NCBI GenBank assembly: GCA_905178155.1
Contig: CAJINV010000002.1
Coordinates: 7,098,893-7,162,742 of the forward strand
Direction: 5' to 3'
Length of the DNA: 63,850 bases
From: Amoebophrya sp. A120
Taxonomy: Eukaryota > Protista > Dinoflagellata
Shown here: positions 1-63,850 of the stretch, in pieces
Layout: each line of letters begins with the position of its first letter
How positions within the stretch are numbered: the first letter of the stretch is position 1
The notes under the pieces: model-generated
The model's database searches: none
Told to the model about the DNA's origin: nothing
What the model saw: the letters and a program-made list of their open reading frames with translations, nothing else
Made by a program: the position numbers and the translations under genes

Positions 1-160
1 CTTGCTCTTGCTCTTGCTCTTGCTCTTGCTCTTGCTCTTGCTCTTGCTCTTGCTCTTGCTCTTGCTCTTGCTCTTGCTCTTGCTCTTGCTCTTGCCCTCG
101 TGGCTTGCCTTGCCCTCGTGGCTTGCCTTGCTCTCTTGGCTTGCCTTGCTCTTGGCTTGC
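1..160. repeat. (CTTGCT)n microsatellite, decaying after ~95
   Basis: Perfect CTTGCT tandem repeat 1-~95, then degenerate CTTGCC/CTTGGC variants. Confidence 0.95.
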
Positions 161-420
161 AGCCATGCTTGAGCAAGGCAAGCGCTTCGCTTGCCTAGCG
201 GATGCGAGCCATGAGCCGCGTCGCGGCGGCTCGGCGACTCGCGCGCGTGGCAGCGTCGTGTAACCACGGTTACCCGACGGCACTGGGGCTTTTGTGTGTT
301 GGCGGCTAGTCCGATTGCTACTGTGGATGAGAACCGGGCCGACAACAATGTTCTCGGGCTTGTTCTCGCTGGGCTCATTTGCTTGCATTTTGCGGCAGTT
401 TTCGATGCTGCGCTGTTGTG

Positions 421-2483
421 CTTGTGGTTTCTGGCAAGAGAGCGCGAGCACTGTGTTCGCGCTCTGTTCGCGGAAGCCGCAAAAGCATGCGGATTAGCCG
501 CCAAAAGCGGGCACGCGCGAACAGACGCGAGCACTGTGCTCGCGCTCTGTTCGCGGAGGCCGTAGCATGCGGATTAGCCGTCAAAAACGGCGCGCGCGAA
601 CAGAGCGCGAACAGCTCTGTTCGCGGAGGCCGTAGCATGCGGATTAGCCGCCAAAAGCGGGCACGCGAGAACAGAGCGCGAGCACTGTTTTCGCGCTCTG
701 TTCGCGGAGGCCGTAGCGTGCGGATTAGCCTCAGCCGGCCGATGGCTCGCAAATTTGCCGCCTAAAAGGCTGCCGATTTTTTTCTAATATTGTGGGGCCC
801 ACATTGTTCCGGCTTGCGGCCCTTCTTTTTTCTTTTCGTCGCGGCCCCACGAGTCTGGGGCCCCAAGGGTTCTGGAGGTAGTCCGGGCAAGGGATTTTTC
901 GTCGGTAGTTTTTGCAGGTTTTGGAAATTGGGGCGCTGGGGATTTTTTTTAATTTTTTTGGCGAAGATTGCCCGCCCCAGCGTCTGCAGGGCCCGTGGCG
1001 CATCGGGGCCCGGGGTTTCCAAGGTTTGCGTCCCTGTGATTTTAGTTTTTGCCGCAGAGGGAAGCGGCGCGATTGTTTTCCATTTGTCTCGGGCCGCATA
1101 TCAATGGCCCCGGCCCGCCCGGCCGAGGTTTATGAGGGGCGCAGAGGTGGGGTTGGGGGGGGCTAATTTGGGGTCTAATTTCGCGTCTAATTTGTTTCTA
1201 ATTCAAGCATAGGGAATGCGAAAGGGTTTGCAATGAAAAAAATTAGCCGTGATTTAGCCAGGAATTTAGGCGCGAAGTTAGTCGCCTGCCTTAGCATCGA
1301 TTTAGGCAAGGAATTAGTCGGGGCAAGAGGTGCCCCGCCCGGTCTGTTTCCGGCTAGGTGGTTGCTGTTGATCATTTCGCCGGGCGGTTTCCCGGTTTTT
1401 TGTGTGGGCGAATTGCCGCCCCCCCCTAATCTTGCACATCGCGCCTGGCCTCCCCTCGGGGTCGCCTCCCTTCTGGGCCATTTTCTCTCTGGATGGGAGG
1501 AGCCCGAGGGCGCTAGGTATTTGGCCGCGAAGTTCTTGGCCCCGTTCGTTTTTGGTGTCCCGCCCCCCATGATTTTTGCCCGGTGGTCTTCGGGTTGGGT
1601 GTTGTCTTTGGCGGCATTGCCGCCACTTTCTTTTTTTGTTTTCCTTCGCGACATTAGAAAAAATATAGCAAGTTTTAAGCCTCGGAGAATGCCCGGGGCC
1701 GGCTGCCTGATTAGCCTTCAAAAAGGGCGCGCGCGAACAGAGCGCGAGCACTGTGCTCGCGCTCTGTTCGCGGCACCGTAGCAGGCGGATTAGCCGTCAA
1801 AAAGGGCACGCGCGAACACGCGAACGCCGAGAACACCCAAATCCGCGGACTTCGGTGATTCATCCGGTGTGGCCGACTCGGTCAAATCCGGCTTCGACCT
1901 CTTACGCGAGCCCGTACCATCGGGGGAAGGGTTGCGCTTGTGGTTTCTGGCAAGAGAGCGCGAGCACTGTGCTGGCGCTCTGTTCGCGGAGGCCGCAACA
2001 TGCGGATTAGCCGCCAAAAGCGGGCACGCGAGAACAGAGCGCGAGCACTGTTTTCGCGCTCTGTTCGCGGAGGCCGTAGCGTGCGGATTAGCCGTAAAAA
2101 AGGGCGCGCGCGAACAGAGCGCGAGCAGCTCTGTTCGCGGAGGCCGTAGCATGCGGATTAGCCGCCAAAAGCGAGCACGCGAGAACAGAGCGCGAGCACT
2201 GTTTTCGCGCTCTGTTCGCGGAGGCCGTAGCAGGCGGATTAGCCGCCAAAAAGGGTTCCCGCGAACAGAGCGCGAGCACTGTGTTCGCGCTCTGTTCGCG
2301 GCGCCGTAGCAGGCGGATTAGCCGCCAAAAAGGGCACGCGCGAACACGCGAACGCCGAGAACACCCAAATCCGCGGATTTCGGTGATTCATCCGGTGTGG
2401 CCGACTCGGTCAAATCCGGCATCGACCTCTTAAGCGAGCCCGTACCATCGGGGGAAGGGTTGTGCTTGTGGTTTCTGGCAAGA
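421..2483. repeat. Satellite of ~80-bp hairpin-containing units with higher-order duplication
   Basis: Unit GCGAACAGAGCGCGAGCA-CTG-TG(T/C)TCGCGCTCTGTTCGC-GGAGGCCGTAGCATGCGGATTAGCCGCCAAAAG repeats at ~435-730, 1716-1815 and 1952-2345. 1732-1955 is duplicated at 2260-2483. Confidence 0.9.
732..1708. mobile_element. Putative non-autonomous TIR insertion interrupting the satellite
   Basis: Starts CAGCCGGCC (732-740), with GGCCGGCTG at 1697-1705. GATTAGCCT flanks both sides (723-731, 1709-1717) and the satellite resumes in register. Confidence 0.55.
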
Positions 2484-3690
2484 TTTTGACGTTGCACAAA
2501 AACGACAGCCCGGGAACCCAGCATACCATCGGGGTTGCGTTCCCGCAACCATCTGAAATGGCGCACATGAAATAGCTGAATCACGGTGCTACTGCGCCAC
2601 TTGTTATACAAGTGGTTTTGCCCCAATCACGGCGCTAGTGCGTTTTTCTTTACCTCACCCCAGTCAACCTTCTCGTCGAAAAATGCCATTGATTCATCTT
2701 AAACTGTAGGGACGAGAACAACTACAAAGAGCAATTGTCTGGATATCGATACCTCCAGTGAAGTAAACCTAAACCTATCCGTATGTACAGTCTCGAAAAA
2801 GATTGAGGTGAACTTCAATAGTTCCCCTAGGTGGTATTGTTGATAGACAAATATATTTGGACAATTGATTCAAAAATAACCTACAAAACACGGGAAATAA
2901 GTCTTACAACCGCTACACGAAGACATAAACGCGAAGACAAAAATAAAACTAATCCCAAGCAAGGCCGGCACAAATCCACTCACGGCATAATTGGACTCGA
3001 AGATAGTAGCTTCTGTGGTCTGCGGATGTGGTATAAAGATTGACCACGACGACCCTTAGCTCCCTTCATTTATCCGATATTGACAGTAATATTCTAGAGC
3101 TTCCTAATCTATTGGATTCTTGGCCGAGTGTTCGAACGAAGACAGCCGCAGCCAGAAACATGAATACCAATACTATTTATTTTTCCATACAGACTTAAAC
3201 CATACGCACAGAACGGCCTGCATTGTTCAGAGCCAGCAGGTAGGTCTGTCGTGGTAAAAAAATAGATTATATGTGTATCTTCTATAGAGTCATTCGCTAC
3301 GGCTACAACTTTTGGTGTTACTTTACGACGTACCGGTAATCGTCTCTCCCCGGCTTCCCTTTGCTCTAGCTTTTACGCTGGTCTTTGCCTGCGGATAGAG
3401 TAAGTCACGTGAAGTCCTAGGTGGAGGAGTAGAATCCACTCTGAGGTACAGTTACCTAATACTAGCGAAATAGTTTTCAAACGTTTTATACGGAAACAAG
3501 TACAAGACAAAGAATCTCAATAAAGTTGACTATGCTATTCACGGCTATCTATCTTCAACTCAGTCGAGTAAGCCACTCCCACTTTGTGGACTACATCATT
3601 TACATCTTGTTACTTCTACGGTCGCCCTATTCAGAATTATCTTTATCACAACACAAGTACGCTCACTAAATAAAAAGTACTTCCGCCAAG

Positions 3691-6600
3691 ATGGTATTTC
3701 ATCATCCACTCTTGAGCAACGCCGCGCGGATGTTGTCGTATCTGCGGGCTCCCGGTAATCTCCTTGGCCAGCAGAGCCCCCAACAAACCGCGGTCAGTGT
3801 TTTCCACCCGTCCCCGACGCCGTCGCCGACCAGCGGGCTGTCGCCGCAACCGGATCCGGGTCCGCCCGCGGGAGAGCGCATCATGGACGACATTGAGGAC
3901 CAGATGAACGTCGGCTCCGAGGACTCTGGTAGAAGCACAAAGGAGGAGGAGGAACAGTCTCCGCAGGTTGTGGGAATCGTTGCGCCACCTCCAATTTTGG
4001 CGCAGCGCCAGCGCCAGCGGCCAGAGCAGGAGGACCAACATCCGCACAGCTTCAGTAGTGTGGTTGCCACGTCTAGTAGTAGTACAGTCCCCATCTACCG
4101 CCGGCCCGAGGTCGCCTTGTCTGCCGAAGAAGTCCCAGCAGGTGGTGGAGGAGGTCTTGCTACAAGTACAACAGGTCGCCACAACCGCAAGCCTGGATTG
4201 TATTGCTTTTGCGGAAAGTGCGGTCTCGATGTCGGAGGTGTAGAAGGTCGTGCTGCGCCACCTTCTCGCCCCGGCCTGGATGAAGAACGGGAAAGACATG
4301 ATTACGATTCTCGGGAGCAGGTTGAGGATCATCACCAGCGGCGCACGAATGACGTCATGCAGCTCGGAGCGGATGTGAGTGATACGTTGCAGCAGGCAAA
4401 TGCGCAACTAGAGAGGTGGCAGAGAGGCACGGCTGGCGGGGTGACCACGTCGGGGGCTTGGTGGGTCGACGACGGAGCGGGACCTAGTGGGTCAGGGCGT
4501 CAATCACCAGGAATGACTGGCGCAAGAGCGATCTTGTCTGCAGCTTCAGGGCACGAGCAGAATGCGAATGCTCATTTTGACCCGGTGAGTCTGAGGCAAC
4601 AAGTCCATGGAAATAAATCCAACACCACGCCGGAGAAGCTCCTGCTAAGCACACAGCAACAGAAGCAAACGCCTCTTCATCTCGATCGCGGCGAAATGTC
4701 CTCGCAGGAAAGATTTCATCAGATTGAAGGTGATGAAAGCGGGCCGAAAAAAAAGTTGAGCGCTGTTACGAAAAAGACCGAAAGCAGTCCTGCCACCAAA
4801 CGACTCGAAGCGCAGCTGCATGACGATCCACAACGGCAGCTGCGTACCGTGACGGGTGACAGCACGTCAGAGCCCGTATCTCCCAAATCACCGTCAAAAT
4901 TTTATTCCTGTGAGGAGCCGATCCACCCCGACGGCGGGGACATCTACTCCGGCACCGATACCGAGTGGGTGTACTCGCCAGAGTACCCACCATCGCGGGA
5001 GTTAAGTTGTTCTACTGTAGCCTCCGCCGAGGAGACCGTGATCGGGGACTTTCGTCTTTTTTTAGAAAAGTCCGTCGATTCAATCATCGCGAAGCAGGAA
5101 GAATTGAAGAGCCTCGCAAAGCAAAAATCTGGCACCTCATCCGAAATGGTGCTCGACGTGGCTGGGGCCGGATCAAAAGCCACGGCGGGGTGGGGAAATT
5201 ACAGAGCCAGCGTCCTTGGTGCCGTGCGACGTAGTCCGGAGGGTCTTCTACAGGAAGAAGATGAACAAGGACGAGGCATCAATCGAGGTTCTCCGGCAGA
5301 AGCAACAGCAGCTGGGGTCGTAACTCCACCACGTAACAACACGCTGTTGGTGCGAGGTAGCAAGCAGCGTCCGATTACTAGAAATGCTACTCTATCGAAC
5401 AACAATAAAAACGCCACTGCAGCACTGCATCGAGGAGACCACGACCCGAAAGCTTCTTCATCAAAAGAGCACGGCCAATCTGCTCCGCTCTTGGGCCATT
5501 CCAAACTAGGATCCCGCTTTGCTGACGCGTGCGTGAAGGAGCGTCCCACCTCGGCTGTCGCAGCTGACTGCGTAGGGTCGCAACGCGGCTCGGTTGTTGG
5601 TCGACAACGAGTTGTTGGCTGCAGTATCAATTCTACACCTGCGGAAAGCGCTTCCACTGCCAGAGCACCAGCGCCACATTCACATACTGAAGCACAAGCA
5701 TCACATCTTCGAGGCGGCCTCGGCCAGCAGCTGGAGCATCGCGGATGGATGCAACAGACCCGTAATGGAACAGCAACAGCTGGTCGTCGAAGGGACATCG
5801 ACGCTCTAGCTGTGCCGTGCAGCAACGGGGTCGACATCAACGCTCTTTTGCAGTTAGAGGAGGACTATGCCTTGCAAAAGGAAAAGGGTCGCACTACTAC
5901 GTGCAAAATAAATACAAATTCGCCAGCGTCACAAGTTTTTCCTGAACGTGAACTGCAATTAGACACGCAGAGTCATGATCTTCTAGTAACGAACCCTACG
6001 AACAAAGCAGAAGCACATTCGTCATGCAGGATTGGTAGTGCGTTTGGTTTCTTTACGTATATATAAGTGCGATACTTTTCCACGCGATAAGGAGTGTGAT
6101 CGCGTCTTGGCAGATGTTGAGGTAGTTTCAAAAGAACAAGACCAGCAGGACAAAGCAAGCCCCGAGGGCAGGAACAAGCCTCCTCCTTTTCTTCGCACCG
6201 AACAGGGCCCGCAACTGCTGCACGAAGATGAAGACGAAGTAGTAGACCGTAATGAAGATTGTAGAAACCATACTGCTGACGGGGATTCCGATCATGAAGC
6301 AGAGGTGACAGCGCGCCTTCGCGCCCTGGCGATTCGCACTTCGAGGAACAACAGCCACCAGTCTCCCATGTTGCGTAGTACGCAGCGAGATGGTATTTCG
6401 GGGCAGCTACACCGACTGCAGCAGGAGCAGCACCAATGCGAGCCGCAGAGAAGTAAATCCTCGAGCGATGTTCGTCATCATGATGTTCTTGATGCTGTTC
6501 TTGACCACAGGAAGAACTGTACTAAGAACAAGAAGCGGCTCTCCAATGCCTCCGGGTGTAGTAACAGGTCCGTCGCTACGTCCTCTATCTTGGATGTCCG

Positions 6601-7888
6601 GCCAACCGAGTCCACGCGCCCACCAACGTCGCCTCAGAGAAAAGCCGAGGTGGCGCAGCGGTTTTCTGGCGCTAATAGCGGCTCTGTTTTTAGTGTCGGG
6701 CGTGACGAAACATCTTTCTCTTCGGTCCGAACGACGAAGAGCAAGAACGAGGCCAGGCACCACCGAGGACCGGTGGAGCAGCAACGACAGAGCTTCGAAG
6801 GAGGCAGCGCTCGATCCTTTCCGGATGATGAAGATTGGACGTGGGACAGGTATTTGGACGCAGATAATGCCAGCGACACCCCGCGCAGCGGCCACGACTC
6901 GAACTCGTCTTTCGCGGACGAAGATGATAGCAGCGACGACAGCTATGTGCAAGAGGCTTTGCCTTGGTACGAAGATCGAACCCCGGACGCGCCAGAACCG
7001 GGGGTACGGCAGAAACAGAAGCGCAAGTTGTTCGACGCGAACCAGCGAAATACTGCGAAGAAGAACAGTCCTGGTTTCAGGAGGCGCACGACCGCGGAGC
7101 GGGAGACGACCACGACAGGCGAAGTAGATGAAAAGGAGCGGCAAAGTCAAATAAGTCGGGAAGTAGCCGAAACTGCTAGTAGAACGAGAAGTGCTAGTAA
7201 ACACCAGTCAGCACGTGTTGACCACAGGCAAACGACTGCGAATAAAGTGATAAAAAAGATGAACACGACGACGACGCCCGGAACGGCCGCGCAGACAGCA
7301 GCCCATCTTGACGTGTCCGGATTCCTTGCAAGTTGCGACCCTGCAGGGGAACGGAATCGTGGTCCCGGCTGCAGCGACACGACGACAAAAATAAATCGAG
7401 TACAACACCTGAACGAAAATAGCAAAACAAAACGCGCTCCTGGAGGTGCTGCAGCTCCTGCCGCGACTCGGAAAGAGGTTGGACCACACGAACCGGGCCA
7501 GCGGGGCGAAGGTACTCGACTGCAGCTGCCTGACGGAGGTTTTTTTGTCGAACACGAACAGCACCTTTCGCCGGAAGATGATGAGGACGATCATGACGCA
7601 GACGAAGACGACCCTTACTTACACGACCGAGCAGGAAGAAAGAAGCACGCGCATAATCAACGCTCCGACGACGACGAGGACGGAGGTACGTCGTCCTCCA
7701 TTCTGGCGGTTCATGACACAAATTCCGACTTTTTCCGGGGTGACGAGAGTGATCCGGACGGCTTGCCGTGGTACGAAGACCGGGCGGGACAAGCTCTGGA
7801 GCCTCCCATGCAACTCCTCGATTATCGCACTCACTTCTTGACGAGAAACGCTGCTGCTGGTGCGGTGCGCGCACACAATATCCCCTGA
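3691..7888 (+). CDS. Large low-complexity hypothetical protein (2 exons)
   Basis: ORFs 3691-6066 and 6032-7888 join in frame through a GT-AG intron at 6035-6113 (79 nt). No recognisable domain; start uncertain. Confidence 0.7.
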
Positions 7889-10800
7889 GCTTTTCGCTCC
7901 AATATACGCAATAGAATCACCGAGACCCTCTTCGCTGCATCCAAAGTTGTAATTTGTATAAAGATTTGCTGTTCATCGAATCGAAAAAGGTAGCAGTTGT
8001 GCTAAAACTAAAAAGCTGCTATAATAGATAGCGAAATTCATCTACGTGTGCGTGATGTTGTTCTTGATGGTATAAAGCATTCACCATGACCACGACGAGC
8101 TCGAGTCGCAGCAAAAAATGAAGCCTTCACCGGTCGCATCACGTTGTCGTTGGTAGTGGTGATTTTTTCGCACCATAAATTGGAAAAACAATTGGTTGGA
8201 GGAGGCAGCTTCCGGGAACAAGGTACGTCCACTACGAACAGAAAACAACACCAGATTTCCGCCCAAAAACGAACGTGATTTTTTTGACTTTCCTGACTCA
8301 GCCGCCCACGGAGCGTGATAGATGTACTTTCTTCTGAGAATTTTTTTCTTGGTAGCTCTATTTATACAATCACAGGAAGTGCTTATTGTCGGGAGAAGGC
8401 ATAGGGAAGGGGAAGGAAAGCGTAGAGATCATATGTCAATCAATCTATAATTCTTTTTCGTAAGCTGTCAACATCTTTTTCGCTTCCCGCCCTCTTCTCC
8501 GTCTTACTTCCCGCGTGACACGAAAGCTATGGAGCCGATTTGCTAGGCGGAAAAAAACATTTTGCGCGCGAAGCCAATAGCTATTTACTTTTCATTTATT
8601 TTTGCGGAAACGGAATCGGAATAAAAATAAATATAAGAAGTGCGATGAAGCTGTAGAAAAAGATCTGCCGCTTAAAGAAGCTCACGGTAGGGCAGTACAT
8701 CAGAGATGAACGATGTAGATTGAACCGCTGCGAAAGCTCTCAACGTCTTCACAGCAGCACAACCAGAAAAACCAAAAAAGCAAAAAGCAAATCCTTCTTT
8801 CCTTCGAATGCAGATGCAATTTCTTCTATTTGCGGTGTTGTTCGGGTTCAAAGCAATCATCTTCCAATGATTCGCTGAGATCCTAACACTGTCGTAAATA
8901 TAGAAAATGGATGCAGTCCGTCAAAGGGGACACCACCAACATCATCATAAAATGGATGACTCGCGGTTGGTGGGCTTCGATCCTGCAATGGGAATGGTCA
9001 TTCGCTCAGGAGCCAAATAAAAGTTTATGTTTATTTATTACAAGAACGCAGAGGGGGTTTTACATCACGCACATAAGTGCAGCCCCAGCGTAACTGAAGG
9101 TAGTCTAGATCAGGGCGAGCGGCGTTCTACAGATTTCATTTCCAAACTCTGGGCTTTTTTTCAGGAAGATGCGGATTGCTACCATTGGGTCTTGTTTTTC
9201 AAACGTAGGCCATTGTTCTTTATTTATTTCACTGTTCGCGCGACGTTGCAGTAGCCCTAGCCTTACCGTTTACGAGAAGTGCGCCGGAAAGCCTGATCGC
9301 ACAGGCAACGCGGCAGCGCATTACTTTTGCCACAATGACAATGTACGTAGAAAAACGAGCTAGATCCTGCTTGATCTCAGGGCTGATGATATTATAAAAA
9401 TTTGGAAGATCGCTAGCAAACCCTTAGTCAAGAACAGGAGGTTTTTGGCTCACTCTGAATCAATGATTCGCACGTTGCACCAAGACGGCAACTGGCATAG
9501 AAAACAAACAACTGATATCAGAAAAGGAATTACCACCAAGGAGGACGCAATGTTCATGCTTCTGTTGGAAGCATGTGCATGCAGATGCACGTAAATGACG
9601 AGCGTTTAGGTCCAGATCGTTTTTAGTTCTTCTCACGGATAATAAACCCATTTCGCTTCGACAACGAGGCTTCATAATGTACCACGCTCGTCATTTTCTT
9701 TTTTTTATTTCTTCTTTAATTGTTCTTGCTATGAGTATGAATATGCTTTTTCTTTTGGAAAGTGGTCATGGGTGAGGGTGAGGCCCCATCATGTAGATGA
9801 CGCCATCAATCAGGCTTGCTCGATGAGTACGTATTTATGGAAACAGATAAGTTGCAGTTGGAGAATTAGTTGAGAACCCCTTTGGCTCTAATACGTACAG
9901 GGGACGTTCACGTTGGTGAAATGACATGAAATCGATATTGTCGGTTTCATGAAGTTTGCAAGTGACAACGATAACGAATTCTCCTCATCGACGACTTTTT
10001 TCGTTTTGCCTTTTCTTTTGCCTGGCTCGCCTTGGCAGCTACTGGTACTGCCAAAGAAGTGAAGAAGTAGAAGTTGTAGCAGCTTGCGGTAAGTTGTCTT
10101 TTCTTTTATTTTGGAGTAGGCGGCCTGTCTAGTGCTTACTCCTCTTTAGTTTGTTGTTTTTGTTGCTTGTTTTTGAAGATCTCACATCCAATCACTCAGT
10201 TACAATTGTAGTGGAGCTACACAAACACTGCTTGTAGAACGATACGACTGAGAATACAAAAAAAAACGCAAGTGCAAGTGGTATCAAAAATTATATTTGT
10301 TAATAGCATTTAGAGTCTTTCCGTTCTCTTATTCTGAGTCGGGTGCTATTAACTTTATACAAAAATCGTGCGAGGGAACCCCTGTCTGCTTCCTGCAGTC
10401 TTGCGCAAAGCAAAAAAGGGGTCGCCAGTTGTGCATGCTTTTGCGTGTCGCAAAGAATACCGAAGGACAGTTCGCAAAACCAAGTTGTATAATCGTGATG
10501 CGCGGCTACTGCCACTGCATGAAGCGGGATCGGAGATCTTTTCGAATACAGCTTCCTGTTCGTCAGCTTGGAGCATGAGGATATCGATTTTGTGTCTTTT
10601 TATCTGTCTTTTTATCATCGAGAAGCTGGAGTAGCAGTTGATGCAGCTTGTGCTTGCCGCACTTTGATCAATGATCTGAAAAAAAAGTGCACGGGAGGGC
10701 GAGTGTCGACGGAGTCGTGCAAAGATAAAGAAAGGAGCGAAGAGGGGGAAAGGGAAACGAAAAGAACTATCACGATATTAGAGTAACGACAAGTATTCGG

Positions 10801-11060
10801 CTTAGGTGAAGAAGATGAAGAAGAATTTTCGAAGTATTGTTGTCACTTGTGAGAAAAATATTGGGCTTTATCTTAGACGAAGAAAGAACACAAAGCACCT
10901 CTCTGTGGAAGGCCACGCACTGATCCTACGATGTTGACAAGGATAGTATTGACTGAACGGTCCGCGTCCTGAATGTCTGAGCCACGTGTAGTCAGTATTC
11001 GCACATAAGAACCTCCCTCACGTCACAAGTAAACCTATCATAACCATAAGGAAGTACGAG

Positions 11061-14000
11061 ATGCCTTCGAAAAAGGAGCCGCCGATTCCGCGCTACCTGA
11101 CGCATACCTACTTGTCGAAGTCTCGCGACGCCTCTGCGCACCGAAAAAAGCGGTTTCTGCAGGCGCATGAGGGGGAACTCCGTACTGAGTACATCGGAAA
11201 CCTCCGGGAGTCGCGTTACCAGTCCGACCTCGGTCCCAGCTTGAAAGCCAACGCGCCCCCAGCTGCGTTCCGCCCGCCGGGACGGAGCACCATTTACCGG
11301 CAACCTGGGTTCGGCCCTGCGGCGCGCGTCCGGGAGGCGAGCCGAAAGAAAGTCCGGGATGGGGTGTCGCCGATTTTCGAAACTCCGCCCGAGGTGCTGC
11401 TAACCAACCGAGTGACGGCTGCGCGGAAAAACCGGATTTTGGTGCGGTCCCGGACAGAGCAGCGCATCGGAAATTTGGAACAGAGACGGCCCATAGAGGA
11501 CATCGAAAACGAAGAAGACGTGGCTTTCGCGAAGAACGCGATTCGAGCGCAGATTTTCGGCGAAGATTTGCAGGGGATTTTCGGCGGGGGAGGAGGAGGA
11601 GGAGGTGCCAGGAATACTACTACAAACAGAAGCGTCTCGACGTCGAGAGCAGCGCGGAAAGATAAACTACTGTCCGATATTGCGGAGGAAGATCAAGATG
11701 AGGTTTGGTCCAATGTGTTGGCCAACAGCTCTACAAGGGGAAACTACGGGAGAAGCCGATCCATCTCCGTGTTCGCCAGAAATCCCAACAATCAGTCCTC
11801 CTCCTCCAGTGTCGAAGAGGAAGATCCCAGCTGCGACGAAGACATTCTGCAAATGAGCGCGTCTTTCCGTGGGAGAAGGGGGGTTGTAACTGGAATGCCT
11901 GGTGCCGGAGGTGCAGCCAGAAACACGAGCGGGGGCCGGCGGCGGGAGCGAAATTTGAGTCTGATAAAGCGCAACAACTCCACCTCTCTGGCAGCAGCTC
12001 CTGCACGTCGGAACCATAAATCACCACCAAAAGGAGCAGACGGAGGCCGGTTTCGCACGCCGACACCTGGTCCCCCTTCGCAACTGACGCGACAAAGCGC
12101 CGGAACAGCCAGGCTTCCGGGAAGAACGTTGAGCACGCCGAGCTTGAGCCGGCAAGGAACCGCGGGAAATGACCACACGATGCTGACCGATGATTTGCCG
12201 AGTCCAACGAGATTCGTGAACGACTACCGGTCGAGCCGCCCGGCGTCCAGTGTGACAAGAGGACGGTACTACTAGATAGGTGAATGAGACTTGCTATTGC
12301 TTTGAAGATCGCCTGTCGTGCATGCTCTGCAAAAGAAGTGAGAAACAATAGCAATTTGAGAGTTAGTGTCAGTTCGTGAGGTGGACGCACATAGTACAAT
12401 TTTCTCAGGTCTGCCGGTGGTTCCCCGAACACCCTTCACCGTTCCGTCGCTTCCAGTGCAGCCGTCATTCCCCTGGGCGGCTCTGCGCGCACGCTTCCGA
12501 AGTACCAGCAGAGTCTTTCCCGCCAACAGTCCGAGCACCAGCTTTTTGCTGATAGTTCGCTCCCGCCCTCGAAGTCAACCCTGTTCACCCCCCGGGGCAG
12601 TTTTCACAACCACAACACCTCGAACAATGGCTTCAACAGCACCCTCCAGTCCGGACTCCAATCTCAGTCCGCATCGAAACGCTCCGTGTTGTTTCGCGAC
12701 GAGAGTAGAGCGACCAACCACACAACTGCGAGGAATCGAAGCAACAGTCCCGGGATGTTGAATACGAGGGCGAGCCACTTGATGTCTACCTCTCCGGGCG
12801 GCCGTTCCTCGACGGTGGACAACATCACTTCAGCCAGTAATGCAAAGAGGCAAAACGCCATCGATAGCCTAGCCAGGCGGGTTGAGGAGCTGGAGCAAAA
12901 CACCTTTGAAAACTCATCGGAGAGGCAAAGGGCGGACTGGAACATGCAGAATGGCGTGCCGACGCTGCCGAGGTTCAGTAAAAATTGGAGCAACTATCAT
13001 GCGAACAACGGTACTAGTACCTCGTTGAAACACCGCGACCCGCCACACCCCTCCTCTGTCGCGTATTACCGAACGAGGCAGCTGTACAACGACCGGAATA
13101 ACATGAACGTCGCCCAGGTAGCAGTTGCGGAAGAGGAGCAGGAGGAGTTTCTGAGCCGAAATGACGATTTGTTCGCGACTTCCCCCCAGCGAGGTTCGAA
13201 TTTGCGGAACAGCAGCAGTCGGAGTGGTCATCGTGGACGACAAAATATCCACTCCACTGGAGGTGGTGGAGATAACTACTCCATTGCAGCGACGGCGGCG
13301 CAGAACAGCTCGGCCGCTGTGGCGCCGACGCGGGGGGAAATAAAACCTGATGAAGAAATACAGAAGATCATGAAGTCTCGTGGGTACACGGTGGCCGCTG
13401 ACTTTGCGAGGGGAAATCTTGGAGAGGATCCACGAAATTTGAACGCCGACATTGAACAGCAATTGCAGTTGTGCCAACAGCAAGTCCGCGAGTGCACGAA
13501 CAGATATTTGGAAACGCGAATGCAGATCAAACGCGACGAAGAAAAGAAACGGCAGGACGACTTCAAACGGACGCTGACGGGCGGGCTGAAATACGCCACG
13601 GAAGCGCGACTGGTCGGGGCTTTTGCAGGTGGATAGGATTTTGACGAAGTGTTGTTATTGCATTTTGTATTTCGGTGCCGAAGCTGCGAAGACAAAGAAA
13701 CAGAAAGTAAACAATTATGCCACCGATTAAGACTAAATCCACATCAAATACGCACATCCAATAAATCTATTCCAGGCCCTTCTTCCGCCTCCTCACTGTT
13801 CAACCCGGCCGCGGTCTCCAACACGGTCAGCATAGCTTCGCGCTCCCGATCCGCGTCCCCGGACAAGGCCGGCGCTTACCGGCGCGGGGCGGCTACCGGC
13901 GCGGAGCTTTTCTCCACCCCGGGCAACCTCCTGAATGACGTCCCGCTGGTCGGCGTGAATAGTACCGGGATCAAGTTGAACCAAAAAACCTTCTGGGCAG

Positions 14001-16165
14001 GCATCGACCCGAACCGATTCGCAAACGGGAGCCAACAAGCCCGGTCGTTGTCGGAGCCGAAGCTGCGGACGGTTAACGCTCCTGGTTTAACAGCGTACAA
14101 GGACGACTTCGATCTGGATACGCTGCTGAACCGGTCACTACAGCCCAACCACGGAGGGCCGTTGCGGAACAGCGTGAAAGAGAAGCCACTAGGAGCGTAC
14201 AGCACTTTCAGCGGTACTGGTGGCGGGATGAACAAAACGGGAACTACACCTTCGACCGCCAGCCGCATTCCGAAAGAGAACCCGACGACGTGGGACGAAA
14301 AGCAGGACGCACTGCTGTTTCGGGAGCGCAGTTTGCGCAACCTCTACCTCGGGGACCAGTATTTGGAAAAATTGCAGGCGAAAATGCAGCAGAACGACCC
14401 AGACAGCGTGCTGACTGCAGCAGCTTTTAACCCACGACAGCATCAGAAAACCATGCACCAGCGGCAACTGGAGCATCACAAGCAGCTGAGCGCAGGGTTG
14501 GAGAAGATTTGGTCTCCGCACAAGCAAGCATTTCGCGACTACGATCCACAGGCGGAAAGGGATCATGATCGAAACAGCAGCAGGACACCTCCGCCGCTGA
14601 GTTCCAAGCGCTCCTCGCATCAAACAGCAGTAGAGCAGATGAATGCAGATCATGCACTATCTCTGAACGTCGCTAGCAGTACCGCATTGCGCTCTAAAGA
14701 TTTGTTCGGTGGCGCGCAAAGTAGAGACGAAGCCCGTGCGGTTCCGGATTACCCGGCTGTGCCCAGCGGAGGACGTGGCTTCTACAACAACTCCAGTGCG
14801 AGAAGTCCGTCTTCTACTGGACCCCCAGGAGCTGGACTTCGTGCATTAAAGATTCCTGCCGACATTTTGTTTCAAGGCGTGACCCCTCCAACCGCGTTGA
14901 AGCGAGACGTGGTGGTGTCGCCGCTGCGACTCCCGAGGAGAGGGGAAACAAGAAGTTCTGGCACGACGGCGGCGCAGCAAAATCAAAATGCGTACGACTT
15001 TCTGCAGCTGGAATCGAGATCGAAGGCCAGCATCGAGGACGCGTTGAACGTGAACCAATCCGGAATACAGTTCCTCGAACAGCTTGGACGACAGAAGCCG
15101 ACGGATCCGGTCTTGGATGTGCTCCGAGAGGAACCAGGGGCAGGGACGGTGACCACCAGAAGCGCGCTTGCGCTGAGCCGAACTCCAGGTCGTGGTCAGG
15201 GAGGCGGCGCAGCAACCGTCTCGTCCTTCTACTCGCCGAGCAAGTTGACGGAAATCGAGCATTTGCTGAACACGGCCACGTCGAAAAAGTCAGTTTCGAT
15301 TGCGTCTCCGTCACCAGATCATTATGGTGTTATGAGGACGAACGTAAAAATCGAAACAAACTCAGACGCAGCGGCAGTTTTGTCCTCAACGTCGCCCTGG
15401 AACAAAGAGTCTTCGCTTGGTGTTGAGTTCGCAACGCGAGACAAGCTGGATTCCATCGAGAAGTCTGCTTTGTCCGCAATTCAGGAGAAGCAGCCGACTT
15501 TTGCCTACTACAAGGAACTGGAGAGGAAAGAACGGGTATTGACTACACTAGGACACCGAGGAACTACTTCGGAAGTAGAACTCGACGCAAGTGGTCGTGC
15601 AATCGCGACCTCTGGTGTGATCATGGGCAATATGGATGAGAAAGCAGAAGCACAGGAAATTATCCGTTCGAGCAATTCGAGCAGTGGCAGTGCCTCGAGC
15701 AGTGCCAGCGGAGGCGCGAGCGCGATTTGGACGAAGATCAATAGGAATAGCGACGTAGAGGTTCAGAAATCCTCGGCTTCAGGATCTTCTTCCGCCGAAA
15801 GCGTAAAGCCAGATCATGGTAGAAATGCTGCTTTTCCTGTACTGGGTTCAGAACGACGAACGCCTCCTGTGGTTCCCCTCCTTGGTCCCCCAAGTACTAG
15901 TAGCATCGGTGCTCCTGCTACACCTACAACCGCAGATGTCTTGCCAGGAGCTAGTATCGCTATCGGAGGCGTTCCGCAGCAGCACCAGGCGCAGCGTACC
16001 GCAGAGGTGGAAGCCACGACGAGCGGCGCAGCCACATCTGTGGTTGACCCGAGCCCTGTGCCACTGCGAGCGCCGTCGCCGTTTCTAGCGAAATTGCAGG
16101 AAGAACGGTTGAAGAGGCACGAATGGAAAAAAGCGCAGCTGGAAAACTTGAGAGCGAGCTTTTGA
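11061..16165 (+). CDS. Large S/R/G-rich hypothetical protein (3 exons)
   Basis: Frame-consistent GT-AG introns 12266-12408 and 13629-13775 link ORFs 11061, 12686 and 13649. Short coiled-coil patches. Confidence 0.8.
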
Positions 16166-16733
16166 TTTTGAACACTGGTTGGCGCAGCTAATGTGTAGAA
16201 AAAAATCGAGCGAGGTTTTCTCAACAAGAGACACTTTAAGGTGAAGGGAGATCTTCAGTTCTTGAAAGTAAGGCCTGGTAGTAAGTGCAAAAAGATCGAT
16301 GCACTACTTTTTTAAACCGGACGTAAAGAGTTACGTGGTGGCGGTTCGTTCGGCGAAAGCTCTGCGCCGACGTCGCTTGTCCGTACATTTCATCAATTGT
16401 GTCTGTTTTTCGCGTGTAACCGCACTACGTTTAGTTTCAGTGTGGATATTTTGCGTGAGCACGCAGTGAGAAAAGAGCGTGCAGCGGAAAAAAATGATCC
16501 CTCTTTTACGTCTTTCTATGATCAATTTGTTTTGAATACTACAGAACTTTCGTCCTCCGAGGAGCTTGTTCCTGTTCATTAAAGAGCTGTGAGATCCGTC
16601 TTGTGACTTCTGGGATTCGTCTTTTCGTTAGGATAAGCTATCAACGCGGTGGGCGCGTGGTCGAAGCTAGCGGGTGGATGAAAAATCTTCGCAGCACACC
16701 GGCCGACGCACCGCAATCACAAGTAGAACGCGC

Positions 16734-17919
16734 ATGGTGAAAGCTTTTTGTATATTTTCCGTTCTCTGGACGCACGTAATTCTGCTTTCTTGCAGTATTG
16801 AATCTTCCGTCGCCGGCCGTCTGCGAGAAAGCCGCATTAGATCTGAACGGAGCTTCCTGAACCCGACGCAAACAAGAAACGCAAACGAGTTGGACAAATT
16901 CGACAACTTAAATAACTTTGACTTTGATTCCACCGCGGCTGCAACTGCTGCAAAATTCTCGACTATATCTTCCCAACAGGACCAGGACCAGGAGCAGCTG
17001 CGCGACTACAAGCCCAAACTTGCTAGAAATCGAAGTTTTTCCAGCTCTTTGTCTTTCGAGGAAGAAAGCACTGCTAAGGACGATAGCGAGTCCGTCAGCC
17101 AGCTACTATTCCCGTTGTTGTTTTCGACGAGTCCTCCTTCTACCTCTCCACCTACAAGTATAAGTAAAAAGATCAAGACGATGCAGCGCGCACACATTTT
17201 TGTCACGGGAAAAGTCCAGGGGGTGTACTACCGAGACTCAACCAAGAAAAAGGCTGAGTTGCTCGGACTGGTAGGCGCCGCGTGGAATTTGAAAGACGGA
17301 AGAGTAGAAATCATCGCGGAGGGGACGAAGGTACAAACAACGTCAACGCTATAGCTAATATACAACTGATAGCGGTGGACTGCGTGTATGTAAGTACTTT
17401 CTTTGCAACTGGTAGTGGTACTTCTAGACCTACTTTTTACATACGTAGATTTTGATTTTGTGACAGCCAAGGACTGGTAGCACTCCGGTGTTACTTTTCC
17501 GCGGCAACTCCCCAGTCTTGGCTGTTCGACATCAAAACGGATGCTTTTTGGTCAAGGACTGGTAGCATATTGTTGAGACACAGTGTGCTAGCCACTTACT
17601 CTCAGGAACTCAATTAGCACGTACAACAGTCACTCGCTCGCCTAAAGAAGCGAGCACACAATTGATTTTGTGACTCATAGATAGAGAATTGCCGCTCGTC
17701 GGATTCAAATTCTGCTGACGCACATCAATCACAATCTATGTCTATCAGGACAAGCTTGACGAGCTGGAGCGCTGGTGCCATCTGGGACCCGAAGGAGCCA
17801 AGGAAGTTGGTCTCGACAACGATTTGACGGCAAAGCGAAAGGTTGATTCGGTCGAGATAACCTTTGAAGCAGCGAAGGGGGATCTGGGGAGGAAGTTCAA
17901 GAACGGTGGGTCCAAGTAG
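16734..17919 (+). CDS. Acylphosphatase, possibly with an N-terminal signal-peptide extension
   Basis: Signature VTGKVQGVYYR...WNLKDGRVEIIAEG. GT-AG intron 17331-17748, then exon DKLDELERWCHLGP...KVDSVEI to TAG 17917-17919. In-frame ATGs at 16734 and 17181. Confidence 0.88.
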
Positions 17920-18623
17920 TAGCTGGAGGAGGTGTTGGGCCGAGCAGGAGTGGACACTGAGCCACGACTGATGGTGATGTCCGTGTTTTTTTTTGGTGTG
18001 TTGCAGTGGAAGTACCTGCAGCACTGATGTGTCTGTGTGTCCTTGGTGAATTTGCAGGGACTTGGAAAGAAAAAGAATTGCAAATTATGCAACTGAGCTA
18101 AGGTACTCTGTTTCTGCTTGATTTTCCTTTTACCGGCTGAGAGAACGTTGAAGTCGTGGAGAACAAACTTTATCATCGACGCGGAATGTGAACAACTTCC
18201 GCGGAATAGTGCATTTAATGACCGATTCCGATTGTGGTGCGAACTCAGAGCAATTCCACCACATTGAAGACAGAGGTGAAGAAGGAGGACCCCCCGAGAA
18301 CTAAGGTCCTCCGAGTAGGCCTACAGGACCTGGCTGCGAATGCGATTTCAGTGGGTCAGCCGCTAAAAGTGTGCACCCGGGAACTTTGTTATTTAGTCCT
18401 AGTGAATGAGAATACATATACAAAGAAAGGCAGGTAAAAAATCAGAGTTCGATAAGATCAATATGCACACAAAATAAGAGCGTGGTCGGCGTCCAAAATA
18501 CAAATAGTCCATGTCATGCAGGTAATATGAGAGGAGCAGAATCTAGCTCCATCTCCATGCGAAGCAGTCCATTCGCCAGTTCGCGCTTGCTCTAGCTTTC
18601 ATCTACGAAAAAAAAAACGCAAG

Positions 18624-19805
18624 ATGGCCCGATCTTCCTCCGGGACTAGCCCAGCTCGCAGCTCCGGCCGGAACTCCACCACCGCCAGTCGTCGCCGCAG
18701 TTCTTCCAGAAAACCAACCGCGGGGCCTTCATCTGCCTTAACACCTAAATCGCGCTTGACAGCCACGGCCTCATCACCCACCACCAACACAGGCAGCAAA
18801 AATAAATCCCTGGTCCACATCTTCTTCGAATCCTTTTGGGGCACGGTCGTGGATTTTCTCGGGTTCAACCTCGGTCCGGGGTTCATCATGATCCGCATGT
18901 GCCACATTGTGAACGCCTTCAAGGGGGCCACGCTTCCCTTCTGCATCTTCCTCATGCACTATCCAGGAAAATAAAACACCCATCCCCATCCATTTTTTGC
19001 ATGACAAATGTTGCTTTTGATGCGTGTTTTGCATAACAAATTGGATGGGGATGGGTGTTTTTTCCTGGATATGTACCACTTCGACAATTTTTCCGCCCCC
19101 TGCCTCACCTACACAGCGCTCCACGGTAGCTACGGCGTTTTATGGGTTTTGAAAGAGCACTGGTGCCCTGACAGACGATTTCACGAGCGCGTCCCGCTAG
19201 GCTCAGCGCTCGCCGCGGCGGTCTTTTGCGGTCTGTATTGGCTGGCACCGGTTTTGCTTATTTCGAAGTACGAGTACAGAAGCGCCGGTACTAGCACAGG
19301 CACAGGCTACGACTACTTCAACATGTTCTCTGGTAGCATTACTTCCGCGGCCTACCCTATCGAGGTTTCACCGGTGCGGCAGGCAGTCTGTACCTTCGTC
19401 TACGTCATTGGCGTGGTCATGATGTTGGTTGCGGACACACACAAATTCATCGCGTTGGAAATGTACTACAAAGGTGGAAGCAAGATGGTGGACAAACATG
19501 AAGTTGACCACGACACGGAGATCAACGAGAAGAAAAAGACTGCACCGCTTCTCATCCAAGACGGCATCTTCTCCAACAACCGAAATCCAAACTACCTCGG
19601 CGAGATGCTCCTCTACGGCTCGTTTGCGGGGCTGGTTCCGAACAGCGACATACCGAAGTACGTTCTCGCGTTTGCCTGGGGGGCTCTGTTCACGGTGAAT
19701 ATTTACAAGAAGGAGTCAAGTTTGATGCGAAAGCCTGGATATGAGGCGTACGCAAAGAGAAGTTGGATCATCTTGCCAAAGCCTAAAAATTTCTTGCTCA
19801 GATGA
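18624..19805 (+). CDS. DUF1295 / steroid 5-alpha-reductase-like (ICMT-fold) membrane protein
   Basis: Motifs HIVNAFKG, YTALHGSYGVLWVLK, ADTHKF, LIQDGIFSNNRNPNYLGEMLLYGSF, YEAYAKRS. Two same-frame ORFs separated by a 117-nt TIR insertion containing a stop. Confidence 0.85.
18960..19071. mobile_element. Introner (non-canonical TIR intron)
   Basis: TATCCAGGAAA..AACACCCATCCCCATCCA / TGGATGGGGATGGGTGTTTTTTCCTGGATA. Flanks TGCAC (18955-59) / TGTAC (19072-76). Removing 117 nt restores the frame. Confidence 0.9.
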
Positions 19806-20584
19806 TTTCCGCCGTCGTGATCGGCGAAATTGAGCTTGACACTCGGCCAAAAAATCAAAATTGTTGTCCATTATGGCATGAAGTACTACTAGTCAATAAT
19901 TACAGAAATGAAGAATTCAGCACAGAGCCACGTCTCGGAATTTCTCAGTCGGTAGGCCTTTTCTTTCTTGTGTTCCCGTTGAGCGGTCCATTGGCGTACG
20001 GACGACAAATTGGCGATCTTGACAAGCATACAGAAAAACGGCTGTGATTTTTATCAGGGTCAAGGAAGTAAACTTTGCGCTTCAGGTCTCACATAAGAGC
20101 TCGAGCAACACAGTAAAATGACGTAATAATTGATGTACTAGCAAGTGCCAAGCCTTGATGTTTCACGTGCGCGCGCATGATTGAAATAATTATCTGACGA
20201 CATGAATTATTAATATGAGACTTCGCTTTATACTTTTTTCGAAGTGTAAATGACCCGCTTTTACCTTTGCACGCTTTACTGGTGATCTGTATTTTGCTTT
20301 TTCGCACGACCTCCTGTGTCTAAACACGCGCTTCCTGGTGTAAACAAAGAAAAATTGTAGTTGTGCGCAAATTTTTCAATTTTGAACTTGGGTTCCTCCT
20401 GTCGAGGGACGAAGCTATGATGGAAAAAGATTCGTTGATTATGGCTGGCCCTTATTTGCAGTGTCATTGGCCGATGCATATCTAGTTCCAAGAACAGGAA
20501 CCGTGTGTCTTATACAAACTTTTTTTTCCACCACGTCCACCTTGTTGTTGACTTCGACGCAGTAAAAAAGTGCACCTGAAAGTC

Positions 20585-23033
20585 ATGTCGGCACCTCCTC
20601 CCGCCCAACCGTCTGCCGACGACGTAGCGTCGGACAACGATTCTGATCGCAGTTACGATTGGGACGCCGAAGAGGAGCAGTCCATGCGGCAACTCGATGC
20701 TCTCATTTCTGCCGCAAACGCGAACAACACGGAAAACCAGCATAACAAAACCCCACCACCTAATACGGAGGAGCAAGATAGTGATGATGCCGCCTGGTAC
20801 CGATCCTCGAAAACGGGCGCAGACGCAGAACATGCAGCGGAGGACGAAGGGATCAACATGAATGTTGACCAAACTACTGACAAGTTATCCGGGAAAAAAC
20901 CACCTGCAAAGGCTGAGGGCGAAAACGCGTTTAGCCCGACGTCGTCCCTCCATGTCGTGCAGACCTGTGGTGCGACGGAATTGATTCCGACGCTAACGAC
21001 GGAGGTGATTTCCCGTGGCACCTCCGGTCCTGAGGAACAAAAGGCGATCCGGGAGGCGACGCTGGCCAGGTTGGGGATACAGCCGAATCTAATCGCGCAG
21101 AGCTCGCCTTTAGAAGACGAGGACGGGAAGCAATCCTCGGTCTCCGCGACGGCCGGATCAGCGTCCACGGCCTACCAAAACCAAACCACGCTGTTAAGCA
21201 ACGGTAGATGAAGTTGATACTGCTTATTGTGATGTCAAAGTCTGTAATTACATTTCAATTTTTTGATGGTTAGATTCATTTGTACTGCAAAAAAAAAAGA
21301 AAAACGCTGTGCGTACTGTAGCAAGTCAAGTGCTTCAACATTTTCTTTTTCATCTATCAAAAAAACCCCAAGGGAACGCGCTAGAGCTTGAGGAAGATGC
21401 GAGACGCTCGTAGCGTCCAAATAATTTTCCACCGTGTGATGATCTATCAAAAAAAACATACTATATCATCAAAACAGCCTCCGGTGGTACTGGTGGCGCC
21501 CACCAGCGGTACCTTCCTTCTGGCCGCGGTTCCGCCGGGAGTGATTCGTATTTCGAACAGTACACCCAGTTCACCTCTGGCGGCGATTTGCTCGCGTACA
21601 GCAATTATCACGAGAGCAACCAGCTCGATTCTGAGGGCATTTCCCCGCCGTCGGCAGGGGGAAGTGGACTGGAATTTCGCAACAGCTTCACGGGTGGAGG
21701 ACTGAGTTCAACCGGCTCCACCGGGAAGAAGATGAAGAAAATCCCGCTTGGATCTTCGTCTTTGATACAACAACCTGATGGCGCTGCCTCTGGAGTCGTG
21801 GTAAACACGATGAACCGCGACCCGTCCTTTTCCGATGGGAAATACCTGGTCAACAACTGTCTCGCGCAGCTACCGGCCCCGCGGTCTCGACAAGGCAGTC
21901 GCGAGCACAGCAGTAGTAGCGTCGTGGGCACGGGGAAGGAGCTGCACCAGAGGCTGCAGCTGGCTTTGTTGCAGGAACGGGAAGAGGACGACTCCGGGAC
22001 GGTCACGGGAGGCCTGTCCTACGAGCAACTGGCGGAGTTGCAAGGTTTGTCGCCGAACACTGTTGACCGCGCCGGAGTGGGGAAGAAGACTGGCAATATC
22101 AATCACATCACAACAACGAATGGCGAGGCCAAAGGACGAGAACCGCCGGGCAGTTCTGGTGCCTACAGCAATGACAACGGCAGGATGGCGCCGTCTTGCA
22201 CACCGCAGAACAACAAGACTGGCGGCTCTGGTATCTCCGGCGCTTCATCATCGAGCTCGACCTTGGGAGATTTGGAGGAAGGGGTACGGGATATGAAGAA
22301 CATCCGAGCCTCCGGGATGTTGAACCGCGCGGTCTTGGATGACATCTCCCCAATGCGAGGAGGCGGAGGTGGATCTTCTTCCTCAAAACCAAACTCGAAA
22401 AAAACGAAGGCCTACACCCACCCGGAAGTGCATAACTACAGCCTGCAGAGGCCACCGCTGCACGCAGACCCGACGCCGGAGCCGCACGCCTTGCCGCTGC
22501 TGAAATCAACCATCGTGCACGGCGGGAACAAGAGCGCGTCCAGCTCTCCGGGCAGCTCGCCGAAAAACCCGCAGGCGGAACAGGCGAAGGAGGACGGCGG
22601 GCCGAAGTTGGCGAGCACCATGAAGTACATGTACGGCGAGATCATCGAGGACATGTTTCAAGGATCCAGCAGCTCAGACGCGGAGGGAGGTACTGCAAGT
22701 AACAAGAACGACGCTGGCACAAAATCAGAATCTTCGGAACATGTTGACTCAAAATCTTCCAGCAAAGTGACGATCAACGAAGCGGCGAATACGCAGCACA
22801 ACGGATCAACGGCTGCGTCCTCGCGGGTCAGAGACACTGAGGTTGAGGCCTTGGCGCAGGAAGGGCGAAATGCGGTCCGACTGCGTAGGGTTTTAGCCGG
22901 CGAGGATGCGGCGGAAATGCTTCGGCACGCGGATTTGATGACACTAAACTCTGTTGCGAGGGATTGTTACAAAGCGGTGCGAACATTGGAGTACGTCACG
23001 AAACGGCAGCAGGAATTGATGCGGGAAGGGTGA
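20585..23033 (+). CDS. Hypothetical low-complexity protein with a C-terminal helical region (2+ exons)
   Basis: GT-AG intron 21204-21477 joins the frames of ORFs 20570 and 21588. The 3' end may continue from a GTGAG donor at 23030. Confidence 0.7.
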
Positions 23034-25717
23034 GGAGGACAGAGGTGTAAGAAAATTGAAACTTCTTGAGGGGAGATTGAGAAAAGTAAACCCTACTGAC
23101 ATCTTTGAAAGACGCGCTTTTTTTCCATCGATCGCCCAATGGCAATGCCACCCATCATGTGTGGCCGAAATAACAGACATGGGCTCTGCGATTTATAATC
23201 GCCTACTGGCTACTTCTCTGCGTCTGCCGAAAAAGAGCCGACTGCCGACGTGTTTCTTTTCGCATCGTCCTTCTGTCCGCACCGCGGCGGTCATTTTTGT
23301 CGCCGGTCGGTTGAGGTTGTTCGCAGGGATCTCCCAGATCATTAGCTCCGGTCTCTTCCTTGCTTGTCGTTGTTGGCATATTCGAGGCGGCCAAACCCAG
23401 AGCCAGAGTGGGCAACTTGGCCGGCGCCGTTCGTGGTCTGGTGCGGGCCTCCTCTGGCCCCTTTCGTTGTTGGCTTCGCTTTTGCCGCCGACGCCTTGTT
23501 CCCGTGCGTTGTATTGTCTTCCGCTCCCCGTGCCCTGGGCGCCCGCCCCTCCAGTTGCTAGCGGGAAGCCCGGGGGCGAGTTCGGAACGCAGCGCGGCGC
23601 CGCTCCTCTCGGCACCCAATACACCGTAGCGCGAGCGTTGAGTGGTGGCGCCCAGTATGGGCGTGGGCACGGCCCGAGCGCCCTGCCGCAGTGGCGCGCC
23701 CGTCCGTGCCCCCTCTCTCTGGGGGACAAACGGGGCCAAAAATTGCTGCAGGGGGGCGGGAGGGCCAGACGTTGCCGGGCAGCGAAGTGGGCCGGTGGTA
23801 TTTCCAAGCCAAAATAAACGAAAAGCGAACCCGCATGGCATGGACGACGATGAAAGACATGAGGTGGCGCGCGGTTTCGTTTTTGGAGGAAGCAGGGCGC
23901 CGGGCAGCGAAGTGGGCCGGTGGCGCTCGCGCCAGGCCGCCCGCGGTCCCTTCGCCTCGCGAGCGCTGTGGGTTGCTTGTTGCCCGGGCCCCGCTGTCGC
24001 CCCCTCCCCCGGCGGCTGTTGGAGGCAGGAGGCGCGCGCGACTTGGAGAGGGGGTATTGGGAGGCCGCCCCGCGCCCGAAACTAACAATCTAAACCTCCG
24101 CGGCGGCCGTCCGCCGGCATTGATTTTGTTGGGGGGGCTCGCTGACGCCATGCGGCACCGATCGAACCCATGCCAGCTAGCTTTCGAAGGCCAGCGCCCG
24201 AGTTCCAAAGCGGGAAGGCTCCGACCTCGGGCGTAGTTGTGCACGCGCACCGACTTGCGAACCGGCGCAGCGCGATCCAGAAGAAAAACGGGCGGCCCAG
24301 TTTTGCCTTGTGTCGCCCTAGTTGGCTTCTCATTTGATGAAGGAGGGGGGGGCTTGCTCCCCATTTGAGCTTGGTGGTCGCGTCGCTCGGAAGGCGCGTC
24401 GCCGCGGTCGCGTCCAAGTTAATAAATATGGCGGAAGGCGCGCCGTGGTAGGCTGCCGCGCTCTTTGCGTGCCGGCGTTAACCAAGAGAAGAGCTTTGCC
24501 CGTCGTTTCAACTCAGCTCAGGCGCGGCGTCGCAGATGGCCAAACCATGAGACGCGGGCGCCAGCCTCCTTGCCATCCCGGCGCGCGTTGCGAAACCAAC
24601 CGACCAGGCCGGCCCGCTGGTGGGCCCGCCTGTTGGTTCAAGGAAGCAAGCCCCCGCCCGCAGCCCGGCGCGCCCGGGGGCGGCCGGCGCCTGTGCCCCG
24701 GGCGGTTGCACCTTGGCGCAGGACCGGCGGGCGCCCCGCCCTCCCTGACGCTGGACCACGATGGCAGTCGTTCCGGCCGCCGCACGCCGCAGATTCGGAT
24801 GGCTTTTTGGGAGCAGGGCACCGGCGCGGGGTGTTGTGCGCGTTTGTTTCGTATCCACTGCGGCAAAAGGGCGGGGCCCGCCGGGTTTCGCACCGACGGG
24901 CCAACCCCCGGCCGGGCGCCCGGCAGCAAGCAAGGCAAACCCGGGAGGCAGGTCCGCCGGGGTGGGGCTCGGTGGTTGCTTGGGGGGGGCGTGTTTCCGT
25001 GTTTCCTTCTCTCCGTGGATGGGCCGGGCGGGGTGTTTCGGAGTCAGTCGGAGGACCCCGGGGCCATTGCGGGCGCTAAAAAAGTGCTAAATTTTGCGCG
25101 ATTTTTAAAAAACCCGGAAGCCGGCGCGTGATGAAGGGCGCCGCCTTTTCCAGGCCGGCCCCGTTTTGGCATTGGTGGCGGGCGGTTGCCTGCCCCGCCC
25201 CGGTAGCTGCGCGCAGTGGGCCCGCGTAATATTTCGCGCGCCCTCGGGCCGCCTCCCCTCCACCTTCGAGAGGTTTCGCGCGGGGCCGCGTTGGTTTTCG
25301 GGTTTCGTTGAATTTCCGCAGCCGCGAAATCCTTGTGTTGTCCGTTTTCCTTTGTGGGCCACCGGGGCGCCCGGCCTTGGCAACCACCATGCCGGCGGGC
25401 GGCCCAGCGAGCGCGGCCCCCCGAGTCTTTCCCGGCTCGGGTCCGATGGGTGCCCGATGTCGGTAGGAGGTCGCTCTGCCCTTGGTATTTGTTGTGTCCG
25501 GGCGCCGGGGATGTTTCGGCCCTTTGTTTAGCAGAAGGCGCGCGACCAGGGTCGCGCAAAAGGTCCGGGCGCAACCATTTTCGCATCCTTCGCGAATTGC
25601 TAAAATGCCCGCTAAATCCGGGCCACAGGCGTTCTGGGAAGGATTTTGCGTTTTCGCCAGTTTTGAAGAACGTTCCGGGCCCTTCGCGGACCGTGCAGCC
25701 GCCCTTTTCCAGCAGAA

Positions 25718-25880
25718 ATTTAGCAGGGTTTTTAGCAGGCATTTTTAGCACCCAAATTTAGCAGGATTTTTAGCAGGGATTTTTAGCACCCAAATTTAGC
25801 AGGTTTTTTAGCAGAATATTTACCACCCCAAAAATAGCAGCATACTTAGCAGCAAAAATAGCAGGAATTTTAGCAGGTCC
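25718..25880. repeat. TTTAGCAGG-type minisatellite
   Basis: More than ten degenerate TTTAGCA(G/C) units at ~11-13 bp spacing. Confidence 0.85.
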
Positions 25881-27278
25881 TAAAATTTGCCGCGTATTCG
25901 GGACCTCGCCGTCGTGTTGTCTGCAGTGATCGAAAGAATGCCGGCTGAGGTTTTGCATCGGGGGCGTGGTTCCTTAATGAAAAAGGGGCGAGCCGGCTCC
26001 TTTGATTTTGGGGCCGCGGCAGTGGGTTATCTGGCTCGGGCCGCGGGGTGTGTCGTTCCTTGTGTTGCGCACCCAGTGCCGAAACCTGGCGCCCCACCGC
26101 GCCCCCGTCGGGCCGCCTCTGTTGCCGCCCTAGCGCCGTTCCTTGGGAAGGTTTCTGGCTTGGCACTTTGAAAAAATAAGAAAAAAAATAGCGCGAATTT
26201 AGCAGGTCCAACCGCCCCGGGCCCTCCGATTGATCGGAGCCACAGGAGGCGCGACGCCCCTGGTGTCGCCTGCGTGCCCTGTATCGTTTTTGGGGCGACG
26301 AGCCGCTTGGCGTCTGCCTGTTAGTAAGCTGGCGGCAGGGTTGCCCCAGGCTGGAAGCCGCCCGGCAGGCCCCCCTGCCCCTCGTCCTCCGCCCTTGTCG
26401 TATTCTTTACTACCATTAGCTATTTTGCGGATTGGTAGAAGGAGCGCAGGTCGGTGAGTTGTATGCTTAGCCCGCTCGTCGCTGGGTGCCGCTGCCGTGT
26501 ATCTATGTTTGTTAGGTGCAGTTGCGGCGTGCGCCAGCTCCCCCGCAACCTACCTTGGGCCGGGCTCCCGAGTTGTTAGTTTCCGTGGGAATTGCAGCAA
26601 GGAGATGGGTTCGATAGATTTGTGGTCCTTTTTGGCGCGCTCCTGTTCCTGCTCTTCTTTCTCTTTGGGCGTCCCCTCGTGTTGTTGTATTTCGTGTCTG
26701 TGTCATCGCATCGTCCTCGAGCTCGACAACCGGCGCGCGCATCCGTGGTGAGGCGTGAGGTTCGGTCGCGATCACGTATTTGACGCAAATATCAGCGTCG
26801 CGAGCCTATACTTGTTCCTGTTCGTACTAGACAGACGAAGAGAGCAGCAGATCAAGCTTGACGGCCACGGAAAAATAACGCGATCGCGAAAACCTTCCGC
26901 TTGAGCTTGGCGAGTTTTCTTCTCATATTTCGAGAGCAAGGTGTGGCCACGTGAGGTGAGCGCGAGGATCTGGGCATTGAGGCGGGTGGCTCTTTTTCAT
27001 CGGGTTGTTGTCGTGATCGTGCCTCGTCGTCATACTCACATTGCAATCAGCTTCCGTAGGTCGTGTGTTTCGATCTGGAGCAGCGGCCAGGAACTAAAGA
27101 ATATCGAAAGCGTGTGCTGCAGTGACGATTTTTAGAATTCAATGACGTTTTGGCTTCCAACATTTCGTTCTACTTTTGTCGAGATGTGAGCGCTATTAGC
27201 AAGCGGCCAACTGATCACTTATTTCGTTTTCCTCTCCTGTTCGTCCGTTCTCTCGAGTCGCAATCCCGATCTACTGTC

Positions 27279-29690
27279 ATGGAGCGTCAGTTCCGACGTG
27301 ACCGCGACGCTTTCGTCGCCCGCATCAAGGTCCAGTTTGCCGATATCCTCCGTGAGGAGCATGCGGAGAAGGCTCTGTTGCACCAGCGCATCGCCGAGTT
27401 GGAGCGTGACTTGTTGAAGGCCGCACAGCGGGTGCAGGAGTTGGAAGAAGTACGGGAAAAAAGGAAGGCAAATCTGGTCGTGGCCCCCGCGTCATCCACA
27501 TCCGGTTGTAATCCGAATCTTTCCGATGAAGCAAAAACTATTGCAGAAGATAGGAGACGAGGACATCTTCCAGCACGGGACCACCACAATGTCGTCGACG
27601 ACGAGTTGGATCATATCACCGTCCTTCCCGACCCAGACTTTGAAAGAAGACGACGGCGTCGCATGTTGGAAACAGCCTCCCTGCTCGCGCGAGCTGACCA
27701 CGCCGTCGACATTCTTCCTGTACTAGCGGGAACCGCTGATGTCAGTGCCCAGCATGTCGAGGACGCGCAGGAGCCGGACACCGCCGGCCCTCCTTCATCA
27801 GTACGGGCGGAAATAACGCAAAACCTGAAGGCGCTATCGTCTTCGGACGACGAGCCGGAGCGCTTGGAAGCTGTGCGCGAGGATGAGCTATCGTCAACAG
27901 CGACAGCAACGGACGACCGTAATGATCGACAACATGTGTTAGGAACCACAAACTCCAGCAGTCGCGCCAGTAAAAGTTCGAAGTCTACTAAGAAGTCTTC
28001 GACGTCCCAGCATTTTGTGCTCCGACGCCCGCCGGAAGAGCTCATGATATCAGTTCCCGGGTTTGACAGTAGTGATTACGAAGATCTGTCACCCACACAA
28101 CGGCACAAACTCGAGCAGTTGCGGAGACGGGAAGATGAGGGCGAGGTGGAAGACTCGTCTGAACTTGATGGATCTATGGCGCAGGCTCTGACTCGCAAAA
28201 GTGACTTGAACTTGGCCGAATCTGTGAAGAAGAAAAGAACCTATGGAGGCGCTAGAAGTGCCACCAGGGATGCAAACGGCAAAGCGAAAGGCTATCTACC
28301 ACGCGTCAAGCCGAAAGAGGGCGTTGGTGCAGCCAGTGACTCCAGTGAAGACGTCGGCGTCTCGTCGCCGGTCCTTTCTCCGCAGGCTTCTCGCGGGTTG
28401 AAACTTGAAGACAGTCCGGAACCAGGACGGTTTTCGGGCTCTATGAGTACGGTTCGTGACAAGAAGCAGAAGCAGCTGCCATTCAACATACCAGGACGTC
28501 ATGGAGCTGGATCGGCCTCAACTCGAGCGGGCGGACCACCCAAACCCAGGTCGACAAGACCCACGAAAAAAGCTGGCCACCTGCTTTCGGCAGGCGTGAC
28601 AGCGCAGCTGAAAACTAGTACACCGAATCCAATCGAAACCGTATTGGCAGGAAAAACTACTGGCCTCTCTGGTATGGCGAGACACACGGGGGCAACAGCA
28701 ACCAGACCAGACGAGACCAAGAAGCCTACCCGTCAAACCCAAACAAAAGCGCAAGCGGCTTTGCCAAGAAAACAAGGCCTCCCGGGCCCGACGGTGTCTT
28801 CAGCTAGCATGAGCTCCGCGACGCGGGAAAAATCTGCAGCGGTACTACCACTCGGATTTTCATTTGCAGCTTCGAAAGCAAGCAACACAACCACCGCAGC
28901 GACCACCGCCGTAGCTACTGATGTTTCCTCAACACCAGGCTCAAGTGCAAGACGAACTGCAACTACAGAACAGCTACGAGTGCAGCCACGGCCAGTCAGC
29001 ACGGAGGGCTGGTCAGCGGGGATGTTACCCAGCAAGATCAACGACGCTTCGAAAATCAAACTACAAGACCCGCTGGAAACGGCGGTGACCTGGCGCCAAG
29101 CTGTGGAAGCGGAACGGCAGCTGGAAGTGCAGAGTAAGTTCGGCTTCGTTCCGAGTCAGCGAAGCTTTCTTGCACAACAACGGCAGACGGACAACGATTT
29201 GATGCCAAATAAAGAGGACACCGCTGGAATTCCTCTGCATGTTCCTGCAGGAGGTGCGCAATCGCATCTGCCGACGCGAGACGAGGCAACAAGCGGCGCA
29301 GAGGACACCACGACGACGGGGACGTCGGCGAGCAGTCGTTTACTTCCCCCTCACAGCATCGATTTTGACTCGCAGTACAGCACGTTGCAAGCGACTGAAC
29401 TGTTGTTGTCAAAGATGAGCAGGGCTCCGAGCGGTGCAGCGGTCGGGTTTGGGACCACCACCTACAATCCGAGCTGGAATAGCGCAAGGGTGAAAGCATC
29501 CGGAGACAATAGCGGGTTGGGCAAAGAAGCAGCTGTAAGCGCAGCAACAGCTTCGTCCACGACCAGTAAACACAAAACCGCTACAACCGTGTTCCAAGAT
29601 CTAGATGAGCTTTCGCGCAGCCTGTCTTCTACGTTTCCAAGAAAAAGCGAAGAAGTTTTGTCCTCGCCAAGGTTCGGCTCTTTCTCCTAA
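27279..29690 (+). CDS. Hypothetical protein, N-terminal coiled coil and low-complexity tail
   Basis: Uninterrupted ORF of ~800 codons from ATG 27279 (MERQFRRDRDAF...RIAELERDL). Confidence 0.75.
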   Translation: MERQFRRDRDAFVARIKVQFADILREEHAEKALLHQRIAELERDLLKAAQRVQELEEVREKRKANLVVAPASSTSGCNPNLSDEAKTIAEDRRRGHLPARDHHNVVDDELDHITVLPDPDFERRRRRRMLETASLLARADHAVDILPVLAGTADVSAQHVEDAQEPDTAGPPSSVRAEITQNLKALSSSDDEPERLEAVREDELSSTATATDDRNDRQHVLGTTNSSSRASKSSKSTKKSSTSQHFVLRRPPEELMISVPGFDSSDYEDLSPTQRHKLEQLRRREDEGEVEDSSELDGSMAQALTRKSDLNLAESVKKKRTYGGARSATRDANGKAKGYLPRVKPKEGVGAASDSSEDVGVSSPVLSPQASRGLKLEDSPEPGRFSGSMSTVRDKKQKQLPFNIPGRHGAGSASTRAGGPPKPRSTRPTKKAGHLLSAGVTAQLKTSTPNPIETVLAGKTTGLSGMARHTGATATRPDETKKPTRQTQTKAQAALPRKQGLPGPTVSSASMSSATREKSAAVLPLGFSFAASKASNTTTAATTAVATDVSSTPGSSARRTATTEQLRVQPRPVSTEGWSAGMLPSKINDASKIKLQDPLETAVTWRQAVEAERQLEVQSKFGFVPSQRSFLAQQRQTDNDLMPNKEDTAGIPLHVPAGGAQSHLPTRDEATSGAEDTTTTGTSASSRLLPPHSIDFDSQYSTLQATELLLSKMSRAPSGAAVGFGTTTYNPSWNSARVKASGDNSGLGKEAAVSAATASSTTSKHKTATTVFQDLDELSRSLSSTFPRKSEEVLSSPRFGSFS

Positions 29691-29759
29691 CAAGGTTACA
29701 ACAACGTAGAAAGAACACGTTCCATCATGCAGCAGAAATATAGTGCCGCAAAAGAGAGT

Positions 29760-32700
29760 TGCACACACCTACAACTGGCTTATGCACTGCCACGCCCGTG
29801 ATCCCGCCATCTTTAAAAATGTCTCAGAAATGGCCTCGGGAATGTAAGGCGGAGGCAATTCCCACAACGCCGGCGCCCCTCATTGTGGTTGCAGGGAAGA
29901 GGGGCACGCAAGGCGTCGAGCCGGGCCATCGCAAAGCAGCTTCCTCGAGACGCGGCGCCCGCTGCCGTATTTGGCGCAGTTTTGTGGCGCGCAATGCGGG
30001 CCGCGGCTGGCGTTGACGTTCGGGCGCCGCCCGTTTGCCCCTTATCCCTTTGCCGGCCTCCCCTTGCATATATGGACGCGAAGTGCCGCAGCGCCACACT
30101 TGTGTCGGGCCTATCTGCGCCCGCTTTCGTTTTGTCGCAGGCGCGCCGGCGTCTTGTCCGCAGCCCGGTTCGAAGCATTGCAGGCGCCCCGTCTGCCCCT
30201 GCATTTCCGCCGCCCCGGCGGTTCAGTGCCTGCTCTGACAGGTTGGGACCTTCAGCGGGACTGCCTCTGTAAGAAGGCAGTGTGCTGGCCTTGCCGCTGT
30301 TCCTTTCTTTGTTTCTGTGGCAGCCAGGCACGGGCCCGGCCTTGCTTTCTGCGCGGCGGACTGCTATTCTGGCCCTCCTCCCTTGTGGGCGGCAGGCACG
30401 GCCGGCCTCACCCGGGAGGGCAAGCAACCAACTGCCGGCCTCCCATTGATTGGTTGGCCGCCTGCCGGCGCCGCTTGGCCACAGCCGGGCGCCTCGTCAG
30501 CCCATTGTCGTGGCGCATTGCTTTCGCACGCGCAGGCGCGCCCCTTGGCGCGAGGGGGATGCTGCCCTGCTTCTCTAGATCACAGGGCCACCGTGTCACG
30601 CGCGTGACACGGGCGGACCCGGCTTCGTTCTTTCTCGTCTCTTGCTGGTCTTGGGTGGTTTGGTGGCAAGCAGAATTGCTTCAGTCAGTTTCCCTCCACT
30701 TCTACCGCCAAAGCCCAGGGGACTGCCGCGTGTGTGTGTCTATGATTGGCATCCAAGGCAGTCTTGGACCTCACCTGGGGCGAAGGCCTGCCTCAGCCCG
30801 CGAGCCCTTCCTGGCTTCTGCCAGCCGGACCGGCCGCCGGCCGACAGCCAGGCAGGCGCCCCCGCGCGGGCCGTGTTGGCCTTGCTTGGATGCAAGTGCC
30901 GGCGAAGGCGTTGCAGCGGCTTCTAGGCAAAGCCGAAACGTATGAAGTTAATGGGGCTGCTGAACTCACTGGCGCAGCCACTGGCGCCATGTGTGGCGCC
31001 GCTCCTCTCCCTCGGCACGACTTAGGCACTCCTTCACCAACGAGGGCGGCGGCCAGCAGCCGGATGAAGCAGCAGCCGCCGGAGTTCGCGAGCGCGGCCC
31101 CAAGACCCAGAGTCCGACGATGATGAGCGCTGAGGAGCTTCAGCGCCCCGACTACAGCTGGCCCTTTGTGGATATTGCGTAGAACAAAACTCTATTTGGC
31201 TTGTGGAGGCCACATGTTGTAAGCTATTTGGCTTGTGGAGGCCACATGTTGTGAATCAGAATCAGAAGCGTCGCGAATGAGAATCAGAATCGTGGTGAAT
31301 CTGAATCGGGCTACGGTAGTAAAAAGACCGCGAACGAAGCGAAAAAAATTGAAAGGACCGGGCCAAGAAAGTAGGCAAAAAAAAAGGCCAAAGCGAAGCC
31401 ACACGCGCTGCCGGGTGCCGCATTTCTGTAAAGGGAGGAAAAATGCCGAGGCCTTCGCATTTTTTTCTTTGGGGAAAAAACCTGAGAGCGTTTGCATTTT
31501 TTTCCTTCAGGGAAAAACCTAAAAAAGTTCGCGCGAGTTTCTATAACAAAAAAACCAAAAAAGCTGCGCGCGATTTTCTACTACAAAAAAACCAAAAAAG
31601 TTGCGCGCGATTTTCTTTTACAAAAAAACCCAAAAAAGTTGCGCGGGAATCCCCCCTCGAAAAAAACCAAAACCGAAGACGGGCCATTTTACCTGCCTTT
31701 CCCCGATGGTATGAGGCCGATCAGGCCGGCGATTTTTCACATTTCTGGCCTTTAGAAAATCGCGCGCACCTTTTTGGGTTTTTTTGTAATAGAAAATCGC
31801 GCGCAACTTTTTTGGTTTTTTTGTAGTAGAAAATCGCGCGCAGCTTTTTTGGTTTTTTTGTTATAGAAAATCGCGCGAACTTTTTTAGGTTTTTCCCTGA
31901 AGGAAAAAAATGCAAACGCTTTCAGGTTTTTTCCTGAAGGAGAAAAATGCAACAGCCGCGACATTTTTTCCCCAATAGCAGAAATGGCGCCACGATTTTC
32001 CGCGTTTCGGCTTTTTCTGGTGTTGCTTTTTCGCGGGTTACGCAGTGCCCTTGCTGGTTTTTTTTTTGCTTTTCAGGATGCCCCTCATTCGTCTTATATA
32101 TTCGGCAAGAATTGCCGCGCGGATCAAGTTCATAACGATCGCCACAGCGACCCGAGAGTGAGGGAACCGATGGCAAATCCGTCCGAGATTGATTCGATCG
32201 ATCTCGGGCGCGGGCCGTTGCGCCGTGGCGAACGAGTCCGACCCTGTGAAAAAGATGCCTTTGCGTGAAGGCTGCAAAGGGTCAAAATTTCCGCGAAACT
32301 GCGAAGAAGATCCGCGGCGCGGCAGTATTGCCGTCTTTTCCGGTGTTATGTTGCAAGGCCGCGGCATCTCCAGAGCAGTTGCGGAGTGATCTACAGAGCA
32401 GGCCCAGAGCGCTCCTCGCGCTTTTGATGTCTCGGGTGGATGTCCTGCAGAGCACGCCCAGGCCGATTGCTAAGACTGGGCACGTGAATACTGTCGGCCG
32501 GTCCGACGGAGGGGGGCCGGAATGGGCGGCCGGCGCTTCGGGCAGTTCTTCGGGATTTGGGCGCGGCCAGTGAGCACGCAGCGAACAAAGGGGCGAAGAA
32601 CTGTGGCGGGCGGAGGGTCCGGCGCAAGATTGTGCAGGTTTTTGCGGGTAAAGAGTAGGGCTTTGGAAGCCCGGCCGGCCCGGCCGCCGGGCTCAGGATG

Positions 32701-33660
32701 TTTGTAGAAGCTTCGCGTGCCGCAGCTGTCGCGTGCGACCTTGGCCGGCGACACCTACCGCACTGCGTTGATGGTAGGCGGCCCGGTGTGTGCCTTTGCA
32801 GGGGCAGGCCGCTGGCCCGGCGCGCTACCTAGCTGGGCACCCAGGGCAAGGCCGCCGATTGGGGGATCTTGGGAGGGTTGGGCCCGGTTTTTCTTTCTTC
32901 AGGAAAATCGTATTGGGGGGAAGAAGCCAGGGCCCCTCTCGGTTTTCCCCAAGGAAACCTGCTTGGCGTGTTTCTTACAAGCGCACAAGCAAAGGTGCGC
33001 CGGCGCGCTGGTTTGTATTTTCGCAGAAAGAAACTAGGAAACACGGCCCGCGCAACAGACGCAGGCCGCGGCGCGTGCTCGGACGGGCGGGCCGCACTGT
33101 GTGGGCCGCGCGCTCGCATGCGCGCCCTGTCAGCCGGCCACCAGCCGTCGCACGGATTGCCAGCCGGCCACCAGCTTTGCGCGCTGGGCGACCACCTTTG
33201 TCCTAACCAGCGCACAACACCCTCCGAGGGGCGCTCCCCGTTTTTCCGAACCGTGGCGCCATCGTGTCACGCGTGTGACGCGAGCGGCATGCGCTTCAGT
33301 TTTGCAGCGTGGTGGCGTAGGGCGCGCGCCCCGGGGGTTCGCCGGGTCTGTGGTTTTGGGTCTATATCTATTGCCCGCGCCCAATCTTCGCGCCGGCCGG
33401 CGGTCCGCCAACCCAATGTAGGTCGTCCAGGACGGCGCAGATAATTCCCGTGGCCCGTCATTCCGTTGCTATGGCGTGCCCATCGTGTCGCGCGTCAGTG
33501 ATGTGCGACGTATAAAAGCGACCACGGCGATGACTCCGATGCGCGGCGATATATGCAAAGTCGGGACATTTCTGAGCAGATTCCTGGAGCATTCCTGAGG
33601 CATTTCCAGACCCCCTCTGATCACGGGCGGTCCGTGCGTAACTGGCGTTGCTTTGTGTAA
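29760..33660. mobile_element. Putative ~3.9 kb TIR-bounded GC-rich element
   Basis: Imperfect ~85-bp inverted ends, including perfect CGCCCGTGATC (29793-803) / GATCACGGGCG (33619-29) and inverted CTCAGRAATG subrepeats (29812-45 / 33566-610). No credible ORF. Confidence 0.55.
31458..31950. repeat. Foldback: ~190-bp inverted arms built from ~35-bp tandem subunits
   Basis: Left arm units AAAAAAGTTGCGCGCGATTTTCTACTACAAAAAAACC (31458-~31646) are mirrored at ~31763-31950 around a ~110-bp spacer. Confidence 0.92.
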
Positions 33661-34262
33661 GATTTGCAGTTGTTAGCCTGTTTCATCAGTGACGTGGCCG
33701 AGTAGCTGTAGTTGCTGTCCTTGTGGATGAAAGAACGAATTTTGCAAATGAACTGCAACTCCTGACTCACCCATATGCACCTCTGGAAATACTCGTTTTC
33801 TCCTGGTGGAGAGAAGTTGTATCCGAGTAGCTGAAAGCTCTCAACAACCTTCTCGAAGCGAAATGGTGTTCCGGTGGAAGACAAATGTGTAGGATATTAG
33901 CAAATCAAACAGTCACAGATCGACAACACAGACACACCCAGACGCTGAGATTTTTGAGTCGTGTGCTCATATTGAATCCTGCACTTGTGTTCCGGTGTGA
34001 AGATTGAACCTAAAAATCTGTACTGCAACAAACTCTCAAATACCAGCGACCGCCAACAGTCATTTTTCACAAAGTTTGCTTTGGATGGTGCACAAACATC
34101 TCTCATCGTCATCAACAAACGAGAGCAACATTTGAACTTATCTTTTTCATCCGGCCGCAAGGCCTTCATCTTCAAATTCCAAACCTGGCCTGAAAAGCGT
34201 TTTCTGTAATATCCGTCCTCCGATCATCTCTAGCTCCACTTCAAACCCAGCGACAAATCAGA

Positions 34263-35963
34263 ATGGACGCCGCCAACCGTCAAGTGTATTGGGAGAAGCA
34301 GGGCAAGGACAAGCTGTGCGCGGTCCACACGCTGAACGCCCTGATGCAACAGCCGGCGTTTGACGAGTTTACGCTCGGCGCCATTGCCCAGCAGCTCGAC
34401 GCGGAGGAGTCGAGGATAATGGGCGGCCCCTCCATCCCCGGTGGAGAGAGTCACAACGTGGACGCGGACGGAAATTTTTCCCTGCCGGTGATGGAGCGCG
34501 CGCTGAATCAGTACGACATCACGCTGGTGAACCTCGACCGGCCCGACGTGCGATCCAAAATCATGTCCACCCAAGACGGTGCGTACCGTGAGGAAGCGTA
34601 CGTGTGCAACTCGCACCGGCGGGCGCACTGGTTCTGCTTGCGAAAGGTGTTCTCCAAGTGGTACGATTTTGACTCCTTGAAGCCGGCGCCGACGTTTATC
34701 TCGGACTCGCACCTGAATTCCTTCTTGGAATCAACCATGAGCGCGGGCTTCACGGTGTTCGTCGTGCGACCACGTACTACATTGTCTTCATGGGTTTGAT
34801 ATTTTTGACTTTGATCATTTATTATCCTACTTTCGCTTTCCGGCGTCATCTGAATGTCTATATGCCACAGCTTTATTCGTACTTCAATGGCAACTGTGTT
34901 CTTGCATTCCCTCATGGTGATCGATCGTTGTGTGGTAATTGTAATGCAGTGAAGATGCATTCCCCCTTAGAGTTAGAGTCAGACGAAATACGCAAAACAT
35001 ATCAGCCCAAAACTCCGCCAAGTCCAGCGTTACGCTTCCACCGCCGGACAAGTTTCTCCATCGCAATCTTGCGGGGCATCAGCACTTCCTGAATGATCGG
35101 GACATGGACAGGCTGCGAGATGAGCACCGTGCAACGGAAGACAAGGAAATGAAGGACGCACAGAAACTAGGCGAGGGTGGCGGAGATGGAGAGGATGGGT
35201 AAGAAGTACTTGAAAGCTGTGAGTTGATATGCAGAAGTCGAAGTTTTTATTTTTTTCGGCGGTTCCCAGACGTTCCTCTTCGTCCTGCATAGTAGAGAGC
35301 ATTTCCATTTAGTCTTCTAGTTCTAACATGACATCACTGACGTCGCAAAAATCCACCAATCTCTCCCACGACCTCCATCGAAACTACAACAGCGACGGCA
35401 AACCTGCCTTCACCATGGTGGTCCCCTCCGACAAGCGAAAAGTCGAGACCGACTGGAGCAAGCTTGGCGCCGGCAACACGCTTTCCGGCGGTGGTGCTTC
35501 CCAGTCCTCGCAGCCAATAGCGGTCGATGACCCGGAGATGGACGCCGATATGCGGGCCGCCATAGCAGCCTCGCTCGCAGACGTGAAGGTGCCGGAACCG
35601 CAGCAGGAGCCGGACCAGGCCAACGCGGACGCGATAACGATCCAGTTCCGCTTCAAGTCGGATCCGGCACAGAAGCGACGCTTTTTGAAATCCAACAGCA
35701 AGATTCTGGACGTGGTGCAGTACTTGGAACACGCGACAACGCAGCAAAATTTGTTTCCAACCTTGTCAGCAAATCCTGCGATGTCGCTCATTGGCTTGGA
35801 GCGCTACGCGGTAATAAAGCAGGGCTTTCCGAAGAAGGAAAAGTTCGTGCGGTGTAATTTGTCGAAGAGGGTGTACCTCGACGGAGAAGACGTCACAGAT
35901 GCAAGTCTCTTGGACCGGAAATTCGAGAAGCAGGAAGCCATGATTCTGCAGCTGGAAGCTTAA
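34263..35963 (+). CDS. Ataxin-3-like Josephin deubiquitinase with UIM and a C-terminal UBX-like domain (3 exons)
   Basis: YWEKQ..LCAVHTLNALMQ, GNFS, HWFCLRK, WYDFDSL; UIM DADMRAAIAASL; UBX-like ITIQFRF..KRRF. GT-AG introns 34774-35005 and 35199-35392 are frame-consistent. Confidence 0.9.
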
Positions 35964-38281
35964 GTCCTTCGAGAATCTTGTTCTGCCCAGCATATTCTTT
36001 CGCCGAGATGAAATGAGATACCCACCACGCCATCGAGATCGACTTGCAGTAGGGTAGCCAAAAACCCCCCTTTATCAGAAGATAGTGACTACCCCGTCCC
36101 CGGCCGCGCTCCCGGTCATGATATTTTTTGAAAAAATACCCACATCTCCCAACATGGCTGCGGGTCCTCCGGCGCACTTCTTGAGTGCTTAGCTTAGCTC
36201 GACATGAATGGAGTTGGCGACCGCACGCATTTCGATATTCGAAAGACATAAAAAGCGACACGATCATGCAGAACTTCGGAAGCTTTTCCTAAACACGCCA
36301 GCCAGAGTGCTGCGCACCAGTCTTTTGCTTATGCTTTCTTCGTGTTCATCGACTTCAATGCGTCATCTTCTTCGCTGCCCTAGTTTCCTTTTGGGCGAAA
36401 CACGAGAAGTTGAAGTACCATACATGCTCCTGATTGCTTTCCGCAATGGATCGAGCAGTGTCGCCGCCCGGAAGAAGTAAAACTAAAATTTAAGTAGTAT
36501 ACTAATACTTCTATTAGATAGAAGCTAGTAGTATACTAGACTTCAGTTTTTGGAACTATTCGAGGCCGATCTATATTAAGTGACATTTTAAAGGGGAAAC
36601 CAAATGTGATGAAGAGGCGCTGAGAATAAGGCGCCAAAGTTCGACTTCGAGCAACGAAGTGGTTTATTCGTGAGTAATGGCAACAAAAAGTAATGGCAAC
36701 AAAAAGTAGATCGTTGTTCTTCGTCGTTGTTCTTCGTCGTTGTTGAGAACGGATACTACTTGAAATCCAACCAAAAACCGTGGGGGCGAGGGCCTCGTGA
36801 GGGTCCCTGGATGCTGCAGGTTGGCCATAGCGAGCCTAATGACCCCGGTGAGCCTCGTCCCTTTAGGAACCACATACGTCGGTCAAAAATACAAGAAAGA
36901 AAATAGTGGCGTCGTCCCCCTCACTGACAGCGCCGCCGCAGCACGGGTAACCGCGTAGCCTCGTCGTGGAGTTAGATAGAAGGCCGCGGATAGCAAAAAC
37001 TATAGTAAGAGTAAAAAAGAAAGTAAAGAAACCGGGCCAATAGATAATAGAGAGATAGCGCATAGATTAGCTTATACACTCCACCCGCGCCCGCCGTGGT
37101 CGTGACCTTCGTGCCGTGATCGAGCGACGCGACAAGGGCCTGCGTTTTTCTTAGGGACGAGGGCGCAGGACATGTCAGTGAGAGGAACCCGCGGGCTTGT
37201 CCTTATCGATCTTTTGTCGTTCCCCTGGTTATTCCTTTGATTCCACCCATGCTATCTTTCTTTGTGCATCAGCACAGCCAGCGTGCTCGAGAACAGCGCC
37301 CCCCTTAACGACGTCGGATGTGGACGCGCCTACACGCGCGACAGAAGGACTTCCGCCAACGACGGGGGAGGGTCAGCCGAGGATCGACGACGGGGGAGCT
37401 TTCTGTACTACGTCGGAGCGGGCGACGTTTTTATAATATCATCATGCTGCACTACTTCACTTCGACGCTGGAGGGATTGGGAGTCCTCCACTGCGGGCTT
37501 CAGCCTACAGGTAACTCTGTTGCTTCGCCCTCACAACCATTCGACACAGTAGTGGCTCACTTCTTCTCGACGAACAGGCGTGGTGTCTGGGCACTCTGGC
37601 AACGGGCTTCGGTCTCGACCCTGTTGTGTGCCAGCGCTACAACTCCAAACTTTGCGCCCCGAGCCATCTGAGTGGTTTGACACGCATCGCGGTGTAGTAG
37701 CTAGTATGTTGCGTTGTCTCTCCATCGGAAATTACGACATCAAGTGAAGACGCACAGCAAGCGGACACAACTACTGCCGCGGATCCAGCGAGCCACTACA
37801 ATCAAGCGGCCTGCGACACCATGGGGGCGTTTGCAGTACAGACCGGCAGTTGGGCTTTGAGCAAGGACCGAGGAAGACAGCGCCCTAGTGGTTTACAGAT
37901 CTGCGGTTTTGCTTGGCTAGTCAACTGCGAAAACATGTCCTATGGTTAGCTTAAAAGAGAGAATAGCTTAGTAGTTAGAAGCTGACTGTTGTAGTGGTTT
38001 CCTTCTCCTCCTCCTATTAGATAGAAGTAGAAGGTCTCTTTCTCTACGCCACCTTCGAAACTCATAGTCATAGACTTCTCTTTGGCCCTGTGTCCGGAAT
38101 CCCCAGAGCTGTGCGCAGCTCGTAATCTCCAGAGCTCCACCAAAGCTGAATCCGCGGCCGCGAGTGAAAAAGCTCAGGCGGAGAAGATCATAGGATCTTC
38201 ACGAGTTCTTGGATAGTGAGCCGGTTTGGGTTTCGTTTCTTCCCCATTTTTTAGTGCTGTCCCCTCGACGGCGCCAGCATC

Positions 38282-40674
38282 ATGTTCGGTGCCTGTCTGT
38301 CCACGTCCTCCGCGTCGATGCAGGATGACTTTCTCGTCGGCCCCTGCACCGCGGTCTGCCAGCGCCCGGTCGTGAATACGCGGTCCAGCAGCAAACAGCC
38401 AAAGCGGTCCTCTTCGTCCTCGCAGCACCACATGGCTCTCGTGCCCAGCTTCGAGAAAAAGTACCCCCCGACGGGCCCGACGGAGGACGATTTGAAGCAG
38501 GTGCTGGTCCGCTTGTACCACGATCCGGCGCTGGCCTCGGTGCTGTTCCAACAAACAGGCAGTCCTGGGAAAACAAGCAGTGCAAATAAATCTATATCTA
38601 GTACGAATAAAAATGATCCTAGATCGGCCTATCCGCCGGCGAAAATCCCGTGGGAGGTTTTCTGGAAGGAGAATTTGAGATTTCTCATCCACTACGAAAC
38701 GAAGAAGCCGGAACTGCGGCTGAAATCCTCCCACCTAGTCCAATTCCTCGTGCTCTTCCGCCACAGCGTGAAAAACGACGTTTTCGACCTAACGAAACCG
38801 ATCGACGAGAGGAAGTACCAGGACGCGTTCGAGGGGATTTTGACGAAAGACGTGAACACGCAGCTGATAAAGGACATCGCCCGCGCGGAATGGACCATCG
38901 ACGGCGAGGGCTTCTCTTTCGCGAAGTACCTGGAAAGCGCGAAAAATTTGTCTAGCGTACATACCGGCATGGACCAGAGCACGAACTCGACCACGGTCGG
39001 TGGGAGCAGTACGGTTTCGTCGTATAATGTGGCGATGAACAGTGGAAATAAGGTATCATCTTCAAATCACAATAGACCTCTGATCAACACGTCCTCGACG
39101 GCCGTTCCGCCCGCCACAGACAATAAAGAACCGTATGCGGTTTATAGTAAGTCAAGCTCTTCCACCATGTCGGAAGAGCCTAAAAATAGAGCTAAGGCGG
39201 GAGTTGTAGGATCAACGGGCAAGAGCCAGCAAGTAAACTCCTCACTTCTGTCTACCGGCAATATTAAAGCACCTGCTCCTGCGCCAATCATATCCTCTGC
39301 GATGTCACAGCTCCAAAAGGAAGAGAAATTGAAGGAGAAGTTTCAGTATTTTTTCCTCGAAAAGCTGGAGAATTTCTTTCTGGCCTTCGCGAAGCAAGAG
39401 AAACTCTCCGCAAACCACACCTCCGCACTGATACAGGCGGTGACCACGCAGATGTGTCAGTGTGGACTTGCGAACTTGGACCGGGGAAGCTACAGCCGGA
39501 AGTATTTGGTTTCCGGGACAAATTTGGACCAAACCACAGTGTATTCGTTGTCGAAGGATGGGGACTCGTTGAAACTGACGCTGATGTGCATGAAAACGAA
39601 TTTCACCGACTACTTCGACATGACAGTTGGAGGAGGCGTTGTAGCAAGTAGTAGTAGTGCAGCAACTGGTTCGGGGAGTGGTACAGGTACAGGTACAGCA
39701 CACCTCGTCCCGGGAGCTGGAGAAGACGTAGTGGTGGTCCCCGAGCAGCAGCAGAAGCGGCACACCGGTGCTACTGGTACCAGTACTGGCGCACCAGGAG
39801 CAGCGTCGTCTGCATCGAATAAACTGAAGCAGCCAAGTGTCGTCTCAAAAACGTCCCTCTCAACCACCTCTGACACAACGCGGACCGCGGATCAAGCAGC
39901 CAAAAGCAACGCTCTAAACGCGAATATTAAAAACCCGTCAGCACCATCAGGATCAGCAGCGGCAATTTCCCCGAACGAAATTGTGATTTCTCCGACTACC
40001 ATCTCGGAAATGAACCCCACGGAGCCGCCAGAATCCGCAAGATCTGCGGGAAGCTTGTACCTCGCCGACGCGAAAAACACCAGCACCGCGATATGCATTG
40101 CAAAAGTATCGTACTAGTACAAATTGCATTACAAATCTTATCAGAAAGAAAAATGGAATTTGTAATGCTAATTGAGGTAAAAAGGTAGGTTTGTCATGCA
40201 AGATTGCAATTAGTACGAGTACGATACTTTTGCACAGGATACGCGAATCTGTCCTACAATCCGTTGTTCTGCCAGCCTCCCGCCTCCGCCATCAAAATCG
40301 CACCGGTGAGTGCCAACAAAGCGCCCAAAGTAGCCTCGCCTGGGAGTAGAGATCGGGTCATTGCTGGGGATGTTTTACACGACAGCGCGCAACATAAAGC
40401 CCAGCTTGCGGAACAGCAAGAAGCCAGCATAATGAGCGACGCCCCGTGTCGCTGCGCGAGCGGGTCGTATCTCTACCAGCACGCGACGCTGAAATTTACT
40501 CCGAACAAGGCAGCGAACGGGGTCGGTGGAGGAAGTACTGGAAATAATGCCGGGATTGGAAGTGCGGGTGTGAATACAGGGCCTGCGGGGGATCGTGGTG
40601 CAGCGCGCAGTATTGAGTATGTGTCTGTCGATGTGATTGATGGCCTTGATGAAGTAAAAATCATTCCGCCATGA
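38282..40674 (+). CDS. Hypothetical protein (2 exons, non-canonical intron)
   Basis: ORFs 38282-40117 and 40204-40674 join in frame (..STA|NLSYN..) after removing 155 nt. Globular patches separated by S/T-rich linkers. Confidence 0.75.
40092..40241. mobile_element. Introner, family B
   Basis: TATGCATTGCAAAAGTATCGTACTAGTAC / GTACGAGTACGATACTTTTGCACAGGATA. Perfect CGCGA direct repeat (40087-91 / 40242-46). Confidence 0.9.
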
Positions 40675-41557
40675 TGAGGAAGCAGCTGCAGGCAGAGCAG
40701 TCCTAAAAACGCTCAAGCATGTTGACCATAGTTATAAATGCAAAGCACGCTGCACGCGCAAGAACATGTTGACTGTGTAGAATCATGATATTAAGTACTT
40801 CTAAAGTGCTGCTAATACCATGATGGCGAGGCTCGCGCTGTCGTTGTCGAGAAAGCTGTTGCTCAACAGGAGGAGCTAGTATGGTAAGCTTTATCAACTG
40901 CTCAACAGCCAAGGAGCTCTGCGCTCAACTGTAGGGCGAAAAGCAAGAGCTAGAGCTTCGAAGCCCGGAATTAAGGCGGACGCACGCGCAATGCTGGCTA
41001 CAGATTGCTCTTTCTTTGCGTTCTACTGCAGCTCTACTTTTCCGCCACTTGGCTGAGAATGAAAAGGATGAAGATGTCAATAATGTTGCTTGCTGCTGGT
41101 GCTCAATTCAGGTTGATGGAAGATCAAAACACCAACAACAAAAAGGATCACAAGCCCTCATACGCTCCGGTTTATGATCATCAAGATCTTCCTCTAGCAC
41201 AACACTTAGTTTTACTCTGCTATGTGCTTTTCACACTTGCTCATGCTTGTGCCTGTGCGTTCGCCAAGTTTAGGATGATACTTTTTTTCCGGACACGATC
41301 GGTGTCATTCGTATGTTTCATTTTCGTCAGACATGGAACATGTGTATTTTTGAATTGTCTCACGTTTCTGTAGTTTCTCATAGCTAAAACATAGCTGTTC
41401 ATCAGGTCTTGATAGATTCACTTTGAGTTTGTTCTGCATATTTCTAATTTCGGAGTTTTTTTATTTTTTTGTACTTATTTACGCCTAGTAGATCTAGATC
41501 CAGTTGCAGGCTAACATTTCAGCTGTCGAAACTTGTTGAGCTTCCATTTTCGAGAAG

Positions 41558-44210
41558 ATGAGTTCTTCACCACGACCGGAGGTCAGTCTTACCGGCTGGA
41601 GCGACTTGCAGAACTCGATGGATGACGATCCGGATGATCCCGTCTCGCACCGGCCGGCGGAGAAGGGGATGAACTCCGTGAAAGATCCTGTCGTCGAAAA
41701 TCAAAGTGAGCGAGGTATTGGAATATTTTCGGCAGCAGACAGCCCTTCTCCCGTGTTTTTCTTCGTGATGTCAAAAAGATGCTGCGCTTGATTTTTTGGT
41801 TTTGGAATCGAAAGACCCTCACGTAACCACATGAAATAGAAAAAATTAAAAATATGCTATCAACTCCTACAGTTCTGTCTCCGTATCGCCCGTTGCCGCC
41901 GCCGATTGGTCCCTTGCCTTCATCTTCGGGCAAGGAAAAAGACAAGACTCCCCAAAATGCGCTGGACGACAAATGGCCGGTTCCGTCGCCGCACTACACG
42001 GTCGTGCCCATGGAGGGTACCGCCCCGGCGACGACGCACGAGGTTTTCATGCTAGCTGGTTCAGCATCTGTTTCCGAAGCTTATTTGCCACCGGAGATTT
42101 CTACACCAGGCTCTAACTATGTTAGTACCTCGGCACCTTTCGTTTCAACTGCTGATGGCAACTACCCCGCTAGTACGCCGGTTAATATGTGCTGGACCAC
42201 CCCGACTCACGAAGTTGTGCCCGTTCCAGGAGTGTATGGAGATGACGCAAACTACTCGTACTACAACGTGCAGCCTGGTGTTCCAACTCAGTTTGTCAAC
42301 GGGTCGGACGGGGGTTATTTCGCTGCAGCCTCCTTCTCGCATCCAGAACAAGTGCAGCGCCAGACTTATTTCACTTGCGCCGCGCCGGACCCGGACTCCT
42401 GGTTCTGTTCCACGCCGGCGGTAGAGACAAACTATGAAATGAACAGCGGCAACGGCGGTGAAGAAAAACAGCAACAAGATGTCTCATTGGTCAACAAAAA
42501 CATGACGTCCACCACTTTTACCGAAGATGAATACGATTTTCCGCAGTATAATTTCAATGACTGTGACAGTACGACGAGGGTTGATGAGAGAAGCGCATCG
42601 ACATCCGACGTTGCAACGGCGTTGGGTGAACGCGCCCCTGCGCAGCTGAACAACCCTGAAGATTTTCATCATGATGCCACTTGCTCTACCACTTCTACCC
42701 ATGGCGGAAAGAAGATCATGGCGGCGATTTCACCGGATCTAGAGTCAACTTTGCTGACTGCGGAGCCGACTACGGAGATGAAAGTGAAACACTGTGCGAC
42801 GGATGATCTCGCAGCGCCCCCGCGCTGTGCTGACGACGGAAAAGAGATGGCTGGGTCGTTCCAAGGACACGGAAAAATGGTCTGTCACTCGTCCGCTAGC
42901 ACTTGTTGCTCCGATCGAGCCGTTGTCGTGGAAAACAAGGAGTATCTTCATGGGTATCATGATGGGGGAGGTTCTTCCGACTTAACGCAACACGTGGATG
43001 ACCGCGACGGGGTACAGCTGGTTGTACATGATGAACAACAGGTCGTCGCGGACTATCGCGATCTCCATCAAGAAGTCCTCGCACAGACCACAGAGGAGGA
43101 ACGTGGAAAGCCAACAGTTGTCCGCCAGAATCGTCAGTTTGTAGCCAATCACGAAGCTGCGGTCCAGAGCTTACAAGACCACGGAAAATCGCAGCTAGAC
43201 ATGGGCCAGCTCGTCAATCTCGTGTGGTTCGAACAGTATGCCAAGAAGGAGGTCGAGTTAGTGCGTGACGCGCTGAAAAGCGATCACGATGCGCGAGCCG
43301 AACTGTGTGGATTTATCACACAGAAGACCAGTGGGGCCCTGACCACGGGCATTAACGCGCTGCAGAAAACACTGGACTGGTGCGGCAACAAAAGCAAACC
43401 GCAGCTGGCCTCCCTGCAGAGGTACGAAGTGCGGCAATTGGAGGAAGAGATGGCATTGCGTGCAGAATGCTTAGAAAATCAAAGGACAAGCCAGTGTCAA
43501 GTGATCAACACAATCTTCGGACCCCAAGGACCGGAGACCGACGAGGAAACTGCTATGCGCCGGAGCAGGGCACTCCAGCTGAAGACTTTGAACGACAATT
43601 ATGACATATTCAAGCGGAACTTGGAGCAGGAGAAGACTCTCAGAGCATCTGCGGTAGTGATGAAAATAAATTTGACCTAGCTTATTGCGTGCTGGGCGAA
43701 GTGGAGTTTACATCATTCGTCATTGTAATTTCTGATGAAGAAGCAGATCATCATCATTTTGGAGCCTAGTGAAATTATCTATCTTGTTCAAGACACTGCA
43801 GGATCCGAGTTAATATTCTGCGTTCCACTTTTTATTCATCGAGCCCGAATCCAAAGAAGTGCGCATGTAGATGCATAAAATTCCACGTGATCATACAACG
43901 CACAATACTACAGATTGACTCCAAGTACAAGTCTCTGCTCGACAAGTACGACGGTGCGCAGGAACACTTGGTCGAGCAGATTAAGGGGTTAAGCGAGGCG
44001 CGGGACCAAGTTCGAGAGAAGGAACTGCCGGTTTACAAACAAAAAAAGGACGAGGCAGAGCGTCGTTCTGAGCATGCTTTCGCAAAGATCGTGGAACTTC
44101 TCAAACTTGCGATTGACGCTTCTGCGTGGTACGGCCGCGCGCTGGTTCCGGAGTCAGGAGGTGACGGTGGGGCGCCGTCTTGCGCCGGGACGGCGACGGT
44201 GTATCAATGA
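41558..44210 (+). CDS. Hypothetical protein with C-terminal coiled coil (3 exons)
   Basis: Frame-consistent GT-AG introns 41715-41872 and 43654-43913. Confidence 0.75.
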
Positions 44211-45196
44211 ATTCCGATCTAAATCAAGATGACCACATCATCTTCATACATTTACGACGATAGTGCAACGTATAGGATACAGCTTTGTGACCTATCGGCC
44301 GTGCTATCAGATCATCCATCAAAAAAAAAAAATTCCAAGAAATACCATAAAAAAGAAGAATTGAGATCGATACATATATAAATTCCTTTGAAAAACTGAG
44401 CAATAACATACGTATTCATATATACGACCATGTTTCGATATTCAGACTTCTCTGATGTTAGTAAGCGACGATAAGCGATGTGCGGTGCTGCAGTGAGAAA
44501 CCCTCGAGATGCAGCTTGAACGAACTCGAGCCCAAACCTCCGCACGCCCCCCCCTAGTGCAGGATAAATGATGATGATGACGTATGTAGGTTATCGCAGT
44601 TCCTTTGAAAAACCAAGCAGCGACCTAGCTAGGTCTAGGTCTGTGCTGATTGAACCTTCAGTCACCGCAGAATGTGAAGTGGCAACATCAATCGGTTGTA
44701 TTTCTAAAAAGCGCAACTTACACCCACCGTCAGCCCTGAATTGACCCTCAGAGGCGCGCACTCGCGTGCAGCTGTAATGACACAGAGATGTCTGGGCCTA
44801 CCTGTTCTTTTGTGCCTGGTGTAGTTGGTGTAGTTCTTTCTTCGAGTTCATCTACCTAACTGGTCGCTGATAACAATCAATAAGCAGAAGAGTGTTCTTG
44901 TTCCGATCATCCATAGGCACCGCACCTGGAAACGCAGACGCAATAAAAAAGTAAGACGGCCATCGATCTGGAGCAAACGAGAGTTCCGCGCAAATTCATA
45001 GAAGAGAGAGAAGTTGTACCTGTAAGCGGCAGGAGAGGACAACGCGCGTAACCTTTTAATCGTAGTTTCTCGTGCGAAGCTGTTGTAGACCACCTCCGTC
45101 ACTCCTTTGGATATCCGAGGAAAAGTCGATTGTTCTTCTTGGAGAAAGCGAATATAAGTAAACAAATCATAGGGCTTAATAGCCGCGAACGAAAAC

Positions 45197-46659
45197 ATGC
45201 CAACTTGTTCCTCACCAGCTTCAAAACCTTTGCGCGACACCAGCCTCCATCCAGCAGGTCCGGCTGAACAAGGTCCAGACGAAACTACTGCGCCCGGCCT
45301 TTTTGGTATTGCGCAGAGCAATGTGGCCTCTACTTGTGCCATGATAGCTCGTACGCCGCCTCAGATGAAGGAAGATAGCGCTTCACCTACGTCCTCGGGA
45401 ATTTCGTACCCTTCTCTTGGGAATTTAGCACCCACCACTTGGGAAGCGGCGCTTTTGGGTTTCGTCGCCGAGAAGGTGCAAGCGGTCCAGGATACCTACG
45501 ATGGATCCCACGACTTCGCGCACATCGTCCGCGTCGCGCGCCTCCTGGAAACGCTTTTGGAGCGCGAGGACGCTGCGGTGGCGGGATCGCCACGTGGTCT
45601 TGGCGCGACGGCCGCGCCAGAAGGAGATACTTCTTCCTGTTTTCGCCCATCCTCGGCAGATGAAGAGGTAGTACAGGGCGACTGCAGGTCCACCTCGCGG
45701 CCTTTATTCAGCAGAAGTGATCTTTTGGTTGCGCGTTTGGCGATTCTCCTGCATGACGTTGACGACCACAAATACGCAAAACCGCCGGGGGACGAGAGTG
45801 GGAAACCTTCTTCCTCTTTCGCAGCGAAGATTTTCGCAGAGACAAGGTGTTGGGAAGAAGTAAACGTCGACGATGGAATATTAGAAGCAAAAACTTTCCT
45901 TACCCCTGAGATCATCGACCGCGTCACGTTCCTGATTCAGCATGTGTCCTATTCAAAAGAGCAGAAATTTGTGCGCGCGCACGGGAAAGAGGCTTTCACC
46001 GAGCAGGTTCACGCCAAGGAATGCATGCTAAAGTACGTGCAGGACGCGGACCGCATCGATGCGCTCGGGGCGTTGGGCATCGCGCGGTGTTTCGCCTATG
46101 GTGGCAGCCAAGCTCGACCGCTCTACTCCGAGGAAAGCCTATTTCAGCTGGAGGAAGGGTAAAAATGCTGGTGTTTCCTGCTGCTCATGCTCAAGTGTTG
46201 GCATACGCAGGAATGATGGACATGGCTTGTTCGAAAGTGCTGCATATCCAAATCGTGATCTTCCATACTAGGGGCATTCTATGGAACATTCCTTTATCGC
46301 CGCCCTGGCCCTCCTCGGAACCTGCTCCGTAGATTAGGTTGTGCTGCTTGATAATGTTGTGAAAATACTTATCTTTGTGACATCGAGGAGGAGGAGTAAA
46401 CTGACTCGTGCTGTATGATCCTGAAAATCCATTCATTCAAACATCATATCGCAGCTGTGACAGCCCCGGAGAAGTTCCCGAAAGCGTCCGGTCGCAAGCG
46501 GATCGTCTCGAGGACGGGGTCGCACATTTTTACGAAAAGCTGTTTTTTCTGAAAGAGCGCCTGAGCACGGAGTCAGCTCGGGAAATGGCAGAGCAGCGGC
46601 ACAGATATATGGTGCAATTCCTGGAGCAGATGCGAGAAGAGGCGGCGGGAAGGCGATGA
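45197..46659 (+). CDS. HD-domain metal-dependent phosphohydrolase (YedJ/YpgQ-like)
   Basis: [65 protein letters not shown] intron 46159-46454; start uncertain. Confidence 0.9.
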
Positions 46660-47348
46660 CGATGCTGAGACTGCTGCTCGTTGCAGTAGCTATATATAGC
46701 GAAGAGGCGCCCTCATCAAGATGAAGACTGAGAAACACGTACGCATTCAATTCTACTGCGGAGGTACAACACGTCGACGCACTTAGACCACCTAGAGCTG
46801 CTCGAGGCAACGATAGGCCACACACCCGATCTTCAGTTACGGCCAAGGTAAAGGCTTTCAGTCCTTGGCGTAAGTGCTGCGGGACAGTGGTTTAGCGAGG
46901 GTGACAGAAAATTTGAGCACGATCCCGGCCACCTCCAGGTAGAGGAAATACAGAAAAGATCAGATAAACAAGAATTGCGCTGCCAGTTAGGAATCTGACA
47001 GCGGAGAGCAACGAGTATAGGTGGACTTGCCGTGTATTCGCCAAAGTATTTGGTGCCGTTATGCGCGTGCAGGCACGACAGGCCGCGCGCTCTCGTGGAC
47101 GGCATTCGCTTTCCCCCGAGGAACGATCCGAGGCGTAAAAGCGGCCGGAATAGGGCTAGTCGTCGCAGTTAGAGCCAATTCAAATCTGAGAACAAGAACG
47201 AGAAGAAAGACTAAACTCTCCACGATTGGGATTGTCCCTCTTGAACTACATTTTTGCTTTTTTAGGAAGGAGCCCGGTCGTCGTACATCTATATCATCTT
47301 ACCTTTTCATACATTGCCGCGCGGTTCTTTTACTTGTTCACAATCAAA

Positions 47349-49153
47349 ATGCCTGCCGCCCCGACCGCAGCTACCAAGCTGATCACTCTGGACACGGCTG
47401 TCCGCGCAGCCGCACAGCGGAGGCAGCAACTACATACGCCAACTGTCGCCCCGCAAGCAAAGAATGACACGCATGATCCGCAGCATAAGCGGCCCAATCC
47501 GCAGACTGTCCAGCCTGGCGGGGTGTTGTTTTTGCCGTCACCGACAAGCGCCGCGACAAACCAGCGCCTTCAGCTGCACGAAGTACACACTCCAAAAAGT
47601 CGTCGTGCCATTAGCCTGGAACAAGATGAAGCAGGAAAAAAGGATGCGAAGGAGCAAGGCCATCCACCTAATTCCATGCTCACTCCCACACCCTGCCGCG
47701 CAAAAATGCAAAGCAGATTGTCCAGCAGAAACAAAGTCGACACTTCTGAGGACCACAAACACAACAGTACCAGGGACTCCATCGCATCAACCACATCCAC
47801 ACAAAAGGAGAAGCGTCTCTCGACGCAAATTCATCAGAACAACAAGCAGCTATCCACAGTAAATTTCCCGTACGCGTACAATTGCAGTCTCTGCATGGCA
47901 AAACTTGCCATCAGTCCTAGTCTAGCATGACAAGTTGGACAGTGCAAGTTGGCGCAATTTGTCATGCATTTTGTACATGTACGGGAAATTTACAGTGCAT
48001 AGCAGCAAGATCCCCCACGGATGAACGACTACTCCGACGTGCTAACCGGTTTGACCGGTTATCAAATGTGAAAATGTCTGGGTCTGGAAACTTGTGATGC
48101 TGGGTGGCGTCTCATGATGAGCCCACAAGTGCTGGCTCAGCATGACAAGTTTCTGAGCTTCTAGGTGTTGCCCAATCTGCATGACAAACTGCGTTTCTGC
48201 ATCACAGAAAAATGGAGCTCTTGGGTAACGTGCATGACAGATTTAAGAGTCATGCCAGACAAGCATGACAAACATGCAGTCTTCCAGACCCAGACACTTT
48301 TGCACTTGATACCGGTTCGCAGGGGTCCATCTCCCTAGTCACCGCTCTGTTGGCTGGTTTCGCGTTTGCAGGTCTCTCCTCCGTCAGCCGGGAGGACTAC
48401 GAAACCGGGCCGGCGTGGGCCTCGTACTCCTTTCCAGTGGTCACAGGGATTTCCATTGCCTTGTCCCTGTACACGAGCGTGTGTTGCGCAATTTTGGAGC
48501 AGCAAGGGCGAATCGCAAAGGCGTTGGCAGTCGCGAGAGGGGAAAACACGGTGGCGAGGGTGAAATACGAGCAGCAGTTGGAAAAGTGGTACATTTGTAA
48601 TCTCCGAAGATGAAAAAGCCTACCGCGCATTCGTGGATATGATGCGTGAATGTCGTGACCATTCGGTCGGTGTTTAGTTTCTTCAATGACCCGCTTCGAT
48701 GTGAGTACTTCTTCTGTTTTCATTTTTGTTCTTTGCGGGAGTTGTCTATGTCTTCAACATGTCATATCAATCTACTCCAATCACGACATAAATGATCTCG
48801 ATAGGTATGGCGAAGATTCGTTTCGCACGTGGCGCACGCAGCTGGTTTGGGTTTTCATGTACGGCTCCCCGTCCTTTGCGGTTTCCATCGGACTGATGTG
48901 CGTCATCAAAATGCCCCTGGTCCAGGGCCTGATTTGCTTTGCCGTGTTTGCGGTCCTCGGCGTTTCCATCATCTCCACCCTGCTTTGGTTAAACCGACCC
49001 TTCCGCGTGAAAGTTTTGTGTCTGGCAGCCACCACGCACGCCGCCCCTTACGAAAGTGTAGATAAGAAGAGCCCCGCGATGCTGTTGTTCTCTGAGCGAT
49101 GGGTAATAATTGTTTTCCTCGTGCTCGTTCGTGACGCAACGTCACACGCATGA
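47349..49153 (+). CDS. Four-TM membrane protein (4 exons)
   Basis: Removing 156 nt (47850-48005), 257 nt (48059-48315) and GT-AG intron 48589-48804 gives ..MNDYSDVLTGLTGSQGSISLVTALLAGFAFAGL..KWYGEDSFRTWR.. with four hydrophobic segments. Start could instead be ATG 48021. Confidence 0.7.
47851..48001. mobile_element. Introner
   Basis: TATCCACAGTAAATTTCCCGTAC / GTACGGGAAATTTACAGTGCATA. Perfect GCAGC direct repeat (47846-50 / 48002-06). Confidence 0.88.
48060..48311. mobile_element. Introner, family A
   Basis: TATCAAATGTGAAAATGTCTGGGTCTGGAA / TTCCAGACCCAGACACTTTTGCACTTGATA. Perfect CCGGT direct repeat (48055-59 / 48312-16). Confidence 0.9.
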
Positions 49154-50941
49154 TTCCTGCGCTGCCGCCGGGGCTTTTTGGCTGCGTAGTTTGCATGGAA
49201 AGTTCTTGGTCCGCGGGTGGAATTGGAAGGAGCGGCCAAAAGAACAGATTTGTATAGTTTTTCTACAGCCCGCCCGGCATGATGTGTTGTTTTGTAGTCA
49301 GGGGGAAGCTGTATCTTTCAGGTCGTGTCTGTTACTCCTGGATATTGTGAGTGTAATGTCAACGAGGGAACATAGGGGGTCCTCTTGTCCACGCCTCCAT
49401 ACACTCCGGGTGAGCAACATGAGCGACGAAGTGGTCCGATTGGAAATGAAGGAGCGACGCGAGTCGGAATTGAGCGTCGGGAATCTGCACGCTGTGGATG
49501 TTGAAGACGGGGAATTTTTCGGGGGAAATGACGCATCAAGTCGAGATTGAAGTAAAAGTAATTGAAAATGAAATTTGGAGGCGCGCGGCAAAGATAGAAG
49601 TGTTGGAGAACAAGTTGCGGCTCCCCCACTCGGAGGATGACCCGTGCGGCCAAGAGCTGGCGTATGGAGAAATTCAATATATCGAATATAGATTTGAGCA
49701 TGAGTTTGAGTTTCTATTTCTCGTCTGAGCGTAGAAGCACGCTTAACATTAACAGTGCTTCGTTGTAAGTTTCGAAGAAATCGGCACTTTTCTGCGGGTT
49801 GGTGCCGCGCTGGAAGACTTTATACCCTTTGATTGTATGATACGGATCTTCACATACCAAAAGCCACGTAGTTGTACTCAGCAGAACATTCGATGATGAC
49901 AAAGACAATTGTACAAAAGTAGAATACTTAGCGTTAAGGTGTGATGTTGTGCGAAGTGTATGATGTTAAAGACAACTACCCCTGTTGCAAAATTATACGT
50001 CTGAGCGGCAGCATGGTAGACAAAAAGAACCTGACTACTACGCATACGCGAGACATCGCTATGCTCCTAACGTTCTTCGTCAAAGCTCAGGATCACACCA
50101 GTCGCACTTATGGTTCGAGTGGGGTATGTTCATCGCTCGACGGAGAAAGCAAAGGCGCAGCATTATCGTGACATTTTGTACGTTTCACTACTTTATTTCA
50201 TTCGTCGTCCGCCTCACAGCAGACTCTCACAGCAGTAAACTACCTAAGTGCGACTTTCTGCTAGAAGTGACAGCCAATTTAGAACCGCCCTCCCCCTCCT
50301 TTTCTGCAGCGATACGATCCAAACATACAACTCAGTGGCTGTAGATGATCTCTTGCTTATTTTGACAAGGACAAGCAGGACGAGCGAGTGGTAGCTAAAG
50401 CTGTCGACCTCGAGTACGTACCACAGTGCATAATGCTCACATGATTGGGCTGTTCGTGCAATTCGTCGAAAATGATCTTCCGGATCGTCGCAACCGGGGG
50501 TGTTGAAGATATTTTCATGACTCCAGCAAAGTCGGAGCCATCAACATCGTTTCTCTTCTTCAATCAACATCGTAGGAGCCATCAACATCGTTTCTCTTCT
50601 CCAAAGTAGGGGCTATAAACGTACATCGTCGACGTGTGCAACAATGATTTCATCCGTTGGGAAGGTTCGATGTCCTCCTCGTAATTGCTAATGGTGCCTA
50701 CAGCACGTCCCATTGATTCCGTGAAAAAGACGAGGAAGAATAATTATTGAAGCGTAGGCTTCTTTCAAACAACAACAAATTCTATCTAGGAAGGAATTTG
50801 ATTGATTCTTTTCTTTATTTATTTGTCCCTTTTTTCGTTGATTGTTTCAGGAGCGAGGGCATTTTTAAAACCCAAGACCTGTATGTCGTCATTCCTTGAT
50901 GACTCAGCCGTCTCAAGAAATAACGCAATCAAAACATCATC

Positions 50942-53900
50942 ATGTTGACGAGGAGTAATCTTTCTCCTTCCGGAGAACGCCAAAATGACCGTTCTGGGAT
51001 GGTGTTGGTCGTGAAACCGTACGGCCGCGAGCGCTGCTCCGTTTGTGCAGCAGGTCTCCTACTAGCGACGCTTCTTTGCTTCCTTGGAAACCCCTCAGCG
51101 AATTTTTGGGCTAGTGGTCGCATCGGTGATAAGCGGAAGAAGGACATAGTTATCAACGCGGCAGTGGGCCAGGAAGAGCCGGATGGCGAACAGGCAGACT
51201 TCGCTCAGGAAGATGAAGAACAAGCAGCACTCGGACCCGAGGAAGTGCAACCAGAACCTCAGTTTTTTCATCTTCGCAGCGCCAAAAAAAGTTCGGGATT
51301 TTCATCCTTCCCCAGCCTTGTTTCCACTTCCGACATGACCTCGTCCCTCGTGCAGCGAGCCGATTTCCCCCGACACCTTCCTTGTTTAACCGGCGATTGC
51401 CTCCCGCAAAACAGCATCCAGGGGTACGGGCTTCCTGGTCGTGTGGAGAACCATGCAGGTTCTACTTCAACAGCTCCACCCATTTCATTTACTGCAAGAA
51501 CGGTGCGGAGGCCAGGCGCCGACGTGGAGGACATGAGACTCTCGACGCAGGTTACGACCATGGACTTTCGCGGGACACAGCATTGGGACGTGCCCGTCGG
51601 CGGCAAGGACTACGTGGTGGTGCATGTAACCCGCGACAAGGCCGGAGGCGAAATTTCGGAAACATGGTCGCACCTGCCGCGGTTCAGGTTGCCCCATGAG
51701 TTGTTCAACCATCAGCACTGGCAGAGCGCTGTGCAGAAGGGGGTTAGATGGTTCGGAATCTATGGTCTCAACAAGACGGAAGAGGACGTCGATCTCCGAG
51801 AGGTGGTGATTTGGCACAGCGAGGCGGGTGGGCGCGAATGCAAGGAGCAACCGCATCAGGTGTTCATGGGGTATATCCAGCCAAACGGACCGCCTCCGTG
51901 CACGCAGCCAAGCATGGAACCGATCCCGAGTGCCTGGTCCACCCTCCTGGGAAGCGAAACAAACAGCGCAACCAACGCCCATGACGGAAAGCCAAGAAGC
52001 GAGGGAAATCACATGGAGCTAAAGTACGAAAATAAAACAATCAAGGACGGGCTCATAAAAATGGACATCTTAAACTTCACTGTCCTGACAGTGAGCGAAG
52101 GCGACAATTTTGATTGGGGCCTGCGTCGTAACCATTGGGCCCATCTGCGAGGCTTCGAACTGCCCGAGGCATTTCAGCAACAGGACGTCGTTACATCTGC
52201 AGAGACTCAGCATCCAGGCCGTTATATCTGGTTTGGAGTGTGGTCGCCTTTTTTCCCCGGTCTTGACGAACTCGAGCCGGCTATGCGGGAGTTCACGGGC
52301 CAGTACGAACTCGTGGTATGCATTGCAAATATGCCCTCTGGGTAAGGAACGTTGTGAACTAACTTGTGATGCTCTCTGTCCTGCATCTTCACACGAAAAT
52401 CTGTAATTCGTAGCGTACCCGGTCAGCAAAAAGAAAAAAACATAGCTCCGAGGCCGATCCACATGATGATGATGATGATGATGATAATGATGGTCTCGAT
52501 GTGTAACAAAACCTGTCCACATCATCACATCAACTTTTGGCCACGTACTTGAAAGTCAAAGTCGTGCATTGCTCATGCGTAATAGGCATAGCAAAGGTGT
52601 TGCAGATGAAGCAGTACCTGCATGCCTTCCAGACCCAGACATATTTGCATTCGATATGTGGTCATGTGGCACAACATCAAGGATGGCACCGAATGCATCG
52701 ACTTTAGAACAGAGCCAAGATACAGCGATCCCTGCGATACGGAAACCGCTCGACCAATTCCCGAGTCCTGGACGAGAGGTTTTGCCTTCGAGCCGATCCA
52801 GTTCGTGAATGACACAGTTCTTGCTGCGCTCGAAGCGGAGATGCGACCGCCCGGCCAGAAAAAACCGTGGGTCTACACAAACGAAACAGTTCGCTGGTAT
52901 GGCAAAACTGACTACGTAACGACGACGGAGTGGGAAGGAGACAACTACGGCTGGGGGCATCGCCGGACGTGGTGGGCGCACTTACCTACGTTTCAGTTCC
53001 CGAAGTCAGTCGACCGACAGGAGGTCCAAGGGTTTCGAGAAAAAAACGGCGGGGCGGTTTGGCTCGGTTTGCGCGCTCATTTTGGTGGAACCCGCGACAA
53101 CACTCTTCTTGAAGTGAGAAGGCCCGCAGACACCATGGTCATCATCTGGCACAACGAAGCCACCGGGGCCGAATGCGTCGAGTTCGACAGGGAGTCAAAG
53201 TACGGCGGGCCGTGCTTGTCGCCACGCGCCCGACCGATTCCCAGCTCGTGGAAAAAAGAAGCATCCGGTGTGTCGTTTTCGCAAAAGGCCAGTCGGGATT
53301 CAACCACCAGCTTCCAGCTCAACCCCCCGTCGCCCTCTCTACTGCGAGGTGGAAAAACTACGGCCTCAGTGTCCTTCGTGCAGGAAGAAAAAACGGGACG
53401 CAAAAAAGAACAACAGGGTTACAGTTCCGGCAGCACGTCCTGTGGGTCCAGTGGAGAGGACGTTTCCTCCCCTCGCAGCTCCAGCTCCTTTGCGCAACTA
53501 CAACAAGGGACGACGACACTGTCCGATGCTGAAAGCGCGGCGCAACAACTGGAAGCTTTGCAAGATGTGCGGGAGCAGGCACATCAAAAGGGGTTCACGG
53601 TTGACAAAGACGGGCACGTCAGTGCCTTGGCGAGTGGAGGAAGCAGTAACGGGGTCCCCGATTTGGATTATATCGCAAGAAAAACTGTCTCAGTCTCAAC
53701 TTGTCATGCGGAATTCCCTTGAGACAGTTAGTTTTTTTTTTTTGCCATGCTCGACATGCAAGAAACGCGTCTTTCGTATGTGTTTTCCCTTGTAGAAGTG
53801 TCTACGCATCTACTTCACATCAACATGCTGAGCAAAAAAATTGTAGTGCTGAGTCTGCAAAGGTTCGAGACTAAGACAGTTTTTTCTCACGAAAGCCGAC

Positions 53901-54052
53901 TTTCCGATACCGATAGACCGCCGGTACTACCAGTTCGAGCAAATCGAGAGCCGAATCGCGGAGGAGAAACTGGAACAAGAACGTGCCGACCGCTTGGTGG
54001 AGCAGAGCCTCGTCCACGGGGGAGTAGCTGAGCAGAGCCGATCCACTGATGA

Positions 54053-54083
<31 letters not shown>

Positions 54084-54678
54084 GCGCATGATGAGCAGGA
54101 TGGTGCTGGGCACAGCCCGGTCGCGGCTCCTTTGCAAGGTTCTTGGACCACGACCACCAGGAACACACCCTGTGGTTGCTTCACCGCCGAAAATTATGGT
54201 GAGAGCGAGAGGCATGTATTTTTTTTGCGATGTGTTTTCGGTTTTACATCGTACAGAATACATGCTTACGGAGTATACTGGAGGAGAACGGCCGCAGATT
54301 CGTACACTGTGCATCGTACATCATGCACGCAGTGTACTAGGGTGGGTCACGTACTAGGGTAGGGCACAGTGTACAGGTAAAGCCTCCAATGTACTTTGTA
54401 AGCATGTATTCTGTACGATGTAAAACCGAAAACACATCGCAAAAAAAGCGCATGCCTCTCGCCCCCACCATACCCGTTGCTTCGGGTGCCAGCACAGCAC
54501 CTGGAACTCTCTTCCACAGGACGACTCCTTTCCATCGTACGACTCGGACGACGGATACGTGTCGGATATTGGGCACCGCCCGGGAGTTCCAGTGTACCTG
54601 GCCGGGAGAAGTAAAGGACCCTCGTCTAGGTCCTCGGGACTCGGTGGTGCAATTTCGTCCTTCGGGGGGAGACGCTGA
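50942..54678 (+). CDS. Secreted or membrane-anchored modular protein, paralog 1
   Basis: Hydrophobic AAGLLLATLLCFLG; repeats W.HL..F..P...WFG...VVIWH..G.EC...PC...PIP.SW; interrupted by elements at 52317, 53671 and 54195; ends ..ISSFGGRR* as in paralog 2. Last junctions uncertain. Confidence 0.75.
52317..52656. mobile_element. Introner, family A
   Basis: TATGCATTGCAAATATG..CTGGGT / ACCCAGACATATTTGCATTCGATA. Flanks CGTGG / TGTGG. Removing 345 nt gives ELVVMWHN, matching sister repeats EVVIWHS and MVIIWHN. Confidence 0.9.
53671..53915. mobile_element. Degenerate introner
   Basis: TATCGCAAGAAAAACTGTCTCAGTCTC / GAGACTAAGACAGTTTTTTCTCACG. Absent from the paralog (~59447-59460). Boundary unclear: 250 or 256 nt both restore the frame. 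Confidence 0.7.
54195..54472. mobile_element. Introner with ~90-bp TIRs
   Basis: TATGGTGAGAGCGAGAGGCATG..GCGATGTGTTTTCGGTTTTACATCGTACAGAATACATGCTTAC is mirrored at ~54383-54472, ending CCCCCACCATA. No intact direct repeat. Confidence 0.85.
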
Positions 54679-55925
54679 TGAATAAAACGTTGACTGTGGA
54701 GGTGGAAGGAGCAGCTTCGAATGAATTTCAATTTTTTCGATCTATTTGTATTTCGTCGATTCAGGAAATCGAAATTCCGAAGACCAAAGCCGTTGACTAA
54801 CTGCGACCAGTAGAGTCGTCATTTTCTGTCTTCCTCTTCCTTCTCCTGAAGAAGAAGATTAAGATTTAGTATGCGCGACTTCGCGCTCGGGCTTCGTCTT
54901 CCGCTTCCCACTGACTTGGAGGACTTGCACTAGCTTACAAATGAAACAAAAATATTACAATTGTCTTTGACGAATCTAATCAGCAGCACCAGAATTACAG
55001 CAAAGACGCTGAAATTTATGCCTCGTATGTTGGAATAGCCGTACCCGTATGTTTCTACATTGTAATTTTTTTTCGATTTCGATTTCGTTTTCTTGTGCTG
55101 ATGATCTTCTACCGAATTTGGTTTTTTGATGTTTGTTGTGACTACTCTCAGTTTGATGTCAATATGTAAAAAAAATTAATGTCCTGTTCGAACGTATCCT
55201 TCTGCGACTCTAACCAGATCCAAGTGAGCGTGATGTTCTTATTCATTCATAAGTTGTTTTGGTGACGAGCACAAGTTTAGAAAAAAATCTGGCAAAGAGG
55301 TTGTGTTAGTTGTAAGTTAGTCTTGTTTGTTTGATGCTCACATGATTGGGTTGATGTTCGTGAAATTCGTCGAGAATGATCTCGGTGATCGTCGCAACCG
55401 GGGATGTTGAAGATATTTTCATGAATCCACAGAAGCATCGTTTCTCTTCTTCAATGAGCCATCAACATCGTTTGTCTTCTCCAAAGTAGTACCCATAAAC
55501 TACATCGTCGTGTGGTGCAACAAAGATTTCACTCGTTGGGAATGTCCTCCTCGTAAACTTCGTAACCAAGTAAACCAGATCCTTCCTCCATTAAGCACTT
55601 GGTAATGGTGCTTACAGCATGTCGCATTGATGAGTTCGTGAAAAAGACGAGGAAGAATAATTACTGAAGCGTAGGCTTCTTTCAAACAAATTCTATCTAG
55701 GAAGGAATTGGATTGATTCTTTTTTTTTTTTGTCATGTTGTTCGTTGATTGTTTTAGGACGAGCAAGGGCATTTTAGAAACCTAAGACCCGTTGGTATTA
55801 TTCTTGATCACTCAGAAGTAGTCTCAAGAAATAGCGCAATCAAAACATCACCATGTTGATGAGGAGTCTCAGTCTGTAATCTTTCTCCTTCCACCGGCAA
55901 ACATCATCGCAAGGACCGTTCTGGG

Positions 55926-58900
55926 ATGGTGCTGTTGGTCGTGAAACCGTACGGCCGCGAGCGCTGCTCCGTTTGTGCAGCAGGTCTACTGCTAGCAACG
56001 CTTCTTTGCTTGTTCCTTGGACACCCCTCAGCGAATTTTTGGGCTAGTGGTCGCATCGGCGATAAGCGGAAAAACATAATCATCAGCGCCATCAACGACC
56101 AGGAGGAACATGATGGCGAGCAGGCAGACTCCGCTCAAGAAGATGATGAAGTAGAACATCAAGCGGCACTCGACGGACCCGATGAAATGCAAGATGAACC
56201 TCAGTTTTTTCATCTCGGATCGATGCGGCCCAGCTCGTGGAAAAAAGAAGCATCCGGTGTGTCGTTCTCGCAAAAGGCCAAAGATTCAACGACCAGCTTC
56301 CAGTCGCACCCACTGTCCTCTCAACTGCGAGGTGGAAAAGCTACAACCTCAGCGTGGTCCTTCGTGCAGGAAGAAAAAGTGGGAAGGAACAAAAAAGACG
56401 TGAAGAACGGATTTCCATATCCGGATCCTTCTCCGAGGCTCAAGAAGTACGGGTATGGAAAAAATTACACGCAGGTGCATGAGTTTGTGATAGTCATGTA
56501 TAAAAACGCGCAAGGCGAACCGAGAGCCGAGAAGTACACTGCGCTCACAAACGCCAAGGGGTACACTACCTGGGCGCACCTGCCAAACCACAGCTTTCGA
56601 GCGAGCAATGACGAGCTGCTGAGGGAGACAGAGCATTGGGTCCAGAGAGCTCCGGTGATCGATACCAACGGCATCAATCAGGGCCTTCGGTTCGGTGTCA
56701 CCCTGCTGGACATCCATCCAGATTTTCCACATGCCCAATTTGGGCCGACGACGGAGTGGTACGATCCGGCGGCTGGCACAGCACACGTCGACCTTCTCTT
56801 CGACGACGGCGACCCTAGTATGGAGGAAGAGAAGTTGACAACTTTCGGACATGCAAATTTTCCCGTGCAAAAAGCGCACGCTACTGCCGATAGCGGTGAA
56901 GAGCTCCCACTGCCTCCGACGTCGACGCGGAAGCCGCTGGCGCTGGCGCGCATCACTAGCCTCGGAGGCGGGCGGCTGGAGTACGAGTACAGTCTTCTGT
57001 TACAACCGGACGCCGAAAACGATGATGCCGGGGGGGCCAGCAACGAAACAGCCGGACCCGCAGCACTTGGCGGAACTTACGTCACGTACTACGCCGAGGC
57101 GAATCATGGGCACGCACAGTGGAAGTCCCCTTCGCTTAGCTTTACTTTAGCTAAGCCTGAAGAGGTGAACGGTGATGATGATGATGATCATAATGCTACT
57201 AGGAAACGGAAAGTAGAGTGGGGCGCCACCTTCCCGTTTTTGGATGCGAAACAGACACGCGCTTCTCTCCTAAAAAACGACGTCACCGCGACCGAGATCG
57301 ACCCGCATTCGGTGTCGTTTGGGCTCGTGCAGGTCAACACTGAACAAGTGGATCCCGATGACAGCGACAGCTTCAAACTAACGGTGGGAAATCCGGTGGT
57401 GGAAAGTTTTTTCGTTCCGCCCGGTGGCGAACGACCGAAAACGTTCGTGACAGCCTCTGGCAGAATCCCTGGGGGGCGGTATCTGACAGAATCCGGTGAG
57501 CGCCGCATCGCCCCACCAGCACACGCAAAGAGCACAAATACCAGTTCGGGCGGCACGTGGTCCTGCGGCTGCAGCGGAGACGCGTCTTCTCCCAACCCAG
57601 CAAGCTCCTTTGCGCAGGGAGACGCACAGGATAAGTCCCGTAGCTGCGGGTCTACTTGTGCAGGGCGAGAAGAAGACCACCACGATGACCATGCTGAAGA
57701 AAGGACCACTTCGGCTGCCGCTGCCGCAGATGCACATCCCCCACGGTACATGGGTGTGGATGTTCACGAGTTTCTGGTCTTCGGGCGGATGTGGAGGAGC
57801 GCGCTGGACGTACAGGGGAAGGTATGGGTGTGTCAGGTTGGAACTTTGCAAAGCGGAAAAAATGATGTTGAGCCAACATGGCGCTCCATCAACTGTCTGA
57901 GGTCATGAAACAAACGTAGAGAGACTGTCACGATTGGGGAGATTGCAGGGGCACTAGACGAAAGGACATGGCTCTGCCCTAAGCTAACATCGTGTTGACG
58001 GATTGTCTCTAAGGGCGAGACCCAGAAGCAGATAGCTTTGCCATGCGTTGCGTTACCACTTGCGGCCCTGCCTAGCAGTATTAAAGGCCATCGTCGTGAT
58101 GTCTCATATTTAAAAAGGCCGACCGCGCGCCTCGCCCCCGACTGATCCTCGTACGAGAGGGATCGGGATCGGGCGTGACAAATTCGACGAAGATTGAGAC
58201 CCTTTCTCTATGTCGATGATGACACGCACTTTTTTTCCATTTTCGCACTTTCCTGCCTGGCACGCCCATGAAGGGAGGTCAACTTGTACCGTGCGGTCAC
58301 GAGCCCCACGGGTCGCACCACCTGGGTCCTCGGTCCAGGTGCGACCGACCACGACTTTGCGGAGATTAATCGTCACCGGGGGGTGACGTTGCCGGTGATC
58401 GACTACAACGGTATTCACCAGGGCCCTCGCCTCGGGGTCGCCCTTTTGGACCGCATGTACGTGGACGAGTTCCTCTGGGATCATTCGACGCCCCCAGAAC
58501 CCGCCCTCACGGAGTGGTACGATCCAGCGGCTGGCACAGCGTCTATCGAGCCGCAGGACCGGAACGAGCTTGATCACGATGATGAACCCGCACTGGCGCT
58601 GGCTTCTGACGCGACGAAAAACAAGAAGCCGCTGCTACAGCAGCGCATCACTGGCCTTCCAAACGGCCGGAAAGAGTTCGAGTTCCGTGTACTGCTAGCG
58701 GACGACGACTTGCATGCTGTCGGCGCGGGGGACGACAAGCACAAGAGGAACAAGGCAGCTACAGGAACAAGAACAACTCCTGGGGATGAACGTGAAAAGT
58801 ACATCCATTACTATGCGGAAGCGGACACGGGTGGACATACCCAGTGGAAGTTCCTTCCGTTTAACTCTACTACGAGGGAAGAGTGGCCAAGCCTCCCGCT

Positions 58901-60636
58901 GCTGGACTTCCAGGTCAGCTCCACCTACGACTATCAAGACCACCGCGTCGATCCGCACACCCTCAGTTTTGGCCTCGTTGAGATCCACCTAGGAGATCAT
59001 GATCCCGACGATAGCAGCAGACTTGTTCTCGAAGCAGGCGGTCCTCCTCTGACGGTGTTGGTTCCAAATCCGCCCCGCGGCGGACGACCGCCACTCGTCG
59101 TGGACCACGGTTCTGGCGCACCAATTGGTGGGGCGGGAGCTGGAGGTAGTGCGCAGCTGCCCGAGTCGGCCTCGTCGTCGAAACTAAATGCCGCAAACAG
59201 CACAAATTTCAGTTCGGGTAGAAGCACGTCCTGTGGGTCCAGTGGAGAGGACGTTTCCTCCCCTCGCAGCTCCAGCTCCTTTGCGCAACTACAACAAGGG
59301 ACGACGACATTGTCCGAAGATACTGAACGCGCGGAGCAAGAACTCGAAGCTTTGCAAGACGCGAGGGAGCAGGCACATCAAACGGGGTTCACGGTTGACA
59401 AAAACGGGCACGTCAGCGCCTTGGCGAGTGGAAGTAGTAACAGTCAGCCCGACCGGTACCAGTTCCAGGAAATTGAGAGCCGAATCGCGGATGATATGAC
59501 AGTGCACAACTCCCCCTCCCCCTAATTTGTCATGCAAAATACCAAATCCAGACTGTGTTTCTTGGAACTGTTTGCATGACAAACTCCGGAATAAGCCCAA
59601 ACAGCACTACACTCCTGTGGAAATTTGTCATGCAAAACCGGCATTCTTGCTGACCCTTGTATTGCCGTTCATGCTATACAAATGAGGGGGGGGGGGGGCA
59701 GTTGTGCATTGTCATAGATGAGCAGCTGGAACAGGAACGCGCCGACCACTTGGTGGAGCAAAGCCTCGCCCACGGGGGAGTAGCCGAGCAGGATGGTGGT
59801 GGGCACGCCGTGGTCGCGGCTCCTGCGCAACATTTCGAACAAACTGTCACGAGTCAACATCACAGCAAGCGCGAGCTCGAACCGGATTGCACATCCTGTG
59901 GTTGCATCGAGTGCCACGATCTCAGCGACGACCGCGCATCCTACATTCATCATCGAAGCTCTCCCCCCCACTTTTGGCACCAGGTATCAAATGCAAATAT
60001 GTCTGGGTCTGGAAGCTTGTGATGCAAAAATGTGGATGATGGAAGCAGTTTCCTTCGCACGCAACTTAGCATGACAACTTTCCACACCTCCGCTTTTTCA
60101 TGATAGGCAATCCGCATCAGAAACTGCGTGCTTGCATGTACAAAAGAGGCTGCGACTTTTGTTGGTTATGCAATACAGATTTCCTCGGTATGGAAAGCTA
60201 GCACTACAAGTTGCATATTTCCAGACCCAGAGACTTTTGCACTTGATACAGGAGTTCTTACTACGATTCCTCTTCATCGGACGACTCGTATCACGGGGGA
60301 TACGGTATGAACTGCAAAAGTATCGTACTCGTACTAATCGTAATCGCGTTTATGCATTCACAAATCTTTTTGTTAAGGAAAATCTGCATTACAAATTTAA
60401 TTTGTAATGCTAAGTCAATTTGTATATGCACTTATACGAGTACGATACTTTTTCAATTCATATACTTACACAGTGCGGGAAGCCAAATCGGCGGCGCCAA
60501 AGACATGCTGAAGGCGGGCGCAGTTGGCGCCGCGGTGGGAGCGGCCGGAGGATACCTGGCCGGGAGGAGTAAAGGATCCTCGTCGTCCTCGGGTGGGCTC
60601 GGCGGTGCAATTTCGTCTTTCGGGGGGAGACGCTGA
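55926..60636 (+). CDS. Secreted or membrane-anchored modular protein, paralog 2
   Basis: Same N- and C-termini as paralog 1. Two copies of a domain with VHEF..TTW..PVID.NGI.QG.R.GV.LLD..TEWYDPAAGTA..YYAEA..GH.QWK..DPH..SFGLV..DPDDS. Interrupted by four TIR elements. Confidence 0.78.
57823..58270. mobile_element. Diverged introner
   Basis: TATGGGTGTGTCAGGTTGGAA..GGAAAAAA / TTTTTTCC..TTCCTGCCTGGCACGCCCATG. AAGG on both flanks. Removing 453 nt (57822-58274) or 456 nt (GT-AG) keeps the frame. Confidence 0.75.
59495..59716. mobile_element. Introner
   Basis: TATGACAGTGCACAACTCCCCC / GGGGGCAGTTGTGCATTGTCATA. Perfect GATGA direct repeat (59490-94 / 59717-21). Empty site GAGGA in paralog 1 (53961-65). 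Confidence 0.93.
59985..60248. mobile_element. Introner, family A
   Basis: TATCAAATGCAAATATGTCTGGGTCTGGAA / TTCCAGACCCAGAGACTTTTGCACTTGATA. CAGG on both flanks. Confidence 0.9.
60306..60462. mobile_element. Introner, family B
   Basis: TATGAACTGCAAAAGTATCGTACTCGTA / TACGAGTACGATACTTTTTCAATTCATA. Flanks TACGG / TACTT. Shares its TIR with 40092-40241. Confidence 0.88.
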
Positions 60637-62004
60637 AAACGTTGACTGGTGGAAGAAACAGCTTCGAATGAATTTCAATTAGTTCAATTTTTTCAATTTA
60701 CTTTGTCGATGTTGAAGACGACAGCTGTTGACTCATGATCTTTCGCGTTGCGCACCTACTTCTAACAACAAGGTCTTAGGCTCCAAAGTGATTGATACAG
60801 GCGCTCATATGTTGAATCTTGAAACTGCGACCAGGGTCGTCATTTTCTGTCTTCGTTCACCTGATTTATTGCGCTCGGCTTCGCGCTCGGGCTTCGTCTT
60901 CCGCACTGACTTTGACTTGCGCTAGCTGGCAAATACAAATGAAAAAAATTAGAAGAGCAATTGTCTTTGATGAAACAATCAGCAACAGGAACAGCATGAC
61001 AGCAAAGACATTTGATTCTTTTATGCCTTATATGAAATAGCCGTATATTTCTGTAGCGTTTTTCGATTTATTCGTTGTCTTGTTCTCATGATCTCTTATT
61101 TTGGCAAAGCTTTCTGAATTTAATTTGATCATGTTTGTTGTGACTACTATCAGCTTGCTATGTAAACAAATTAATTTCCGGATCGACCTTATCTTTATGA
61201 GACTCTAACCAGATCCAAGTGAACGTGCTGATGCTCTTATTCTAGCTGTTTTCATGACAAGTTTCCAAAAAAATCTGGCAAAGAGGTTGAGTTAGCTGTA
61301 AACGAGTCTTGTTAATCTACGCTTTGTCTTTCGTTTATTCAGTACTTACCTTATCCAGCTAACATAAACATTTTCGTTGCATTCATCTTGCAAATCAAAC
61401 GTGGAAATGCGACCACGCCGTTGTATCTATGTCGCGTCAGCAATTTGGGATATTACATGCAAAGCTTTTTGCTTCTCCATGATCATATAGAACAGAGAAA
61501 CGCAACATGCCATCAAACGTTGGAGTGTATTCGGGACGTTGTTTACACATTGTGATCATTGTCCCTTTGCTTTTTTCGCACGGAGCATCACGTAGTCTGT
61601 GTGGATGCTCAAGTACGGGTAGCGAACTAGCGCCAAGAAGAATAATGATGTTCTGACCGAGGCATTCAATAATTTCAGAGGTTGGCAGAAGCATTCATTG
61701 TTGCTGAGTCCTGCTTTTTCTTTTTATTTGCAGATCTTGAAATAATTTCTCTCTCTCTTTCTACTTCTTCTATGTCTCCTGATTATGATAGCGGTCGAGG
61801 CGGGTGAGGAGCGTTCTTGAAAGAATAGTAGAGTGAGACCAGGACGATCAACATGCTGCGCCAGCACACGGACACGTTGGTCGAACGCTGCGGTTTCTGC
61901 GGGCTTGTTTCTCGCTGCCGCGCAGGAGCCGCAGTGAAGAGCTCCTCATGCTAAATCGTTGTATCTTGCAGCAAATTATTGCCTCTGATGTATCAATTGG
62001 TTGA

Positions 62005-63850
62005 TTGGTTTGTTCTGCAGCTAGTGGAGGTCTTCCGCTCGACAATGATTGGCACGGTAGTTCTACTACAACTTGGAAGTTTTGTCTATCATGGGAGCTG
62101 CGGGTGGCAATTTTGGATACCAGCAATGGCGGGACCTGCGCGTCTCGCCAAAACGTTCTGGCACCACCAAGTGCGTCCTTTTCATGCACGATCAGTGATG
62201 TAGCGGCAATCGTGAATCGTCGTCGTCCACTTCACCGTCCGCTGTGTTTACAAGAAAGCTCGGACGATCCACAAGTTAATCGCAGCGTCTTGTGGTTCTC
62301 GATCGTAGAACTTGTTCGCGGGTGTCGCGCCGCTTGGCTTAGTACCATGTTGGGAGCGGGTTCTTCTAGAGCTGGCGCCAACGCAGCAATGGTGACAACT
62401 TCATCATCTTCCTCCCGTAGTGAGCGCGATTCGTGCAACAATGTGGCTGCCGGTGGCGAGGTGGAGCTTCAAGACATGAGCCTGGGAGGGTTCCTACTGG
62501 CCGCAGAAGGACGGGGATACGAGCCATGTCTAAGAACTACGGACCATGATCATCTCGCTGGTGCGGCCTACGCACTGTCTGCTGGAGCAGGGAAAATAAA
62601 CGATCGGCGCCTGACCTTTCCCTCTGCAAGCGTCTCGTCTGGAATAGACGATGTCGATGTGATGAACAGAGGAAGGCAAAAATCGGCACAGATCAAGAAC
62701 AACAGGTCAAAGAAAACCACTTTTCTCTCACGGATACAGACCAGTTGCGCAACCACCTTCCGGTGCTGCCCCTGCGGAAAAAGATCAGTGCTGGCTGAAG
62801 AGTTGTCACAAAGAAAAACAAGTAGCGAACCGACGAAATTCGTCGTGACGGTGATAATTTTGATTTGGCTTTTCTTTGCGGTGAACCAGATTTGCGCGAA
62901 CCGCCGCTTCACGCGCGTTCTCGGCACGGAGCCTTGGTTTAAGATCTCTCAGCCTACGTTGTGCTGTACCGGATGCTTCTTCCTTTGCTGCTTCTTCAGC
63001 TTCTTTACGGACAGGTTTAAACCTCTGTTGCCCGGCACGGACTTGTGGCGAAGCAGGGCGAAGAACAGGAGCTGCGCCGATCAGCAGGCCGCGGTGGGGG
63101 GCACAGAAGAACATGCTGTGCCGAAGTTCGGAGCAGAAGGAGGGCGGGCTGCAAGGACAAGAAGTAAGAGCAACAGAAGAAAAAAGAAGAAGGCGAGATT
63201 AGCAAAGCTGCGACTGCAGACGGGCAGTGCCAATAGCACAATCCCTGCAGGTGGGATTGGATTTGGAGGAAATAGTGGCGAAATTGAGATGCGCAACTTC
63301 CAAAAGACCTGCAACGGTAAAGATCTAGAGTCAAGTAGAGCATCTACTTCTGGAGAGTCGTACACATCAAGCGAAGATGAAGGAAGTTCTTCTAGTGTGT
63401 CTTCTTCTTCTGACAGCGACGAAGATGTGGACGAAAAAGCAACAGGCACTCGTCCTGCAGGGCAAGGACACTTGCATCATGGTGCGAGGACTGACAAAAA
63501 CCAGTTTCTCGTAAACCAAGATCCTACCCCAAGTAGTGCGCGAGGCAAGAACACGACCGCGACAAGACCTCCGCTCCTAATTGCAGGCACGCCTGGCGCA
63601 CCAGCGGATAAAGACGTCGATGACATGGAAAACGATAATAATGACGATAGCCCCCCACTGATTATTCCTAGCTACCAATACAAGGGGGTCTATCGCTCGC
63701 CTGCAGCCATCAAGTTCCGCGAATACGGCGGCACAAGCAGCGAGGGGGAGGATACCGCTTTTGACTTTCTGAAAGACGTCCATGGGAAGTCTGAGAAGGA
63801 AAAAAGAGAAGCAGAAAGATTGGCTCAAAAACGCAACAAAGCGATTGCGC
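62005..63850 (+). CDS. Partial hypothetical membrane protein running off the window end (not in the ORF track)
   Basis: Manual translation shows no stop from 62005 to 63850. First ATG 62347; possible acceptor TTCTGCAG at 62020. Hydrophobic segments FVVTVIILIWLFFAV and LCCTGCFFLCCFFSFF. Confidence 0.75.
   Translation, partial: MVCSAASGGLPLDNDWHGSSTTTWKFCLSWELRVAILDTSNGGTCASRQNVLAPPSASFSCTISDVAAIVNRRRPLHRPLCLQESSDDPQVNRSVLWFSIVELVRGCRAAWLSTMLGAGSSRAGANAAMVTTSSSSSRSERDSCNNVAAGGEVELQDMSLGGFLLAAEGRGYEPCLRTTDHDHLAGAAYALSAGAGKINDRRLTFPSASVSSGIDDVDVMNRGRQKSAQIKNNRSKKTTFLSRIQTSCATTFRCCPCGKRSVLAEELSQRKTSSEPTKFVVTVIILIWLFFAVNQICANRRFTRVLGTEPWFKISQPTLCCTGCFFLCCFFSFFTDRFKPLLPGTDLWRSRAKNRSCADQQAAVGGTEEHAVPKFGAEGGRAARTRSKSNRRKKKKARLAKLRLQTGSANSTIPAGGIGFGGNSGEIEMRNFQKTCNGKDLESSRASTSGESYTSSEDEGSSSSVSSSSDSDEDVDEKATGTRPAGQGHLHHGARTDKNQFLVNQDPTPSSARGKNTTATRPPLLIAGTPGAPADKDVDDMENDNNDDSPPLIIPSYQYKGVYRSPAAIKFREYGGTSSEGEDTAFDFLKDVHGKSEKEKREAERLAQKRNKAIA

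Follow-up and report, generated by a model that had tools for sequence, protein, structure and literature searches.

The elements closest to those considered here are the introner elements of the same organism, Amoebophrya sp. A120 (PMC7789003; PMC12130899). In the available parts of these accounts, they are described as having inverted repeats composed of TAT, seven variable bases and an A-run, with short direct repeats and non-canonical splicing. Introners make up ~17% of the A120 assembly, and both their movement and their splicing without canonical ends or detectable U1 are presented, in the same parts, as an open question; Farhat et al. report putative transposases in A25 only, not in A120, and rule out general mobilisation by transposase (PMC7789003). 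The families are treated separately, and in the available portions there is nothing on a motif inside the elements, on a rule for its spacing or on conservation between families (PMC7789003; PMC12130899). A literature search, with figures, some supplements and subscription papers outside its scope, returned no description of the motif considered below; the exact 9-mers are absent from the accessible part of the PMC9860276 supplement table, and GCATG from that of the PMC7789003 supplement text.

Repeats inside the ends are also known from transposons. According to the accessible text of PMC1636448, the transposase of the Emigrant MITE (Emigrant/Lemi1) binds cooperatively to subterminal repeats, whose number and arrangement matter, and such repeats are cited for Sleeping Beauty, hAT, and CACTA as well. 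As in Emigrant/Lemi1, the A120 repeats are short, lie inside the ends and occur in either orientation; the Emigrant/Lemi1 repeat, however, corresponds to the inner half of the TIR in its own family, with binding demonstrated (PMC1636448), whereas in A120 one motif extends over 10 different inner-TIR types, fills the whole short element, and only weakly resembles the terminus. The TnsB arrays of Tn7-like and CAST ends, as far as described in the part of PMC10201428 available, likewise have several degenerate sites per end, sensitive to spacing and tied to helical pitch, but they are bacterial and autonomous, with TG...CA ends and longer sites, and serve as an analogy only. In their termini, IS3EU/GingerRoot (TA..TA) and IS481EU (TNT..AYA) both fit TAT...ATA; their TSDs, usually 6 bp in the former and ~4, 15, or 25 bp in the latter, do not agree with the 5 bp found here (PMC10045372).

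The window, the whole 63,850-nt stretch of A120 DNA that was analysed, contains ten inverted-repeat elements of the form TAT...ATA (Table 1), which are published A120 introners. A Josephin exon in this stretch matches a protein named Amoebophrya sp. A120 with 100% identity over 90% of the query. Counting both strands together, GCATNACAA occurs 23 times in the window, against a mean of 2.01 and a maximum of 7 in 100 dinucleotide shuffles. All 20 sites named in the initial annotation, which was made from the letters of this stretch, were recovered where it had placed them; one at 47893 was absent from it. The 9-mer it had picked out is a genuine motif, but too narrow, the motif being wider than nine bases. 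The ten elements contain 20 of the 23 copies of GCATNACAA (9.2/kb in their 2,168 bp), and three lie outside (0.05/kb in the remaining 61,682 bp): those at 14473 and 20740 are in segments called coding, and the third, in a Josephin gene, is possibly a relic. Nine of the ten elements carry the motif, and the tenth, G, serves as an internal negative control. The same annotation had taken the TIRs to be otherwise dissimilar and the families to be unrelated, which is contradicted by arms common to several window elements: TCTGGGTCTGGAA is shared by those at 48060, 52317, and 59985, and AAAAGTATCGTACT by those at 40092 and 60306, with both of which the element at 47851 clusters. There are therefore ~5 motif-bearing TIR types, not nine independent ones.

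Table 1. Inverted-repeat elements and the lone intron-like motif copy in the window, with motif sites (strand in parentheses where given).
Feature	Family	Position	Length	Ends and duplication	Motif sites
Introner A	F8	18960..19071	112 bp	TAT...ATA TIRs; 5-bp duplication, one mismatch	18999, 19031 (direct pair, 32 bp apart)
Lone motif copy		34939..34947		TIR-less intron-like segment, ~34781-35014, Josephin gene	34939(-)
Introner B1	F1	40092..40241	150 bp	Perfect 5-bp TSD CGCGA	40126(+), 40160(-), 40191(-); distances 34 and 31 bp
Introner C	F1	47851..48001	151 bp	TSD GCAGC	47893(+), 47925(+), 47959(-)
Introner D1	F0, very high copy	48060..48311	252 bp	TSD CCGGT	48092, 48140, 48179, 48199, 48232, 48263
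Introner D2	F0-type TIR, diverged interior	52317..52656	340 bp		52364, 52401, 52570
Introner E, degenerate	Resembles F27 (by eye)	53671..53894 (boundaries by eye)		Right end without ATA; TSD gone	53701, 53742
Foldback element G		54195..54472		TAT...ATA; 90-nt arms, no A-run, no TSD	None
Introner F	F5	59495..59716	222 bp	TSD GATGA	59527, 59574, 59625, 59673
Introner D3	F0	59985..60248	264 bp	4-bp flank repeat CAGG	60017, 60069, 60114, 60170, 60201
Introner B2	F1	60306..60462	157 bp	Decayed TSD, 3/5	60386(+), 60402(-)

Some of these can be followed in other contigs. D2 together with five flanking bases (52313-52657) is skipped in a contig from a putative RNA run, and is the one element whose skipping was seen directly. 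An empty site of introner F is visible in a paralogous gene near 53960. At element G, one contig begins at 54477 and another reads across the right end. Summed DNA contig depth for D1 is 293,636 against ~45 in its flanks, figures that are qualitative only.

A wider sample of 379 elements in 28 families, 371 of them from a related assembly, was gathered by one TIR-pattern scan of metagenome contigs, in place of a whole-genome count. It was found through the TIR of a single family, which makes up 176 of the 379. A viral scan for the same TIR pattern gave one match, and neither this nor L070, from a different assembly, held an element on inspection. Fifteen of the families are multi-copy and 13 are singletons. 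The full TAT-N7-A-run end is present in 25 of the 28, the TAT being imposed by the search, and the family-weighted end profile is TAT-[CG]-N6-A-run; by TIR the families sort into 10 groups, between which the inner TIRs differ. A perfect 5-bp duplication is found in 291 of the 379 elements, and an end-agnostic search gave a 5-bp TSD in 98 of 99 matched calls. (Tn7 makes a target duplication of 5 bp.) The introner families are not unrelated: they form one clan, with the same ends and duplication length. Insertion orientation relative to genes is even (113 vs. 109 elements), and removing the element plus 5 nt restores the reading frame in 44 of 49 cases. Being short and non-coding, with TIRs and a TSD of fixed length, and occurring in both orientations, the elements fit the description of MITEs or non-autonomous TIR transposons. 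They also agree with what has been laid down for A120 introners: the inverted repeats have TAT, seven variable bases and at least three A; the boundary direct repeat, 3-5 nt by definition, is 5 bp here, and genome repetition is seen in the 15 multi-copy families; and they are spliced, mostly with non-canonical ends.

The full motif is GCA-W-B-A-C/G-A-R-R-T, on either strand, with an average of ~2-7 copies per element in all 28 families. A symmetric EM search gave a strand-mixed palindrome, and an oriented matrix was used instead; this was trained on these same elements, and with matrices leaving one family out at a time the mean number of sites is 1.9 or more in every one of the 28 families. 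The literal 9-mer is present in at least half of the members of 25 families. Element interiors have 17.7 sites/kb, compared to 0.45 in Markov shuffles, 0.36 in coding DNA (control 0.31), and 0.61 in long non-coding DNA (control 0.46); equal frequency outside the elements, named at the outset as a finding that would count against a special motif, is thus at odds with the 0.4-0.6 sites/kb in exons and long non-coding DNA. No site is nearer than 30 bp to an element end, and, measured from it, the outermost TTGT sites directed inward are most frequent at 36-37 and 46-47 bp (significance not assessed). The terminal bases 1-15 themselves weakly fit the motif in register, with a mean score of -1.0 (shuffled mean -5.4, best shuffle -2.7).

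Within subfamilies, motif columns are ~3x more conserved than spacers. Core cells differ from the subfamily consensus in 159 of 4,263 cases (3.7%), whereas the remaining interior columns do so in 11.7% and context-matched ones in 11.8%, and the mean core column rate is 3.1%, against a null of 10.8 ± 0.8% with a minimum of 8.0% in 2,000 draws. The TSD mismatch rate is 18/660, or 2.7% (CI 1.6-4.3%), an interval that includes the core divergence. Copies with mismatched TSDs have ~6% lower site density (p = 0.023).

Arrangement is constrained as well. Direct pairs at 31-33 bp are found in 11.2 of 29 interior clusters (null 2.5 ± 1.4, maximum 7 in 300), and head-to-head pairs fall in the same spacing peak once measured centre to centre; apart from this single peak, there is no clear signal of a general 10.5-bp periodicity. 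Spacers are 30% identical between families, which is the background level, though their length is kept. The 31-33-bp pair is present in 13 of the 15 multi-copy families and three of the 13 singletons (Fisher p = 0.002), but singleton families may be without it owing to age, rather than the pair driving copying. There is no strand bias, with 574 sites in gene sense and 592 in antisense (p = 0.62), element strand relative to genes having been assigned from the majority in the local gene block, which was possible for 249 of 307 elements. As a length of DNA, 31-33 bp is about three helical turns.

The motif copies probably act at the DNA level, as binding sites for one shared protein mobilising all the families, in the manner of transposase subterminal repeats: like these, they are present in several copies inside the ends, are conserved relative to their spacers, and have a constrained arrangement. 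Under this reading the putative binder may well be the transposase itself, and with considerably less likelihood a host helper. The original suggestion of a DNA-binding site for a common transposase or host factor fits all the tests (strand, 31-33-bp spacing, conservation, and copy number), but no transposase was found: a Pfam scan gave no transposase or integrase domain in 201 of 248 predicted coding segments (~0.55 Mb; 47 short segments excluded), and the sampled contigs contained no long element, flanked by a TSD and with an ORF, that could be the parent. In the mechanism proposed, the sites would be bound by a DDE transposase, probably integrase-like, or by a host helper that it needs; the integrase-like kind is put forward because of the TA...TA ends and 5-bp duplication. 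Binding would be cooperative, on one helix face, and would assemble an end-pairing complex. Element copies with good site arrays would be amplified, and different TIR families would therefore retain one motif. Once an element is inserted, near-neutral decay of its sites would follow, since removal of the intron (the element and one copy of the duplication) would rely on the TIR hairpin or boundary and not on the motif.

The presence of the motif in every sampled family points to a single clan, served by one protein, where separate families have been published; this would go against the published exclusion of transposase mobilisation, as this is worded in the available part of PMC7789003. The 32-bp-spaced double site is a ready bait for isolating the candidate protein, and the motif is a signature for tracing both the autonomous parent and old introner-derived introns; it also allows strain comparisons to tell whether its role is in mobility or in splicing.

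It is also conceivable, though unlikely, that a DNA or chromatin protein of the host recognises the sites and so marks the element for co-transcriptional, U1-independent intron removal, the host keeping the motif after insertion. Marks at the DNA level would likewise be strand-independent and spaced; GT/GC...AG ends are possible for only 12 of 188 elements, and Amoebophrya yielded no detectable U1 snRNA, according to the accessible text of PMC7789003. TIR-less intron-like segments retain some enrichment (36 sites in 16.8 kb, ~2.1/kb vs. a control of ~0.4, or ~5-fold), with the 32-bp pair retained in some GT...AG-looking introns, and private variants in TSD-mismatched copies are about half as frequent in the core as in the interior (19.1 vs. 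42.0 per 1,000). However, 42 of the 66 TIR-less segments are without any site, the divergence of the core does not exceed that of the TSD clock, and older copies have fewer sites; nor does host marking predict a link to family copy number. The motif in TIR-less introns could be explained by a host role or by decayed introners. A combination of marking and mobilisation is more doubtful still: one protein, possibly host-encoded and unlike known transposases, might read the 32-bp-spaced array, copy the elements and flag them for U1-independent removal. If true, one code would couple transposition to a new intron-definition system, persisting in descended TIR-less introns.

At the RNA level, the copies might act in pre-mRNA by forming internal stems or as sites for an RNA-binding splicing factor, but the odds of this appear slim. 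In 31 sense-oriented elements that were folded, 75% of site bases are paired vs. 59% in the rest of the interior, and for 59 of 136 sites the predicted partner is mostly a second site, because the motif is near-palindromic and present in both orientations. The degenerate positions of inverted pairs, however, match at 1.86 of 4 versus 2.14 at random, with no covariation; orientations are balanced in 66 of 376 elements, unbalanced in 257, and single in 53; and the commonest fixed arrangement, a direct pair, is incapable of pairing. These figures, the 1.86 matches and the 53 single-orientation elements in particular, disfavour the idea of modules pairing into RNA stems with which the motif was originally reported, and a single-strand protein site should give a sense bias, which the 574:592 ratio does not show.

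Least credible of all is a motif without function, left over from common descent or from internal duplication in an ancestral element: common ancestry of the families is itself likely, because ends and TSD length are shared, and unmasked interiors give cross-family BLAST links for 49 of 378 pairs, but descent of all element interiors from a common source, also raised in the initial annotation, is insufficient alone, since after randomisation of the sites a single pair of the 378 is still linked (sensitivity fell too, within-family hits going from 19,754 to 3,086), and conservation of motif columns is three times that of their neighbours, with spacer length kept and spacer sequence at background identity.

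One other sequence was considered as an element motif and rejected: TGCATGCA, a perfect palindrome of alveolate non-coding DNA, is not enriched, its density being 0.08/kb both in elements and in the other non-coding DNA. GCATGACA is found in elements at 8.59/kb.

The motif shared by the introners (short elements with terminal inverted repeats, TIRs, and TAT...ATA ends that turn into introns) can be written GCA-W-B-A-C/G-A-R-R-T, with GCATNACAA as its 9-mer form. All 20 positions at which the initial annotation had placed the 9-mer or a variant do carry it, and the suspected excess is borne out by shuffling: the window contains 23 GCATNACAA matches, compared to a mean of 2.01 and a maximum of seven in shuffled sequence. 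The window has 10 elements: those from a systematic TAT...ATA inverted-repeat search plus one degenerate element read by eye. Nine contain the motif, and 20 of the 23 matches lie inside the 10 (9.2/kb, versus 0.05/kb outside). Their TIRs are less dissimilar than had been thought: one arm is common to three elements, three more belong to another single family, and TAT-[CG]-N6-A-run is shared by the ends.

The Josephin exon of the window is 100% identical to a protein named Amoebophrya sp. A120, and the elements have the same end signature as the A120 introners in the accessible portions of Farhat et al. (PMC7789003). In a putative RNA run, one contig passes over 52313–52657 (one element plus five bases), as well as two ordinary introns (46158–46453 and 57821–58273). 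Summed DNA contig depth over several window elements is, as a qualitative comparison only, hundreds to thousands of times that of the flanks. At 3717–63850, outside the repeat blocks, nearly all long segments predicted as coding, Josephin and acylphosphatase genes among them, are on the plus strand, in agreement with the co-oriented gene blocks previously described for Amoebophrya. Tandem paralogous genes at 50924–60625 have segments in common and differ in their introner insertions; the copy near 53960 has the empty site of the element at 59495.

Metagenome contigs were scanned with the TIR of one family. Of the 162 loci returned, nearly all come from a single assembly (JACKZZ01 contigs) that carries the same introner families as the window; seven window elements have full-length relatives in these loci (82–95% identity). 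Of 163 loci in all, eight belonged to other records and 10 were redundant; with these removed and four overlapping pairs merged, 141 sequences (551,569 bp) remained. These yielded 425 TIR calls (11 in the window), 387 with a recognizable flank duplication, and 379 elements once eight nested, chimeric, or over-long calls were removed, in 28 families and 10 inner-TIR groups. A perfect 5 bp target duplication (TSD), unbiased in sequence, flanks 291 of the 379, and in 44 of the 49 cases that could be tested, taking out the element plus one duplication restored the reading frame. Because the sample is biased to the bait family (176 of 379 elements), statistics carry family or cluster weights where stated.

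Two checks proposed in the initial annotation, motif discovery and a count inside versus outside the elements, were run on the sampled elements and contigs, and both bear the motif out. The highest family-weighted 7-mers are GCATGAC and CATGACA, and the oriented matrix, t-n-t-GCA-(T/A)-(G/C/T)-A-(C/G)-A-(A/G)-(A/G)-t, holds about 13.8 bits. Its sites occur at 17.7/kb in element interiors (0.45 in Markov shuffles), 0.36 in coding segments (control 0.31), and 0.61 in long non-coding segments (control 0.46), while intron-like segments without TIRs have about 2.1 (control about 0.4); the segment classes are from a purpose-built HMM, which recovered all three RNA-supported introns. With leave-one-family-out matrices, the mean is at least 1.9 sites in 28 of 28 families. 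No sites were found in a nested TIR element with an 8 bp duplication, three other nested inserts, or element G, a motif-free foldback in the window.

Common descent alone does not explain the sharing. Across nine subfamilies (132 copies), core columns are off consensus in 3.7% of cells, versus 11.7% elsewhere in the interior, a contrast unchanged by trinucleotide matching; in aligned subfamily consensuses, the sites are islands amid diverged spacers. Randomizing them cuts cross-family interior similarity from 49 to one of 378 family pairs, with some loss of sensitivity.

The sites are also regularly placed. Direct pairs peak at 31–33 bp and head-to-head pairs at 34 bp, peaks that coincide when taken from the center of the 11 bp site. 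The 31–33 bp direct pair is found in 11.2 of 29 interior clusters (2.5 ± 1.4 under a repositioning null), and a 31–33 bp pair is present in 79–86% of all copies, with spacers 30% identical between different families. Just one of 1,787 site centers is within 33 bp of an element end; for the first inward TTGT site, distances from the end peak at 36–37 and 46–47 bp. General helical periodicity of the sites gave no clear signal in the sample.

The initial annotation had offered either a DNA-binding site or paired RNA stems. In predicted folds, 59 of 136 sites pair with a second site, but complementarity at the degenerate positions of inverted pairs is not above random, and the two motif orientations are unequal in number in most elements. 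With respect to the gene, sense and antisense sites are equally common (574:592), and the elements themselves are oriented 113:109. Sense symmetry, random-level complementarity, and unbalanced orientations together favor a double-stranded DNA site, as read from sequence, over stems.

Such a site could serve the mobility of the element or a role in the host. For mobility, the spaced pair is present in 13 of 15 multi-copy families versus 3 of 13 singleton families, core divergence falls within the TSD mismatch rate, older copies carry fewer sites, and 42 of 66 intron-like segments without TIRs have none. A host role seems less likely; it would fit the residual five-fold enrichment in TIR-less introns, the low private-variant rates in the motif core, and the lack of any transposase domain among the 201 of 248 predicted coding segments scanned or, in its accessible portions, in the A120 study of Farhat et al. 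Some TIR-less, GT...AG-looking introns also retain intact 32 bp pairs. Intron-like segments that lack TIRs and have pairs 32–33 bp apart, some of them GT...AG-looking (L035 ~5943–5985, L034 ~3379–3420, and L011 ~2225–2270 of the sampled loci), may be decayed introners that have become canonical, or may point to a host role. Mobility is the reading we prefer, and it is reasonably probable, from the sequence patterns, that a common mobilizing protein binds cooperatively at a pair of sites spaced by three helical turns on one DNA face and helps pair the element ends. Elements with good site arrays would be copied more, so that families with different inner TIRs would keep one motif; after insertion the sites would presumably be neutral.

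The motif is real and apparently new to the literature, in which, figures, some supplements, and subscription papers aside, we found no published description; the available part of a preprint on dinoflagellate introners (Roy et al., 10.1101/2020.10.14.339549) does not mention an internal motif. Features of this kind have been described in other transposons, and the elements that carry the motif form a known, puzzling class. By analogy with partially accessible accounts, the motif may act like transposase subterminal repeats (PMC1636448) or spaced TnsB sites (PMC10201428). The introner ends match the IS3EU/GingerRoot and IS481EU signatures in the portions available of PMC10045372, but the 5 bp duplication does not fit, and the introners are therefore not assigned to either. 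Most among 40 of the 58 A120 rows in Gozashti et al. (PMC12130899) are classed there as TIR DNA of unknown superfamily, and one in the part available is noted to have a 5 bp TSD and TA/TA ends.

Other repeats and nested elements in the window and sampled loci
Feature	Location	Description
Start repeats	window 1–2460	CTTGCT hexamer run, then many ~40 nt near-palindromic units
Foldback	window 31421–31986	219 nt arms, 91% complementary; tandem ~37 bp subrepeats; no motif
Short intergenic repeat	window 44485–44580	DNA contig depth 356 versus about 45 in its bin; no TAT TIR
Element G	window 54195–54472	TAT...ATA foldback, 90 nt arms; no A-run, TSD, or motif; near single-copy depth
Nested TIR element	L020:1613–2135	523 bp, TATGGGGGG ends, 8 bp duplication; within an introner; no motif sites
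Nested insert	L011:13462–14716	roughly 1 kb, in an introner; flanking 21 bp direct repeat starts inside a motif copy

Since the nested L020 element lacks motif sites, it represents a second type of TAT-ended transposon. Element G breaks a predicted reading frame. The repeats at the window start are satellite- or subtelomere-like and differ from the published A120 telomere repeat. The larger foldback sits in a GC-rich block (about 23,000–33,400), in which the segments scanned gave no Pfam match, and is probably another mobile element.
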